Counted from the first letter of the stretch, positions 1 to 64,000 are shown. The stretch: DNA of 64,000 nucleotides from Thermoanaerobaculia bacterium (GCA_963816185.1 CAWFJJ010000001.1:512001-576000); one strand, 5' to 3'. The notes: generated from the sequence alone by a model not told the origin. Numbers and translations: made by a program.

Positions 1-1
1 C

Positions 2-757
2 GACCTCTACGGCCTCATGGCCGACATGGTCGCGCTCCGAAGTCTCGCCGACCGCCACGGCGTTACGCTCGTCGAAGACGCCGCGCATTGCATCGAAGGG
101 CGCCGTGATGGCTTCGGGCCGGGACGGCTCGCCGATTTCGGCTGCTTCAGCTTCTACGCGACGAAGAACCTCACGTGCGGCGAGGGCGGCGCAATCACGG
201 CCCGCGACGGAGCGAAAAAGAGCCTCCTCCGACAGCTCGGCTCGCACGGCATGTCGAAAAACGCGGCCGACCGGTATGCCGGCAAATACCAGCACTGGGA
301 CATGGAGCGTCTTGGCTACAAGTACAACCTCTCGGACGTGAACGCGGCGCTCCTGCTGCCGCAGCTTCCGAAGCTCGCGGAACGGCTTCGGCGCCGCGAG
401 GAGATCTGCCGCCGCTACGAGGCCGCGTTCCGCGAGACGCAGGGCGTTTCCTTCCCGATCGTGCCTGAGGGCATGACGTCCGGGCGCCACCTCTTCACGA
501 TCTGGGTGGATCCCGAAAAGCGCGACGCCGTTCTCGCCGGCATCCAGGCGCGGGGCGTCGGCGTCGCGGTGAACTACCGCGCGGTGCATCTCACGAAGTT
601 CTATCAGGAGCGTTTCGGCTTCCGCCGCGGCATGTTTCCCCGGGCGGAGCGCATCGGCGACTCCACGATCACGATCCCGCTCTGGCCCGCGATGACGGAC
701 GCTCAGGTCGACGAGGTCATCGCGGCGGTGAAAGAGGCGGTCGCGACAGCGGGATAG
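2..757 (+). CDS. DegT/DnrJ/EryC1/StrS family PLP-dependent aminotransferase (5'-truncated by window edge)
   Basis: EDAAH and FSFYATKNLTCGEGG motifs; the frame is open to the window start (DLYGLMAD). Confidence 0.9.
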   Translation, partial: DLYGLMADMVALRSLADRHGVTLVEDAAHCIEGRRDGFGPGRLADFGCFSFYATKNLTCGEGGAITARDGAKKSLLRQLGSHGMSKNAADRYAGKYQHWDMERLGYKYNLSDVNAALLLPQLPKLAERLRRREEICRRYEAAFRETQGVSFPIVPEGMTSGRHLFTIWVDPEKRDAVLAGIQARGVGVAVNYRAVHLTKFYQERFGFRRGMFPRAERIGDSTITIPLWPAMTDAQVDEVIAAVKEAVATAG

Positions 758-799
758 AGCTCAAGGCGGCCGCGAGGGATACGCACGCGGCGCGGTTCC

Positions 800-2617
800 T
801 CACGCCGGCCCGGTCGACTCCACGATTCTCAGAAGGTCTTTTGCGGGGTCGAGCTCTATGCCGGCGACGAACTTCTTCGAGAGGTTCGGGACGGTGACCG
901 TCGTCGTCGAGATGCCGTCGAGGTTCACGGTCACATCGAACGTCGACCCATCGAGGACCGTGAGCCGAACGACGAGCGTGAAGACGTAGAACGGCTTGTC
1001 GTTCGGACCCGCGACCGGATGGACGACGGTGTGGCCCTGCGTCTGTGTGACCGCCAGCGTCACCGTCGAGGCGTCAGGCGCGTTCTGGTACGTAGCGCGG
1101 AGAACCGGCCGGAAAGGCGTCTCGACCCACTGGTCGAAGAACTGCTTCAGGTCGAGGCCGCTCGCCCTCTCGAAGTCGGCTCGGAGGTCGGCGCGCGATG
1201 CCGTTCCCCACGCGTGCGCGTCTCCGTAGGCGCGAAGCGCCGGGAAGAAGGTGGCGTCGCCCACGAGCCGGCGGAGCATGTGCAGCGCGCGCGCCCCTTT
1301 GTAATAGACGGAGCCCGTGTTCGCGAACGGCGCAGACGGGTCGGCCACGACGGGCGGCGCGAGGCGGCCTCCGTAGAGGTTGTCGTCGTAGGACGCCGAC
1401 AGAGTGGCCCCGGGCGCGAATCCGAGCGCCTTCTCGAGGTACAGGACCTCGCCGTACGTCGCGAACCCTTCGTTCAGCCAGACGTCGTCCCACGTCCGCA
1501 TCGTCACGCGGTCGCCCCACCAGTCGTGCGAGAGCTCGTGGACGAGGAGCGTCGTGATGTCCCGGTCCGTGTTCGCGAGGATGCCCGTACCGATCGACGT
1601 CATCGTCGGGTGCTCCATGCCGCCCGAGAAGGACGAGGCGACGATGCCGTACTTCGTGTCGAGAAACGGGTACTCGCCGAATATCGACGCCTGCGTTGCG
1701 ATGTGGTTCTTGATCGCAGAGAGCCGGGCGACGTTTTCGGCCGCGTACTCGGGCAGGAGGTACGAGCGGATCGGCATCGTCCGTCCGTCGAGCGCCGTGT
1801 ACGTGTCCTCGACGGTCACGTAGTTCGCGACGTTGAGGGACACGAGGTACGTCGAGATGGCTTGCGGGAGCCTCCACGTATACGTGCTCCGGCCGCCGCC
1901 CGCGTCGGCGACCGAGACCGTGCCGGCGGAGGCCGCGACGTAGCCCGCCGGAACCGTGGCGTGAACGGTGACGACGGCCTTGTCCTTCGGGTCGTCCACG
2001 CAGGGCCAGAACGTGCGCGCGAGAAACGGCTCGGCCACGCTCGTCGCGGCGTAGCCCGATTCGTGCTGCCAGAAATCGATGGCGGCCGCCGCGGGCGGCT
2101 GCCCGCCGTACGAGACCGAGATCGTCGCCCGCTCCTCGGCGCCGAGCGGCGGATCGAACGGGATCACGAGCTTCCCGGACGCGTGAACGGCCGCCACGGC
2201 GACGCCGTCGCGCAGCGCCGCCGTCACGGAGTACGCGTCGTCGAAGTCGAGTGCAAGGGAAGAGGTCTTTCGCGCGAAGCCGGCCACGCGGATGACGGTC
2301 GTCCCCGACAGGAACCTCACGGCGGGGTCCATGTCGAACGAGACGTCGTATGAGAGGACGTCGATGCCGCGGTCCGCGCCTTCGACCGACGGAGGAACGC
2401 CGGCCGCGGCGCGCGCGGCGGCGGCGGCTTCGAAACGCGCGCGCTTGGCCGCGGCCTCGACGTGCTCGCGAAACGGGCTGCGGTCGATGCCGAGGGAGGG
2501 AAAAGAGGATGCTGCGAATGAAAGAGAGAGAAGGAAGAATGCCGCGAGCACGCCTGCCGCCAACGAGTGGGCCGGGGATGGGCCGCCGCGGGGACCGTCT
2601 CTCCTCCTTCTAAGCAT
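800..2617 (-). CDS. Secreted M1 family zinc aminopeptidase
   Basis: GGMEHP (GAMEN-like), HELSH-X18-E (WLNEGFATY), YYKG motif; N-terminal hydrophobic segment. Confidence 0.88.
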   Translation of the reverse strand: MLRRRRDGPRGGPSPAHSLAAGVLAAFFLLSLSFAASSFPSLGIDRSPFREHVEAAAKRARFEAAAAARAAAGVPPSVEGADRGIDVLSYDVSFDMDPAVRFLSGTTVIRVAGFARKTSSLALDFDDAYSVTAALRDGVAVAAVHASGKLVIPFDPPLGAEERATISVSYGGQPPAAAAIDFWQHESGYAATSVAEPFLARTFWPCVDDPKDKAVVTVHATVPAGYVAASAGTVSVADAGGGRSTYTWRLPQAISTYLVSLNVANYVTVEDTYTALDGRTMPIRSYLLPEYAAENVARLSAIKNHIATQASIFGEYPFLDTKYGIVASSFSGGMEHPTMTSIGTGILANTDRDITTLLVHELSHDWWGDRVTMRTWDDVWLNEGFATYGEVLYLEKALGFAPGATLSASYDDNLYGGRLAPPVVADPSAPFANTGSVYYKGARALHMLRRLVGDATFFPALRAYGDAHAWGTASRADLRADFERASGLDLKQFFDQWVETPFRPVLRATYQNAPDASTVTLAVTQTQGHTVVHPVAGPNDKPFYVFTLVVRLTVLDGSTFDVTVNLDGISTTTVTVPNLSKKFVAGIELDPAKDLLRIVESTGPA

Positions 2618-2653
2618 CTCTTGGCCGTCCCCCGGTGATGTGTCCCTGCAATC

Positions 2654-4045
2654 TCATGCGAGGAGCTTTCCGATGGCCTCGCCGCTCGCGATGCGCTCGC
2701 CGAGGGCGATGCCGTCGCGGAAGCCGCCGGTCACGTGCAGCGCGCCGGGCGCCGCCGCGTCGAGTGCGACGAGGTCCTGCTCGAGCGCCGCGAGCGTGCG
2801 GTGATGGCCGAGCGGAAGCTGCGGGATCGCCTCCGGCCACCGCGCGATCCACGACCGGGCGGCCGGGCCCAGGCGCGGGAAGAAGCGTGCGACCTCCGCC
2901 GATGCGACCGCGAGGAGGTCCTCGTCGGGCGCGCTCGCCAGCCTGCTGTCGAGGGCTCCGCCGAGGAACGACGTCGTGAGAACGAAGCCTTCGGGCGCCC
3001 GCCCCGTGAAGAGCGACGCCGGATAAAGGATGCCGAGGGAGCGAAATCCTTCCACCTGGGGGATGAGCCCGCCAAACCCGTGCGGAGCGTCGTGCGGCGA
3101 GGCCGGCGCGCGGTATGCCTGCATGACCACGGTGACGGGCGAGTACGCCACGAGAGCGAGGCCCGCGGTCGAGCGCGTCAGGACGCCGCCGAGGAGCCGC
3201 GCGTCCGCAGAGGCCGAGAGCGTCGACACGAGAACGTCGGCGTCGAAGGTCCGCCCGTCGGCAGTGCGCACCGTCCAGCGCCGCCCCGGCGGGGCCGGTG
3301 TGCGCGGCCCTTCGATCGTGACGACGGCCGTGCCCAGCTCCAAATGGAAGCCGGGTTGCGAAGAGAGACGTTGTTGAAGAGTCTCTATGAGGGTGTAGAG
3401 GCCGCCGTCGAACGTGAGGGTCCGAGCGCGATGTCGCGGCGCACCCGCAGCTCCGCCCTCTTTCTTCTTCGTCCTTCTAAGAAATCCTCTTATGACGCTT
3501 CCCGCTGCTCCCTCCGCCTCCCACAGGCGCGGGAACGCCGATCGAATCGAAAGCGAGCGCGGATCGCCCGCGTAGACTCCGGACACCATCGGCCCCGCGC
3601 CGTACACCGCCGCCTCCTCGCCGAAGCGCCGCGCGAAGAAGGAGTGGACGCTCTCGTCGTCCAAAGACGCGGGCCGCGGCGCCACGAACGGCTCCTTGAG
3701 GAGGCGCAGCTTTCCCTTCATCGTGAAGACCTTGTTGAAGAGCGCAGCGGGGCCGGGCACGACCGCGCGGGGCGAGCCGCCGCGTACGATCCAGCGCGGA
3801 GCCTTGCGGTCGGCCTTGACGGTACGAGCCGCGAGACCGAGATCGGCGAGGAGGCGCTCGGCGGCCTCGGTCGTGCGCAGCGTGTTCGGCCCGCATTCGA
3901 GCGTGAACCCGTCCTCCCGGATCGTCCTGATCGAGCCGCCCGCCTGCGGCCCCGCCTCGAGGATGACCGTCTCGCCCTCTCTCCCGCGCCGGAACGCGGT
4001 CGTGAGGCCCGCGATCCCGCCTCCGAGGATGACGACGCGTGTCAC
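2654..4045 (-). CDS. hemY: FAD-dependent protoporphyrinogen/coproporphyrinogen oxidase (HemY/HemG type)
   Basis: GTG start overlaps hemH stop; GGGIAGL dinucleotide motif, ECGPNT, GVYAGD; heme operon context. Confidence 0.88.
   Translation of the reverse strand: MTRVVILGGGIAGLTTAFRRGREGETVILEAGPQAGGSIRTIREDGFTLECGPNTLRTTEAAERLLADLGLAARTVKADRKAPRWIVRGGSPRAVVPGPAALFNKVFTMKGKLRLLKEPFVAPRPASLDDESVHSFFARRFGEEAAVYGAGPMVSGVYAGDPRSLSIRSAFPRLWEAEGAAGSVIRGFLRRTKKKEGGAAGAPRHRARTLTFDGGLYTLIETLQQRLSSQPGFHLELGTAVVTIEGPRTPAPPGRRWTVRTADGRTFDADVLVSTLSASADARLLGGVLTRSTAGLALVAYSPVTVVMQAYRAPASPHDAPHGFGGLIPQVEGFRSLGILYPASLFTGRAPEGFVLTTSFLGGALDSRLASAPDEDLLAVASAEVARFFPRLGPAARSWIARWPEAIPQLPLGHHRTLAALEQDLVALDAAAPGALHVTGGFRDGIALGERIASGEAIGKLLA
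3474..3486 (+). repeat. Dispersed motif CTTCTAAGAAATC (antisense within hemY)
   Basis: Exact consensus copy within a pyrimidine tract. Confidence 0.75.
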
Positions 4046-5031
4046 GCGGCGGCCTTTCCGACGATGTCGGCGAGCGCGCGAATGAACGCCGGATGGTCGT
4101 TGAGGCCCTCGGCGACCGCGTAATGCGGGATGCCGAGGCGTGCCGCTTCGTCGCCGAAGAGCAGCCGGATCTCGTAGAGCGTCTCGACGTGGTCCGACAC
4201 GAAGGCGACCGGTACGACGAGCACCTGTTTTTCGCCTGCCTTCGCGAGGTCCGCGAGGACCTGAGGTGTCGATGGGCCGAGCCATTCGACGGGCCCGACC
4301 TTCGACTGGTACCCGAGGCGCGACCGGTAGCGGTTCCCGAGCGCCGCGTCGATCAACCGAACGGTCTCCTCGATCTGGCGCGGATAAGGGTCCTTCTCCC
4401 TCGTCACGGTCTTGACGGGCAGCGAATGCGCCGAATAGAGGATCACGGTCCTCTTGGGATCCGGGTCCGGCAGGAGGGCGGCCGCGGCGAGAATGCGGTC
4501 CACGTGCGCCGCGATGAAGCCCGGTTCGTCGAACCACGCGTCGGGCGCGAGCCGGCATTCCGGCGCCCAGCCGTTCGCGGCGAGAGCTTTCGAGACGCGG
4601 GCGAACGAGCCGCGCGTCGTCGTCACGGAGTACTGGGGATAGAGCGGCAGGACGAGAAGCCGCGTGGCTCCCGCAAGGCGCAGCTCCTCGAGAGCGGTCT
4701 CCACGGTGGGCGCAGAGCATGTCATGCCGACTCGCACGGCGGGTGCAGGAGCGGCGGCCTCCGTCCGAAGGCCGAGCGCCTCCTCGAGAAGCCGGGCCTG
4801 CGTTTCCGACCAGCGGCGGATCGGCGACCATCCGATGCGCTCGTAGATCTCGGCTGATTTCGGCGCGCGGAGCGTCGCGATCGTCCACGCTACGAGCTTT
4901 CGCAAGGGTGCGAATCGAATGTTCAGGATCTCGGGATCCACGAACAGCTCGTAGAGAAACGGCTTGAGCTCTGCACGGGATTCGGGGCCTCCAAGCTGCA
5001 CGAGGAGGACGCCCAGCTTCTCGCCGCTCAC
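4042..5031 (-). CDS. hemH: Ferrochelatase
   Basis: LVQLGGP, PLYPQYSVTT, SAHSLP, YQSKVGPVEWLGP, FVSDHVETLYEI; GTG start overlaps hemN stop. Confidence 0.95.
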   Translation of the reverse strand: MSGEKLGVLLVQLGGPESRAELKPFLYELFVDPEILNIRFAPLRKLVAWTIATLRAPKSAEIYERIGWSPIRRWSETQARLLEEALGLRTEAAAPAPAVRVGMTCSAPTVETALEELRLAGATRLLVLPLYPQYSVTTTRGSFARVSKALAANGWAPECRLAPDAWFDEPGFIAAHVDRILAAAALLPDPDPKRTVILYSAHSLPVKTVTREKDPYPRQIEETVRLIDAALGNRYRSRLGYQSKVGPVEWLGPSTPQVLADLAKAGEKQVLVVPVAFVSDHVETLYEIRLLFGDEAARLGIPHYAVAEGLNDHPAFIRALADIVGKAAA

Positions 5032-6455
5032 AACGTTCGGGAGAAGATCTTCGGCGCGTCGGGCGCTTTCTGCTCGAGGTAGGCGTCGAACAGCATGGCG
5101 ACGTTCCGGATGAAGATCCGCCCGAGCGCCGTCACGCGGATCTCGTCCCGCGTCAGCTCGACCATCTCGTCCGCGACGAACTCGGGAAGCCGCGCCATGG
5201 CCGAGGCGAAGGTCTCGTCGAACGAACGGAGGGAGTACGCGCGTTCGATCGCGCGCTTGTCGATGACGCAATGGCAGAGCAGCCGCGTGATGACGTCGCG
5301 CCTGAGGAAGTCGTCCCGCGTGAGCCGGTGCCCTTTGACGGTCGAGAAGCGTGCCTCCTCCGTCGCTTGGTGATAGTGGGCGTAGTCCTTCGTGTTCTGG
5401 ACGTACGCGTCGTCGATCGAGCCGATCGCCGAGACTCCCAGCCCGTAGAGATCGCAGCCGGCGTGCGTCGTGTAGCCCTGGAAGTTGCGGGTGAGGGTGC
5501 GGTCCTGCTGCGCCTTGACGATCTCGTCGTGCGGTAGCGCGAAGTGGTCCATGCCGATATAGGTGTAGCCCGCCGCGGTGAAACGCTCGATGCCGGAGAC
5601 GAAGATCGCGAACTTTTCGGTGCCTTCGGGCAGGTGGGCCGCGAGGACACGCTGCGGCCGCTTGAGCCATGGCACGTGCGCGTAGGAGTACATCGCGACG
5701 CGGTCGGGGTGCAGCGAGATGATGTCCTCGACGCTCTTCTCGAAGCCCGCGCGCTTCTGGCCGGGGAGGCCGTAGATCATGTCGAGGTTCACGGAGGCGT
5801 AGCCGAGCGCGCGCGCGGCGTCGACGAGCGTCTTCGTCATCTCGAAGGGCTGGATGCGGTTTACGAGCTCCTGCACCTCGGGGTCGAAGTCCTGCACGCC
5901 CATCGACACGCGGTTGAAGCCGCGGTCCTTCAGGACGGCGAGGTGCTCCGGCGTCGTCACGCGCGGATCCACCTCGACGGAGATTTCCGCGTCGCCGGCG
6001 GGCCGGAACGTTTCGAGGAGGTGCTGCGCGAGCCGGTCCGCCTGCTTCGGCGTCAGGTACGTCGGCGTGCCGCCGCCCCAGTGCACCTGCTTGATCGCGC
6101 GCGCGCGGTCGACGTGCGACGCGAGGATGTCGATCTCGCGATGGACGTCCGCGAGGTAAGGCTCGATTTCCTCGCGCGAGTCGCCCTGACGGTCCGGTTT
6201 CGGGACGATCTTCATGAAGCAGCCGCAGAACCAGCACTGCTCGTCGCAGAAGGGAAGATGGACGTAAAGGGAGACGGGCGACTCCTTCGCGTTCGCGCGT
6301 GCGCACGCGGCCTCGTAGTCGGCGGGGGAGGACTCGGTCCACTCCGGCGCCGTCGGATATGACGTGTACCGCGGGCCCTGGACGTTGTACTTTTCGAGCA
6401 GCTCGGTCGTCATCGGGAGCGTCTCGCCCCGGAGCCGGATCGGAATGGCCGTCAC
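5028..6455 (-). CDS. hemN: Oxygen-independent coproporphyrinogen III oxidase (radical SAM)
   Basis: GPRYTSYPTA, CDEQCWFC, RNFQGYT; start is GTG 6455 (7 nt after TAACCT) or ATG 6413. Confidence 0.95.
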   Translation of the reverse strand: MTAIPIRLRGETLPMTTELLEKYNVQGPRYTSYPTAPEWTESSPADYEAACARANAKESPVSLYVHLPFCDEQCWFCGCFMKIVPKPDRQGDSREEIEPYLADVHREIDILASHVDRARAIKQVHWGGGTPTYLTPKQADRLAQHLLETFRPAGDAEISVEVDPRVTTPEHLAVLKDRGFNRVSMGVQDFDPEVQELVNRIQPFEMTKTLVDAARALGYASVNLDMIYGLPGQKRAGFEKSVEDIISLHPDRVAMYSYAHVPWLKRPQRVLAAHLPEGTEKFAIFVSGIERFTAAGYTYIGMDHFALPHDEIVKAQQDRTLTRNFQGYTTHAGCDLYGLGVSAIGSIDDAYVQNTKDYAHYHQATEEARFSTVKGHRLTRDDFLRRDVITRLLCHCVIDKRAIERAYSLRSFDETFASAMARLPEFVADEMVELTRDEIRVTALGRIFIRNVAMLFDAYLEQKAPDAPKIFSRTL

Positions 6456-6527
6456 GCGCGCGAGGTTAGCACCCGGCGGGACGGTTCCCACGTCCAGGTC
6501 GCGTGCACGAACGACCCAATCGCTCGA

Positions 6528-7574
6528 TCACGTCGGCAGCGGCGCGCGCGCGGCCGCCACGAAGGCCGCGACGTTCTCGGGCGCCGTGGGCGGGAGGATG
6601 CCGTGGCCGAGGTTCACGATGTGGCCGACGGGACCGGCCGCGCGGCGGGCGGCGAACACGGCTTCCCTCACGCCTTCCGGTGTTCCGAGGAGGACGCCGG
6701 GGTCGACGTTTCCCTGCAGCGCCTTGCCTTTCGCACGTTTCCTCGCCTCGTCGAGCGGGAGCTTCCAGTCGATGGAGAGGACGTCGACGGGCATTTGCGC
6801 GAACGAATCGACGAGATGCGTCGAGCCCGAGGCGAAGAGGATGACCGGAACCTGCGAGCGCCGCGGCAGGTGCGACACGAGCCGCTCGGTCGCGGGGCGC
6901 GCGAATCGGTCGTAGTCGGCGCGCGAGAGCTCGCCCGCCCACGAGTCGAAGACCTGGACGACGTCGGCGCCGGCTTCGATCTGCGCGGCGAGGTATTTGC
7001 CGCAGGAGTCGGCGAGCTTCGCGAGAAGCTCTTCGAGCAGCTTCGGCTCGCGGTGCATCATGGCCTTGACCGTCGCGAACGACTTCGACGAGCCTCCCTC
7101 GATCGCGTACGTCGCGAGGGTCCACGGCGCCCCGCAGAACCCGATCGTGGCCGCCGCGTCGTGGACGATCCTCTTCAGGCCGCGATGGATCTCCGTCACG
7201 AACGCGGTCTCGACGTTCGGATCGAAATCGTGGAGAGACGCCACGTCGCGCTCGGTGCGGACGGGGCTCGGAAGCTGCGGCCCTTCCTCGTCGAGCCGGA
7301 CCTCGAGGCCCATCGGCGGAAGAGGGATCAGGATGTCGGAGAAGAAGACGACGCCGTCCATGCCGAAGCGCCGGAAGGGCTGGAGGGACACCTCGATGGC
7401 GGCCGGGACGTCCGCGCACAGCTCGAGGAACTTGAGCCTCTTGCGGACCTCGCGGTACTCGGGCAGATAGCGTCCGGCCTGTCGCATGAGCCAGACGGGC
7501 GGGAGGTCCGTCGGACGGCCGAAGGCGGCGTCGACGAAGCGCTGGCGGGACGGTGCCGGAGCAGCCTGGGGCAT
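6528..7574 (-). CDS. hemE: Uroporphyrinogen decarboxylase
   Basis: PVWLMRQAGRYLPEY, FSDIL, GAPWTLATY, NLGHGI. Confidence 0.96.
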   Translation of the reverse strand: MPQAAPAPSRQRFVDAAFGRPTDLPPVWLMRQAGRYLPEYREVRKRLKFLELCADVPAAIEVSLQPFRRFGMDGVVFFSDILIPLPPMGLEVRLDEEGPQLPSPVRTERDVASLHDFDPNVETAFVTEIHRGLKRIVHDAAATIGFCGAPWTLATYAIEGGSSKSFATVKAMMHREPKLLEELLAKLADSCGKYLAAQIEAGADVVQVFDSWAGELSRADYDRFARPATERLVSHLPRRSQVPVILFASGSTHLVDSFAQMPVDVLSIDWKLPLDEARKRAKGKALQGNVDPGVLLGTPEGVREAVFAARRAAGPVGHIVNLGHGILPPTAPENVAAFVAAARAPLPT

Positions 7575-7658
7575 GGCGCGGGAGGTTAGCATCGCGATGC
7601 GCGACGGTTCGTCGCTTCCCTGATGCATCCGTACTGATTCTCGCCCGGAGGGGGTTCC

Positions 7659-7664
7659 TATAAT
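7659..7664 (+). promoter_or_regulatory. sigma70 -10 element (TATAAT), probably a leaderless promoter for the ccsA-hemA operon
   Basis: Perfect TATAAT 7 nt before GTG 7672 with no Shine-Dalgarno in between. Confidence 0.65.
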
Positions 7665-7671
7665 CGCCGAT

Positions 7672-8514
7672 GTGACCGGGGCCGCGCAGCTTGCTTCGAC
7701 TCTGGGATGGGTGGCCCTCGTCGCGTACGCCCTTTCGGCGGTTCTCTACGCGATGTCCCTGTTCCGGACGGCCGAGTCGATCGGCCGGTCGGCGACGGCT
7801 TTCGCGGTTCTCGGTGCCGTCTGCAACTTCGGCACGCTCTACGCGCGCTCTCTTGCTCTCCACAGCGTGCCGTACCGCGACCTTCTCGGCTCGATGAAGC
7901 TCTTCGGCTTCTTCCTCGCCGTGATGAACATCGTGCTCGAGCTCCGCCACAAAGACCGCTCCCTTGGGCCGTTCCTGATGCCCGCGGCCCTCGTGTTTCT
8001 CGTGCTTGCGGCCGTTCAGACGACGCCCGTTCCCAAGGACGCGCCGGAGCTGAAAGGCCCGGTTTTCGCCCTCCACGTCACGCTCAACATGCTCGCGTAC
8101 GCCGCGTTCGCGGTCGCCTGCGCGCTCTCGCTGCTTTATGTCGTCGTGGGGCGTTCGCTGAAGAAGCGTGCCTTGACGGGTCCCGCCTCGCGGCTCCCGA
8201 GCCTCTCGTACCTCGAGCGCGCGAACCGGACGTCGCTTTCTCTGGGCATCCTCTCGCTCACGGTCGGGGTTCTCCTCGGTCTCTTCTGGGCGTCGCGTAT
8301 GTGGAAAGGAGAGCACCCGCTGTGGGCGCTCGACCCGAAGATCTGGTTCGCGCTCGCGACGCTCGCGTTCTACGTCTTCGTCCTCGTGCGCGCGCGCCGG
8401 GGTGCGGCGCCCGTCTCGACGGCCCGGCTCTCGATCGCCGGGTTCGTGCTCGTCCTCCTCTCCTACACGGCCGTCAACCTCCTCGTCAGCAAGCTGCACG
8501 ATTTCGCCTCATGA
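7672..8514 (+). CDS. Cytochrome c assembly (CcsA/HemX-like) membrane protein
   Basis: Multiple TM helices, conserved His (LHVTL), W-x(n)-DPK motif; lies directly upstream of hemA. Confidence 0.8.
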   Translation: MTGAAQLASTLGWVALVAYALSAVLYAMSLFRTAESIGRSATAFAVLGAVCNFGTLYARSLALHSVPYRDLLGSMKLFGFFLAVMNIVLELRHKDRSLGPFLMPAALVFLVLAAVQTTPVPKDAPELKGPVFALHVTLNMLAYAAFAVACALSLLYVVVGRSLKKRALTGPASRLPSLSYLERANRTSLSLGILSLTVGVLLGLFWASRMWKGEHPLWALDPKIWFALATLAFYVFVLVRARRGAAPVSTARLSIAGFVLVLLSYTAVNLLVSKLHDFAS

Positions 8515-9782
8515 ACCTGCTCTTCGTCGGATGGGACCATCGCGCGGCACCTCTCGATCTGAGAGAGAGACTCGCGTTCACGCCGGAAAAGGCGCGCGAG
8601 GCGCTCGACGGGCTCTTCCAGGAGCACATCCTGTCCGAAGGCGCGATCGTGTCCACGTGCAACCGCGCCGAGATCTACGGGATGTCCGACCGCGAGGACG
8701 GGCTCGACGCGCTCGCCGGTTTCTTCTCGCGGTTTCACCGCGTGGATGACGCGCTCCTGCGCCGGACGGCTCTTTCGGGCCACGGCGACGCGACGGTGAG
8801 GCACCTCTTCCGCGTGGCCGCGGGTCTCGACTCGATGGTCCTCGGCGAGGCGCAGATCCTCGGGCAGATCCGCGAGGCGCACCGCCTCGCGACGGCGGCC
8901 GGCACGGTGCGAACCGTGACGAACCGGCTGTTCATGAGCGCGCTCGAATGCGGCAAGCGCGTCCGTGCCGAGACGGCGCTCGGCCACAAACCGACGTCCG
9001 TCGCGGGGCTCGCACTCCTCCTCGCGGGGCGCATCTTCGAATCGCTGAAAGACAGGAGAGTCCTCCTGATCGGCGCCGGAGAGACGGCCGAGCTCACGGC
9101 CCGGCTTCTCGCCGAGGACGGCGTGTCGGAAATCCTCGTCGCGAACCGCTCGCACGAGACGGGCGAGGCCCTCGCCGCGACAATCCACGGCCGGGCCGTG
9201 CGGTGGGAAGAGCGTGCCCGGGCGGCCGCCTCCGTCGATCTCGTCCTCTCGGCCACGAACGCAACCGAGCCCGTTCTGACCGCCGGGGCCTTGCGCACCG
9301 CGCTTCACGGCGCGCCGCGGCGCGGCCCGCTTCTCGTTCTCGACCTGGCCGTCCCGCGCGACGTCGAGCCCGAGGTCGGCGAGCTCACCGATGTGTACCG
9401 GTACGATCTCGACTCCCTTCAGGAGATGGCGGCGGTGAATGCGCGGGCGCGCGCCGGCGAGGTGCCGCATGCCGAGGCGATCGTCGAGGAGAGCGTCCGG
9501 AGATTCCAGGAGTGGTGGGGCGGGCTCCTGCAGGGCGACGTCGTGCGCGGCCTGAGGGAGAAGCTCGAGAGCATCCGGCGCGCCGAGCTCGAGAAGCACG
9601 CCGGCAAGCTCGCCGCGCTCGACCCGGCCGCACGGGCGGCGGTCGAGCGCCTGACGGAGACCCTCGTCGCCCACATCCTCCACGACCCGACGGTGGGTCT
9701 GAAGGAAGGGGACGGCTCCGAGCGTCTCGAGCGCGCCGCGGCCGTACGCGCCCTTTTCCACCTCGACGAGGGACCGAAATGA
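8511..9782 (+). CDS. hemA: Glutamyl-tRNA reductase
   Basis: HRAAPLDLRE, STCNRAE, GLDSMVLGEAQILGQ, GAGET, DLAVPRDVE. Confidence 0.97.
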   Translation: MNLLFVGWDHRAAPLDLRERLAFTPEKAREALDGLFQEHILSEGAIVSTCNRAEIYGMSDREDGLDALAGFFSRFHRVDDALLRRTALSGHGDATVRHLFRVAAGLDSMVLGEAQILGQIREAHRLATAAGTVRTVTNRLFMSALECGKRVRAETALGHKPTSVAGLALLLAGRIFESLKDRRVLLIGAGETAELTARLLAEDGVSEILVANRSHETGEALAATIHGRAVRWEERARAAASVDLVLSATNATEPVLTAGALRTALHGAPRRGPLLVLDLAVPRDVEPEVGELTDVYRYDLDSLQEMAAVNARARAGEVPHAEAIVEESVRRFQEWWGGLLQGDVVRGLREKLESIRRAELEKHAGKLAALDPAARAAVERLTETLVAHILHDPTVGLKEGDGSERLERAAAVRALFHLDEGPK

Positions 9783-10840
9783 CGACCGCCGCCGCCGTGC
9801 GCCCTCTTCGAATGGGCACGCGGGCGAGCGCGCTGGCGCGCACTCAGTCGGGCGCCTTCGCGGCGCAGCTGGCGCTCCTCTCGGGCCGCCCCGTCGAGAC
9901 GATCGTCATCCGCACGCACGGCGATCAGCTTTCGAGCGAGGGCAAGGCCCCGCCCGGAGGGGACGCCGCCGGCGTCTTCGTTCGCGCGCTCGACGAGGCG
10001 CTCCTGAGGAACGAGATCGACTTCGCCGTCCATTCCCTGAAGGACGTTCCGACGGCCGTCGCTCCCGGCGTCGCTCTCGCCGCCGTGCCGAAGCGTGCGG
10101 ACGGGCGCGACGCGCTCGTCGTCGCCTCGCGTCACGCCGGCGTCACGACGGTGAGCGCGCTTCCACCCGGGGCGCGCGTCGCCACGTCGTCGCCCCGGCG
10201 GGTGTCGCAGCTCCTGAGTTTACGGCCCGACCTCGTGACGGTCGCGATCGCGGGCAACGTGGACACGCGCCTCCAGCGCCTCGAAGAGGGCCGCGCCGAC
10301 GCGCTCATCCTCGCGTGCGCGGGCCTCGACCGGCTCGGAAGGGAAAACGTCATCACACGCCGGCTCGAGAGGGACGAGATGCTCGGCGCGCCGGCGCAGG
10401 GCGCCCTGGGAATCAGCTGCCGAGAGGACGACGTCGAAACGATCGCGGCGTTGAAGAGGATGGATGATTTCGAGACGCGCATGGCGGCCGAAGCCGAAAG
10501 GGATCTGCTGCATTTCCTGAGAGGCGGATGCCGGGCGCCTGTCGGCGCCCGGGGATTCTTCGAAGGGGAAGAGGGGAGCCGCACGCTGAAGCTCGTGGGC
10601 CGCGTGCTGTCGCTCGACGGCCGCGAATGCCTCGAAGACGAAGTGAGCGAGCCGTTCGCGCCGCCGTCCCACTCTTCACTTTCTAAGAAATCTCCGTCTT
10701 TGTCTCCTTATTCTTCTTCCCCTTCCAAGAAATCTTCGTCTTCCTCTTTCTCTTCTCTTGGTCGCGCCCTCGCCGAGCGCCTTCTCGCGCGCGGCGCCGC
10801 GCGACTCATCGACGCGGCGCGAGAGCGGACACCGGGGTGA
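9779..10840 (+). CDS. hemC: Hydroxymethylbilane synthase (porphobilinogen deaminase) with a Ser-rich insert near the C-terminus
   Basis: GTRASALA, AVHSLKDVP, TSSPRR, GNVDTRL, GGCRAPVG. Confidence 0.95.
   Translation: MTTAAAVRPLRMGTRASALARTQSGAFAAQLALLSGRPVETIVIRTHGDQLSSEGKAPPGGDAAGVFVRALDEALLRNEIDFAVHSLKDVPTAVAPGVALAAVPKRADGRDALVVASRHAGVTTVSALPPGARVATSSPRRVSQLLSLRPDLVTVAIAGNVDTRLQRLEEGRADALILACAGLDRLGRENVITRRLERDEMLGAPAQGALGISCREDDVETIAALKRMDDFETRMAAEAERDLLHFLRGGCRAPVGARGFFEGEEGSRTLKLVGRVLSLDGRECLEDEVSEPFAPPSHSSLSKKSPSLSPYSSSPSKKSSSSSFSSLGRALAERLLARGAARLIDAARERTPG
10680..10734 (+). repeat. Two tandem dispersed-motif copies (TTTCTAAGAAATC, CTTCCAAGAAATC) forming the Ser-rich insert of hemC
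   Basis: Copies at 10680-10692 and 10722-10734 within a ~90-nt pyrimidine tract. Confidence 0.75.
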
Positions 10841-11613
10841 GCGGCAGGATTCTCCTCCTGCGCTCCGGCGCCGCCGGCTCCGAAGACGCCCTTCCGGGCG
10901 ACGTGACCGTCCTTTACACGCACACCGTCGTTCCGCGTCCCGAGGGCATCGCCGAAGCGCTCGCGTTCGACGCGCGCGGAGCGACGCTCGTGATTTCTTC
11001 GAAGGAGACGGTCAACTATCTGCTCCCCCTCTTTCGCGCTCCTTTCGCCCAGATGCTGGCGGTAGGACAGGGCACGGGGACTCTGCTCAGAAAGGTGAAT
11101 ATGGGGGGCGCCGGGGGAGGCCGCCTGGGCGAAGCGACGAACGCCGGCGGGGAAATCGCACCGCCAGTCATCGTCCCCGAGGTTCCCGGAGCCGCGGGTG
11201 TCCTTCACTTTCTAAGAAACTCTTCCGTGCCCTCCCTCATGCGCATCCTCTGGCCGCATGGCTCCGACGCGGCGCCCGAGCCGCTGGAGCAGGTGCGCGC
11301 TCTCGGCATCCGGCTCGTCGCGCCGATCGTTTACGAAAAACGTCCTCTTTCTCCCTCCGAGCTGAATCCCTCGATCCTCGCCGATTTCCGAGCAGGCCGG
11401 TTCGCCGCGGTCGCCGTGGGCTCCACGGCGGCCCTCGACGTCCTGCTCGCCGCCCTGGATTCCAAGGCCGCGCGTCCACCGAAAGTAAGATGGGGCGTGC
11501 TCGGGCCCGAGAGCGCGAAGGCCGTGACCGCCCGAGGCCTTCCGGCCCCCTCGATTCCCGCGCACGCGCGACTTTTCGACCTCCTCGAGCTCCTGCGGAA
11601 GGAAACACGATGA
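10837..11613 (+). CDS. hemD: Uroporphyrinogen-III synthase (divergent)
   Basis: Position between hemC and hemB; AVGQGT, IVYEK, LGPESA HemD-like motifs. Confidence 0.7.
   Translation: MSGRILLLRSGAAGSEDALPGDVTVLYTHTVVPRPEGIAEALAFDARGATLVISSKETVNYLLPLFRAPFAQMLAVGQGTGTLLRKVNMGGAGGGRLGEATNAGGEIAPPVIVPEVPGAAGVLHFLRNSSVPSLMRILWPHGSDAAPEPLEQVRALGIRLVAPIVYEKRPLSPSELNPSILADFRAGRFAAVAVGSTAALDVLLAALDSKAARPPKVRWGVLGPESAKAVTARGLPAPSIPAHARLFDLLELLRKETR
10992..11221. repeat. Inverted pair of dispersed-motif copies in hemD
   Basis: GATTTCTTCGAAG (10992-11004, -) and TTTCTAAGAAACT (11209-11221, +). Confidence 0.6.
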
Positions 11614-12581
11614 CCTTTCCCCTCCACCGCTATCGCCGGCTCCGCCGCTCCGAGAGCCTCCGAACGATCGTGCGCGAGACGTCGCTCGCCCCCTCGGACT
11701 TCATCGCGCCGATCTTCGTCGTGCCAGGCGCCGGTGTGCGCCAGCCGGTGCTGTCGATGCCGGGCGTCGACCGCGTGTCGGCGGAGCTGGCCGGAAAGGA
11801 CGCGAAATCGCTCGCAACTCTCGGCGTCCTCTCGGTGATCCTGTTCGGGATCCCCGAGGAGAAGGACCCGCAGGGCAAGTCCTCCGCGGATCCCGAGGGT
11901 CCGGTCTGCCGCGCCGTGCGCGCGATCAAGGCCGAAAGCCCGAAGACCATCGTCATGACCGACGTCTGCCTCTGCGAGTACACGGATCACGGCCATTGCG
12001 GGGTTCTCGCGCACGAAACGGTGGACAACGACGCGACGCTCCCGATCCTCGCGGCCGAAGCGCTCGCGCACGCGCAGGCGGGAGCCGACGTCGTCGCGCC
12101 CTCGGACATGATGGACGGGCGCGTCGGGGCGATCCGCGCCGCTCTCGACAAATCCGGCTTCCGGGACGTGGCGCTTCTCGCGTACGCCGCGAAGTACGCG
12201 TCGGGCTTCTACGGGCCTTTTCGCGAAGCCGCCGAATCGACGCCGTCTTTCGGCGACCGCCGCGCCTACCAGATGGACCCGGCGAACGTCCGCGAGGCGA
12301 TCAAGGAAGTTCTCTCCGACGTCGAAGAGGGCGCGGACCTCGTCATGGTGAAGCCCGCGCTCTCGTACCTCGACGTCGTGCGCGCCGCCAAGGAGGCCAC
12401 GAACGTGCCGGTCGCCTGCTACAACGTGTCCGGCGAGTACGCGATGGTGAAGGCGGCCGCGCAAAACGGCTGGATCGACGGCCCGCGCGTCACGCTCGAG
12501 ATCCTCACGTCCATGAAGCGTGCGGGCGCGGATTTGATCCTGACGTATCACGCGAAGGAGGCGGCCGAGTGGCTGGCGTGA
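11610..12581 (+). CDS. hemB: Porphobilinogen synthase (ALA dehydratase)
   Basis: DVCLCEYTDHGHCG, PSDMMDGR, FYGPFREA, MVKPA. Confidence 0.97.
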   Translation: MTFPLHRYRRLRRSESLRTIVRETSLAPSDFIAPIFVVPGAGVRQPVLSMPGVDRVSAELAGKDAKSLATLGVLSVILFGIPEEKDPQGKSSADPEGPVCRAVRAIKAESPKTIVMTDVCLCEYTDHGHCGVLAHETVDNDATLPILAAEALAHAQAGADVVAPSDMMDGRVGAIRAALDKSGFRDVALLAYAAKYASGFYGPFREAAESTPSFGDRRAYQMDPANVREAIKEVLSDVEEGADLVMVKPALSYLDVVRAAKEATNVPVACYNVSGEYAMVKAAAQNGWIDGPRVTLEILTSMKRAGADLILTYHAKEAAEWLA

Positions 12582-13903
12582 CCCGGAAGCGTCTTCGCAG
12601 AACGTCCCAGTCTGAAGCCCTCTTCGCGCGCGCACGGCTGCGCATGCCCGGCGGCGTGTCGTCGCCCGTGCGTTCGTTCGCGTCGGTGGGCGGGACGCCG
12701 TTCTTCGTCAAGAAGGGCCGCGGGGGCACAGTGATCGACGCCGACGGCAACCGCTACGTGGACTGGGTCATGTCCTACGGCCCGCTCGTGTTCGGGCACG
12801 CGCATGGTCCGGTTCTCTCGGCCGTGAGGAGAGTCCTGCCCCGCGGAACGTCGTACGGCGCGCCGACGAGGGGCGAGGTCGAGCTGGCCGAGCGCGTCAC
12901 GAAGGCGTTCCCGTCGATGGAGAAGGTGCGCTTCGTGTCCTCGGGGACGGAAGCCGCGATGAGCGCGGTGCGCCTTGCCCGCGGCGCCACGGGCCGCGAC
13001 CTCGTCCTGAAGTTCGCGGGCTGCTACCACGGGCACGCGGACTCGTTCCTCGTCTCGGCGGGCTCCGGCGTCGCGACGCTCGGCATTCCAGGCTCGCCGG
13101 GCGTGCCCGCGTCTCTCGCCGGCCTCACGCTGACGGCGCGGTACAACGACCTGGCCTCGGTCGAGGCCCTCTTCGCCGCGCACCCGAAGCGCATCGCGGT
13201 CGTTGCGGTCGAGCCGGTCGCCGCCAACATGGGCGTCGTCGCGCCGGAGCCGGGATTCCTCGAGGGCCTTCGCGCGATCGCGGATCGCGATGGCGCGCTG
13301 CTGCTCTTCGACGAGGTCATCACGGGCTTCCGCCTCGCCAAGGGCGGCGCCCAGGAGCTTTTCGGCGTGCAGGCGGATCTCACGTGCCTCGGCAAGATTC
13401 TCGGGGGCGGGCTGCCGGTCGGCGCGTACGGCGGTCGCGCGGACCTCATGGCGAGGGTCGCGCCGGACGGCCCGGTCTACCAGGCCGGGACGCTCTCGGG
13501 AAACCCGCTCGCGATGGCGGCCGGGAAGGCGATGCTCGATTCCCTCACGCCCGCGGTCTACGCGAAGCTCGAGAAGGCCGCCAGGGAGCTCGAGCGCGGG
13601 ATGAACGCCGCCGCCAAGAAGGTCGGCGTCGAGGACCGTGTCGTGATCAACCGCGTGGGCTCGATCCTCACGCCGTTCTTCACGAAAGGCCCGGTCCTGA
13701 ACTTCGATGACGCGAAGAAATCCGACCTCGAAGCGTTCCGGAAGTGGTTCCACGCGCTCCTCGGAGGCGGCGTTTTCGTCGCCCCGGCGCAGTTCGAGGC
13801 GATGTTCGTGTCGACCGCGCACACGCCTCGCGACATCGCGGCCACCGTCAAGGCGCACGAAACCGCGCTGCGGGCGGCCTTCGGCTCGACGGCCGGCGGT
13901 TGA
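12578..13903 (+). CDS. hemL: Glutamate-1-semialdehyde 2,1-aminomutase
   Basis: PGGVSSPVR, SGTEA, GCYHGH, FDEVITGFR, GKILGGGLP, YQAGTLSGNP. Confidence 0.97.
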   Translation: MTRKRLRRTSQSEALFARARLRMPGGVSSPVRSFASVGGTPFFVKKGRGGTVIDADGNRYVDWVMSYGPLVFGHAHGPVLSAVRRVLPRGTSYGAPTRGEVELAERVTKAFPSMEKVRFVSSGTEAAMSAVRLARGATGRDLVLKFAGCYHGHADSFLVSAGSGVATLGIPGSPGVPASLAGLTLTARYNDLASVEALFAAHPKRIAVVAVEPVAANMGVVAPEPGFLEGLRAIADRDGALLLFDEVITGFRLAKGGAQELFGVQADLTCLGKILGGGLPVGAYGGRADLMARVAPDGPVYQAGTLSGNPLAMAAGKAMLDSLTPAVYAKLEKAARELERGMNAAAKKVGVEDRVVINRVGSILTPFFTKGPVLNFDDAKKSDLEAFRKWFHALLGGGVFVAPAQFEAMFVSTAHTPRDIAATVKAHETALRAAFGSTAGG

Positions 13904-15144
13904 CGGACCCACGGGACCTTCTTCGGGAGGAGGCCCGGTCCCGCGACCGGGCCGACCCGCTCGCGCGCTTTCGGGACGAGTTCGTCTTCGACGAGGGAGG
14001 TCCTCTTTACGTCGACGGGAACTCGCTCGGGCGGCTTCCGAAGCGCACCGCTCCGGCCGTGGAGCGGATCGTGCGCGCCGAGTGGGGCTCGCGCCTCGTG
14101 CGCGGCTGGAACGAGGGTTGGGTGGACGCGCCCCGGCGTGTGGGCGACAAGCTCGCACGTCTCCTCGGCGCGGGGCCCGGCGAGGTGACCGTTTCGGACG
14201 CGACGAGCGTGAACCTCTTCAAGCTCGCCGTCGCGGCGCTTCGGGCGCGTCCAGGCCGGAAGACGATCGTCACGGACGCGCTCAACTTTCCCTCGGACCT
14301 CTACGTCCTCGGAGGCGCGGCGCAGCTTCTCGGTGCGGGGAGGCGTGTCGTCGTCGTTCCCGCACGCGATGGAATCACGGTCGACGCCGCGGATCTCGAC
14401 GCGGCGATCACCGAAGACACGGCGCTCGTGTCGCTCTCGCACGTCGCGTACCGAAGCGGCTTTCTCCACGACATGGCGGCCGTCAACGCGCTCGCGCACG
14501 CAGCGGGCGCGCTCGTGCTCTGGGACGTGAGCCATTCGGCGGGAGTCGTCCCGATCGACCTCGAAGGCTCCGGCGCCGACCTCGCGGTGGGGTGCACGTA
14601 CAAGTACCTGAACGGCGGGCCGGGATCTCCCGCGTTCCTCTACGTCCGACGTTCTTTGCAGCAGGAGCTCGAGAGCCCGATTCGCGGCTGGTTCTCGCGT
14701 CACGAGCCCTTCTCCTTTAGCGTGAGCTACGAGCCTGCGCACGATCTCTCCCGGTTTCTCGTTGGCACGCCGCCGATCCTCTCCCTTGCGGCGGCGGAGG
14801 CGGGAGTCGACCTCGCGCTCGAGGCCGGGGTCGGTCCCGTACGGGAGAAGTCGGTCGCGCAGGGGGAGTTCCTCGTGCGCCTCTGGGAGACGTTTCTCGA
14901 GCCGCGAGGTGTGACGCTCCGCTCGCCGCGAGAAGCCGCGCGGCGCGGCTCGCACGTCTCGTTCGGGCATTCCGAGGCCCTCGCGATCGACCGCGCTCTC
15001 ATCGAAGAGATGAGGGTCATCCCGGATTTCCGGCCGCCGGACGTCATCCGCTTCGGCTTCGCGCCTCTTTACACGCGCTTCATGGATCTCTACGAGGCGG
15101 CCGACGGGTTCCGGCGAGTCCTCGACGAGGAGCTGGCCCGCTGA
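13900..15144 (+). CDS. kynU: Kynureninase
   Basis: YVDGNSLG, NFPSDLY, WDVSHSAG, GCTYKYLNGGPG, RGSHVS; TTG start overlaps hemL stop. Confidence 0.9.
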   Translation: MTDPRDLLREEARSRDRADPLARFRDEFVFDEGGPLYVDGNSLGRLPKRTAPAVERIVRAEWGSRLVRGWNEGWVDAPRRVGDKLARLLGAGPGEVTVSDATSVNLFKLAVAALRARPGRKTIVTDALNFPSDLYVLGGAAQLLGAGRRVVVVPARDGITVDAADLDAAITEDTALVSLSHVAYRSGFLHDMAAVNALAHAAGALVLWDVSHSAGVVPIDLEGSGADLAVGCTYKYLNGGPGSPAFLYVRRSLQQELESPIRGWFSRHEPFSFSVSYEPAHDLSRFLVGTPPILSLAAAEAGVDLALEAGVGPVREKSVAQGEFLVRLWETFLEPRGVTLRSPREAARRGSHVSFGHSEALAIDRALIEEMRVIPDFRPPDVIRFGFAPLYTRFMDLYEAADGFRRVLDEELAR

Positions 15145-15223
15145 CCGCTGCGCGGTCTCACGGGAGATGGGCGGGCCAGCAGCTGTCAGCGATGGGGGAA
15201 ATTTTTCGACAACGGGCGCATCG

Positions 15224-16888
15224 TCACTCGAACCACCCGACGACATCGAAAATCACCTGGGCCGAGCCGCTGCCGAGACCATCCACGAGAAGGTCGCCGT
15301 TCGCGCCGAGCCCGCCGCTGACGTTGTTCGCGCGCGTCTGGCCGGCCTTGAAGCTCACCGTGGTCGTGCCCGTCGGGCCCGATCCCCCCGGCACGACACG
15401 CAGCGACCCGGCCGCGGTCGGAGAGGTGACCGTGAAGTTGCCGGCGATCGACTTTGCCGTGGCGGGCACGCCGCACCGCCCCCTGATGACGAACGAGCGC
15501 GAGGAGCCCGCGGAGATCGCGGGTCCCCCGTAGGGTCCGGTTGCATTCCGCGTGTCGAAGACCCGGCAGGGTGTGAGCGCGTGGAAGGACGTCGCGGGCG
15601 GCGGAGGCAGTGCCGGCGTGTAATCCACCTGCACCGTGAGCGAGGTCGAGGTCTTCGAGAGCGTCGTGATGGTGAGCAGGAGCTCGGGATCCGTGAACGT
15701 CGCGCCGACATCGAGCTCGGCGTCGTCGAAGGTCGTCGTGGCGGGCTTCATGTCGAGGAGGTCCGTCCCGCCGACGGCGCTTGGCGCGAAGCGGAGCAAT
15801 CCGCCGTTCACGACGGTCGTCGGTTCTCCGGCGTCGAAGCCGGCGCGGTTCCGCCACTCGATCCAGTACGTCCGTGCGGGCATCGTCGTGGGAATTTTCA
15901 CGGCGTACATCGATTGCCCTGGCGTCTCGAGCGCGCCGATCGTGTACGTCGCGGTGCCGCCGGGGTGCGCGCGCACGCTGCCGGCGGGCAGCCAGCCGAA
16001 CGAGTCCTTGAACTGCGCGTTGAAGTGTCCCGCTCGCGAGTTGCCCATGACGTCGAAGCGGTCGCCGTACTCGCTGCGCGTGCATCCCGAGGGCGCGATC
16101 GTCACGGTCCCGCAGTCGTACGAGTGCGCGTGCAGGACGCCGAAGTTGTGGCCCAGCTCGTGGGCCGCGACGAGAAGGCCCATCGAACCCGTCCCGTTGA
16201 TCCAGGCCCCCGACCCGCCCACGTACCCGAGCCCGTTCCAGCCGCACGCGCTGATCGACGGAAATACCCAGAGGACGAAGTTGTAGCTCGCGAGGTTGTA
16301 GCCGGCCGCCGCCGCGCGCGCGTTTCCCTGCGATTGGATCGTGCTCGTGTCGCAGGTCGTGGGCTTGGCGACGGTGGCCGTCACGAGGGCGACGTCCCCC
16401 GTCATCGAGACGAGTCCGTAGGAAGCCTCGTTGTAGAAGCGCGCGACGCTCGAGCCGGCGCCGAAGAAGAGGTTCTGGGCGTTCGTAACCGTCGTGGCGT
16501 TCAGGGAGGTGTCGTTCGTGAAGTCGAGGAGGATGACGAGGACGCGCTTGGCTCCGGTGGTCCAGGCGCTGAGGGGCTCGCGCGCGAGAGGCGCGCGCGA
16601 AAGCCGCTCGACCTCCTCCACGTCGAAGGCTTCCGGCCGGGGGCGCCCCTGGACGGCGATGCGGTCGCCCGTCCGAAGCTCCGCCGGGGGCTCCACGAAG
16701 CGAAGTCGGAGGGTCTCCCCGTCGTCCGTGTGGAGCTCGTAGTGGAACTCGGCTCTTTGGTTCGGGAAGTCGTCGGACACGCCGACGAAAAGGGTGCCCG
16801 TCCTCAGGAACGGGTCGTCGGCCCGCGCGAGCAGGCTCGGCAATGCGGCGAGCGAGAGCGTGAGGAACGCGATGCGGAAACGCTGCAT
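15224..16888 (-). CDS. Secreted metzincin-type metallopeptidase (M11/M6-like) with a C-terminal beta domain
   Basis: Signal peptide; HELGHNFGVLH (HExxHxxGxxH); EYGD..DVMG Met-turn; C-terminal PCRVFDTR...FDVVGWF domain. Confidence 0.8.
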   Translation of the reverse strand: MQRFRIAFLTLSLAALPSLLARADDPFLRTGTLFVGVSDDFPNQRAEFHYELHTDDGETLRLRFVEPPAELRTGDRIAVQGRPRPEAFDVEEVERLSRAPLAREPLSAWTTGAKRVLVILLDFTNDTSLNATTVTNAQNLFFGAGSSVARFYNEASYGLVSMTGDVALVTATVAKPTTCDTSTIQSQGNARAAAAGYNLASYNFVLWVFPSISACGWNGLGYVGGSGAWINGTGSMGLLVAAHELGHNFGVLHAHSYDCGTVTIAPSGCTRSEYGDRFDVMGNSRAGHFNAQFKDSFGWLPAGSVRAHPGGTATYTIGALETPGQSMYAVKIPTTMPARTYWIEWRNRAGFDAGEPTTVVNGGLLRFAPSAVGGTDLLDMKPATTTFDDAELDVGATFTDPELLLTITTLSKTSTSLTVQVDYTPALPPPPATSFHALTPCRVFDTRNATGPYGGPAISAGSSRSFVIRGRCGVPATAKSIAGNFTVTSPTAAGSLRVVPGGSGPTGTTTVSFKAGQTRANNVSGGLGANGDLLVDGLGSGSAQVIFDVVGWFE

Positions 16889-16999
16889 GGGATACCTCTA
16901 AAAGAGATCCGGCAGTGGAAACGCGTTGCTCCGGAGAGGTTACCTCTTTTCGAACAGACCGGCTGGAAGAACCCCCTGAGTTTGTACCTCGGAGTAATT

Positions 17000-17015
17000 T
17001 GATGCAACTGAATCA
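17000..17015. promoter_or_regulatory. Palindromic operator candidate TGATGCAACTGAATCA upstream of mtrC
   Basis: TTTGAT-N8-ATCAAA dyad; near-identical copies at 26159-26174 and 62130-62145. Confidence 0.65.
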
Positions 17016-17127
17016 AAGCGTTGCCGGTTGCCTGCCCCTACCCTCAGGAACGGATGAAACCAGCCATTTCTCGCGAACGCCCGTTCGTTGACTCTTTTTA
17101 GGTTTTTCTTCGGTAAGGAGGCTGACG

Positions 17128-19323
17128 ATGTCACTGGTATCACGCACGGCTCTCACATTCCTCGCTGGTCTGGTCGCGGTGCCAATGACACCGGTGGCGC
17201 ATACCGGCCCTTCGGGCTCCCCGGTGGCACGCGCAGCGACCCCAGTCGCCTATGACGTGACACAGAAGGAGTACTACCTCTCGGCCGACCAGGCCACCTT
17301 CGTCCGTCCGGGCTACGTCATCAAGGTGAACAGCGTCACGATCGGAGCCGACCGCAAGCCCGTCGTGGACGTGAACATCACGGACACCGCAGGCCAGCCC
17401 ATCGACCGTCTCGGCGTTCTGACGCCGGGTGCGGCGGGGGCGAGCTTCATCGCGGCATGGTGGGATCCTGCGACGCGATACTACACGGCGTACACGACGC
17501 GCACCGCGACGGCCGCTCCTCCGGCGGATCCTTCGAGGATCGGAAACAAGACCGTCCAGGCCGGCACGGACACGGGCGGCAAGTACACGGACCTCGAGAC
17601 GGGGCACTACAAGTATGCGTTCGGCACCGCGCTGCCGGCCGGCTTCGATCAGACGAAGACGACGACGATCGGGATCTACGGCAACCGCGTCATGCCGGCC
17701 GACATCCTCGACGGCAAGACGTACACCGCCAACATCGAGTACGACTTCCGGCCCGACGGAGCCGCTGTCGCCGACAAGTGGGGCAAGATCAACCAGGCGA
17801 CGAGCTGCAACAACTGCCACGATCCGCTCTCGGCCCACGGCGGCTCTCGCCAGGACGTGAAGCTCTGCGTCCTCTGCCACCAGCCCCAGACGGTCGACCC
17901 CGACACCGGCAACACGGTCGACTTCAAGGTCATGATCCACAAGATCCACGACGGCGAGCACCTTCCGAGCGTCGTGGCCGGAACGCCCTACGAGATCATC
18001 GGGAACGCCCAGTCGGTTCACGACTACTCCATCGTCACGTACCCGCAGGAGATCCGCAACTGCGCGAGCTGCCACGAGGGCACCGTCGCGGCCTCCAAGC
18101 CGGCTCAGGCGAGCGTGTGGTACTCGAACCCCTCGAGCGCGGCCTGCGGCTCGTGCCACGACGACGTGAATTTCACGACGGGCGCGAACCACCCGGCCGG
18201 CCCGGCGACGGACGCCACGTGCGCCACCTGCCACCAGCCGCAGGGCGACGTCGAGTGGGACGCCGGCATCAAGAACGCCCACGTCGTTCCGCTCCACTCG
18301 GCCCAGCTCAAGGGCTACACGGCGGCGATCACCTCCGTCTCGAACGCCGGCCCCGGCAAGAAGATCACGGTCACGTTCCAGCTCAAGAACGGCGACGGCT
18401 CGTTCGTCGACCCGGGCGTCTACAAGAACTCCGCGAACGGTTCGCTCAGCATCAAGCTCGGTGGACCGACGTCCGACTACACGAACGTCGGCATGGCCGC
18501 GAACGGCCAGCCGTTCAGTGAGAGCCCCGCCACGGCGGCCACGCCGGCCGTGTACAACGCCACGACGGGCATCGCGACCTACACGTTCACGAACGCCATC
18601 CCGGCCGCCGCCAAGGGCACGTACGTCGTCTCGATCGAGTCGCGCCGCCCGATCAAGCTGAACCCGGCCCCCACGAAGGGCCCGACCTCGGTCAACGAGG
18701 GCGCGCCGAACCAGCCGTTCTACTTCGCGGTCACGGGCACGACGGTTACGCCCCGCCGCACGTCCGTCCTGCTCTCGAACTGCAACAAGTGCCACCAGGA
18801 CCTCAACGTCACGTTCTCGCACGGCAACCAGCGCATCGCGACTCAGCACTGCGTGATCTGCCACAACCCGAACGGCAGCGATCTCGCCCGCCGGCCGGCA
18901 GACCATTCGGCGGACCCCGGCGAGTCGATCGAGTTCGCGCGCATGATCCACCGTATCCACACGGGCGACGAGCTGACGCAGGATTTCACGATCTACGGGA
19001 ACTCCGGAACGGGGGCCAGCTTCAACGAAGTGACGTACCCCGGCGACCGGCGGAACTGCCTCGCCTGCCACGTGAACATCGCGGCGGTCACGCTCCCGCT
19101 CCCGATCACGAACCAGCCGGTCGTCACGGATCGCGACTTCTTCTCGCCGCGCGGATCGGCCACGGCCGCCTGCACGGGCTGCCATGACAGCCGCGACGTC
19201 GCCGCGCACGCTTTCCTGAACACGGCGTACTTCCCGGGCGCCCCTGGAGTGCCCGCCGAGGCCTGCGGCACCTGCCACGGGGCCGGTGCCACATACGCAG
19301 TCGACGTCGTCCACGCGCGCTGA
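17128..19323 (+). CDS. mtrC: OmcA/MtrC family decaheme c-type cytochrome
   Basis: 10 CxxCH in two groups of 5, each after a beta-rich domain; FKVMIHKIH and FARMIHRIH; YP-xx-xRNC; AAGGAGG RBS. Confidence 0.9.
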   Translation: MSLVSRTALTFLAGLVAVPMTPVAHTGPSGSPVARAATPVAYDVTQKEYYLSADQATFVRPGYVIKVNSVTIGADRKPVVDVNITDTAGQPIDRLGVLTPGAAGASFIAAWWDPATRYYTAYTTRTATAAPPADPSRIGNKTVQAGTDTGGKYTDLETGHYKYAFGTALPAGFDQTKTTTIGIYGNRVMPADILDGKTYTANIEYDFRPDGAAVADKWGKINQATSCNNCHDPLSAHGGSRQDVKLCVLCHQPQTVDPDTGNTVDFKVMIHKIHDGEHLPSVVAGTPYEIIGNAQSVHDYSIVTYPQEIRNCASCHEGTVAASKPAQASVWYSNPSSAACGSCHDDVNFTTGANHPAGPATDATCATCHQPQGDVEWDAGIKNAHVVPLHSAQLKGYTAAITSVSNAGPGKKITVTFQLKNGDGSFVDPGVYKNSANGSLSIKLGGPTSDYTNVGMAANGQPFSESPATAATPAVYNATTGIATYTFTNAIPAAAKGTYVVSIESRRPIKLNPAPTKGPTSVNEGAPNQPFYFAVTGTTVTPRRTSVLLSNCNKCHQDLNVTFSHGNQRIATQHCVICHNPNGSDLARRPADHSADPGESIEFARMIHRIHTGDELTQDFTIYGNSGTGASFNEVTYPGDRRNCLACHVNIAAVTLPLPITNQPVVTDRDFFSPRGSATAACTGCHDSRDVAAHAFLNTAYFPGAPGVPAEACGTCHGAGATYAVDVVHAR

Positions 19324-19336
19324 CGAGTAAAAGGCC

Positions 19337-20249
19337 GTGAAACACCTCTCGCACGGGGCTTTCGCCGCCGCTGCCCTCGCCGTACTCACGGCGGGGGCCG
19401 CGGTGGCCCAGGCTCCAGCCAGTCCGGCTCCCGCGAAGGTGGAGGCCGGCCCCGCGTGCGCCGACTGCCACGACGAGGCCAAGTTCTTCGCGGGTAATCC
19501 TCACGAGCGCGGCTACCGCGCCGCCCACGGCGGCGAGGCCGGCAACGCGGTCTGCGCGACCTGTCACGGCGACGGGACGAAGCACATGGAGGCCGAGGGC
19601 GACAAGACCCTCATCAAGGGCCTTCGGGGCCGTTCCGGCGCCGCTCAGTGCCTGACCTGCCACAAGCAGTCCGCGGAGCGCTCGTCCTTCAAGACGGGCG
19701 TTCACGCGTCGTCCGAGGCGGTCAACTGCCTCTCCTGCCATTCCATCCACAAGTCCGACCCGAAGCAGGCCGAGCCTGCTCGTGTCCGAGCCGACGAAGG
19801 TGTGCGCGACCTGCCACCAGGACGCGGCCTCGTCCTTCCGGACCTTCCCCTACGCGCACAGGCTGAAAGGGGGCGCTCTTTCGTGCGTGTCCTGCCACGA
19901 CCCGCACGGCCGCTCGGCCAACCACGCGACGAGGGAGACGAGGGCCGGCGAGCCCGGCTGCGTCTCGTGCCACGCGGAGGTGCGCGGTCCGTTCGTCTTC
20001 ACGCACGTCAACGGCGTCGCCGGCGACTGCACGAGCTGCCACGTTCCACATGGCTCCTCGTATCCCCACCAGCTGCAGCGGGCGACGATCGCCGCGCAGT
20101 GTCTCGAGTGTCATTCGACGCTCTCGACGGGGACCCTGGGCTCGCAGCCGCCTTCTTTCCACAACATCTCGCTGCCGCGCTATCAGAACTGCACGACCTG
20201 CCACGTCGCCGTGCACGGTTCCCAGCGCTCGCCGCAGCTTTTGAAGTAA
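19337..20249 (+). CDS. mtrA: DmsE/MtrA family periplasmic decaheme cytochrome c (apparent +1 frameshift at ~19770)
   Basis: Signal peptide; 4 CxxCH in the first frame and 6 in the next frame; RGPFVFTH, CHVPHGS, CHVAVHGS. Confidence 0.88.
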
Positions 20250-20259
20250 GGACAGGCCG

Positions 20260-22210
20260 ATGCGAATCTTCCGCTCCGCCTTCCAAAGCGCCGCGCTCGC
20301 CTCGGTTCTTGTCTCCTGTCTCGTTTCGGCCGGCGTCGCCCGTGCCCAGGCGATTCCGTTCGACATCGAGGTCGGCTACCGCTTTCTCGACGTCACCGGC
20401 AACGAGCAAGCCTACCGCTCGCAGATCAACGAGCGCGAAGGCTTTCTCGTCCGCGGCGTCCATCTCGGCACCGACGGCAAGTCGGACGGCTTTCCGGTCC
20501 TCGACCACCTCAGGATCGACGGCTCCGACCTCGGGGCCGGCCCTGCCGGCTCCCTGTTGCTCGACGCGGGCCTCACGGGCGCGTACCGCCTGCGGGTCTC
20601 GTACCGCCACCTCGACCAGTTCAGCGCGCTCGCCGGCTTCGCGAACCCCCTCGGCGCGTCGATCGGACAGCAGACGTGGGACCGCACGCGCAACATGGTC
20701 GACGTCAACCTCGAGGTCCTGCCGGGCGCAGTCGTCACGCCTCTCTTCGGATACACCTCCAACTCTCTCACCGGGCCCGGCTCTACGACGGCGTTCGTGG
20801 GCCAGGACGAGTTCCGGCTCGGCCAGGACCTCACGGTCCACGACCAGGAGGTCCGCGCGGGATTGGGCTTCCATGCCGGAGCTTTCTCGGGCGAGTTCCT
20901 CCAGGGCTGGCGCCGCTACCACGAGATCGAGAAGGACAGCCTCCTTCCGGGCGCGGGCGCGGGCAACAACCCGGGTCCGGTTCTCGGCAACAACCTGAAC
21001 CTCTCGTCCCTCACGCGCTCGAGCGTGACGGACGTGAATACGCCGACGTCGTCGTTCTTCCTGCGCGGCTTCGCCACCGACGCCGTCCAGCTCGTCGCCT
21101 TCTACGTGCGCGCGAACGCGGACGCGGACAGCAACGATCAGGAGAGCCTCAACGGCTCGCTCGTGTCGTTTCCGCTGGCGAGGTTCTTCGCCGGCCTGAC
21201 CGACTCCTCTTCGTCCCGCGTCCAGAACACGATGTGGCGCGCGGGCGGTCGCCTCGAGTGGCACGTTCTCGAAGGCGTCGACGTGACGGGCGGCTACGTT
21301 CACCGTCATGCGACGTGGGACGGGCAGGACCTCGTGAGCAGCCTGTTCACGGGGACCTCGAGCTTCACCGGCATCACGCTCGCGGACCTCCAGACTCTCC
21401 TCAACGCCCAGACCTCCGTCGACCGCACGGAGGACGTATACGACGTTCAGGTCGCCGCCAAGGGGTTCGGGCCTTTCGGCGTCCGTGCCGGATACTCGCG
21501 CATCGAGCAGGACCTCATCGTCACCGAGGATCCGTCCGAGATTCTCGTCCCAGGCGGCCAGGGCGGAGAGTTCACGCGCAACATCAATCGCGTCGAGGGC
21601 GCTCTCACCTATGGAACGGGGCCCTTCTTCGCGGCCGCCGAAGCGTCGTGGGACGATGCGAACAAGTCGGTTCTCCGCACCGACTACCTCACCCGTAATC
21701 GCGAGCGCGCCCGGGTCACCTGGAAAGGGTTTCCGTGGCTCACGGTCGGCGCGACCGGGCTCTGGGTCGATCAGAAGAACGACACGTTCGGCATCAACTC
21801 CAAGGGCAGCTCCCGCCAGTACACGGGCGATCTCACGCTCATGCCGGTCAAGGTGCTCCGGCTCCACGGCGCCTACAGCAAGCTCAAGGCCGACAGCACG
21901 ATTCCGATCCGGGCCCCGCAGGACTTCACGGTGCTCGACTCCGTGAACACGGAAGACGGCCAGATGTGGGAGGCGGGCCTGGGTCTCAAGCTCGACAAGG
22001 TCGCGATCGATGGCTTCTGGTCTCGCTTCGCGAACGAGGGCTCGTACGCTTACCGGCTCTATCGGGGAGGCGCGCGCGTCGACCTCGACGCCACGGCGAA
22101 CCTCGGGACTCGTCGGCGAGTGGTCGGTCGACCGGTACCTCGACTATCAGATCTCGACGTCCAGCTTCCGCGCCAACCGCTACGGCGTCTACCTGAAGTG
22201 GCGCCCGTGA
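20260..22210 (+). CDS. mtrB: MtrB/PioB-like outer membrane beta-barrel (apparent +1 frameshift at ~22105)
   Basis: Signal peptide, GYRF..V.GN...YR N-terminus, amphipathic beta strands; C-terminus YGVYLKWRP lies in the shifted frame; follows mtrA. Confidence 0.8.
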
Positions 22211-22243
22211 ACGCTTCGCCAGGAGAGAGAAAGGATCGATGAC

Positions 22244-22573
22244 ATGAAGAAAGTCCGCCTCGGAGTCGTCTCCCTCGCCTCGGCGGTCGTGCTCGTTACC
22301 GGTTCGGCCCTCGCCACCATGGACCTTCAGAAGCAGTTCGGCACGACATATCCCGACGCCCCCAAGGCGAAGTGCAGCACATGCCACACGAAGCCGATGC
22401 CCAAGAAGGGAGACGCGGACGTCAATGCCTATGGAAAGGATATGACGGCGACGAAGAAGGCCGGCAAGTACGACTTCGCCAAGATCGAGAAGCTCGACAG
22501 CGACAAGGACGGCGTCTCGAACCTCGACGAGATCAAGAAGGGGACGAACCCCGGCGATCCCGCGTCCAAGTAG
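22244..22573 (+). CDS. Small exported monoheme cytochrome c with a thrombospondin type-3-like acidic motif
   Basis: Signal peptide, CSTCH, DSDKDGVSNLDEIKKGTNPGDP. Confidence 0.8.
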   Translation: MKKVRLGVVSLASAVVLVTGSALATMDLQKQFGTTYPDAPKAKCSTCHTKPMPKKGDADVNAYGKDMTATKKAGKYDFAKIEKLDSDKDGVSNLDEIKKGTNPGDPASK

Positions 22574-22582
22574 GGAAGAGGG

Positions 22583-23830
22583 ATGAGGCTCGGGGGCGTT
22601 TTCGCCGCGCTTCTGTTCACGGCCGCCCCCCTCGATGCAGCGACCCAGGCCCCGAAGCCTCCAACCAACGACGACTGCCTCGCCTGCCACGAAGACCCGT
22701 CCGCCAAACGCGCGAGCGGGTCTTCTATTTTCGTCGACAAGGCGGCGTTTTCAGCCTCCGTGCACGGCGCCGCCGGCGCGGCGTGCGTCGACTGTCACCA
22801 GGACCTCGCGAAGACGACCGACTTTCCGCATCCCGAGGCGCTTGCCCCGGTCGACTGTTCGCCTTGTCACGCGTCCGAGGTCGCCGACTACCAGAAGAGC
22901 GTTCATGCGAAAGAACGCGGAAAGTCGAAGGCCAGCAAAGCGGCGACGTGCACGGACTGCCACGGAATCCACGACATCCGGCCCTCATCGGATCCGGAAT
23001 CACGGACGAATCACTTCAACCTCCCCACGACATGTCTGAAATGCCACGGAAACCTCGCGGTCGTCGCGAGCGCGGGGGGGCCTCCCCTGAACCAGCCGGC
23101 TCTCTTCCACGACAGCATCCACGGCAGGGCGCTGGAAAAGAGCGGGCTGAAGATCGCGCCCAACTGCGCGACCTGTCACGAGGCGCACGCGATTCGCGAT
23201 CCGAGGAAGGATCCCGAGAGCCTCGTGTTCCGGACGCGCGTCCCCGCGACGTGCGGAACCTGCCACGAGAAGATTCTCGCGGAATACAGCGACTCGATTC
23301 ACGGGACCCAGCTCGCCAAGGGAAATCCCAAGGTGCCCGTGTGCTCCGACTGCCACACGGCGCATGCCATTACGGACTCGACGGATGCGCGGCGCCTCTC
23401 GATTCTCCACCAGTGCGGGGGCTGCCACGAATCCTCTCTCGCCACCTACCGCGACACGTATCACGGCCAGGTGAGCGCGATGGGCTTTTCGCGCATCGCG
23501 ACGTGCGCCGACTGCCACACCGCGCACGAGATCCATCCCGCCGGCGACCCACGCTCCTCGGTGGGCCCCGCGAATCGCCTGAAAACGTGCCAGAAATGTC
23601 ACGCCGGAGCGACGGCGAACTTCTCCCGCTACGACCCGCACGCGAACACGCACGACAAGGGGCGGAGCCGCTTGCTCTGGGCGACGGCCCTTTTCATGAG
23701 GATCCTCCTTGCCGGCGTCTTCGCGTTCTTCGGGATTCACACGGTTCTGTGGTTCCCCCGGTCGGTCAAGGCGCGCCTGGGCGCGCGGCGGAACGGCCGC
23801 GGGCCGGCCGACGGTCCGGGAGAAGAGTGA
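22583..23830 (+). CDS. Membrane-anchored multiheme cytochrome c (11 CxxCH), resembles the CbcL c-type domain
   Basis: Signal peptide, 11 CxxCH, repeated S(I/V)HG, one C-terminal TM helix containing His. Confidence 0.88.
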   Translation: MRLGGVFAALLFTAAPLDAATQAPKPPTNDDCLACHEDPSAKRASGSSIFVDKAAFSASVHGAAGAACVDCHQDLAKTTDFPHPEALAPVDCSPCHASEVADYQKSVHAKERGKSKASKAATCTDCHGIHDIRPSSDPESRTNHFNLPTTCLKCHGNLAVVASAGGPPLNQPALFHDSIHGRALEKSGLKIAPNCATCHEAHAIRDPRKDPESLVFRTRVPATCGTCHEKILAEYSDSIHGTQLAKGNPKVPVCSDCHTAHAITDSTDARRLSILHQCGGCHESSLATYRDTYHGQVSAMGFSRIATCADCHTAHEIHPAGDPRSSVGPANRLKTCQKCHAGATANFSRYDPHANTHDKGRSRLLWATALFMRILLAGVFAFFGIHTVLWFPRSVKARLGARRNGRGPADGPGEE

Positions 23831-24669
23831 TGGACGAGAACGTCCCCGCGCCGGCCGCCCCGATCTGGATCCGGCGCTTCGACCGGTTCGACCGTTCGCT
23901 CCACATCCTTCTCATGGCGAGCTTTCTCGGGCTCTCGCTCACGGGCGTTCCCCTTCTGTTCTCGGAGAGGCCGTGGGCGGCGTCTCTCTCGCGCCTGTTC
24001 GGCGGATTCCGGTCGGCCGCGACGCTCCACCGCGTCTTCGCGACCGGAATGCTCGTGTGCTTCGGGAGCCATCTCGCACGCCTCGCCAAGAGGCTCTTCG
24101 GCGACAAGGAGTACAGCATCCTGTGGGGGCCGTCCTCTCTCGTGCCTCAGCCGCGCGACCTCAAGGACCTGGTGGGGCACGTGCGCTGGTTTCTCGGGCG
24201 AGGCGAGCGTCCGCGCTTCGAGCGCTTCACGTACTGGGAGAAATTCGACTACTGGGCCGTGTTCTGGGGGATGGGGATCATCGGAGGATCCGGGCTGATT
24301 CTCTGGGCGCCGAAGCTCTGGGCGCGGTTCCTCCCGGGGAGTCTCTTCAACGTCGCCCTCCTCGTGCACGGCGAGGAGGCGCTTCTCGCGGTCGTTTTCA
24401 TCTTCACGATCCACTTCTTCAACGGCCACCTGAGACCCGAGAAGTTCCCGATGGACACCGTCATCTTCACGGGCGTCCTTCCGCTCGAAGAGCTCGAGCA
24501 GGAGCGGCCCGCCGAGTACGAGCGCCTCGTGGCGGAAGGCGGCGTCGAGCGCCTCGCGTCCCCCGCGCCGACGGCCGACCGCATCCGGAAGAGCCGGATC
24601 GTCGGAACGGTCGCGGTTTCGCTGGGCCTTCTCCTCGTTGCCTTTACACTCGTCGCTCTCCTGAGCTGA
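23830..24669 (+). CDS. Cytochrome b (FdnI/HydC-like) membrane subunit, resembles the CbcL b-type domain
   Basis: ATG overlaps upstream TGA; TM His residues (SLHI, LHRV, VHGEEA, IHFFN); FTYWEKFDYWAVFWG. Confidence 0.87.
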   Translation: MDENVPAPAAPIWIRRFDRFDRSLHILLMASFLGLSLTGVPLLFSERPWAASLSRLFGGFRSAATLHRVFATGMLVCFGSHLARLAKRLFGDKEYSILWGPSSLVPQPRDLKDLVGHVRWFLGRGERPRFERFTYWEKFDYWAVFWGMGIIGGSGLILWAPKLWARFLPGSLFNVALLVHGEEALLAVVFIFTIHFFNGHLRPEKFPMDTVIFTGVLPLEELEQERPAEYERLVAEGGVERLASPAPTADRIRKSRIVGTVAVSLGLLLVAFTLVALLS

Positions 24670-24691
24670 AACCGCGTCGAGGAGGAGTCAT

Positions 24692-26147
24692 ATGAGCGCA
24701 CGGACGGGCGGCCGTCTGGCCGGATGGCTGAGGCCGATCTTCTACCTGGGGCGGAACAGGGTCTCCCAGATCGGCGTGGCGCTCACGACGAGCGCGGCCG
24801 TCACGCTGATCGGATTCTGGCTCTTCGAGGTCACGAACACGCAAGCCCGTTCACCCGTACTCGGGCATCGTCTTCATTCTCGTTCTCCCGTTCTTCTTCC
24901 TCCTGGGCCTTCTTCTGATCCCGGTCGGGATTCTCTTCGAACGCCGCCGGCTCCGCCGGGAAGGGACTCTTCCCACGGATTACCCGAAAGTGGACCTGGC
25001 CGACGCGAGCCTCCGGCACGCCGCGATCCTCATCGCCGGCCTGACGGTGGCGAACATCCTGATCCTGAGCCTTTCGGCCTACGTCGGCGTCGAGTACATG
25101 GACTCCGCGCGGTTCTGCGGCCTTACGTGCCACACCGTCATGGCGCCGGAGTACACGGCGTACCTGGATTCGCCCCACTCGCGCATCGCCTGCGCGAGCT
25201 GCCACATAGGCCCGGGGGCTCCCTGGGTCGTCAAGGCGAAAGTGGACGGCGTCAGGCAGGTCATCGCGGTCGCGTTCGGGACGTACTCGCGCCCGATTCC
25301 GTCCCCCGTCCATACCCTGCGTCCTGCAAGGGCCACGTGCGAGCAGTGCCACTGGCCGCAGAAATTCCAGGGCGACAAGCTCAAGATCATCTCGAAATTC
25401 GGCGACGACGAGAAGAACACGCCGTCGAAGACCGTCCTGCTCCTCAAGCTGGGCGGACGCATGGGATCCCGGGCCACGGGGATCCACGGGCGCCACCTCG
25501 ACGACAAGGAGCGCATCTCGTACCTCACGACGGACGGCCGGCGCGAGGTCATCCCGAGCGTCACGTACCTCGACGACGACGGGAAATCGGTCGTCTTCAC
25601 GTCGACCGAGGTGAAGGAAACGCCCGAGGATGCGCGCAAAGGCGAGCGCCGGACGATGGACTGCATCGACTGCCACAACCGGCCCACGCACGCGTTCCAG
25701 CTTCCCGAGCGCGCCGTGAACGAGGCCATGGCGGCGGACCGCATCAGCCCCGAGCTGCCGTTCATCCACAAGAAATCGATCGAGCTCCTCAAGGTCACGT
25801 ATCCGACACGCGAGGCCGCGTTCGAGAGCATCGAGAAGGAGCTCACCGATTTCTACAGGAGCAAGTACCCGGACGTCTACCAGACCCGGCGCGCCTCCGT
25901 CGAGACCGCGGTTCGCGAGGTGCAGCGGATTTACGGGCGCAACGTGTGGCCCGACATGAAGATCACGTGGGGAACGCACCCGAACCACATCGGGCACGAG
26001 GACTTCCTCGGCTGCTTCCGCTGCCACGACGGCAACCACAAGGCGCCGGACGGGCGTGTCATCTCGGCCGAGTGCGATGCCTGCCATTCCCTGCTCGCGC
26101 AGGACGAGGAGAACCCGAAAGTGCTCGCGGAGCTCGGGATCCAGTAA
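24692..26147 (+). CDS. NapC/NirT family membrane multiheme cytochrome, ImcH-like (apparent +1 frameshift at ~24850)
   Basis: Three N-terminal TM helices spanning the shift; FCGLTCH (CX3CH) plus 5 CxxCH; LRPARATCEQCHWP, MDCIDCHNRPTH, GCFRCHDG. Confidence 0.85.
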
Positions 26148-26158
26148 TCGCCCCGCTT

Positions 26159-26174
26159 TGAAACAGGTGCATCA
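26159..26174. promoter_or_regulatory. Palindromic operator candidate TGAAACAGGTGCATCA
   Basis: Reverse complement of 26154-26175 matches 16999-17020 at 18 of 22 positions. Confidence 0.6.
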
Positions 26175-26212
26175 TGGGAGAGGGCGGGCCGAGCCGCCAC
26201 CCTGTGGGGGTC

Positions 26213-27151
26213 GTGGATCTGTCGACCCCCTACCTGGGCCTCAAGCTGGCTCATCCGCTCGTACCGGGAGCGTCGCCGCTCTCCTATGAGCTGGATTCGG
26301 TCCTCCGTCTCGAGGACGCCGGTGCACCCGCGATCGTGCTGCACTCGCTCTTCGAGGAGCAGATCTCGGCCGATCCCCTTCGCACGGCGCGGTCGCCTTC
26401 GGACCCCGTCGGCTACCTCGAGCATCTGAACCGGGTCAAGGAGTCCGTCCACGTTCCGGTCATCGCGTCGCTCAACGGCACGACCGACGAGGGCTGGACC
26501 TCGTTCGCGAGCCTCATCGAGCAGGCGGGAGCCGACGCCCTCGAGCTGAACCTCTATCACCTCTCGACGAACCTCTGGACGAGCGGGGCGACGCTCGAGG
26601 CCTACACGCTCGACACGGTTCGGACCGTGCGCTCGCTCGTCTCGATCCCGGTCGCCGTGAAAATCTTCCCGTACTTCTCGTCGATCGCCTCGCTCGCCCG
26701 GCAGCTCGAGGAGATCGGGGTGAACGGTCTCGTCCTCTTCAACCGGAGCTACCAGCCCGACATCGACCTCGAGAACCTGGAAGTGAAGCCGGACCTGCGC
26801 CTCTCGACCTCGACGGATCTGCTCTCACGCCTCTACTGGATCGCGATGCTCTCCGGCCGCGTGGACCTTTCGCTCGCCGTGACGGGAGGCGTCCACACGG
26901 GAGCCGACGCGCTGAAGGCGATTCTCGCGGGAGCGGACGCCGTTCAGATGGTTTCGGCCCTTCTCCAGAACGGCCCCCGCCACCTGAAGACCGTGCGCGT
27001 GGAGATGGAGGAGTGGCTCGACTGTCATGGCCATTCCTCGCTCGAGGAGCTTCGGGGCTGCATGAGCCTCGAGCGGCGGGAGGACGGCCGCGCGTTCGCC
27101 CGCGCCGGGCTGCTGCAGGTCCTCCAGCGGGGAATCAGCCCGCCCTCCTAG
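26213..27151 (+). CDS. Dihydroorotate dehydrogenase-like FMN protein
   Basis: DLSTPYLGL, SLFEEQI, PVIASLNG, ADALELN, PVAVK, FNR.YQPDID, GGVH; start could be 26174. Confidence 0.85.
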   Translation: MDLSTPYLGLKLAHPLVPGASPLSYELDSVLRLEDAGAPAIVLHSLFEEQISADPLRTARSPSDPVGYLEHLNRVKESVHVPVIASLNGTTDEGWTSFASLIEQAGADALELNLYHLSTNLWTSGATLEAYTLDTVRTVRSLVSIPVAVKIFPYFSSIASLARQLEEIGVNGLVLFNRSYQPDIDLENLEVKPDLRLSTSTDLLSRLYWIAMLSGRVDLSLAVTGGVHTGADALKAILAGADAVQMVSALLQNGPRHLKTVRVEMEEWLDCHGHSSLEELRGCMSLERREDGRAFARAGLLQVLQRGISPPS

Positions 27152-27173
27152 GAGGGGCCGGATGGGCGGCGCG

Positions 27174-27839
27174 TCAGATCCAGCCGCGCCGGAACGCGAG
27201 CGCCACGGCCTCGACCTGGCTGTGAACCTCGAGCTTGCGGAGGACGTTCTGGATGTGGTTTCGCACCGTCGCGTGCGACAGGTTCAGCTTCGCCGCGATG
27301 TTGAGCGCCGCGTAGCCGTTCGACAGCAGCATGACGATCTCCCGCTCACGCCCGCTGAGAGGGGAGACGGAGATCGGAGGATCGACGGGAGGGAGGCCTG
27401 CCGGCTCGCGCACGGCCGACCGCAGCGATGAAACCAGACTGTCGAGCTCGGGTCCCTCCGTCTCGAGAAAGTGCATGAGCACCGCGAACGCCGGGCCCCC
27501 GGCGGGCAGCGGGACGGCCCGGACGATGAGCTTGAGGGCCGCAGGAGACCCTTTCCTCCGGACGTCGAGGAGAAAAGGCCGAACGTCGTCCCCGGCCATC
27601 GCCGAGACGACGACTGGGCACTCCCGCGCGCAATAGAGGTTTCCGAAGACATCCCGCCCCGCGAGGACGTCGTAGCACATCTTTCCGAGCACTTCCTCGG
27701 AAGTCCAGCCGAGCGCCTTCTCCGCGCCTTCGTTCCAGAACACGATGCGGTCGTGGCGATCCATTCCGTACGCCGGGGCCTTCGACTCGGCGATCAGCTC
27801 GAGCGCGTCTCGGACGGGCAGGGTGATCGGGGAGGGCAT
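27174..27839 (-). CDS. PAS domain plus LuxR-type HTH transcriptional regulator
   Basis: IVFWNEGAEKALGW (PAS); LSGREREIV...IAAKLNLSHATVRNHIQNVLRKL (LuxR HTH). Confidence 0.92.
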   Translation of the reverse strand: MPSPITLPVRDALELIAESKAPAYGMDRHDRIVFWNEGAEKALGWTSEEVLGKMCYDVLAGRDVFGNLYCARECPVVVSAMAGDDVRPFLLDVRRKGSPAALKLIVRAVPLPAGGPAFAVLMHFLETEGPELDSLVSSLRSAVREPAGLPPVDPPISVSPLSGREREIVMLLSNGYAALNIAAKLNLSHATVRNHIQNVLRKLEVHSQVEAVALAFRRGWI

Positions 27840-27871
27840 GGGAGCCGTATTCTGGCAGAAAGAAGAGCGTT

Positions 27872-29691
27872 TCAGGAACCCGCCTCCCGGGCGGGATCGA
27901 ATCGTTCGAAGAGGCGAGCGAGCACGAGAATTCCGGCGGCACTTTCGGCGAGAACCAGGAAGGCTGCGGGGACGGCGGCCAGAGGCAGGCACCAGAGTCC
28001 GAGGGGCCTGAAGGTGAAGAAGATCAGGATCCCGGCGGGGAGCGCCGCCGGGATCAGCGCGAGGCCGAGGACGAGCGACGTGCCGAGGAAGGAAAGCATC
28101 GTAAGGCCCGTCTGCTCGAGACCCACGGCGCGCCTCCTGCCCGCGGGGAACCAGGCCGGAAAGGCCAGAACGGCCGCGTTCTGGACGACGAGCGCCGCGA
28201 CGACAAAGGCAGGCAGGAAGACGGCGATGGCCAGGCCGACGGGCGCGAAGGCTTCGAACCGCAGAAAAGGGGCCGAGACCGGCGGCGGCGAGACGGGCGC
28301 TCCCAGCAAGGCGGCTCGCACGGGGCGCCCCGCCGCGATCGCGAAGGCGATCGCGATTCCCCCCCAGCCGTAAAGCATGGCGACGGCCGCCGGCGCCCCG
28401 AGCTCGGCCAGGACGACGCGCTCGGCCGGGAGAGGCCATGTCTTGAGAAGCGTGGCGTATTCGAGGTCCCCGCGCAGGTCGATCCGGACGCCGAGCGGCG
28501 TGAAGAGCGCGAGGAGCGCGGTCAGAACGAGACATCCGGCGCTTCCGAATGCGGCCGCGAGGTCGCCCGAAGGCGTCCCGAGCAGGGCGGACGCCGAAAA
28601 GAGAGCGGCCGCGAGGGTGGCCACGATTGCAGCCTGCCGGCGAAGGCTCGTGCGATTCCAGGCGAGAAAGTTCTTCCACACGATCGCGAGCTCGGGCCGG
28701 CCGTGAGGTGCAAGGGCGAACGGCACGGTCCCGCGGTGCTTCTCGGACGGAAGGGCTTCGAGGCGGCCCGCTTGGCGGCGGGCCCGAAGAGCCGCACGCC
28801 GCGCGGCCTGGGAGAGCGTGGCTTCCTCGAAACGGACGGCCGTGAGGGCGACGCACGCGTAGAGGACGCCCACGAGGCCGACGAGCGGGCGGCAGCGCGA
28901 GGGCGAATGCCCGGGCGGTCGGAGCCAGGAGCGGGGCGAGGATCCAGCGGAACGGGGCGAGGAGCGCGAGCGGCGCCGGACCGAAGGGGCCGGAGCGGAG
29001 CGCCGTGACAAGTCCGCCGAGCGAGAACGTCTCTTTGAGCGGGCCCGACGCGACGAAAAGCCCCTTCCGAAGGTCACGACGAGCATTCCCAGGCCGCTCG
29101 CCGAAACGGCGAAGGCGGCGATTTTCGTAACCCTTCGGGAGGCCGGCGGGAGTTCGTTCCAGCGCGCCTTCGTGAAGGCGAGCACGAGATTGTGGAAGTG
29201 GACCGCCGTCAGGAGCAGCCAGAGCCCGGCGCCGGTGAGAATCCCGGCGCCGCCTCCGCGCCGAGAGGACACGATCGTGAGGATGAACGCGCTCAGCAGG
29301 ACGCGGAAGCTGCGCCTTCAGGAGGGCGTAATGGAGGAGGATGCGCCGCGAAACGGGAGCCGGAAACAGAAACTGGATTTCGGCCTCCGACAGCCCGAGC
29401 GACGGCTGGCCTTTCCGGAAGATCCAGGTCAGGAAGAGCTGCGGCGGCGAGCGCGGCCGCGCCGGCGACGAGGAGGATCTCGTCCATGTGTCCCGGAAGG
29501 TGCGGCGGAGCCGTCGCCCTGCCCGCGCGGGAAGGCCTCATGAAGATCATCGCGAAGTACGCGGCGCCGACGAGGAAACCGATCATGTACCGCGGCTCGC
29601 GCAGGCGGCCGAGCTTTCTTCGCGCGGCATTCCTCAGCATCCTTTTCGCGGCAAAGAAAGCGAGCGGGAGGGGCGAGGGCTGGGCGCTCAC
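27872..29691 (-). pseudogene. Putative ABC exporter membrane subunit with at least 4 frameshifts (real or sequencing error)
   Basis: Hydrophobic segments continue across frames (shifts at ~29443, ~29305, ~29060, ~28890); EAEIQFLFPAPV, WKNF, DLRGDL..LKTWP; coupled to the ABC ATPase. Confidence 0.7.
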
Positions 29692-30407
29692 GATCCGGCC
29701 GTGACGCGCAGGAAGATCTCCTCGAGCGACGCGTCCCCGCCCGCGTTTGCCCTGATCTCGTCGAGCGTGCCGAAGAGCACCGCCTTCCCGCGCGAGAGGA
29801 CGAGGACGCGGGAGCAGATCTCCTCGACGAGCGGCAGGAGGTGCGACGAGACGATGACGGAAGCTCCGGCCGCGGCCCGGCGCACGATCGTCTGTTTCAT
29901 CTTGCGGATGCCGCCGGGATCGATGCCGGTCAGCGGCTCGTCGAAGACGAGGACCTCGGGGTCGTGGAGGAGGCCGCAGGCCACGACGAGCTTCTGCTTC
30001 ATCCCCCGGGACAGCTCCGCGGGCAGCGCGCGCTCCTTGCCGGCCAGCTCCAGCTCGTCGAGAAGGGCGCGCGCGCGAGGTCCGGCGTCCGCCCCCACGC
30101 CGTACAGCCGCCCGGTGAAGGCGAGGTGGTCTTCCACCGTCAGGTACTCGAAAAGGCGCGGCTCGTCCGGCATGAACGCGAGGCGGCGCCGCGCCTCCAC
30201 CGGCTGCGCCGCAAGGTCGAATCCGGCGATCCTGATCGTGCCCGCGTTCGGCGGCAGGATCCCCGCGAGACACCGCAGCGTCGTCGTCTTGCCGGCGCCG
30301 TTCGGGCCCACGAGGCCCAGCACCTCGCCGCGCGCGACCCGGAAGCTCAGGCCGTCCACGGCCGTGAGGTTCTGATACGCCTTGACGAGCCCCTCGACTT
30401 CGATCAC
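29688..30407 (-). CDS. ABC transporter ATP-binding protein
   Basis: GPNGAGKTT, LSRGMKQK, VFDEP, H-loop SSHL. Confidence 0.95.
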   Translation of the reverse strand: MIEVEGLVKAYQNLTAVDGLSFRVARGEVLGLVGPNGAGKTTTLRCLAGILPPNAGTIRIAGFDLAAQPVEARRRLAFMPDEPRLFEYLTVEDHLAFTGRLYGVGADAGPRARALLDELELAGKERALPAELSRGMKQKLVVACGLLHDPEVLVFDEPLTGIDPGGIRKMKQTIVRRAAAGASVIVSSHLLPLVEEICSRVLVLSRGKAVLFGTLDEIRANAGGDASLEEIFLRVTAGS

Positions 30408-30468
30408 GTGGGGCGCAGTGTACGGAAAACGAGAACCGCGCTCGCGCTGACGCTACACTTCTCGGCGC

Positions 30469-31641
30469 ATGTCGCGCCTGACTCTCCAGACCGCCGGCGA
30501 GTCCCACGGTCCGCTCCTGACCGGTCTCGTCACCGGGCTGCCGGCCGGGCTGAGGATCGACGTCGCGGCGCTGAACGGAGACCTCGCGCGGCGGCAGCAC
30601 GGGTACGGCCGCGGCGGCCGCATGAAGATCGAGAAGGACGAGGCGCGGTTCACGGGCGGCCTGAGGGGCGGCGAGACGCTCGGGGGCCCGATCGCCTTCG
30701 AGATCGCGAACCGGGACCACGGCGTGTGGGAGGGCGTCATGGGGCCGGTCGAGATCGACGTGGAGGCTGCGGGAAAGAGGAAGCTCACGTCGCCACGTCC
30801 GGGCCACGCGGACCTCGCGGGCGGCCTGAAGTACGGCCGGCGCGACCTGCGCGATATTCTCGAGCGCGCGAGCGCGCGCGAATCCGCGGCGCGCGTGGCG
30901 GCCGGCGCGCTCTGCCGGCAACTCCTTTTCGTCTTCGGGATCCGTGTGAAGAGCGGCGTGCTTTCGATCGGCGACGTCGCGGTACCTGAGGGGCCGCGCG
31001 ACTTCGACGACCTCGACAAGGTCGACGAAACGTCGCCGTTCCGGCTCGTGGACCGGAGCGTCGAGGCGGCCATGAAGGACGCCGTCGACGCGGCCGCAAA
31101 GGCAGGCGACACGCTCGGCGGGACGATTCTCGTCGGCGCCCGCGGTGTGCCGGCGGGCCTCGGCTCCCACGTGTCGTGGGAGGAGAAGCTGGACGGCCGG
31201 ATCGCGCGCGCGCTGATGTCGATTCCCTCCGTGAAGGCCGTCTCCCTGGGCGAGGGCGTCGCGAACGCGTTCCGCCGCGGCTCCGCCGCGCACGACCCGA
31301 TCGCGTACGAGGCCGGGCGTGGATTCTCACGGACCTCGAACCGCGCCGGCGGCCTCGAAGGCGGCATCACGAACGGCGAGGACGTCCTCGCCAGGCTCTA
31401 CCAGAAGCCGATCTCCACGCTTCGCGACGGCCTTCCGTCGGTGGATATCGAGACCAAGAAGCCGCACCGGGCGCAGTTCGAGCGTTCGGACGTGACGGCC
31501 GTGCCCGCGTGCGGGGTCATCGGAGAAGCGATGCTCGCCTTCGTCCTCGCCGACGCCCTCCTCGAGAAGACGGGGGGGGATTCCATGGAAGAAGTGACGA
31601 GGAATTTCGAGGGTTTTACGAAAGCGCAGAAACAATACTGA
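30469..31641 (+). CDS. aroC: Chorismate synthase
   Basis: TAGESHG, PRPGHAD, ERASARE, GGLEGGITNG. Confidence 0.97.
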   Translation: MSRLTLQTAGESHGPLLTGLVTGLPAGLRIDVAALNGDLARRQHGYGRGGRMKIEKDEARFTGGLRGGETLGGPIAFEIANRDHGVWEGVMGPVEIDVEAAGKRKLTSPRPGHADLAGGLKYGRRDLRDILERASARESAARVAAGALCRQLLFVFGIRVKSGVLSIGDVAVPEGPRDFDDLDKVDETSPFRLVDRSVEAAMKDAVDAAAKAGDTLGGTILVGARGVPAGLGSHVSWEEKLDGRIARALMSIPSVKAVSLGEGVANAFRRGSAAHDPIAYEAGRGFSRTSNRAGGLEGGITNGEDVLARLYQKPISTLRDGLPSVDIETKKPHRAQFERSDVTAVPACGVIGEAMLAFVLADALLEKTGGDSMEEVTRNFEGFTKAQKQY

Positions 31642-31655
31642 ACATTTCGAAGAGA

Positions 31656-31720
31656 ATCTTCTTAGAAGGGTAAGAGGGCCAGCCCGTGGACTTCGACCTG
31701 GAATTTCCTTCTAAGAAATC
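31656..31720. repeat. Inverted pair of dispersed-motif copies at the aroC/aminotransferase junction
   Basis: ATCTTCTTAGAAG (31656-31668, -) and CTTCTAAGAAATC (31708-31720, +). Confidence 0.75.
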
Positions 31721-32825
31721 TTCCGTCCAGTTCAACCACGCCGCCGTCTGTCCGCTGCCCGCCCGCGCGGCCGCCGCACTGCTCGCGTACGCGCGCAACC
31801 TGACGGAGCGCGGAGGCCTCGACTGGCACGACTGGCCGAAGAAGGCCGACGAGGTTCGCGCCTTCGCGGCGCACCTCGTCGGCGCGGACGAGCGCGTCGG
31901 GGGAGCCGGCTCGATCTCGATCGTGCCGAACACCACGTGGGGCCTCGACATCGTGGCGCAGGGGCTCGACTTCTTGCCCGGCGACTCGGTCGTCACGACG
32001 GCCTCGGAGTTTCCCGCGAACCTCGCCCCGTGGGTCGCGCTGGAAAAGAGGGGCGTCTCGGTACGCCGCGTCCCGACGCAGGATGGCGCCTTTTCGGCCG
32101 ACGACGTGGCGGCTGCCTGCGACGAAACAACCCGGCTCGTGTCCGTCTCGCTCGTCGCATTTCACACGGGCTTCCGGGCGCCCGTCGAAAAGCTCGGGAC
32201 GTTCTGCAGATCCCGAGGCATCGTCTTCGGTCTCGACGCGATTCAGGCCGTGGGTGGACAGCGAGTGGACGTCGTGGACTGGCACGTGGACTTCCTCTCC
32301 GCGGACGGACACAAATGGATGCTCGGACCCGAAGGCTGCGGCATCCTCTTCACGACACCGGAGCTCAACGCCCGCCTCGCGCCTCCGCCCGGCTGGACGA
32401 ATCTCAAGCGCGCGCACGGCGCGGACTTCCGCGTGCCCGGGAAGCCCGAATACCTTACGGGCGGTTCCCGGTTCGAGCCGGGAGCGCTTCCGACGCCGGG
32501 CCTTTACGCGCTCGCGGCGTCGCTCGGGCTCCTTCTCGAGATCGGCCTTCCCGAGGTGGAGCGCCGGATCGCGAAGACGCTCGACGTTCTCATCGAAGGC
32601 CTCCCGCGCCTCGGCTTCACGCCGGTCCTCTTCGGCGGGCCGCCGCGCTCGGGCATCCTCGCGGCGCGCCCTCCGGCGGGGAAGGACGCGTACTACTACC
32701 AGAAGCGCGCGGCCGACCAGAACGTCGTGATCGCGGCGCGCGAGGGCTTCGTACGCTTCTCACCCCACGTCGGGAACGACGAGGAGGAGGCCGAGCGCGT
32801 CCTGGCGATGCTGAAGAGGCTTTAG
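31686..32825 (+). CDS. Class V PLP-dependent aminotransferase (cysteine desulfurase-like)
   Basis: FNHAA, EFPAN, DAIQ, DGHKWMLGPEG. Confidence 0.85.
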   Translation: MDFDLEFPSKKSSVQFNHAAVCPLPARAAAALLAYARNLTERGGLDWHDWPKKADEVRAFAAHLVGADERVGGAGSISIVPNTTWGLDIVAQGLDFLPGDSVVTTASEFPANLAPWVALEKRGVSVRRVPTQDGAFSADDVAAACDETTRLVSVSLVAFHTGFRAPVEKLGTFCRSRGIVFGLDAIQAVGGQRVDVVDWHVDFLSADGHKWMLGPEGCGILFTTPELNARLAPPPGWTNLKRAHGADFRVPGKPEYLTGGSRFEPGALPTPGLYALAASLGLLLEIGLPEVERRIAKTLDVLIEGLPRLGFTPVLFGGPPRSGILAARPPAGKDAYYYQKRAADQNVVIAAREGFVRFSPHVGNDEEEAERVLAMLKRL

Positions 32826-32826
32826 C

Positions 32827-34302
32827 GTGAGGCGGCCTTCCCCGGCGGGACTCGCCGCAGCGGCGCTCGGCGTGCTTTTCCTCTCCTACACCGTGATCCG
32901 TGCGGTTCGGCTGCCGCTCACCTGCGACGAAGCTTTCACGGGGAACCACTGGGTGGACCCGGGTCCGCTCGCGGCCCTGACGTTTGATGGTCCCGGGCCG
33001 GCGAACAACCACGTACTCAACACGCTCCTCTCGGGGGTGTGCCAGGCGGTCTTCGGGCGGGTCCCGCTCGCGCTGCGTCTTCCGAACCTGATCGCGCACG
33101 CGGTCTTCCTCGTCGCGTCCTGGCGTCTCCTGTCGCGCATCGCGGGAAAAGGCGTGGCCCTCGCCGGGTTTGTGCTCCTGAACGGCAACCCACTTCTTCT
33201 CGAGCTCTTCGGCCTCGCGCGCGGGTACGGGCTCGCGCTCGGGTTCGTGGCGCCCGCTTTCTTGTATGCCGTGCGCGCGTTCGAGGCCGAGGAGATCCCC
33301 TTGCGGGAAGAGGCCGCGTGCTACGCGCTGCTCGTCTGCGGCGTCCTCGCGCAACTCATCGTCCTCGACGTGTTCGTGGCCGTCGCCGTGATCTTCACCG
33401 CGTTCCGGCTCGTCCGACTCGCCCGGTCTCGGGCGGAGGGGCGGCTGGGTCGGGCCGCGCGGGAGAGCATCCCCGTCGTTGCAGCCTCGCTCTTTCTCCT
33501 CGCGACGGCTCTCCCGATCATCGTGCTCCTCCGGCGCTCCGGCGCGCTTGACTTCGGAGGAACCGTCGGGCTCTGGTACGACACGGTCGGTTCCGTCGTC
33601 CGGATCTCGATGCTCGGCCTCTCACCCTCGCTCGTTCGCACGACGCTCGCGGGGGTCGGGATCGGTCTCGTCGCGCTCGCGGCCCTCGCGGCGTACAGGC
33701 TCTTTCGGCCGGCGGTGGGCGGGCGTGTTTTCCTGGCGCTCGTTTCGATCCTGGTCATCCTGTGCGCGGCCGTCCAGGCCCAGCACGTCGTCTTCGGCGC
33801 GAGATTCCCCGAGAACCGGATCGCAATCGTCTTCCTGCCGCTTCTCATTTTCGCTCTTGCCGCCGCTTGCGGTACGGCACCGTCTCCGCTCGATCGCATT
33901 GCCGGATCGGCGTTCGGGGCCGCGGGCCTCCTGGCTCTCGCCTTGTTCGCGCGGCGCGCGAATCTGTGGCGCTCGGATCTCTGGTGGTTCGACATGGACA
34001 ACGTGCGCATGCTCGAGGATCTCGACCGGCTGCGGGTGAGCCGTCCCGGCGCGTTCCATACCGTGCGCCTTTCGGTCACCGATCCCCTGGAGCCGTCGCT
34101 CAACTGGTACCGGCGGACGGAAGAGTTCTCGTTCCTCGCGCCGATATCGCATGACGGTCCGTTCCGGGCCGCGGACTACACGTTCGTTTTCGGTCAGGAG
34201 GAGGCCGAGGCTGTCCGCCGTGGCTATCGCGTCCTGGCGCGGTACCCGCGAACGGGCAACGTCCTCCTCGAGCCTCCAGGCGTCCCGCCGTCAGCGCCCT
34301 GA
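32827..34302 (+). CDS. Polytopic membrane protein, probable GT-C glycosyltransferase (GT39-like)
   Basis: DEAFT loop, NNHVL, ALRLP, ARGY motifs; about 11 TM helices. Confidence 0.65.
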   Translation: MRRPSPAGLAAAALGVLFLSYTVIRAVRLPLTCDEAFTGNHWVDPGPLAALTFDGPGPANNHVLNTLLSGVCQAVFGRVPLALRLPNLIAHAVFLVASWRLLSRIAGKGVALAGFVLLNGNPLLLELFGLARGYGLALGFVAPAFLYAVRAFEAEEIPLREEAACYALLVCGVLAQLIVLDVFVAVAVIFTAFRLVRLARSRAEGRLGRAARESIPVVAASLFLLATALPIIVLLRRSGALDFGGTVGLWYDTVGSVVRISMLGLSPSLVRTTLAGVGIGLVALAALAAYRLFRPAVGGRVFLALVSILVILCAAVQAQHVVFGARFPENRIAIVFLPLLIFALAAACGTAPSPLDRIAGSAFGAAGLLALALFARRANLWRSDLWWFDMDNVRMLEDLDRLRVSRPGAFHTVRLSVTDPLEPSLNWYRRTEEFSFLAPISHDGPFRAADYTFVFGQEEAEAVRRGYRVLARYPRTGNVLLEPPGVPPSAP

Positions 34303-35280
34303 AACGGGCAGGGCGGGGAGGTCCGGCGGCGTCGGCCCGGGGCGGAACCCGGCCGCCCCGATCCAGTCCACGTCGAGGATGAAGATCCGGGGATCCCGCG
34401 GCACCCAGCGCCCGTTCGTGAAACGGTGCACCTCGTAATGCAGGCGGGGCGCCATGGCGAAACCTGTCGATCCCACGCGGCCGATCGGCGCTCCACGCGA
34501 CACGCGCTGGCCCTTTTTCACGAGGGAAACGGCGAGGTGGCCGTAGACCGTGCGGGTGCGAGCGTCGTGGGCGAGCACCACGATCGTCCCGAGACGCCGC
34601 CACGTCGCGTCTGCGTGCCGCGAGACGGGGCCCGCGTACGCGACGAGACCCGCCGCGGGTGCCGTGACGGTCGTCCCCGCGGGAGATGCGAGCGTCAGGC
34701 CCGCGCAGAACTCGTCTCCTCGCGTGACCTCGGACGCGTGCCAGCCGAAGAGCTCGATCGGCACCGATGAGGAAGGCTCCACGGGAGCCCGGGCAGGTAC
34801 ATTAAGCAGGTCGAAGCCGCCTGGAAGAGGCCCCGGCAGCGCCGCGAGACGGCGCCGGAACAGCTCGAAGATGCGGGCGCGCCGGGCGAGGTCCGCGGCC
34901 TCCGACTCCATCGCCGCCGGAGTTCGGGGAGCGGCCTGTCGCGGTTCCGCGGGAAATCCATCCGGCAACGAGACTTCGAGGATCGCCCCGACGCGCGCGA
35001 GAAACAGCTCGTCCGCCGCGAGGCGGCTGCTGAGGGCGAGAGCGCGCCGCCCGACGGAGGCGAACGACTCGGCGCCCCGTTGCGCCGTCTCACGAATCGC
35101 GCGCCGGTCTGCGGCGTTCACTGCGTCCGACGCGACATGAGGCGCGCCCGCGAGACCCACGACGACCGAGACTCCGCTTCCCAGGAGGAATCCCGCGAGC
35201 ACAGCGCCGCCGAACGGTCCGATCTCGAGGGAACGGCTCTTCTTTCCCGGATCGCCGGGATGGATGCGCAGCAGACTCAT
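34291..35280 (-). CDS. M23/LytM-family protein with degenerate Zn ligands
   Basis: GTTVTAPAAG.V, TVYGHL, V.KGQRV.RG..IG.VGSTG, LHYEV; N-terminal TM helix. Confidence 0.8.
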   Translation of the reverse strand: MSLLRIHPGDPGKKSRSLEIGPFGGAVLAGFLLGSGVSVVVGLAGAPHVASDAVNAADRRAIRETAQRGAESFASVGRRALALSSRLAADELFLARVGAILEVSLPDGFPAEPRQAAPRTPAAMESEAADLARRARIFELFRRRLAALPGPLPGGFDLLNVPARAPVEPSSSVPIELFGWHASEVTRGDEFCAGLTLASPAGTTVTAPAAGLVAYAGPVSRHADATWRRLGTIVVLAHDARTRTVYGHLAVSLVKKGQRVSRGAPIGRVGSTGFAMAPRLHYEVHRFTNGRWVPRDPRIFILDVDWIGAAGFRPGPTPPDLPALPVSGR

Positions 35281-37283
35281 GGTGCGGCCGGGAGCACGGT
35301 TGGGCCGGAGCCGATCTGGATGCCGAGGAGACGGGAATCGTTCCGCGACGGGGGTCGGAATGGACTCACGACGCGGATCCGAAGGACGCCGCGCGCTCCG
35401 GGCGAAACGGTGACCTCGAGTCTCTTCCATTCGCCCGCCGGAAGCGCCACGCTCCCGCGCGACGTATCGTCGAAAAAGACGTCGAGAGCCACGGGACGCC
35501 CGTCGGGCCGCGCGTTTCTGACCGGCAGCGCGAGGACGACGCGATCCCCCGGCGAGAGGGACGGCGCTTCGACGAGCCATGCCGCCGACTCGCCGGTCCA
35601 TCGGAAGGGCCGGCCGCCCGGATCTCGCTCGACGTCGTAGACGCCGGCGCTCGCGGAATTCCGGAAGGCGGCCTCCGCGGTTCGGGTCTCCCAGGCTCGA
35701 GCGACGGCCCCCCCGATCGAGCAGACGAGAGAGCCCGCCAGAACGACCGGCACGACGGCGACGAGGAATCGTGCCGTGTGGCCGTCCTCCCGGAGCGGCA
35801 GCCGGGCCGTGAGGAGCCCCACGAACGCCGCGATCTCGGCATAAACGAGATGCGAGCCGAACAGGAACACGACGCCGAGCCCGATCATCGATGCTGCGGC
35901 CGCAGCGCGTAAGACGGCCTCGTCGTCGTGGGAGTCGCCCTCGAGCGTGAGGGCCCGGCTCGTCGAGCGAATCACGCCGAGCATGAGGAGGGCGAGCAAC
36001 GACGCGCCGGCGAGGCCGGATTCCGCGAGCGTTCCAAGATAGAGAGAGGGCGGGTGGTCGCTCGTGCGCACGACGCGACCGAGGGCCTTCGAGGCGACAT
36101 CGGGAAACACGATTCGGAACGCGCCCAGGCCGATACCCGCGACCGGATGCTCCCGAAACGCCTCCCAGGCCCCCTCGTACAAGAGGAGGCGACCGCGGGT
36201 TTCCTCGAACGGAGTCGGCTGCGTTCGAAACGGCGCCTCGAGCCGGGCGAGGAGCGCGGAGCGGACGGCCCCGCGATTCGGCCACGAGAGCGCGGCAGCG
36301 AGGACGAGCGCCGAAAGGATGGCGAGAGCTCCGATCGTCCCGGCGACGCGCCGCCGGGCTCCTCCTCTTTCGCCCGCGGCGAGCCGTGTGAGCCCCCAGA
36401 GGACGAAGACGACGATCGCCGTGACGGTGCCGACGAGCCCCGCGCGGGAGCCCGCGTCGGCGAGGATCACGAAAAGCGCGGCCGCGGCCGCCGACGCGAA
36501 AAGTTTGCGCACGACGCCGCCCGTGGCCACGAGAGCGAGCAGCGGGACGACGAGGAGCGCGACGGCGACGCCCGCCGACGACGGATCGGTGAAGGTGCTC
36601 TGCGCCCGGTGCCATTCGGCCCACCGCTTGGAGCGCAGGAGCGGAAGCGCGCCGGTCTTCTGGAGCAAAGCCACTCCCCCGGCGAGGAGCGCGCTGACGA
36701 GCAAGGCGCGGTCCAGCACGGCGGAGCGTGCCTCGGCGACGAACCGTGCCGCAATCCGGTGCATGCCCGCCGCGACGAGAAGCGGGAGCAGGGCGCCGAG
36801 GATGCTCGGGAGAACCACGCTCGCGTCCTCGCCGAGAACGTTGACCGCGAAGGGCGGCCCGACACCGCGGGTGAGGAAGTAGCTCGTGCGGAGCGCTATG
36901 AAAGCGGCCGCTCCGGACACCGCCGAAACCGCCGCGAACGCCCGAAGAGGAAGGAGGAGCGGCGGTCGTCGGATCGGCGGGCGCGTGTCGTACAGGTCTT
37001 TCAGGCTCGCTCCGGCGAAGTAGCCGAAGAGGACGAGCGGCGTCGCGGCCAGAGGCTCGCTCGCACCGAATGCGAGAGCGGAGACGCCGCCGAGCGTCGC
37101 GGCCGCAAAGGCGAGCACGAACGCGGACTTCGGCGCCGCGAGCGCAACGCTGAAGAGAAGGAGCGCTGTCACGGCCACGACCGTGCGATAGCCCGGGAAG
37201 GGCGGCAGCAGGAGCGGGAAGGTGAACGCGAGAAGAGCCGCCCAGCCGAGACAGCTCAGGAGGGCGACCGCCGCGCGGTTCAT
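35277..37283 (-). CDS. O-antigen ligase (Wzy_C/WaaL) family membrane protein
   Basis: TFTDP, GSRAG, P..GIGLGAF, DHPPSLYL..LAE.GL. Confidence 0.8.
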   Translation of the reverse strand: MNRAAVALLSCLGWAALLAFTFPLLLPPFPGYRTVVAVTALLLFSVALAAPKSAFVLAFAAATLGGVSALAFGASEPLAATPLVLFGYFAGASLKDLYDTRPPIRRPPLLLPLRAFAAVSAVSGAAAFIALRTSYFLTRGVGPPFAVNVLGEDASVVLPSILGALLPLLVAAGMHRIAARFVAEARSAVLDRALLVSALLAGGVALLQKTGALPLLRSKRWAEWHRAQSTFTDPSSAGVAVALLVVPLLALVATGGVVRKLFASAAAAALFVILADAGSRAGLVGTVTAIVVFVLWGLTRLAAGERGGARRRVAGTIGALAILSALVLAAALSWPNRGAVRSALLARLEAPFRTQPTPFEETRGRLLLYEGAWEAFREHPVAGIGLGAFRIVFPDVASKALGRVVRTSDHPPSLYLGTLAESGLAGASLLALLMLGVIRSTSRALTLEGDSHDDEAVLRAAAAASMIGLGVVFLFGSHLVYAEIAAFVGLLTARLPLREDGHTARFLVAVVPVVLAGSLVCSIGGAVARAWETRTAEAAFRNSASAGVYDVERDPGGRPFRWTGESAAWLVEAPSLSPGDRVVLALPVRNARPDGRPVALDVFFDDTSRGSVALPAGEWKRLEVTVSPGARGVLRIRVVSPFRPPSRNDSRLLGIQIGSGPTVLPAAP

Positions 37284-39228
37284 CGCGGATCTCCCGTCGC
37301 GAGGCCCACGAGGAGACGGCGGACGTCGGAGCTGCCCGTCAGGTCGTGCGGGACGAACGTCGGGCGCCCGCTCAGGCGAAGCACCCGCGCACCCCGGGGG
37401 ACCGGCACGTCGAGAAGCCTGATGGATGCCCCGGGAAGCTCGACGGGCGCCTCGCTCCGCCCGTCGACATCAATCGCCAAGGTCACCGGAGCTCCGTCCG
37501 GGCGCGCGTTCTGGACGCGGAACGACACGGACGTCTCGCCCGGCAGGAGCTCCCGATAAACCCGCGGTCCGGTCCAGCGAAACGGGCTCGTCGAACGGCC
37601 GGACGAGTAGAGGCCGATCCAGCGCGCGAGCCGGAACGGCGCCGAGGGACGGGCGGTGGGAAGGACGGCGACGATTGCGCCCAGAATTCCCGCTGCCGCA
37701 AGAATGCCCGGGACGTGCGCCCCGCGACCTTCGGTCTCCTCGGTCGGCGGCTCGTACGCCCCCGGCTCGAAGAGGAATGCGGCGACGAGGCTCGTGAGAA
37801 TGCCGATCTCCGTGAAGCGCAGGTGCGAGCCGGTCTGGCACGCCAGGAGCAGGGCGAGAAGGGCGGCGCCGGCCCCGCGCGCCACGGGATCGAGCCGCGT
37901 CTTCGCGAAGGCGGCGTTCCAGGCGCGTGAGAGGAGCGGAACGACCGCGCAGACGGCGAGGACGAGCCCCGGCAGCCCGCATTCGGCGGCCACCTCGAGA
38001 AACGCGTTCGTCGCGCTGTCCGTCACGTGGATCTCGCCGTGGCGGCGCGCATACGCACCCGGGAACTCGTACGGGAACCCGGCGAGGCCGATTCCCGAGA
38101 GCGGCTCGTCCCACGTCATCTCGAGCGCGGTCCGCCAGAAGAGAGTGCGATGGTTCGCGAGGTCGGCGAAGCTCGACGCGGACAGGCCCGCGCCGAGGCG
38201 TTGCAGAAGGCCGCCCGCCGCGATGCCTTCGCCTTGCGGCAGGACGCGGAAGAGCGCCGCGCCGGCGAGGAGGAGGACTGCGAACGCCGCCGCGAGCGCC
38301 TTCGGGGAGACGAGACGCGCGCGCAAGAGCCCGACGGCCCCGGCGAGGATTCCCGCTCCTCCGAGGAGGAGGCCCGTGCGCGAGCCGGACGCTTCGAGCG
38401 CGAGGGGCGCGGCGGCGAGCGCGACCAGAGCGAGGACGCGCCGAACGGCGTCCGATGGGGAGCCGCGCCGAGCGACGGCCGCGAAAAGAAGAGGCGCGAG
38501 CAGTCCGATGCCGACGCCGAGGGCGTTCGGGTCCGTGAACGTCCCGGCGCGACGGTGCATGCCGGACCACGGATGGAAGGAGGGATCGAGAGGCGTGAAG
38601 CGGCTCACGGCGGCGAAGACGAAGGCAGCCGCCGCGCCCGCGGCGGTCGCGAGAAGGAGGCGGTTTCGGTCCTCGTGGGTCCGGGAAAAGCGCGTGAACA
38701 CTTCGAGCGCGAGAAGCAGGAGCCCGAGGCCGAGAAGCGTCAGGATCGCGTCGCGACTCCTCTCGCTCGCCGTCATGCCGAGCGCGTTCACGGGCAAGGG
38801 ATCGACCCGCCCGCGGAAAAGGAGATAGAGCGTCTCGCCGCGAGCGACGGAAGCAGCCGCGGAGAAGGCGGCGAGCACGAGAAAGGCGGCGGCGAACCTC
38901 AGGAGGCGGGGTGGGAGGAGCGAGCTCTCGCCGCGCGCGAAGGAGCCCGCGAGCGCGCTGCCGAGCACGGCGAACGCGAGCATGGTCAGGACGGGCGCCC
39001 CGGAGCGGTCGCCAAGAAGTCGCGCGAGTCCGGGTGCGAGGGGCGCCAGGAACGCCAGCGCCGAGGTCGCGATTCGGGGGCGGACGAGACCGAGCGCAAT
39101 TCCTGCTGCCGAAAGGCCGAGCGTGACGAAGCGCGTGAGAAACGGCGTCGAGGCCGGGAACGAGCTGAACGCGAGGGCCAAGAGGACGATCGTCGCGCCG
39201 AAGGCGAGAGCCCCGCGGCGCGCAGGAG

Positions 39229-39232
<4 letters not shown>
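37280..39232 (-). CDS. O-antigen ligase family membrane protein (paralog), probable CTG start
   Basis: [26 protein letters not shown]; GGAGGAGG 7 nt upstream of a CTG overlapping the carB stop. Confidence 0.75.
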
Positions 39233-42444
<3,212 letters not shown>

Positions 42445-42550
42445 CGGTCGGGGAGTTTACGGGAAGCGTACGCGAATTCGTCTGGCGCCGGAGCGGCGCA
42501 AGGAATAGAGTCTCGCGCGTATTGAAGGGCAAGAGAAGGAGATCCCGCGA

Positions 42551-43330
42551 ATGAGAAGAACACTTCGGAACGGCCTCGCCGTCTGTGTCGCAATCGTGGC
42601 TTTTCTCGCGTCTCCCGCGGCTCTCGCCGCCAAGAAGAAGACGCCGACTCCATCTTCCTCGGACTCTTCGACCGCATCGAAAGCGGATAAAACCGAAAAG
42701 GTCAACCTGAACACGGCAGACGAAAAGACGATCGCCGGAGCGAAGGGTGTCGGCGAGAAGCTCGCCCAGGAGCTCGTCAAGAACCGTCCGTACAAGACGT
42801 GGGAAGAGGTCTCGAAGGTCAAGGGCGTCGGCTCGGGCAAGAAGCTGGAATCGCTCAAGAAAGTCCTGAAGCTCTCCGAGGGCGTGGGAACGCCCGCGGC
42901 GAAGGAGGAGACGGCCGGGGAGACGAAGACGAAGGGGAAGAAATCGAAGATTTCTTCGAAGGGTGAGGAGACTCCTCCCGCTGCGAGCGGCCGCGGGGCC
43001 ACGGGTGGCGGCGCCAGCGCGGGTGGCGCGGCTGCAGGCGGCTCCACGGGCAACGGCAAGGCGACAGAGTCCGCCTCGCCCTCTTCACCTTCTAAGAAAT
43101 CTTCTTCGTCTTCCTCTTCGAAGCTCGCCCCCGGCACGAAAATCAACATCAATACCGCCACGAAGGAAGAGCTCGACGCGCTGCCGGAGATCGGTCCGGT
43201 GAAGGCGCAGGCCATCGTGGATTACCGCAGCGCGCACGGGGCTTTCGCCGCGCCCGAGGACATCATGAAAGTCTCGGGCATCAAGGAAGGCACGTACGCG
43301 AAGATCAAGGCCTACATCGTCGTAAAATAG
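42551..43330 (+). CDS. Exported ComEA-like DNA-binding protein with two HhH domains
   Basis: Signal peptide; KVNLNTA..GVG and KININTA..LPEIGPVKAQAIVDYR domains joined by a low-complexity linker. Confidence 0.85.
   Translation: MRRTLRNGLAVCVAIVAFLASPAALAAKKKTPTPSSSDSSTASKADKTEKVNLNTADEKTIAGAKGVGEKLAQELVKNRPYKTWEEVSKVKGVGSGKKLESLKKVLKLSEGVGTPAAKEETAGETKTKGKKSKISSKGEETPPAASGRGATGGGASAGGAAAGGSTGNGKATESASPSSPSKKSSSSSSSKLAPGTKININTATKEELDALPEIGPVKAQAIVDYRSAHGAFAAPEDIMKVSGIKEGTYAKIKAYIVVK
42949..43101. repeat. Inverted pair of dispersed-motif copies in the ComEA linker
   Basis: GATTTCTTCGAAG (42949-42961, -) and CTTCTAAGAAATC (43089-43101, +). Confidence 0.75.
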
Positions 43331-43339
43331 GACACCGTC

Positions 43340-43759
43340 ATGGGTCTCCTCGATGAGGTGATGAGTCAGTTCGGTGCCGCGAGCGGGCGCCCGATCGATC
43401 CGGGTCACCAGAGCCTCGCCCGGGAGCTTCTCGGCATGCTCGCCCCGACGGGCATGTCCGGAGGCCTGGCGAATCTCGTGAACATCTGCCACCAGAAAGG
43501 GCTCGGCGACGTCGTGAACTCCTGGATCTCGACGGGTCAGAACCTGCCGATCACGGCCGAGCAGGTCCAGAGCGTCCTCGGAAGCTCCGAGGTCCAGGCG
43601 CTCGCGACGCGCGCGGGAATCGACCCTCAGGCGGCGATGGCGGCGTGCGCGAAGATCCTCCCTCTCCTCGTCGACAAGGCCACGCCGGACGGCCGGATCC
43701 CGTCCACGGGAGACCTTCTCCGCACGATCTCGGGGTCCTTCAAGAGGAGCTCATCGTGA
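43340..43759 (+). CDS. YidB/DUF937 family protein
   Basis: MGLLD, GLGDVVNSWISTGQNLPI, LP.LVDKATPDG. Confidence 0.85.
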   Translation: MGLLDEVMSQFGAASGRPIDPGHQSLARELLGMLAPTGMSGGLANLVNICHQKGLGDVVNSWISTGQNLPITAEQVQSVLGSSEVQALATRAGIDPQAAMAACAKILPLLVDKATPDGRIPSTGDLLRTISGSFKRSSS

Positions 43760-43998
43760 ACCGCCCGACAGTCGCGGCCCGCGTCCTCGCTTTCGGGCGT
43801 CCCTCGGACACCCACTCCGGCTCCGTCGGGACGGTCCATCGCGACGGCGCCATCACGTTTCGCGGAAAGACCTATCCTACGATCCGGGATGTGCCTCCGG
43901 AATGCGTCGCGTTTCGGGCCGATCTCGAGAGCACCGTGAAGTGGCGTGCCCTTTACCGCGCCGTCGATCCGGCCCTCAGGGTGACGCGCCCGCGCTAG
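43756..43998 (+). CDS. Hypothetical protein (80 aa)
   Basis: GTG overlaps upstream stop, GAGGAG RBS, genome-typical codon usage. Confidence 0.55.
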   Translation: MNRPTVAARVLAFGRPSDTHSGSVGTVHRDGAITFRGKTYPTIRDVPPECVAFRADLESTVKWRALYRAVDPALRVTRPR

Positions 43999-44032
43999 CC
44001 CGGAGCGTGACCACGCGGAAGACGTTTCCTCC

Positions 44033-44650
44033 TCAGAACGTCCGCGTGTAGACGTACGTGAAGCCCGTGACCCGGCACCTCTTGACCGGGGGCTGGAACC
44101 TGACGCCCTGGACCTCTTGCTTGGCCGTTTCCGCACGCTCGGGGGAGCCCGTCTCGTTCGCGACGACGCGCACGGCCTTCACGGCGCCGGTCTTGTCGAT
44201 GTCGGCCTCGACGACGACCTTCCCCTTCGGCCCCTGCGCGCCCGATCCGTCCGACATGCGAACCATCGGAGGAGTGAGGAGGACCTCGCGGCGATCCGGG
44301 AGGCACCCGTCGTCCTTCCGGACGAGATCGTGGCGCACCCACCCGACCTGCGCATTGGCCATCTTCACGCGCAGCCAGCCGTCCTTTTCTTCCAAGAAGG
44401 TAATTCGGTCTCCCTTCTTCAGTCGGCCAAGAGTCGCTGAGGAAGCGGACGGCGCCCCTCTCAGATTCGCTCTCTTTGCGCTGACGAGATAGACCGCCCC
44501 GGACGGTGTCTCGGCCGTTGTCTCCGCTGTTTCCGAGGGCACCTGTTCCGCGGCGGGAGACGGGGGTGGTGTGGAGGCACACCCCCAAAGGCCCGCCACG
44601 AGCGCCACGGCGAGCGTACGAGCGAGGGTCCCGGGCCATGCGTGGCGCAT
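44033..44650 (-). CDS. Lipoprotein with SH3 domain and TonB C-terminal-like domain
   Basis: Lipobox LWGC; ANLRGAPS..GW.RV..GWV (SH3b); G.VVVEADIDKTGAV..V.V..RFQP (TonB_C). Confidence 0.75.
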   Translation of the reverse strand: MRHAWPGTLARTLAVALVAGLWGCASTPPPSPAAEQVPSETAETTAETPSGAVYLVSAKRANLRGAPSASSATLGRLKKGDRITFLEEKDGWLRVKMANAQVGWVRHDLVRKDDGCLPDRREVLLTPPMVRMSDGSGAQGPKGKVVVEADIDKTGAVKAVRVVANETGSPERAETAKQEVQGVRFQPPVKRCRVTGFTYVYTRTF

Positions 44651-44694
44651 CCCAGAGATCCTATCGTGACGCCCCGGCTGTACGATCCCCGGGC

Positions 44695-46071
44695 ATGCCC
44701 AGAACGATCGCGATCCACAAGTTCGGAGGGACGTCGCTGGCCGACGCCTCGCGAATCCTTAACGCCGCACGCCTCCTCGCCGCGGCGAGACGGAAACGCC
44801 CCGTCGTGGCCGTCGCGTCGGCCATGGGAGGCGTGACCGACGTCCTCCTGCAGGCGGCGCGCGACGCCGAACGCGGTCGCATCGGTCTCGCCCGCAAGGC
44901 CGTCGACGCGCTGAACGCGCGGCACACCGCCGCCGCGAAAGAGCTCGGCGTGCGCTTCGAGGCGGGATCCCTGCGCGAGCTTTCAGCCGCGCTCGAAGGC
45001 GTGGCCCTCCTGCGCGAGCGCACGGCCCGCGTCACCGACCTCGTCTCCTCGTTCGGCGAACGCCTCTCGGCGCCGCTTCTCGCGGCCGCGTTGACGAAGG
45101 CCGGTGTTCCGGCGCGCGCCGTAGACGCCCGCGATCTCCTCGTCACGGACGACCGTCACGGCGCCGCCACGTGCGACCGCAAGAGGAGCGACCCGCGCGT
45201 GAGGCGAAAGCTCAGGCCGATCCTCTCGGCCGGCGTCCTGCCCGTCGTGACCGGCTTCATCGCGCGCAGCGCGAAAGGCGAGACGACGACGCTCGGCCGC
45301 TCGGGCTCGGACACGACGGCCGCGCTCCTCGGCGCCGCGCTCCTGGCCCGGGAGGTCGTGATCTGGACGGACGTGGACGGCGTCCTTTCGGCCGATCCCC
45401 GCCTCGTCAAGGGAGCCCGCCTCCTCCCGCGTCTCTCCTACCGCGAGGCGGCTGAGATGACGTACTTCGGGGCGAAGGTCCTGCACTTCCCGGCGGTCCT
45501 CCCCGCGATCGCCGAGGGAATCCCTCTCGTCATCCGCAACTCCCTCCGGCCGCAGATCCGGGGCACGACGATCGCGTCGAAGGGCGACGGAAAGTCCGGA
45601 ATTCGCGCCGTCACGGCGGTTCCGGGGATGTGCCTCATCTCTCTGGACGGGCGCGGGATGACGGGCATCCCGGGCATCGCGGCCCGGGTGTTCTCGGCGA
45701 CGGCCCGGCTCGGCGTCTCGGTCGTCATGTTCTCGCAGGCGTCCTCGGAGCAGAACATCGCGCTCGTGATCCCGGACGGCGACCGCGCGCGCACCGTCTC
45801 GGCGCTCGAGCAGGAATTCCGCTGGGAGCGCCTCACGGGCGCGATCGATTCCGTGAACGCGCGCACACCCATCGCGGTCATCGCGGCGGTCGGCGAGGGG
45901 ATGCGCGGCACGCCCGGAATCGCCGCGAAGGTCTTCGCGGCCGTCGCGCGCGCGAAGGTGAACGTGGAGTCCATCGCGCAGGGCTCGTCGGAGTGCAACA
46001 TCAGCTTCGCCGTGGACGGGAAGGATCGCGACAAGGCCGTGAGGGCTTTGCATCGGGTGGTTACCACTTGA
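44695..46071 (+). CDS. lysC: Aspartate kinase with two ACT domains
   Basis: KFGGTS, SFGERLS, TLGRSGSD, WTDVDG, FGAKVLH. Confidence 0.93.
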   Translation: MPRTIAIHKFGGTSLADASRILNAARLLAAARRKRPVVAVASAMGGVTDVLLQAARDAERGRIGLARKAVDALNARHTAAAKELGVRFEAGSLRELSAALEGVALLRERTARVTDLVSSFGERLSAPLLAAALTKAGVPARAVDARDLLVTDDRHGAATCDRKRSDPRVRRKLRPILSAGVLPVVTGFIARSAKGETTTLGRSGSDTTAALLGAALLAREVVIWTDVDGVLSADPRLVKGARLLPRLSYREAAEMTYFGAKVLHFPAVLPAIAEGIPLVIRNSLRPQIRGTTIASKGDGKSGIRAVTAVPGMCLISLDGRGMTGIPGIAARVFSATARLGVSVVMFSQASSEQNIALVIPDGDRARTVSALEQEFRWERLTGAIDSVNARTPIAVIAAVGEGMRGTPGIAAKVFAAVARAKVNVESIAQGSSECNISFAVDGKDRDKAVRALHRVVTT

Positions 46072-47135
46072 TGCGAGGAGGACGTCGTCCGTCATCGGAG
46101 CCGGCCTCGCCGGGTTCGCCTCCCCTGCCCCCCCTCTCATCCTCTCTAAGAAATCCCTCTTCCTCTTCTTCTTCTTCGATTTCCGTCTTTGCTCCCGCGT
46201 CGGTCGCGAACTTCGGGGTCGGCTTCGACGTCCTCGGCGCCGCGCTGGACGGGCCGGGCGACACGCTCACGGCCCGGCTCACGCGCACGCCGGGCGTGAG
46301 GGTCGTTTCGATCTCGGGCGACGGCGGGCGGCTGCCGCGGGACCCGCGGCTCAACACGGCCGCGGTCTCGGCCGCCGCGGTTCTCGCGAAGCTCGGTGGC
46401 CGTCGCGGAGACGCTGGACGGCCCGGAATCGAGCTCTTCCTCGAGAAGGGGCTGCCGCTCTCGAGCGGCCTCGGCTCCTCGGCCGCCTCGGCCGCCGCCG
46501 GCGCCTACGCCGCCGGCCACCTTCTCGGCGTGAAAGACCGCAAGGAGCTCCTCGGCGCGGCGCTCGAGGGAGAGCGCGCCGCAGACGGCTCGTGGCACGG
46601 CGACAACGTGTTCGCCGCGCTGCTCGGAGGGGTCCTCCTCGTGCCCTCTTCCGATCCCGGCGGCACCCTCGCTCCCATTTCGCTTCGCGTCCCGCGGCGC
46701 ATGCGCATCGTGGTCGTGATTCCCGGCCTGGAGCTGCCCACGCGGCGCGCTCGCGGCGCCCTGCCGCGGACGATTCCGATGGGTGCGCACACGGCGCACG
46801 CCGGCGCGCTCGCGCGCCTCGTCCTCGCGCTCGCGTCGGGAGATCTCGCAACGGCGGGAGCCTGCCTCCTTTCCGACCGCCTCGTGGATCCGAAACGGCT
46901 TCCTCTCATTCGCGGAGGGCGCGCCGCTCTCGACGCGCTCCTGGATGCCGGCGCGTACGGCGCCTGCCTCGCGGGGGCCGGGCCGTCCCTCGTCGGACTC
47001 ACCGAGGAGTCGAAGGACGCGGAAGAGATCGGCCGCGCCGCGGTCGCCGCGTGGAGGCGCTCCGGCGTCGAGGCGCGCGCCCGCGTGCATCGCATCGATC
47101 GGCGCGGCACGAGGCTCGCCGGGATGCGCGCGTGA
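46071..47135 (+). CDS. thrB: Homoserine kinase with a Pro/Ser-rich N-terminal extension
   Basis: PASVANFGVGFDVLG, GLGSSAAS, HGDNV, GAGPS. Confidence 0.92.
   Translation: MRGGRRPSSEPASPGSPPLPPLSSSLRNPSSSSSSSISVFAPASVANFGVGFDVLGAALDGPGDTLTARLTRTPGVRVVSISGDGGRLPRDPRLNTAAVSAAAVLAKLGGRRGDAGRPGIELFLEKGLPLSSGLGSSAASAAAGAYAAGHLLGVKDRKELLGAALEGERAADGSWHGDNVFAALLGGVLLVPSSDPGGTLAPISLRVPRRMRIVVVIPGLELPTRRARGALPRTIPMGAHTAHAGALARLVLALASGDLATAGACLLSDRLVDPKRLPLIRGGRAALDALLDAGAYGACLAGAGPSLVGLTEESKDAEEIGRAAVAAWRRSGVEARARVHRIDRRGTRLAGMRA
46143..46155 (+). repeat. Dispersed motif TCTCTAAGAAATC in the thrB N-terminal extension
   Basis: Core TCTAAGAAATC followed by a (TCT)n tract. Confidence 0.72.
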
Positions 47136-48442
47136 GCGGACTCTCGACGTTCCAGTGCCTCGCGTGCGGCGCGAGCTTTCCGCTCGCCGGATCGCGCACG
47201 GCCTGCGCCACGTGCGGCGGGCTTCTCGACATCATCTCCGACCTCCGCGCCTTCGGGCGAACGGGCGAGGAGTGGCGCGATCTCTTCGACCGGCGGCGCG
47301 CGGCTGCGCCCTCGGAGGCGGCGAGACCCTTCGAAACGAGCGGCGTCTGGCGTTTCCGCGAGCACGTCCTGCCGGATCTCCCGGAGAGCGGCATCGTGAG
47401 CAAGCCTGAGGGCGCGACGCGGCTCTACGCGGCAGGCGCGCTCGGCGAGGAGCTCTCGTTCTCGCGTCTCTTCGTCAAGCACGAAGGCGAGAACCCGACG
47501 CTTTCCTTCAAGGATCGCGGCATGACCGCCGGCGTCTCGTGGGCTCGGACCTCGGGGTTCTCGACGGTCGCGTGCGCCTCGACGGGCGATACCTCCGCGG
47601 CGCTCGCCGCCTACGCCGCCGCCGTGCCCGGCATGCGCGCGGTCGTTCTCCTTCCGGACGCGAAGATCACGGACGAGCAGCTCAGTCAGGCGCTCGCATA
47701 TGGAGCGACGACGCTCGGTCTCGACACGGACTTCGACGGCTGTATGCGCCTCGTCGGCGAGCTGACGACCGCGCGCCCCGTCTTTCTCCTGAACTCGAAG
47801 AACCCGGTGCGCATCGAAGGGCAGAAGACGATCGGGTGGGAAATCGTCCAGGATCTCGGCTGGCGCGTGCCGGACTGGATCGTGGTGCCGGTCGGGAACG
47901 CGGGCAACGTGTCGGCGATCGGAAAGGGACTCAGGGAGTGGCTCGACCTCGGCATCATCACGAAGAGGCCGCGTCTCGCGGGAGTCCAGGCCGCAGCCGC
48001 GGATCCCTTCTTTCAGTCGTACCGGAAGGGCTTCAAAGAGCGCGTCACGCGCGTCGCCGGCGAGACAGCGGCCTCCGCGATCCGTATCGGCGCCCCGGTC
48101 TCACACCCGAGGGCCGAGCGTGAGATCCGCTTCTTCGACGGCATCGTGGAGAGCGTGACGGAGCTCGAGCTCCTCGACGCGTTCGCGCTCGCGAACCGCC
48201 ACGGCCTCGCCATTTGCCCGAACTCGGCCGTAGCGCTCGCCGGCGCTTCCAAGCTGCGCCAGGCGGGCGTCATCCAAGAGGACGACCTCGTCGTCGTCGT
48301 CGCGACCGCTCACGCGCTCAAGTTCTCGGGAACGATGTCCGCGTATCACCGGGGCGGCGGCCGGCTCGCGAACCCGCCGCGCCGCCTTCCGGCGACGCTC
48401 GACGCGATCCTTGCCGCGCTGGACGCGCCGCCCGGGACATGA
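47132..48442 (+). CDS. thrC: Threonine synthase
   Basis: N-terminal CxxC..CxxC, NPTLSFKDRG, ASTGDTS, PVGNAGN. Confidence 0.95.
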   Translation: MSGLSTFQCLACGASFPLAGSRTACATCGGLLDIISDLRAFGRTGEEWRDLFDRRRAAAPSEAARPFETSGVWRFREHVLPDLPESGIVSKPEGATRLYAAGALGEELSFSRLFVKHEGENPTLSFKDRGMTAGVSWARTSGFSTVACASTGDTSAALAAYAAAVPGMRAVVLLPDAKITDEQLSQALAYGATTLGLDTDFDGCMRLVGELTTARPVFLLNSKNPVRIEGQKTIGWEIVQDLGWRVPDWIVVPVGNAGNVSAIGKGLREWLDLGIITKRPRLAGVQAAAADPFFQSYRKGFKERVTRVAGETAASAIRIGAPVSHPRAEREIRFFDGIVESVTELELLDAFALANRHGLAICPNSAVALAGASKLRQAGVIQEDDLVVVVATAHALKFSGTMSAYHRGGGRLANPPRRLPATLDAILAALDAPPGT

Positions 48443-48494
48443 CAGTTGCTAGCGCGCCCTTCTTTGGCGCGTGCGAAGCACGCGGCGCGCTAGC

Positions 48495-49223
48495 CTAACC
48501 GGCCGAAGGGCTCTCGCGCGCGTAGCTGCGGATGAGCATGAGCGTCGTCGTGCCGATCTCGAATTCCGACCGGTTGTCGAGCTCGGAGCGGGTCACACGC
48601 TGATCGTTCACGTAGGTGCCGTTCGTGGAGTTGAGATCCACGACGAAGACGTGCTCGTCCATGACCTCGATCGCCGCGTGCTGGCGCGAGCACTGGATGT
48701 CGGCGACGACGATGTCGGCATTCGCGCGGCCGATCACGGCGCGCGGCTTCTCGATCTCGAAGATCCGCCCGGAGTCGGGCCCCGAGATGCAGGCGAGGGA
48801 GAGGCGCTGATCGGCCGGGAGGCGCAACGGGCGCGTCGCGTGCCGGTTCGCTCCCGGCACGGGCACGCGGTCCGTCGTGCTGGCGGCATCGCCTCCCCCG
48901 ATCGGACCCGTGCCTTCGGCCGAGGCGGGCATCACGCTCGCGGCGGCCGCCTCCGGCACCATGCGCGCGGGGGCGCCGGGAATCCCGGCGGGGGGCTTGC
49001 GCTTCTTGGCCTCGGTGAGCGCCGTCTCGTCGAGCGCGAATTCGTCGCGCGAAGGGGACGCGGAACGACTCGCCGAAGCGGGGAGAGACACCGGGACCGC
49101 CGGATTCCGGATCTCGAACACCGTCGTGCACTTCGTGCACTTGATTTTCTTCACGGCCGCGCCGCCGAAACGCGACTCGTCGTAATGGTAGCGAGCCTGG
49201 CACGACGTGCACTGAATGATCAC
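48495..49223 (-). CDS. Zinc-ribbon (MJ0042-finger-like) plus FHA domain protein
   Basis: CTSC..CTKC; IGR..SRQHA..DLNSTNGT. Confidence 0.88.
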   Translation of the reverse strand: MIIQCTSCQARYHYDESRFGGAAVKKIKCTKCTTVFEIRNPAVPVSLPASASRSASPSRDEFALDETALTEAKKRKPPAGIPGAPARMVPEAAAASVMPASAEGTGPIGGGDAASTTDRVPVPGANRHATRPLRLPADQRLSLACISGPDSGRIFEIEKPRAVIGRANADIVVADIQCSRQHAAIEVMDEHVFVVDLNSTNGTYVNDQRVTRSELDNRSEFEIGTTTLMLIRSYARESPSAG

Positions 49224-49284
49224 GTGACGAGACTCCCGCGCGATCGAACGCTTCGCGTCATTAAAGCGTGTCCCGCCTCACCGA

Positions 49285-50457
49285 TCAAGCCCGTATCGCC
49301 TCGCGGGCGCGCTCCACGGCGCGCGGGACCGCCTCGAGAAGCCGGTCGACGTCCTCTTCGCGCGAGGTCCGCCCGAAGGAGAATCGAAGCGTCGCGCGCG
49401 CGTCGGCCGGGGAAAGGCCGAGAGCGAGGAGGACGTGGCTCGGCGAGGTCGTGCCCGCGTGACAGGCCGAGCCGGCCGAAACGGCGATGCCGTCGAGGTC
49501 GAGAGCCGCGACGAGCGTTTCGGCCTCGGTGCCGGGGAACTGCGCCGACGTCGCGGTGGGAAGGCGGGGGCCGTCGACGACGTTGATCCTGACGTCAGGG
49601 ACGCGGGCGAGAAGTCCGGCTTCGAACCGTCCTCGAAGGCCGGTGAGGCGCGCCGCCTCGGAGAAAAGGTGCGTCGACGCGAGCCGGATCGCGGCTCCGA
49701 GGCCCACGATGGCCGCCACGTTCTCGGTGCCGCCCCGGCGCCCTCGCTCCTGACCGCCGCCGGCGGCGAGCGGCTGCACGCGGACTCCCTTCCGCACGAA
49801 GAGGGCGCCGGCACCCACGGGGCCTCCGAACTTGTGGGCGGTGAGCGAGAGGAGGTCGACACCGAGGGCGCGTACGTTCACCGGGATCTTTCCGATCGCC
49901 TGAACCGCGTCCGTATGGACGACGGCGCCGGCCGCCCGGCCCGCCGCCGCGAACTCGGCGAGCGAGTCGAAGACCGCACCTGTCTCGTTGTTCGCAAGGA
50001 TGGCGGATGCGAGCGCCGTTCGAGGGTCGAGCTCGCGGGACGCGCCGGCCGCGGGGACGCCGTGGGCGTTCACGGAAAGCTCGACGGGCTCGAAGCCGTC
50101 CGACTTGAGCGAGAGCGCCGGCTCCCGAACGGCCGCGTGCTCGGCCGCGGTGAAGGCCACCCTCCGGCGCGACGGATCGGCCTCGCGCGCCGCCCGCGCG
50201 CCTCCGCGCACCGCGAGATTGTCGGCCTCGGTGCCTCCGGACGTGAACACGATTTCGGACGGCTCCGCGCCCAGGACGCGCGCCACCTCGACACGGGCGG
50301 CTTCCACCGCCTCCCGCGCGGCGCGACCGGGGCCGTGAGTGGAGGAAGGGTTCGCCGTCAAGCCCTCCAGCCAGGGCCGCATGACCTCGAGCACCTCGGG
50401 ATCGAGGGGCGTCGTCGCATGGTGGTCGGCGTAGACCTTGTGAGCGTCGGCGTTCAA
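49285..50457 (-). CDS. iscS: Cysteine desulfurase (IscS/NifS type)
   Basis: ATTP, NPSS, FTSGGTEADN, DAVQ, AHKFGGP, SAGSAC. Confidence 0.92.
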   Translation of the reverse strand: MNADAHKVYADHHATTPLDPEVLEVMRPWLEGLTANPSSTHGPGRAAREAVEAARVEVARVLGAEPSEIVFTSGGTEADNLAVRGGARAAREADPSRRRVAFTAAEHAAVREPALSLKSDGFEPVELSVNAHGVPAAGASRELDPRTALASAILANNETGAVFDSLAEFAAAGRAAGAVVHTDAVQAIGKIPVNVRALGVDLLSLTAHKFGGPVGAGALFVRKGVRVQPLAAGGGQERGRRGGTENVAAIVGLGAAIRLASTHLFSEAARLTGLRGRFEAGLLARVPDVRINVVDGPRLPTATSAQFPGTEAETLVAALDLDGIAVSAGSACHAGTTSPSHVLLALGLSPADARATLRFSFGRTSREEDVDRLLEAVPRAVERAREAIRA

Positions 50458-50627
50458 GAAACCGGACCTCCGGACGGCCGATTGTAGGGTCGCGAGGGGC
50501 TGAAGCGCCGAAAGCTCACGGAGCCGTGCGTCCTGGAGGACGTTGAGACCTGGAATCTGTCTTGCGAGCAGATTGCCAGGGAGAGGCTCGCCGGCACAGA
50601 ATCGGAGCCTCGGCGGGAGGTCGAGAC

Positions 50628-53600
50628 ATGCGGTCGGGCAGGTGGTTCCTGGGAGTCGTCGCCCTCGTGGCCGCAGCGCGAGCGGGCGCCGACAACCCGG
50701 CCCCGTCTGCGACCCCTGTCCCCGCGCTGCCGACGCCGCCTCCGCTCGTCGCGGTGAATCCGCCCGCGCCCGTGCCGCAAGCGGCTCGCGGCCCCGAGGC
50801 GCTCAGGCTCTTCGGCCGTCTCGACGACGATCGCTCGGCCGTCTACATCGCGTCGGGTCCGCCGGACGCCCGCGCCACCGTGCGCTGCCCGGACTCGCTC
50901 CGCGCGCTCGAGATCTGGACCTATCTCGAGCACCCCACGCTCGGGAAGAACGCGCGCATCCTCTTCTACCCCGAATCGCCGACGGGCTCGTACCGCTACT
51001 GGACCGTTCTCGAGGGGGAGCCGGTTCTTCTGTCGCCGTCCGCCAAGGGAACCCTGGCGTCGCTCGAAGCGAATCCGGGAGCCTGCGCCGACGCCCTTCT
51101 CGTCGTCTCGACCGTCAAGGACATCTCGCGGCGCCAGGGCGACAACAACGGCGGCCTCGCCGAGCGCGGAGCCCTCGCCGTGCCGCACATCCTTCCCCCT
51201 GCCGGCGCGAAGCCGGAAGCGCCGGCGCCCCAGCTCGTCTCGAACAAGCCGCTCACGGGGAAGGAGCGCAAGAAGCTCACGCAGGACCTGCCCGAGAAGT
51301 ATCGCCAGTTCCTCGAGGACGTCGATCCGATCATCACCGAGGTCGAGCGCGATACGCTGCTCAAGCTCGGCGAGGACTATCAGCGCGAGCATTTCATCGA
51401 CGAGTTCTGGAGGCGCCGCTCGCTTGCGCCGGACGGCATCCGCATCGCGTTCCGCGACATCTATGAGCTGCGGCTCCAGCAGGCGAAGGAGCGCTTTCGG
51501 AACACGAAGACGGACCAGGGCCGCATCTTCCTGGTGAACGGCCCGCCGGACGGCGTCCGCAAGATCGATTGCCAGGACATCTACTGGCCGATCCAGATCT
51601 GGTACTACGAACGGCTCGAGTCGTTGCGCCTCTCGAAGGTCGTCCTCCTCTTCTACCAGCCGCTCGGGGCGGGGGACTACAAACTGTGGACGCCCCTCGA
51701 CGGGCCGCAGGCGGTCGTCGCGGGCGGACTCCCCGGCGCGATAGGCGCCGGCGCCGCGCGACGGGTGGACTTCGACCGCTGCCCGGAAGCGCGGGACGTG
51801 CAAGCCGCCCTCAGTGCGGTCTCGGCCACGTTCGGGACGATGGGCGCGCTCAAGATGGCCGACGACATCCGCCAGGGTCCGAAGCCCGACGTGGAAGGCG
51901 CGGATCACATCCTCCAGATGACGACCGATCTCCAAGCGGGCACGGTGACGCTTCCGGTCCAGCGCGTGTTTCGGTTTCCGGAGGCGATCGGCAGCCGGAT
52001 GCGCATGGAGCTCGCCGTGCTCCTCGAGCGCGACTCGCTGACGAAGAAGCAGATCGGCGAGGAGACGTTCTTCGACATCGACGTCATCGGCGAGGTCGTG
52101 CACGACGGCCGTCTCATCGACAACTTCCGTTACCGGTTCGACTTTCCCGCCTCCACGATCAACGGCCCGTTCGTGCCGCTCACGGTCGAGCGCGACCTGT
52201 ACCCCGGCAACTACCGCCTCAAGGTGAAGGTCGCCGACGCCAACCGCAACGCGGCCGCGCTCATCAGCGAGAAGCTCAAGGTTCCCGACACGCCCGACTC
52301 GACGCTCTCGCCGGAGGAGAAGGCCGCGCGCGAGGCCGCGAAGAAAGCCGTCACCGAGCTCGTCGAGAACAAGGCCGCGAAGGGCTCGCTTTCGCTCATC
52401 CCGATCGCCCGTGAGATCGCGACCGGCCTCATCCGGTTCGAAACGCGCGCCACGTCGAACGACATCGCGTTCACCGAGTTCTACCTGAACAACCAGCGCG
52501 TCGTCACGAAACGAAGGCCCCCCTTCTCGGCGGACCTCGACCTCGGCGAGCTTCCTCGCAAGCACGTCGTCAAGGTGATCGGGTACGCGAAGGACGGAAG
52601 GCCCATCGCACAGGACGAGGTCGTCCTCAACGAGGGCCGGGAGGCCTTCCGCGTGCACATCACGCATCCCGACAAAGGCGCGAAGCTGGAGGGGCCGACG
52701 CGCGTCATCGCCGACGTGGCCGTGCCCGAGACGAAGAAGCTCGCGCAGGTGGAGTTCTACGTGAACGACCGCCGGGCCGCGGTTCTCTACCAGGAACCCT
52801 TTCAGCAGGTCGTGGACGTTCCAAAGAGCAAGGACCTCGGCTTTCTGCGCGCCGTCGCGACGCTCGACGATGGAACCTCGACGGAGGACGTCCGCTATTA
52901 CAACGCGCCGAAATACCTTTCCGAGGAGAACGTCAAGGCCATCGAGCTCTACACGAGCGTCTTCAGCAAGGGGCGTCCGGTCACGGGCCTCGTGAAGGAG
53001 AACTTCGCGGTTCTCGAGGATACCGTGCCGCAGACGGTGGACGCCTTCGAGGTCGTCACGAACCTGCCGCTGTCGCTCGGGATCGGAGTCGATACCTCGG
53101 GCTCGATGGAGGAGTCCATCGTCGAGGCGCAGAAGGCGGCCGTCGAGTTCCTGAAGGACGTCATGACGAAGCGCGATCGCTCGTTCCTCGTCACGTTCGA
53201 CAACGAGCCGCAGCTCGTCTCTCACTTCACGACGGACCGCGACAAGCTCGCGCAGGCCCTCGCGGGGCTTCGCGCCCAGGGCTCGACGGCGCTGTGGGAC
53301 GCGCTCGTGTACGGTCTGTACCAGTACCAGGGCACGAGAGGGCGGAAGGCGTACGTGATCCTGACGGACGGCGAGGATCGCTGCTCGCACTTCACGTACG
53401 AGGCTGCGCTCGACTATGCGAAGAAAACCGGCGTCGCCGTGTACTTCATCGGCCTGAGGATCGGGACGACGCAGCTCGACGTGCGGCACAAGCTGAACCG
53501 TATTGCGAAAGAGACCGGCGGCATGGTCTATTACATCGACTCCGCGCGAAATCTCGCCAAGATCTACGCGGAGATCAACGAAGAGCTCCGCAGCCAGTAC

Positions 53601-53714
53601 CTCCTCTCGTACGTGCCGCAGAACAAGTCCGTTTCGAACCAGTGGCGGAAGATCGAAGTGAAGATGACGCCTTCGAACCTGACCGCCCGGACGATCAGCG
53701 GCTACTACCCCTAG
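50628..53714 (+). CDS. Exported GWxTD-like + Ig-like + VWA domain protein
   Basis: Signal peptide; FIDEFW..R..A.ERF..KTDQGRIFL..GPP; MIDAS DTSGSM..T..TDGED. Confidence 0.8.
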   Translation: MRSGRWFLGVVALVAAARAGADNPAPSATPVPALPTPPPLVAVNPPAPVPQAARGPEALRLFGRLDDDRSAVYIASGPPDARATVRCPDSLRALEIWTYLEHPTLGKNARILFYPESPTGSYRYWTVLEGEPVLLSPSAKGTLASLEANPGACADALLVVSTVKDISRRQGDNNGGLAERGALAVPHILPPAGAKPEAPAPQLVSNKPLTGKERKKLTQDLPEKYRQFLEDVDPIITEVERDTLLKLGEDYQREHFIDEFWRRRSLAPDGIRIAFRDIYELRLQQAKERFRNTKTDQGRIFLVNGPPDGVRKIDCQDIYWPIQIWYYERLESLRLSKVVLLFYQPLGAGDYKLWTPLDGPQAVVAGGLPGAIGAGAARRVDFDRCPEARDVQAALSAVSATFGTMGALKMADDIRQGPKPDVEGADHILQMTTDLQAGTVTLPVQRVFRFPEAIGSRMRMELAVLLERDSLTKKQIGEETFFDIDVIGEVVHDGRLIDNFRYRFDFPASTINGPFVPLTVERDLYPGNYRLKVKVADANRNAAALISEKLKVPDTPDSTLSPEEKAAREAAKKAVTELVENKAAKGSLSLIPIAREIATGLIRFETRATSNDIAFTEFYLNNQRVVTKRRPPFSADLDLGELPRKHVVKVIGYAKDGRPIAQDEVVLNEGREAFRVHITHPDKGAKLEGPTRVIADVAVPETKKLAQVEFYVNDRRAAVLYQEPFQQVVDVPKSKDLGFLRAVATLDDGTSTEDVRYYNAPKYLSEENVKAIELYTSVFSKGRPVTGLVKENFAVLEDTVPQTVDAFEVVTNLPLSLGIGVDTSGSMEESIVEAQKAAVEFLKDVMTKRDRSFLVTFDNEPQLVSHFTTDRDKLAQALAGLRAQGSTALWDALVYGLYQYQGTRGRKAYVILTDGEDRCSHFTYEAALDYAKKTGVAVYFIGLRIGTTQLDVRHKLNRIAKETGGMVYYIDSARNLAKIYAEINEELRSQYLLSYVPQNKSVSNQWRKIEVKMTPSNLTARTISGYYP

Positions 53715-53721
53715 GGGGGTG

Positions 53722-53745
53722 CGGGGGGACCTGAAGGTCCCCCCG
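53722..53745. repeat. GC-rich 10-bp hairpin CGGGGGGACC-TGAA-GGTCCCCCCG (REP-like or terminator-like)
   Basis: Perfect inverted repeat right after the stop of the GWxTD gene; no U-tract. Confidence 0.6.
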
Positions 53746-53775
53746 TGGATCCTTCGAAGGTTATCCTTCCGATCC

Positions 53776-54357
53776 GTGTTGCCTCGAATCATCCTGGCAT
53801 CGGGCTCCCCTCGTCGGAAAGAAATCCTTGCGTCTCTCGGACTCCACTTCGACGTCCGCGCGACGGACGTGGACGAGACGCTCCTGCCAGGCGAAAGCGC
53901 CTTCGACGGCGCCGAGCGGCTCGCGCGCGCTAAGGCCGGGGCGGCCTCCGTCGGGTCGCCCGAGGCACTCGTCGTCGCGGCAGACACGCTCGTGGTCCTC
54001 GAGGGTCAAGCGCTCGGAAAGCCCAAGGACCCAGGCGACGTTCGCCGGATGCTCGCCGCGCTCGCGGGCCGCGCGCACGACGTCGTGTCGGGCGTCGCCT
54101 GCGCGCTCGGAGGCCGGATCGTCTCGGGGCGCGAGACGACGCGTGTCGGCTTCGCGCCGATGAGCCCTGCCGAGATCGAGGCGTATGCCGCGACGGGGGA
54201 GGCCGACGACAAGGCGGGCGCCTATGCCATGCAGGGGATCGGGGGCCTCTTCGTGGAGCGCGTGGAGGGCAGCCCCTCGAATGTCGTGGGCCTGCCGGTG
54301 CGGCTCCTGTACCGCCTCGCCCGGGAGCTGGGCGTCGACCTCACGCTGAGGCTTTGA
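53776..54357 (+). CDS. maf: Maf family nucleotide pyrophosphatase
   Basis: LASGSPRR, DVDE, AADT, DKAGAY, NVVGLP. Confidence 0.92.
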   Translation: MLPRIILASGSPRRKEILASLGLHFDVRATDVDETLLPGESAFDGAERLARAKAGAASVGSPEALVVAADTLVVLEGQALGKPKDPGDVRRMLAALAGRAHDVVSGVACALGGRIVSGRETTRVGFAPMSPAEIEAYAATGEADDKAGAYAMQGIGGLFVERVEGSPSNVVGLPVRLLYRLARELGVDLTLRL

Positions 54358-54362
54358 TCCGC

Positions 54363-54857
54363 TCAGACCCTGATCGCGGAGAACTCGCCCGACGTATCGC
54401 GCGCGGCGGCGCGTGCGATCTGGAGGACCCCCGCGAAGACGAGATCCCCGGTCAGTGTAGCGGCTCCGGCGCGCACCTTGAGCGGCCGCGGCGCGGGGCC
54501 CTTGCCCTCACGCCATGGCCTGAACGTCTCGCCGAGGCGCGCCACCTTCAGCTTGCAGGCTTCGAGGTCGGCTTCGACGAGGAGCGCGAGGAACTCGTCG
54601 TCCTCCCAGCGGAAGAGAAAGTCCGTCAGCCGCAGATTCGCGAGGAGCGTGTTCGCGATCGTGCGCACCACGCTGTCGACGATCGCAGGCGGCTCGGAGT
54701 GCACGAAGGCGTCCCAGTTGGACAGGACGACGGACATGACGGACAGGGTGACGCCGTGGCGCCGCGCCCGTTCCAGCTCGCGTTCGATGATCTCGTCGAA
54801 GAAGGCGCGGCTGTATGCGCCCGAATGCGGGTCCCGGATGAGAAGCGCGGCACCCAT
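54363..54857 (-). CDS. Stand-alone degenerate GGDEF domain protein
   Basis: DPHSGAYSRAFF..ELERARR; A-site reads RWEDDEF. Confidence 0.8.
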   Translation of the reverse strand: MGAALLIRDPHSGAYSRAFFDEIIERELERARRHGVTLSVMSVVLSNWDAFVHSEPPAIVDSVVRTIANTLLANLRLTDFLFRWEDDEFLALLVEADLEACKLKVARLGETFRPWREGKGPAPRPLKVRAGAATLTGDLVFAGVLQIARAAARDTSGEFSAIRV

Positions 54858-54911
54858 GGGAGCGGATCCTACCCCGACTCGCGGGTGCCGAGTGGGAAGT
54901 CCCAAAGAGGG

Positions 54912-54924
54912 TTCTTCTTAGAAA
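54912..54924 (-). repeat. Dispersed motif variant TTTCTAAGAAGAA (intergenic)
   Basis: TTCTTCTTAGAAA within a purine tract on the + strand. Confidence 0.6.
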
Positions 54925-54941
54925 GAGGAAAGAAGAGATAT

Positions 54942-55020
54942 TTCCCGAATGGCCGATGTCAAGGGTCTATGACCGCTGCGCGGCGCGCGAAGCGCGCCCT
55001 TGACATCGGTCATTCGGGAA
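54942..55020. repeat. 24-bp inverted repeat (23/24) with a 31-bp spacer; each arm holds an outward-facing TTGACA
   Basis: TTCCCGAATGGCCGATGTCAAGGG (54942-54965) and CCCTTGACATCGGTCATTCGGGAA (54997-55020). Confidence 0.85.
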
Positions 55021-55035
55021 GCAAGTTTTCCACTA

Positions 55036-55080
55036 TCGGGGCTGCATAAGCAGCCCCGAATATCAGAAAGAAGATTGATA
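55036..55080 (+). promoter_or_regulatory. Structured leader upstream of ade (two hairpins)
   Basis: TCGGGGCTGC-ATAA-GCAGCCCCGA 10-bp stem followed by a TATCAG/TTGATA stem. Confidence 0.45.
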
Positions 55081-55101
55081 CCTGGCGTAGTCTGAGACTC
55101 G

Positions 55102-56850
55102 ATGAGAGCACCGGAAGGCCCCGAAACGCTGTCCCTCGCCGAGTTCGTCGCGGCGGCGCGCGGCAACGTGCCGGCCGACCTGGTTCTGAAAAACGCCCGC
55201 ATCGTGAACGTCCTCACGGGGGAGATCCACGACGGAACCGTCGGCGTGAAGGGCGACCGGATTCTCGGCTTCGGCGACTATCGCGCCGCCCGGAGAGACG
55301 ACGAGATCGACCTGAAGGGCACCTACGTTGCGCCCGCGCTCTGGGACGCGCATCTCCACATCGAGTCCACGATGACGACGCCGGCGACGTTCGCGCGCCT
55401 TGCGGCCGCGCACGGCACGGCGGCGGCGATCACGGACCCGCACGAGATCGCGAACGTGAGGGGAGTGCCGGGGATCCGGGCCTTCCTCGACGCCGCCTCG
55501 GGCCTCCCCGTGAACGTCTTCGTCATGCTGCCGTCCTGCGTGCCGTCCACGCATCTCGAGACGGCGGGCGCCGTGCTCTCGGCGTCCGACCTCGCCCCCC
55601 TCTACGAGCTGCCGAACGTCCTCGGCCTCGCCGAGATGATGAACGTGCCCGGCTTCCTGTTTGGCGATCCTGGCGTCTCCCGTAAAGTCGAGGACGCGCG
55701 CCGCCGCGGCGTGCCGATCGACGGCCACTCGCCGCTCCTGACTGGCCTGGACCTGAACGCGTACATCGGGGCCGGCATGCGCTCGGATCACGAGTGCCTC
55801 TCGCGCGCCGAGGCGCACGAGAAAGTCCGGCTCGGCATGGACATCTGGATCCGCGAGGGGACGGCGGCGAAGAACCTCGACGACCTCCTGCCGCTCGTCA
55901 CCCCGGCGAATTCCGAGCGCTTCGCCTTCGCGACGGACGATCGCCACCCGTGGGACCTCCTGACGCACGGGCACCTCGACCATCACGTGCGGCGGGCCAT
56001 CGCGCTCGGCCTGGACAGTGTCCTCGCGATCCGCCTCGCGTCGTGGTCGTGCGCTCGCCATTACGGCCTCACCGACCGGGGCGCCGTCGCGCCCGGCTTC
56101 CGGGCCGACCTCCTGACGTTCGAGCGCCTGGACGATTTCCGCCCCGACCTCGTCGTCCTCGGCGGGCGGCGCGTCGCGAAGGGCGGCCGCCTCCTCGAGG
56201 AGATCCCGGGCGCGCCCATGGAAGAAGGCCCCGGCTTCCGCCTCGAGGGTTTCGACCGCGCGCGGCTCCGGATCGCCGCACCCGGGGGCTCTTCGCTGCG
56301 GGTCATCGAGGTGCGGGCGGGCTCGCTCGCGACGGGAGCATCGACGGCGCCCGCGCGCCTCGTGGAAGGCGCAGCCGCGGCGGACGCCTCGCGCGACCTC
56401 CTGAAGCTCGCGGTCGTCGAGCGGCACCGCGGCACGGGCAACGTCGGCGTGGCGTTCGCCCGGGGGTTCGGCCTGAAGCGCGGCGCGATCGCGTCTTCGG
56501 TCGCGCACGATTCGCACAATGTCGTCGTCGTGGGCGCGGACGACGCGTCGATGGAGACGGCCGTGCGCCGTGTCGCGGCGATCGGGGGCGGCATCGTCGT
56601 GGCGGACGGCGCGCAATCTGTTGCCGAAGTTCCGCTGCCGGTGGCCGGTCTGATGTCGAACGCGCCGATGGCCGACGTGGACGCCGCAGAGCGCCGTGCG
56701 AACGAGGCCGCGCACTCGCTCGGCGGCACGATGGATCACCCGTTCATGACGCTCGCTTTCCTCGCGTTGCCCGTCATCCCGGAGCTGAAGCTCACGGACA
56801 GGGGGCTCGTGGACGTCGGCAAGTTCGACTTCGTGAGCCCGGTCGTTTGA
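55102..56850 (+). CDS. ade: Adenine deaminase
   Basis: DAHLHIES, DPHEIANV, EMMN.PG, DGH, DHEC, REG, TDD, SVAHDSHN, LPVIPELKLT. Confidence 0.96.
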   Translation: MRAPEGPETLSLAEFVAAARGNVPADLVLKNARIVNVLTGEIHDGTVGVKGDRILGFGDYRAARRDDEIDLKGTYVAPALWDAHLHIESTMTTPATFARLAAAHGTAAAITDPHEIANVRGVPGIRAFLDAASGLPVNVFVMLPSCVPSTHLETAGAVLSASDLAPLYELPNVLGLAEMMNVPGFLFGDPGVSRKVEDARRRGVPIDGHSPLLTGLDLNAYIGAGMRSDHECLSRAEAHEKVRLGMDIWIREGTAAKNLDDLLPLVTPANSERFAFATDDRHPWDLLTHGHLDHHVRRAIALGLDSVLAIRLASWSCARHYGLTDRGAVAPGFRADLLTFERLDDFRPDLVVLGGRRVAKGGRLLEEIPGAPMEEGPGFRLEGFDRARLRIAAPGGSSLRVIEVRAGSLATGASTAPARLVEGAAAADASRDLLKLAVVERHRGTGNVGVAFARGFGLKRGAIASSVAHDSHNVVVVGADDASMETAVRRVAAIGGGIVVADGAQSVAEVPLPVAGLMSNAPMADVDAAERRANEAAHSLGGTMDHPFMTLAFLALPVIPELKLTDRGLVDVGKFDFVSPVV

Positions 56851-57339
56851 TCAGTTCGCCAGCGGCGGTCCGCCGAACGCACGCAGCGTGGCGCGGCGCT
56901 GCTGGCGGTGGGCGGCGATCCAGCCATCGAGCCTCGACTTCTGGTCCGGCGTCAGAACGCCGTTGATCTCGGCGTGAACGCTCTGGAGCTGTGACCTGAA
57001 GGATTGCGCGTCGGCACGCACTTTGAGAAACGCGGCTCCGACGACGGCTGGATCCGGATCGGCGGCCGAGGCCGCAGCCTTGAGGGCCTGGCGGTTCGCC
57101 TTCGCCTGAGTCCGGAAGGCCTCGAACCGGTCCTTGTGAGACGCGAAGATCGCCTTGACCTGGGTCTTCTGGGCGTCGCTGAGATCCAGGGTCGCCATTG
57201 CCGCGCGGACTCCACGGGCGAAGTGACCACCGCCTCCCGGGTTCTGGCCAAGAGCCACGCCTCCGGCGAGGGCGAGAGCGAACGCCGTGACTCCGACGGT
57301 AAGGCCGATCTTGTTGCTGCTGAAGATTTTACGGTTCAC
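56851..57339 (-). CDS. Spy/CpxP family periplasmic chaperone
   Basis: Signal peptide, LDLSDAQK and VLTPDQK (LTxxQ) motifs. Confidence 0.82.
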   Translation of the reverse strand: MNRKIFSSNKIGLTVGVTAFALALAGGVALGQNPGGGGHFARGVRAAMATLDLSDAQKTQVKAIFASHKDRFEAFRTQAKANRQALKAAASAADPDPAVVGAAFLKVRADAQSFRSQLQSVHAEINGVLTPDQKSRLDGWIAAHRQQRRATLRAFGGPPLAN

Positions 57340-57390
57340 TTGAGTTCCTCCCTGCGGGGCCCTCACTCTTCGAGGGACCGCAGGTAGTGA

Positions 57391-57416
57391 GACGCGAGGG
57401 CTCGACGCGCGTTTAC
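57391..57416 (-). promoter_or_regulatory. ECF-type promoter candidate GTAAAC-N16-CGTC upstream of the Spy gene
   Basis: Matches the AAAC-N16-CGT ECF consensus. Confidence 0.5.
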
Positions 57417-57428
57417 GTTCTGAGAGTC

Positions 57429-58181
57429 TCAGAACCTCTCCCCGACGAGCACGATCGCGCCCGTGGGCTTCGGGACGCCACCCTTCGGCTCGATCGAGAC
57501 GGCGAACTTCACCGGAGCCTCGCCGAGGTTCTCCTCCTTCGAGATCGGAATGACGGTCGCGCCGTCGGGGCGCGTCTCGAACGTGCCCGCAGGGACGGGC
57601 TGGTCGCCCACGAAGGCCCACAGCTCGTAGCTCTGCTCGAGCGGCAGCGGCGGGAGGCCGCTGACCCAGAGGATTCCCTGCTTCGTCTCGGGCTGCCAGA
57701 GGAGCTTCGCTTTCGCGGTCGGGTTCGACTCGAGGCCCCTCAGGAGGGCGACCTGGACGCGAGGATCCTTCAGCCACGCGAGCTCGGCGTCCTTCGCCTT
57801 CAGGTCGCGATCCTTGTCCTGGAGCATCCCTTCGAGCTGGGCGACGTTCGCGCGCGTGGCGCCGAGGTCGGCGCGCGTCGCGTACCAGAGCGCCGCGAAC
57901 GCCGCGGCGAGCATGAACGAGGCCGCGACACCGAGCGCCCAGGCCATCGTCGCGAGGCCGCGGTCCGGCATTCCGGATGAAACCGCGCGAGGGGAAACGC
58001 TCGCCTGTTGGCCCCGGATCTGCCAGAGAACGCGCTCCTTCAGCTCGAGCGGCGGTGCGGTCTCGGGCGGAGCCGGGGCGCCGTCTTCCGTGGCGTCGAG
58101 CTCGGCTTCGAGGGCGTCGCACCATGTCGCGAATTCCTTCGCGAAGAGGGACGTGCGGGGGTCGATGCGGTCGTCAGCCAC
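57429..58181 (-). CDS. RskA-like anti-sigma factor
   Basis: PPLELKERVL, one TM helix, GLPP..YELW..PVPAG, FAVSIEPKGG.P.PTG. Confidence 0.88.
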   Translation of the reverse strand: MADDRIDPRTSLFAKEFATWCDALEAELDATEDGAPAPPETAPPLELKERVLWQIRGQQASVSPRAVSSGMPDRGLATMAWALGVAASFMLAAAFAALWYATRADLGATRANVAQLEGMLQDKDRDLKAKDAELAWLKDPRVQVALLRGLESNPTAKAKLLWQPETKQGILWVSGLPPLPLEQSYELWAFVGDQPVPAGTFETRPDGATVIPISKEENLGEAPVKFAVSIEPKGGVPKPTGAIVLVGERF

Positions 58182-58734
58182 GGCCAGCCCCTTCTTCCCC
58201 GGCGATCGCTCTGAGCTTCGTAAGGCCCGAACGCGTCCGGCTCTTCACCGTGCCGAGAGGCTCGTTCAGGCGCGCGGCGATCTCCTCCTGCGTGTAGCCG
58301 TCGAAGTACGCGAGGCGGAGGACGGCCTGCTCGCTCTCGGACAGCTTCTCGAGGCATCGAGAAACGTAGTCGCGCACCGCGGCTGCTCCCTGCCCGCCGT
58401 CGCCGTCGCCGGCGCGGTCGAGCGACTCGTCCGGAGCCGCGGAAAAGCGCTGCTCGATGGAGTGGCGGCTTCGCCAGCGGTCGAGAGCCCGGCTGCGCGC
58501 GATCGTGAACAGCCACGTCTTCACCGACGCGCGCGTCGCGTCAAACCGGCGCGCGTCGCGCCACGCCTGAATGAAGGCTTCCTGCAGCACGTCTTCGGCG
58601 TCCCTCGCGTCCTTGAGGATACGGACGCAGAAGGCAAAAAGGACCGGTGCGTACCGGTCGTAAAACAGACCGAACGCGTCGCGATCGCCTTCGGCAATCC
58701 GCGCGAAAAGCTCGGGGTCGGCCGGCGCGCTCAC
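58174..58734 (-). CDS. ECF sigma factor (SigK-like)
   Basis: [40 protein letters not shown]; AAGGAG RBS. Confidence 0.93.
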
Positions 58735-58814
58735 GGTGAAACTCCTTTCAGCCTGCCCGCCCGGCCCGAATGTGTCAAGCACCCCGTGGATACGAAGGCG
58801 TACCCGAGCGCGGA

Positions 58815-58843
58815 TTGACGCTGCCAAACGGGGCCGGTACCGT
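58815..58843 (+). promoter_or_regulatory. sigma70 promoter TTGACG-N17-TACCGT, probably leaderless, for parC
   Basis: -35 and -10 boxes with a 17-nt spacer; -10 ends 6 nt before ATG 58850. Confidence 0.55.
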
Positions 58844-58849
58844 CATCCC

Positions 58850-61171
58850 ATGTCGAAGAGAAAGCTCTCCAACGCGGGCGGCCAGCCCCCGCTGCCTTTC
58901 GATGCCGAGATCCCGCTTCCCGAAGAGGCCCGGCGAAGGTACCTGAACTATGCCCTCTCGGTCATCACGTCCCGCGCCCTGCCGGACGTGCGTGACGGGC
59001 TCAAGCCCGTGCAGCGCCGCATCCTCTTCGCGATGTTCCAGAACCTCCACCTGACGCCGGACGCGAAGTTCAAGAAGTCCGCGACCGTGGTGGGCGACGT
59101 CATCGGCAAGTACCACCCGCACGGCGATGTCGCGATCTACGACGCGATGGTGCGCATGGCGCAGCCTTTCTCGCTCCGCGCGCCTCTCGTGGACGGGCAC
59201 GGCAACTTCGGCTCGCTCGACGGCGACGCGGCGGCGGCGTATCGCTACACCGAGGCGCGCCTCCGCCCGCTCGCGATCGAGCTCCTGTCCGAGATCCGCA
59301 GGAAGACGGTCGACTGGCGCCCGAACTTCGACGGCGTCCACTTCGAGCCGGTGGTCCTGCCCGCGCGATACCCGAACCTCCTCGTCAACGGCGCGACGGG
59401 CATTGCGGTCGGAATGGCGACTTCGATCCCGCCGCACAACCCGGTCGAGGTGCTCGACGCCGCGATGGCGGCCGTTGACGACCGCGACGCGGACCCGCTG
59501 CGCTTCATCAAGGGTCCGGACTTTCCGACGGGCGGGCTTCTCGTCTCCGGCAAGCGAGAGCTGCGCGCGATCTACGAGAGCGGCCAGGGCACGTTGAAGC
59601 TGCGGGGCGAGTGGGAGATCGAGGAGGGCGCCCGCGGGGCCCGGACCATCGTCGTCACGTCGATCCCGTACGCGCAGGAGAAGGCGAGTCTCGTCGCGAA
59701 GATCGCGGACGTCATCATCGAACGGCGGCTCGCGTCCCTCGTCGACGTCCGCGACGAATCCACCGAGGGCGTGCGCATCGTCCTCGAGATCAAGCGCGAG
59801 GCCGACCCCGCGCTCGTCATGACGTATCTGTACAAGCACACGCCGCTCGAGACGACGGTGCCGGTGAACCTGACGTGCCTCGTGCCGACCGCGAGACCGG
59901 AGGTGTGCGAGCCGGCGAGGCTTCCGCTCGCCGCGATCCTCCGGCACTTCCTCGACTTCCGGCTCGAGACGGTTCGGCGGAGGTTCCTGTTCGACCTCGA
60001 GGAGCTGAAGAGGCGCCTCCACCTCCTCGAGGGCTTCATCGTCATCTACGACGCGCTCGACGAGGCGATCCGCATCATCCGCAAGTCCGACGGAAAGGCC
60101 GATGCCGCCGGCAAGCTCATGAAGCGCTTCTCTCTCGACGAGGAGCAGGTCGAGGCGATCCTCGAGACGAAGCTCTACAAGCTCGCGCGTCTCGAGATCG
60201 ACGCGATCCGTGCCGAGCTGAAAGAAAAGACGGCCGAGGCGGCCATCATCGAGGCGATCCTGAACTCGCCGAAGAAGCTCTGGAACGAGGTGAAGGGCGA
60301 GCTCGCCGAGGTGCGCGAGTCGCTCGCGGGCGAAAAGCGCCGGACGAAGGTTCTCGCGAGCGTCGACGAGCCGACGTACGACGCGGAAGCCTTCATCCAG
60401 CACGAGGACACGTACGCGATCGTCTCGCAGGACGGCTGGCTGAAGCGCCAGCGCGAGATGAAGGACCCGAAGTCCACGCGCCTGAGGGAAGGAGACGAGG
60501 TGCTCGCCGTGCTGCAGGGCTCGACGAAGGAGGCGGCCGTCCTCTTCTCGAATCGCGGCACCGCGTACGTCCTGAGGCTCAACGACGTGCCGCCGTCGAC
60601 CGGCTACGGCGAGCCCGTGCAGAAGGTCTTCAAGTTCGGAGACGGCGAGCGGGTCGTCGCGGCGCTGTCCCTCGATCCGCGGCTCACGCCGGAGAAGAAG
60701 GTGCTCCTCCTCGCCGCCACGCGCCGAGGTCTCGTCCTGAGGTTCTCTCTCGATCCGTTCCGCGAGGTGACGACGCGCGCGGGGAGGCGCTTCGCGAAGC
60801 CCGCGAAGGGCGACGAGATTGCATCCGTCTTCGTGTGCGAGGAGAAGGACCTCGTGGCCCTCGCGTCGGAGAAGGGCCGCGCGATCCTGTTCCCGGCGAG
60901 CGAGGTGCCCGTCCTCGCGGGACCCGGCAAAGGCGTCCTCGGCTTCAAGCTCGCGCCGGACGACCGCCTCGTGGGCGCGGCGCTCTTCGGAGACGACGAG
61001 AGGCGGGCGACTCTCACGCTCGTGAACGGCAAGGGGACCGAGCACACGATCACACGCCGATACACCCCCGTCTCTCGCGGCGGGAGGGGCTTCGAGCTGA
61101 TCAAGCGCGACAAGCTGGTCAAGGCGATTCCGGCGGAGATCACTTTGGTTGATTTCGGCGGGGGCAATTGA
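58850..61171 (+). CDS. parC: DNA topoisomerase IV subunit A (type IIA A-subunit)
   Basis: [30 protein letters not shown]; CTD lacks the GyrA-box. Confidence 0.85.
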
Positions 61172-61190
61172 GAAAGAGGGACCGACCGGG

Positions 61191-61203
61191 GATTGCTTAG
61201 AAG
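61191..61203 (-). repeat. Dispersed motif variant CTTCTAAGCAATC (parC-ispH intergenic)
   Basis: GATTGCTTAGAAG followed by a purine tract. Confidence 0.68.
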
Positions 61204-61255
61204 GGAAGAGGGAGCGGGCGGTGCTTTTTCCGGGGGTTCCCCTAAACTCCCCTCG

Positions 61256-62104
61256 ATGGAGGTCGTCCTCGCCGAAAAGTACGGGTTCTGCGCCGGCGTG
61301 CGCGTCGCGGACAAGCTCGTCCGCCTCGCCGCCAAGAAGGGCCAGAAGGGCGCGATCTTCGGTCAGGTCGTGCACAACGAAAGCGTCGAAAGCGAGATGG
61401 CCCGGCTTGGCTTTCCCACGGTGCACGATCTCGAGGCCGCGAAGGCGCACGACAAGCGCATCGTTTTCTCGGCGCACGGCGTCGCCCCGTCCGTGCGCGC
61501 CGAGGCCGCGTCATTGGGCCTTGCGACGATCGACACGACGTGCAAGTTCGTGACGGACATCCACAGGGAGATCGTGCGGTCGCTCGAGGACGGCTGCTTC
61601 ATCGCGATCCTCGGCCAGGCGGACCACCGCGAGGTCGTGGGATACACGAAGGATCTCGATCCGGCGCGCTACCACGTCTTCTACCGGCTCGAGGAGGTCA
61701 CGTCCTTCGACTGGTCGCGTATCCCGCGCGTGAAGATCGTCTTCCAGACCACGATCAATTCCGAGACGTTCGCGCCGCACGTGGAGGAGATCCGCGGTCG
61801 CGTCGCGGACACGCGCGTCGCCGACACCATCTGTTACGCGACGAAGGAGAACCAGGACGCCCTGCGCGTCCTCTGCGCCGATCCCGCGATCGACGCGATC
61901 GTCGTCATCGGCGGGAAGAACAGCAAGAACACGAAGGAGCTCGCGCGGATCGCGCAGGCGGAGAAGCCGACGTTCCTGGTCGGCACGGCCGCGGAGCTCG
62001 ACCTCGCGAAGCTCGCCGGAATGAAAAAGGTCGGCGTCTCGGCGGGGGCCTCGACGCCGGATTACGACGTCGAGGCCGTCGTCCAGAGACTCGAGGCGCT
62101 TTGA
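61256..62104 (+). CDS. ispH: 4-hydroxy-3-methylbut-2-enyl diphosphate reductase
   Basis: GFCAGV, VHN, SAHG, DTTC, H.EV.G, QTT, TICYAT, GASTP. Confidence 0.95.
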   Translation: MEVVLAEKYGFCAGVRVADKLVRLAAKKGQKGAIFGQVVHNESVESEMARLGFPTVHDLEAAKAHDKRIVFSAHGVAPSVRAEAASLGLATIDTTCKFVTDIHREIVRSLEDGCFIAILGQADHREVVGYTKDLDPARYHVFYRLEEVTSFDWSRIPRVKIVFQTTINSETFAPHVEEIRGRVADTRVADTICYATKENQDALRVLCADPAIDAIVVIGGKNSKNTKELARIAQAEKPTFLVGTAAELDLAKLAGMKKVGVSAGASTPDYDVEAVVQRLEAL

Positions 62105-62129
62105 CCAGGGAAGCCGGCCGCTCGGGACT

Positions 62130-62145
62130 TGATGCAACTAGATCA
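62130..62145. promoter_or_regulatory. Palindromic operator candidate TGATGCAACTAGATCA
   Basis: TTGATGCAACT-NN-ATCA-N-AGC is shared with the mtrC upstream site. Confidence 0.6.
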
Positions 62146-62183
62146 GAGCAACGGACATCGACGTTCGATCAACCTGAGCGTGG

Positions 62184-63596
62184 GTGAAAAGCAGCTTCAT
62201 GAGCGCCCCTGAGATCGCCTCCCCGCCGTCCGGGCCGCCCGCCGTCGAGAGCGGAGGATTTGCCACGCTCGAAACCGTCTTCGAGGCGCTTGGGCGGGCC
62301 GCCATCGTCCTGGACGGCGAGTTCCGGATCCTGCGTGCCAGCTTCACGCTCGACGAGATCGCCGGCCCCGGGACGGTGACCTCCATGCTCGGAAAGCCGA
62401 TCGAGGAGCTGGTCGGCGCGAAGCTCTTCGGTCCCGCCGACACGCTGCGCGAGGCGCTGACGAACGGGCGGCGAGAAGAGGGGCGGCGCGCCGTCCTGCG
62501 CTGCGGGGCGGGCCGGGCGCGTCTCGTCTCGCTGACGGCCGCGGTGATCCCGCAGCACGTCTCGAACCACTGCGACCCGCGCGCCCGGTATCTCGTCGTC
62601 GTCCGTCCCGCGGAGGACGACGACAGCCTCCTGCAGAGCATGATCGCGTCTCACGGCCTCGTGGCCCGCTCGCCCGCGATGCTGCGGATCGTCCACCTCG
62701 TCGAATCTCTCTCCCAGAGCATCGCGACGGTCCTGATCACGGGCGAGAGCGGCACCGGCAAGGAAGTCATCGCCCGGACGCTCCACGTGAACTCCCTACG
62801 CAGCACGGGCCCGTTCGTGGCGGTCAACTGCGGGGCGCTCTCGGGGGACCTGCTCGAGAGCGAGCTGTTCGGCCACGTGAAGGGCGCATTCACGGGAGCG
62901 GTGAGGGACCGCGTCGGACGGCTGGAGCTCGCGCGCGGCGGCACGATCTTTCTCGACGAGATCGGCGACGTGCCGCTGCACCTGCAGGTGAAGCTCCTGC
63001 GCGTCCTGCAGGAGCGGCAGTTCGAGCGCGTGGGCGAGAGCGCACCGCGCATGATGGATGCGCGGATCATCGCCGCGACGAATCAGGATCTCCTGGAGAT
63101 GATTCGGACGGGTCGCTTCCGGGAGGACCTCTATTACCGCCTGCGCGTCGTCCCGATCCACCTTCCGCCCCTCCGCGAGAGGCCGGAAGACATCGCCCTC
63201 ATCGCGCAGCATCTCCTCGCGCACATCGGCGGTCGAGCGGGCCGGGCTCTGCGCCTCTCGCCCGACACACTGAACCTGCTGGAGACGTGCCCCTGGCCCG
63301 GAAACGTCCGCGAGCTCGAGAACGCGCTCGAATACGCGGTCGCGCTCTGCACGGGACAGACGATCCAGATCGAGGATCTCCCGCCGGAACTCCGCAGGGC
63401 GGAGATTTCGCCCCCGTCCCCGGACGCCGTTATGCAACCCGCCGTGTCTCTGGCCGAGTCTACTTCGCACCCCGAGCGCGAGCGGATCGTGAAGGCGCTC
63501 GCCTCTCACCGCTGGAACCGGAATCGCGCCGCTCAGGCCCTCGGCGTGAGCCGCAGCACTCTCTGGAGGCGCATGCGCGAGCTGGGGATCGAGTGA
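62184..63596 (+). CDS. sigma54-dependent transcriptional activator (PAS-like + AAA+ + Fis HTH)
   Basis: [49 protein letters not shown]; start could be 62199. Confidence 0.95.
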
Positions 63597-63994
63597 GCTC
63601 GCGGCGCGATTTCCTGGGTCAGCTCTGGCATGGGACGGGGGGCGCGCTCCTCGGCGCCTCGGCTCTGATCCTCCACCGCGCCTTGCGCGCGGCCGCCCCG
63701 GTGCCGCGCGAGACGACTCTTTCCGCCGACGCCGTTTCGCGGGCCGTCGCGGAAGGCGGCGCGGCGATCGGGGATCTCTTCGTCACGGGCTCGCCGTCCG
63801 GGCCCGTCGCTCTCTCCCTGACGTGTACGCATCTCGGCTGCCACGTGCGGCCGGCGTCCTCCGGCGGCTTTGCCTGCCCGTGTCACGGCAGCCGGTTCGC
63901 GGCCGACGGCAGTCGCACGGCGGGGCCCGCGCGCTCGGCCCTAGCCCGCGTACCGCTCGAGAGGCGCGGGGACGCATGGACCGCCCGCCTCTGA
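63593..63994 (+). CDS. Tat-exported Rieske [2Fe-2S] protein
   Basis: SRRDFL Tat motif; CTHLGC and CPCHGS; GTG overlaps the activator stop. Confidence 0.9.
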
Positions 63995-64000
63995 CGGAGG

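Follow-up and report, generated by a model that had tools for sequence, protein, structure and literature searches.

The AT-rich word TCTAAGAAATC is the core of a larger DNA signal that is repeated hundreds of times across the genome, is confined to one group of uncultured soil Acidobacteria (a Thermoanaerobaculia clade), and is under a constraint that acts on the nucleic acid and not on the protein. The window, that is, the whole stretch of 64,000 nucleotides that was analyzed, contains the five exact copies reported by the initial annotation, all on the + strand (3476, 10682, 31710, 43091, and 46145), and no copy occurred in 100 dinucleotide-preserving shuffles of the window. In the 5.09-Mb genome, the 11-mer amounted to 111 copies in one count and to 201 copies in a comparison with a reversed-control word, which itself occurred 11 times; this enrichment, together with a literature search in which we found no relevant publication on the motif, agrees with the earlier description of an undescribed genome-wide signal. 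With a 13-mer and at most two mismatches, nine window matches were found versus 0.24 expected, including those at 10722, 10992(-), 42949(-), and 61191(-). A position weight matrix (PWM) trained on the genome's own motif copies identified, at a threshold of at least 16 bits, 13 window sites (2608, 3475, 10556(-), 10681, 10723, 11210, 31659(-), 31709, 42952(-), 43090, 46144, 54915(-), and 61194(-)). All the variants listed at first were thus recovered except 10992(-), a one-mismatch match scoring below 16 bits, which is probably not a true motif member.

The half-site outlined by the genomic copies is asymmetric and extends for about 24 bp, with the consensus cccnnTTCACC-TTCTAAGAA-Atc followed by a G-poor pyrimidine tail. 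The 9-mer core is present 337 times genome-wide, 172 times on the + strand and 165 times on the - strand, and the frequency of G around it does not exceed 0.11 from position -10 to position +14, which confirms the polypyrimidine context noticed previously. It had also been claimed that nearly all CTAAG/CTTAG words of the window belong to the motif, and indeed 10 of the 11 occurrences of CTAAG on both strands (23.6 expected from the shuffles) lie within motif copies. At a threshold of at least 18 bits, 722 half-sites were found in the 5.09 Mb, corresponding to one half-site per 7 kb and to one exact 11-mer per 25 kb. The units are clustered (gap coefficient of variation [CV], 1.47), and their density among large contigs covers a five-fold range, from 0.47 to 2.33 per 10 kb. 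The window sites are as follows.

2607..2619, + strand: variant half-site with core TTCTAAGCA (PWM, 23.4 bits), overlapping the ATG and the MLRRRR start of an M1 peptidase on the - strand, 34 nt downstream of the HemY stop (ORF, Pfam)
3474..3486, + strand: half-site within HemY (protoporphyrinogen oxidase, gene on the - strand), antisense GFLRR, in a loop of variable length
10553..10565, - strand: left half-site of the TTCGAAGAA type in HemC, read GFFEG (PWM, 22.1 bits)
10680..10692, + strand: half-site with the exact core in the HemC domain-3 loop, read LSKKS (Pfam)
10722..10734, + strand: second, tandem half-site in the HemC tract, core TTCCAAGAA, read PSKKS (30.1 bits)
10992..11004, - strand: weak one-mismatch copy in HemD (VISSK), below 16 bits
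11087..11104, + strand: degenerate left half-site TCAGAAAGGTGAATATGG in HemD, partner of the one at 11209
11209..11221, + strand: half-site in HemD, read FLRNS (33.4 bits)
31656..31668, - strand: left half-site, intergenic, at the aroC/aminotransferase junction (34.0 bits)
31708..31720, + strand: right half-site of the aroC/aminotransferase unit, codons 8 to 12 (PSKKS) of a class-V aminotransferase
42949..42961, - strand: left half-site following a purine tract in the ComEA linker, read KISSK (26.6 bits)
43089..43101, + strand: right half-site in the ComEA linker (PSKKS; 38.0 bits)
46143..46155, + strand: half-site with the exact core in an N-terminal extension of ThrB (SLRNP; Pfam)
54912..54924, - strand: intergenic half-site between two divergent genes (PWM)
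61191..61203, - strand: variant half-site with core TTCTAAGCA in the spacer upstream of ispH/lytB (26.2 bits)

The motif is located in intergenic spacers at either end of genes and, in frame, in loops, linkers, and N-termini of proteins. It uses four open reading frames on both strands, and the genes with in-frame copies encode HemC, HemD, HemY, ComEA, ThrB, and the aminotransferase, all on Pfam-supported ORFs; the reading frames proposed initially (PSKKS in ComEA, the aminotransferase, and HemC; LRN in HemD and ThrB; antisense GFLR in HemY) were all confirmed on these ORFs. Within genes, essential ones included, the motif is spelt by rare AT-rich codons. In particular, the codon-aware test found PSKK spelt CCTTCTAAGAAA in 31 of 50 cases versus 0.058 expected and FLE spelt TTCTTAGAA in 43 of 402 cases versus 0.28 expected, with a similar enrichment of the motif spelling for LRN, LRK, LRR, and FLR. 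The excess over codon usage, ranging from 90- to 500-fold and involving four frames on both strands, substantiates the claim that the constraint acts on the nucleic acid. Genome-wide enrichment had been set beforehand as the check on that claim, and it survives both the codon-aware test and a maximal-order Markov model, in which the top over-represented 7-mers and 8-mers are words of the motif.

No gene-strand bias of the motif was found, with the unpaired copies being 12 in the sense and 18 in the antisense orientation to genes, and orientation showed no link with local GC skew (Fisher P = 0.33 for all half-sites and 0.18 for the unpaired ones). Beyond the tail, genes begin about as often as they end, and the flanking genes of paired copies are co-directional in 115 cases, divergent in 20, and convergent in 11. 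In 26 of 136 cases, the TAA within the motif delimits the ORF lying downstream, with a start codon 20 to 80 nt beyond. Since gene calls were crude (3469 genes, 83% coding), the coding and intergenic fractions of motif copies are uncertain, within 27 to 57%.

The half-sites are arranged to a large extent in back-to-back inverted pairs, which comprise 430 of the 722 half-sites at 18 bits or more and leave 292 (about 40%) with no detected partner. Among close neighbors within 400 nt, the (-,+) orientation occurs 215 times, versus 9 for (+,-), 35 for (++), and 39 for (--), and the spacing of the pairs has its mode at 74 to 78 bp, or at 74 to 76 bp in this neighbor count, with no helical periodicity of 10 to 11 bp beyond this single mode. 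Partners resemble each other as much as random partners do (z = 0.6, 204 pairs), the lengths of the left and right tails are uncorrelated (rho = 0.02), and the pair spacer folds no more than random genomic DNA does (z = -0.1); the fold of the whole unit (z = -2.7) arises from the arms alone. Neither hairpin nor covariation nor partner-specific complementarity was found in the pairs. Because partners are no more alike than random ones, tails are uncorrelated, and spacers are unfolded, each half-site matches the consensus independently, as would be expected for recognition by a protein. The sequence inside the pairs is not homologous between copies and can be essential host sequence, as for the HemC strands and the start codon of the aminotransferase. 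Eight long-range (-,+) pairs enclose 10 ORFs, none of which is a transposase. The same genome also harbors a separate, true repeat family, with 18 pairs that are all 41 nt apart and conserved inside.

All 26 genomes of genus g1 and all eight genomes of its sister genus g17 carry the 11-mer, the latter at a lower copy number, and one g17 genome was found to have the same consensus and pairing as g1; the counts in eight further genera of the family and in two other families are 0 to 1. The motif-bearing organisms are uncultured MAGs (G000 is 94.9% complete), and the contigs of relatives often break at motif places. Within the window, 9 of the 13 sites have an orthologous counterpart in at least one of three species with 85 to 89% DNA identity, and gains or losses between close species concern ThrB, the ispH junction, and the second HemC copy. 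The half-site at 2607 is retained in G011, G003, and G007, and the one in HemY at 3474 is conserved in four of four syntenic species, with the adjacent loop varying by up to about 100 nt.

In HemC, the half-sites at 10553 and 10680 form a pair, 127 bp apart. The former is present in most orthologues, with a different peptide there in four species, and it may be partly a coding coincidence. The pyrimidine tract after the latter encodes a Ser-rich insert of HemC, which aligns with a variable insert of solved HemC structures, and of 20 readable orthologous loci, 19 have the motif or a near variant here, once in another frame. The second HemC copy (10722) is missing from G011, G003, and G007, and one RNA-library contig of a relative lacks these 42 nt. 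As for HemD, G007 has GTCTCGTCGAAGG at the position of 10992, relatives have TTGCTTAGAAGGGTGAATACGGG at the place of the degenerate half-site at 11087, and the stretch between 11087 and 11209 is hypervariable across species.

At the aroC/aminotransferase junction, 7 nt separate the purine-rich inner arm of the half-site at 31656 from the start codon of the aminotransferase downstream. The core is exact in 11 of 25 orthologous aminotransferase loci and is replaced by near variants in another 7, and the remaining 7 are GC rich and encode the same peptide; a PAS-GGDEF gene is inserted upstream in 5 of these 7 GC-rich loci. Motif and non-motif alleles differ by substitutions that preserve the peptide, not by an insertion. 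In ComEA, the half-site at 42949 and the spacer are deleted in frame in G011, and the (TCT)n-like tract after the half-site at 43089 differs in length between species. The ThrB half-site is within an 87-nt in-frame segment that is absent from G003. The half-site at 54912 has lost its right partner in G000, and the pair is kept, 76 bp apart, in G011 and G003. In most relatives, the ispH junction consists of overlapping stop and start codons (TGATG) with no spacer for the site at 61191.

It is possible to hypothesize that the motif is a recognition site on double-stranded DNA for a putative clade-specific protein, a reading that we hold tentatively and consider plausible rather than probable. 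A sequence-specific protein peculiar to this Thermoanaerobaculia clade would read the half-sites one by one on double-stranded DNA, and the working unit would consist of two of them placed back to back with the tails outward, most often 74 to 78 bp apart. The sites would be held by selection, or by a drive acting on DNA, wherever the genome tolerates the motif, namely, in intergenic spacers at gene ends, surface loops, linkers, and N-termini. We infer for such a protein a role at the level of the chromosome (organization, insulation, or a domesticated recombination function) rather than in the control of particular genes. The constraint at the DNA level, the pairs, the independence from the direction of transcription and replication, the conservation in place, and the restriction to one clade speak for recognition by a protein. 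Against it, the 10- to 11-bp periodicity, which would most clearly have indicated contact between two proteins on the same face of the helix, is absent, a simple binding-site model does not explain the pyrimidine tail, about 40% of the half-sites are partnerless, and the units are clustered, with five-fold differences in density among contigs. Moreover, the gains and losses of copies between close species would also fit a mobile or drive-based origin. Of the three functions offered by the initial annotation, we favor the protein-read site and regard the uptake sequence as less likely, and the evidence speaks against a simple element that invades genes.

Descent from an ancient mobile element of a non-autonomous type, similar to MITEs, REPINs, or RPEs, is unlikely. 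In that case, the half-sites would be terminal repeats once mobilized by a transposase, and most copies would by now be fixed and in decay, or they would have been spread via short-patch gene conversion. Such an element would account for the inverted 24-bp ends and for their spacing of about 75 bp, close to the peaks at 71 and 110 bp given for the REPIN doublets of Pseudomonas fluorescens in PMC3116915, and for in-frame copies in unrelated housekeeping genes, as in the Rickettsia palindromic elements described in PMC10969869. It would also suit the presence or absence among close species of the 87-nt ThrB segment, the spacer at the ispH junction, and the second HemC copy, as well as the contig breaks of relatives. 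However, the pair interiors are not homologous and may be host sequence such as HemC strands or the start codon of the aminotransferase, two partners resemble each other no more than non-partners do, and the sites, spelt by rare codons, keep their places in both genera. The idea that the motif tract is an insertion is opposed by the aminotransferase alleles, which differ at one site by peptide-preserving substitutions, and that of a simple invader by the essential host sequence inside pairs, with no transposase or RAYT partner found. The Y1 transposase (PF01797) had no match in G000 and was present in 3 of the 26 genomes of the genus, with matches in control genomes as well, and no transposase was encountered among the 10 ORFs between the eight long-range pairs, the search being limited to these ORFs and to PF01797. 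Furthermore, neither a clean empty site nor a target duplication was seen, the extra segments of ThrB and of the ispH junction showed neither defined ends nor duplications, and the true repeat family with its constant 41-nt distance has a different appearance. A DNA uptake signal of the USS/DUS type, which competence machinery preferring motif-bearing DNA, together with biased uptake and recombination, would spread and retain at all tolerated places, those within genes included, has an equally low probability in our judgment. The motif resembles such signals in being a 9- to 12-mer in strong excess that is equally frequent on the two strands, in its single clade with one common consensus, in its embedding in several coding frames via codon choice with conserved orthologous sites, and in the biased composition of the sequence on one side of the core. 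The genes for ComEA, ComEC, DprA, and two secretins are present, but they are widespread, control genomes included, and thus little informative. Known USS/DUS systems have about one site per kb, evenly spread, whereas here the half-site recurs on average every 7 kb and the exact 11-mer every 25 kb, in a clustered distribution with a five-fold difference in density among contigs. In addition, one site would suffice for uptake, yet (-,+) pairs outnumber (+,-) pairs by 215 to 9 with a mode of about 75 bp, and the aminotransferase motif is absent in all five genomes with the upstream gene insertion, an absence that uptake does not predict.

Less probable still is a signal acting in RNA, such as an RNase processing or stability site in polycistronic mRNA, a sequence imitating the 16S rRNA 3' end (or a Shine-Dalgarno sequence when the opposite strand is read), or a C-rich, G-poor loading tract for Rho, with the symmetric pair placing the signal in the transcripts of either strand. 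Many copies do lie at operon junctions (aroC/aminotransferase, lysC/thrB, and hemC/hemD), the pair reads alike on both strands, the inner arm of the left half-site precedes the aminotransferase start by 7 nt in many species, and the half-site agrees by eye with the organism's own 16S 3' end and spacer at 13 of 16 ungapped positions around CTAAG. An RNA-library contig of a relative spans the HemC motif, although such libraries can contain DNA, which makes this a weak indication. On the other hand, there is neither covariation nor partner-specific pairing, the spacer is unstructured, the unpaired copies show no sense or antisense preference (12 versus 18), and Rfam 15 gave no match at the gathering score within the window. 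An ordinary transcription signal, consisting of divergent promoter elements or of a bidirectional terminator, is very improbable. The back-to-back orientation is what divergent promoters would show, the TAA of the motif bounds the downstream ORF in 26 of 136 cases with a start codon 20 to 80 nt on, and in a divergent gene pair of G011 a half-site lies 35 to 45 nt upstream of each ATG. Nevertheless, genes end beyond the tail as often as they begin, paired copies occur mostly between co-directional genes (115, versus 20 divergent and 11 convergent), and copies lie within HemC, HemD, HemY, and ComEA. Inspection of the logo by eye revealed no TANNNT hexamer and no conserved -35 element at the proper distance. 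A terminator is further opposed by a spacer with no hairpin, whose loop would measure 25 to 230 nt, by a mixed C/T tail with no U run, and by divergent contexts outnumbering convergent ones (20 versus 11).

Beyond recognition by a protein as such, a more specific proposal, which we regard as rather doubtful, is that of a DNA "punctuation" maintained by the host, paired, read by a putative protein confined to two genera, and of enough importance to be written into essential genes by rare codons. If true, it would represent a new chromosome-organizing signal or the first uptake signal outside Proteobacteria. REP/REPIN, USS/DUS, Chi, KOPS, and parS sequences each led to genome-reading machinery, and the present motif comes from an abundant, uncultured soil lineage. 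It unites features that are separate elsewhere, namely, REPIN-like doublets, a USS-like coding embedding, and conservation in place across two genera, while lacking the hairpin, the transposase, and the density that define REPIN and USS systems. It also explains the Ser/Pro- or Glu/Gly-rich inserts of housekeeping enzymes, tracts of species-variable length, MAG contig breaks, and one apparent frameshift in the HemC of a relative. Moreover, its phyletic pattern (two genera versus eight) offers comparative genomics a direct handle on the putative reader protein. The back-to-back pairs, the 24-bp extent of the half-site, and the restriction to one clade are additions to the initial annotation.

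Compared with known systems, the motif shares with parS, matS, Noc, SlmA, KOPS, and Chi sites the occurrence of specific sites in coding and non-coding DNA under gene-independent selection. However, its copies are far more numerous than those of parS, matS, Noc, and SlmA, it has no replichore polarity of the KOPS and Chi type as judged by GC skew, its consensus is not known to match any of theirs, and pairs and a pyrimidine tail are not known from these site sets. With the USS of Pasteurellaceae and the DUS of Neisseriaceae, it has in common a 9- to 12-mer core, a biased flank, equal strand use, clade specificity, a multi-frame codon embedding, and conserved orthologous copies; different from them, it is about ten times less dense, clustered, and organized in strict tail-to-tail pairs at about 75 bp, where theirs are single sites or tight terminator hairpins. 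The inverted 24-bp half-sites match the terminal inverted repeats of MITEs, but there is no homologous interior, and no transposase was found among the ORFs searched. With REPINs and REP-BIMEs (PMC3116915, PMC3337134), the likeness concerns a short over-represented word, its occurrence mainly in inverted doublets whose spacing shows a sharp preference, unit numbers in the hundreds per genome, clade specificity, and vertical inheritance; here, however, the half-site is non-palindromic, the doublet and spacer have no fold beyond the arms, partners do not covary, copies lie in frame inside genes, where REPINs are extragenic, and a Y1/RAYT gene, not found in G000, was found in only 3 of 26 genus genomes. 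Finally, the Rickettsia palindromic elements (PMC10969869) are likewise palindromic repeats present in frame in unrelated housekeeping genes at places that the fold tolerates, but they are whole elements of 100 to 150 bp with a conserved encoded peptide, whereas the present motif is conserved over only about 24 bp and is read in four frames, with the interior of the pair being host specific or hypervariable.

All five exact copies of the 11-mer TCTAAGAAATC from which the initial annotation had proposed a dispersed DNA motif were found in the window, at 3476, 10682, 31710, 43091 and 46145, every one on the forward strand. The window has a G+C content of 66-72%; 100 dinucleotide-preserving shuffles of it yielded no copy of this word, and the 13-mer of the initial annotation occurs nine times with up to two mismatches, against 0.24 expected. 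CTAAG is found 11 times on both strands, versus 23.6 expected, and 10 of these occurrences lie within motif copies, as had been claimed for nearly all such words. Across the source genome, an assembly of 5.09 Mb in 30 contigs (67.2% G+C) in which the window spans C1:512001-576000, the two strands carry 54 and 57 copies of the 11-mer, 32 and 30 of the 13-mer and 172 and 165 of the 9-mer core TTCTAAGAA. Against a maximal-order Markov model, the most over-represented words of the genome are TAAGAAA at k = 7 (325 versus 113, z = 20), CCTTCTAA at k = 8 (246 versus 105) and the motif-related TTCGAAGAA at k = 9. The next most over-represented 7-mers, both here and in 400 kb of a genome of the sister genus (G050), are AGCGNCT and AGNCGCT words (AGGCGCT, 2541 versus 1747 expected), an excess that may be due to codon pairs or to another signal. 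Words that are A/T homopolymers owe their high count in the genome to 1028 consecutive T and then 65 A at about 1147-2239 of the 15.6-kb contig C10, almost certainly an assembly artefact.

The alignment of the 337 core copies in one orientation gave the consensus cccnnTTC(a/c)C(c/t)-TTCTAAGAA-A(t/a)(c/t)C, with a C at position -2 in 92% of the copies; the pyrimidine context described initially was also borne out, the approximately 30 nt after the motif being poor in G and rich in C and T. The 13-mer is therefore the centre of a larger half-site, asymmetric and about 24 bp long, that carries a pyrimidine tail. On its opposite strand, the half-site resembles, by eye, an extended Shine-Dalgarno sequence. 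A weight matrix spanning positions -12 to +14 identified 860 sites of at least 14 bits in the genome and 231 in reversed or complemented sequence; 722 of the 860 reach at least 18 bits, and the main cores are TTCTAAGAA (332), TTCGAAGAA (199), TTCAAAGAA (50) and TTCTAAGCA (40). The TTCGAAGAA class is in part coding sequence for FFEGEE and FEE in one paralogous gene family, and this part (spacings 93 and 97) was left out of the later pair statistics. In each of at least eight paralogous genes (C23:2634, C23:5303, C24:602898-620203, C28:51682 and others), two motif-like sequences in (-,+) order, 93 nt apart in every case, encode FFEGEE and SFEEI, and a Ser-rich tract comes after them; from the peptide alone, the product of these genes reads like a Ser/Thr protein kinase.

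The half-sites are predominantly arranged back to back, with their tails pointing outward. Among neighbours of at least 18 bits and no more than 400 nt apart, the (-,+) order occurs 215 times, versus 9 for (+,-), 35 for (+,+) and 39 for (-,-), and such pairs take in 430 of the 722 half-sites and 211 of 329 exact cores. The core-to-core distance extends from 45 to about 250 bp with a sharp mode at 74-76 bp (23 of 193 pairs fall within one 3-nt bin); helical phasing was rejected, with no significant periodicity at 5-20 bp. The sequence between half-sites shows no homology between units and folds like random genomic pieces (mean z = -0.1), the value of -2.7 for the whole unit being contributed by the arms alone. 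Furthermore, half-sites share 17.0 identical positions of 31 within a pair and 16.9 across pairs (z = 0.6, 204 pairs), the lengths of the two tails of a unit show no correlation (rho = 0.02), and tail complementarity within units is not raised (p = 0.11), with no excess duplex energy. The unstructured spacer, the lack of partner-specific agreement and the uncorrelated tails rule out both an RNA stem joining the half-sites or the purine/pyrimidine tails and a hairpin element or terminator.

In the window, where gene assignments rest on Pfam-supported open reading frames, the copies are located as follows.

2607: copy overlapping the M1 peptidase start codon
31656, 54912 and 61191: intergenic copies
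HemY: copy in a loop, antisense, read as GFLRR
HemC: copies in the domain-3 loop, ahead of the conserved last helix, read as LSKKS and PSKKS
HemD: copy read as FLRNS
ComEA: copies in the linker between helix-hairpin-helix domains, read as KISSK and PSKKS
Class-V aminotransferase: copy within the first 12 codons
ThrB: copy in an N-terminal extension, with no start codon downstream of the motif

These frames agree with the in-gene readings made from the sequence alone, namely PSKKS in ComEA, the aminotransferase and HemC, LRN in HemD and antisense GFLR in HemY. The HemC tract aligns to a variable domain-3 insert of solved porphobilinogen deaminases, and the matches of HemC to bacterial structures end ahead of it. 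Genome-wide, with a crude gene caller (3469 genes, 83% coding), 43% of the core positions are non-coding versus a background of about 16%, and for 92 of 336 copies a single open frame runs through the motif with coding signal in both flanks, these copies being distributed over all four open frames (26, 16, 28 and 22). A translational bypass over in-frame stops was discarded, given that flanks in the same frame with an intervening stop number 30 versus 92 in different frames, no more than chance for neighbouring genes. Beyond the tail, gene starts (start codons mostly 20-80 nt away) are about as frequent as gene ends (stops mostly 20-70 nt away), and this balance, together with the logo and the flanking-gene contexts, rules out a promoter. 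Unpaired copies in co-directional contexts are sense in 12 cases and antisense in 18, and half-site orientation does not follow local GC skew (p = 0.33), which rules out replichore polarity or a polar chromosome signal. The units are clustered (gap CV 1.47), and their density in the large contigs ranges from 0.47 to 2.33 per 10 kb. No half-site occurs in ten contigs of 7-57 kb (C2, C3, C9, C10, C11, C16, C18, C19, C20 and C26), which may be foreign or mobile DNA or the product of binning contamination; the contamination of the assembly is rated 3.4%.

The constraint acts on the DNA, as the codon-aware test called for by the initial annotation showed when run on the genes of the source genome, whose called set has a GC3 of 0.84: the enrichment survives for every peptide considered.

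Peptides spelt with the motif, with counts expected from codon usage
PSKK spelt CCTTCTAAGAAA: 31 of 50; expected 0.058
SKK spelt TCTAAGAAA: 48 of 183; expected 1.8
FLE spelt TTCTTAGAA: 43 of 402; expected 0.28
LRR spelt CTTAGAAGG: 29; expected 0.45
FLR spelt TTTCTTAGA: 26; expected 0.25
LRN spelt CTAAGAAAT: 7; expected 0.016
LRK spelt CTAAGAAAA: 10; expected 0.029

Together with the shuffles, the Markov test and the reversed-pattern control, this result rules out chance or composition as the origin of the motif, while the use of four frames on two strands and the intergenic copies exclude a protein-level PSKKS motif as the primary cause.

The comparison of orthologous loci shows how the tracts are kept and lost. 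Matches to HemC were obtained in 25 of 26 genomes and, after two split or short matches were dropped, 23 loci were inspected; three stop at a contig end ahead of the loop, leaving 20 readable. The exact core occupies the same loop position in 11 of these, variant cores are found in eight (TTCAAAGAA in four, TTCTCAGAA in two, TTCTGAGAA and CTCCAAGAA in one each), and one tract has no core. The tract length varies in nearly every species: in G007, a syntenic species, the motif is read in a different frame and the original frame is then regained, and in another relative (G006, locus L018) the frame after the pyrimidine tract appears shifted relative to the conserved last helix. Contigs of several metagenome-assembled genomes stop at or just ahead of this tract; the HemC tracts appear to hamper assembly or sequencing, or else to contain real frameshifts. 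At the aminotransferase (25 loci), the exact core is present in codons 8-12 in 11 cases and near variants in seven, and the remaining seven use GC-rich codons for a similar peptide (PSRRT or PARR for PSKKS); since the peptide survives where the DNA motif is lost, DNA and protein constraints coexist there. In five of these seven (L039, L040, L042, L050 and L055), a 1.7-kb gene whose start overlaps the aroC stop lies between aroC and the aminotransferase gene, and the left half-site is absent too; in G011, a syntenic species, this gene encodes a PAS-GGDEF protein. The source genome and most others have a motif unit in its place (31560-31730 in the window), in which the aroC stop is followed by a purine tract, which varies greatly in length and is a tandem repeat in one species, and then by the left half-site, the spacer that contains the start codon and the right half-site. 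Overall, 9 of 13 window sites have an orthologous counterpart in at least one of three syntenic species (85-89% DNA identity). The differences concern the second copy in HemC, the unit at aroC, an in-frame ThrB segment of 87 nt that G003 lacks, and the ispH spacer, where stop and start codons overlap in most relatives and a few have motif-bearing spacers; in the ComEA unit of G011, the left half-site and spacer are missing in frame.

The 11-mer CCTTCTAAGAA has 201 copies in the source genome versus 11 for the reversed control. It occurs in all 26 other genomes of the genus searched (37-267 copies each) and in all eight of the sister genus (1-31 each), with 0-1 copies in 26 genomes from eight further genera of the family and in 12 genomes, the unpublished G024 among them, from two further families of the order. 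In 400 kb of G050, the weight matrix gave 34 sites versus 5 in the control, and 10 of 13 close pairs are oriented (-,+); a separate dialect in the sister genus was ruled out, the consensus being that of the source genome. Runs containing parts of the window are soil and sediment metagenomes (Logan contigs; best share 0.35 for DNA and 0.07 for RNA runs), and the matching contigs come mostly from relatives 90-95% alike. One RNA-library contig skips 42 nt at 10708-10751; considered as a splice-like joint, this gap is due to length variation of the tract.

A second, unrelated repeat family consists of CCCGAATGNCCGATGTCAAGGG, 20-odd nt of conserved GC-rich centre and CCCTTGACATCGGNCATTCGGG, with TTGACA words directed outward. 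The window copy is nested within the TTCTAAGAA unit at 54.9 kb:

54944-55018: second repeat, arms at 54953-54965 (-) and 54997-55009 (+)

At this locus the repeat is present in G007 and not in G011. CCTTGACA occurs 107 times in the source genome, and CCCTTGACATCGGNCATTCGGG forms 18 inverted pairs with an invariable spacing of 41 nt and a conserved inside. The repeat looks like a classical small palindromic, REP/MITE-like element; unlike it, the half-site pairs have neither fixed 41-nt spacing nor a conserved inside.

It is possible to hypothesize, tentatively and at somewhat less than even probability, that the motif is a recognition site of a predicted clade-specific protein, which would bind double-stranded DNA and act on paired sites. 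We suggest this because each half-site independently fits one consensus, because the pairs keep to a strict geometry, with outward tails and a mode of 75 bp, because the sites are indifferent to the direction of transcription and replication, and because rare codons maintain them at their positions across two genera; anatomy and constraint are direct observations, and we infer the reader protein and its role. A DNA uptake signal would account for the codon-level drive and the clade specificity, but we regard it as unlikely, as it leaves the pairing, the low density and the clustering unaccounted for, and the presence of the competence-type genes ComEA, ComEC and DprA and of secretins is uninformative in this respect. 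It appears similarly improbable that an old mobile or conversion-driven element is involved, which could explain the gains and losses and the REPIN-like doublets but not the host-specific insides, the substitutional alleles and the long conservation. A signal acting on RNA seems rather remote, yet keeps some probability since the examination covered contigs rather than reads: copies occur at operon junctions, and the half-site resembles the genome's own 16S rRNA 3' end and spacer start (GGATCACCTCCTTTCTAAGGGATCTC; C1, about 445,500), with 13 of 16 positions identical, ungapped, around CTAAG, a comparison made by eye and to be taken as a lead only.

Rfam gave no match in the window, and a description of such an element in Acidobacteria or Thermoanaerobaculia was not found among the literature matches listed (titles and abstracts); those listed for the two 9-mers concern other subjects (STAT sites, primers). 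A REPIN-RAYT system was rejected: PF01797, the Y1/RAYT transposase family that partners REPINs, gave no match in the source genome and matched 3 of the 26 genomes in the genus, the positive controls also gave matches, and copies are also intragenic. A typical MITE was likewise discarded: the insides are unrelated or essential, clean ends were not seen, and none of the ten open reading frames between eight long-range pairs is a transposase by Pfam, which also removes an autonomous element between these pairs. These frames include LeuRS, PheRS alpha and beta, an ABC transporter, an FG-GAP protein, a ferredoxin/metallo-beta-lactamase-fold protein, a TRAM-domain protein and two without a Pfam match.

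The motif is a real and strong member of the dispersed short genomic signals. REPINs and BIMEs (PMC3116915, PMC3337134) have the closest layout, and USS/DUS are closest in the manner of writing into genes; the motif departs from both in defining features, as it does from MITEs and from the Rickettsia palindromic elements (PMC10969869).
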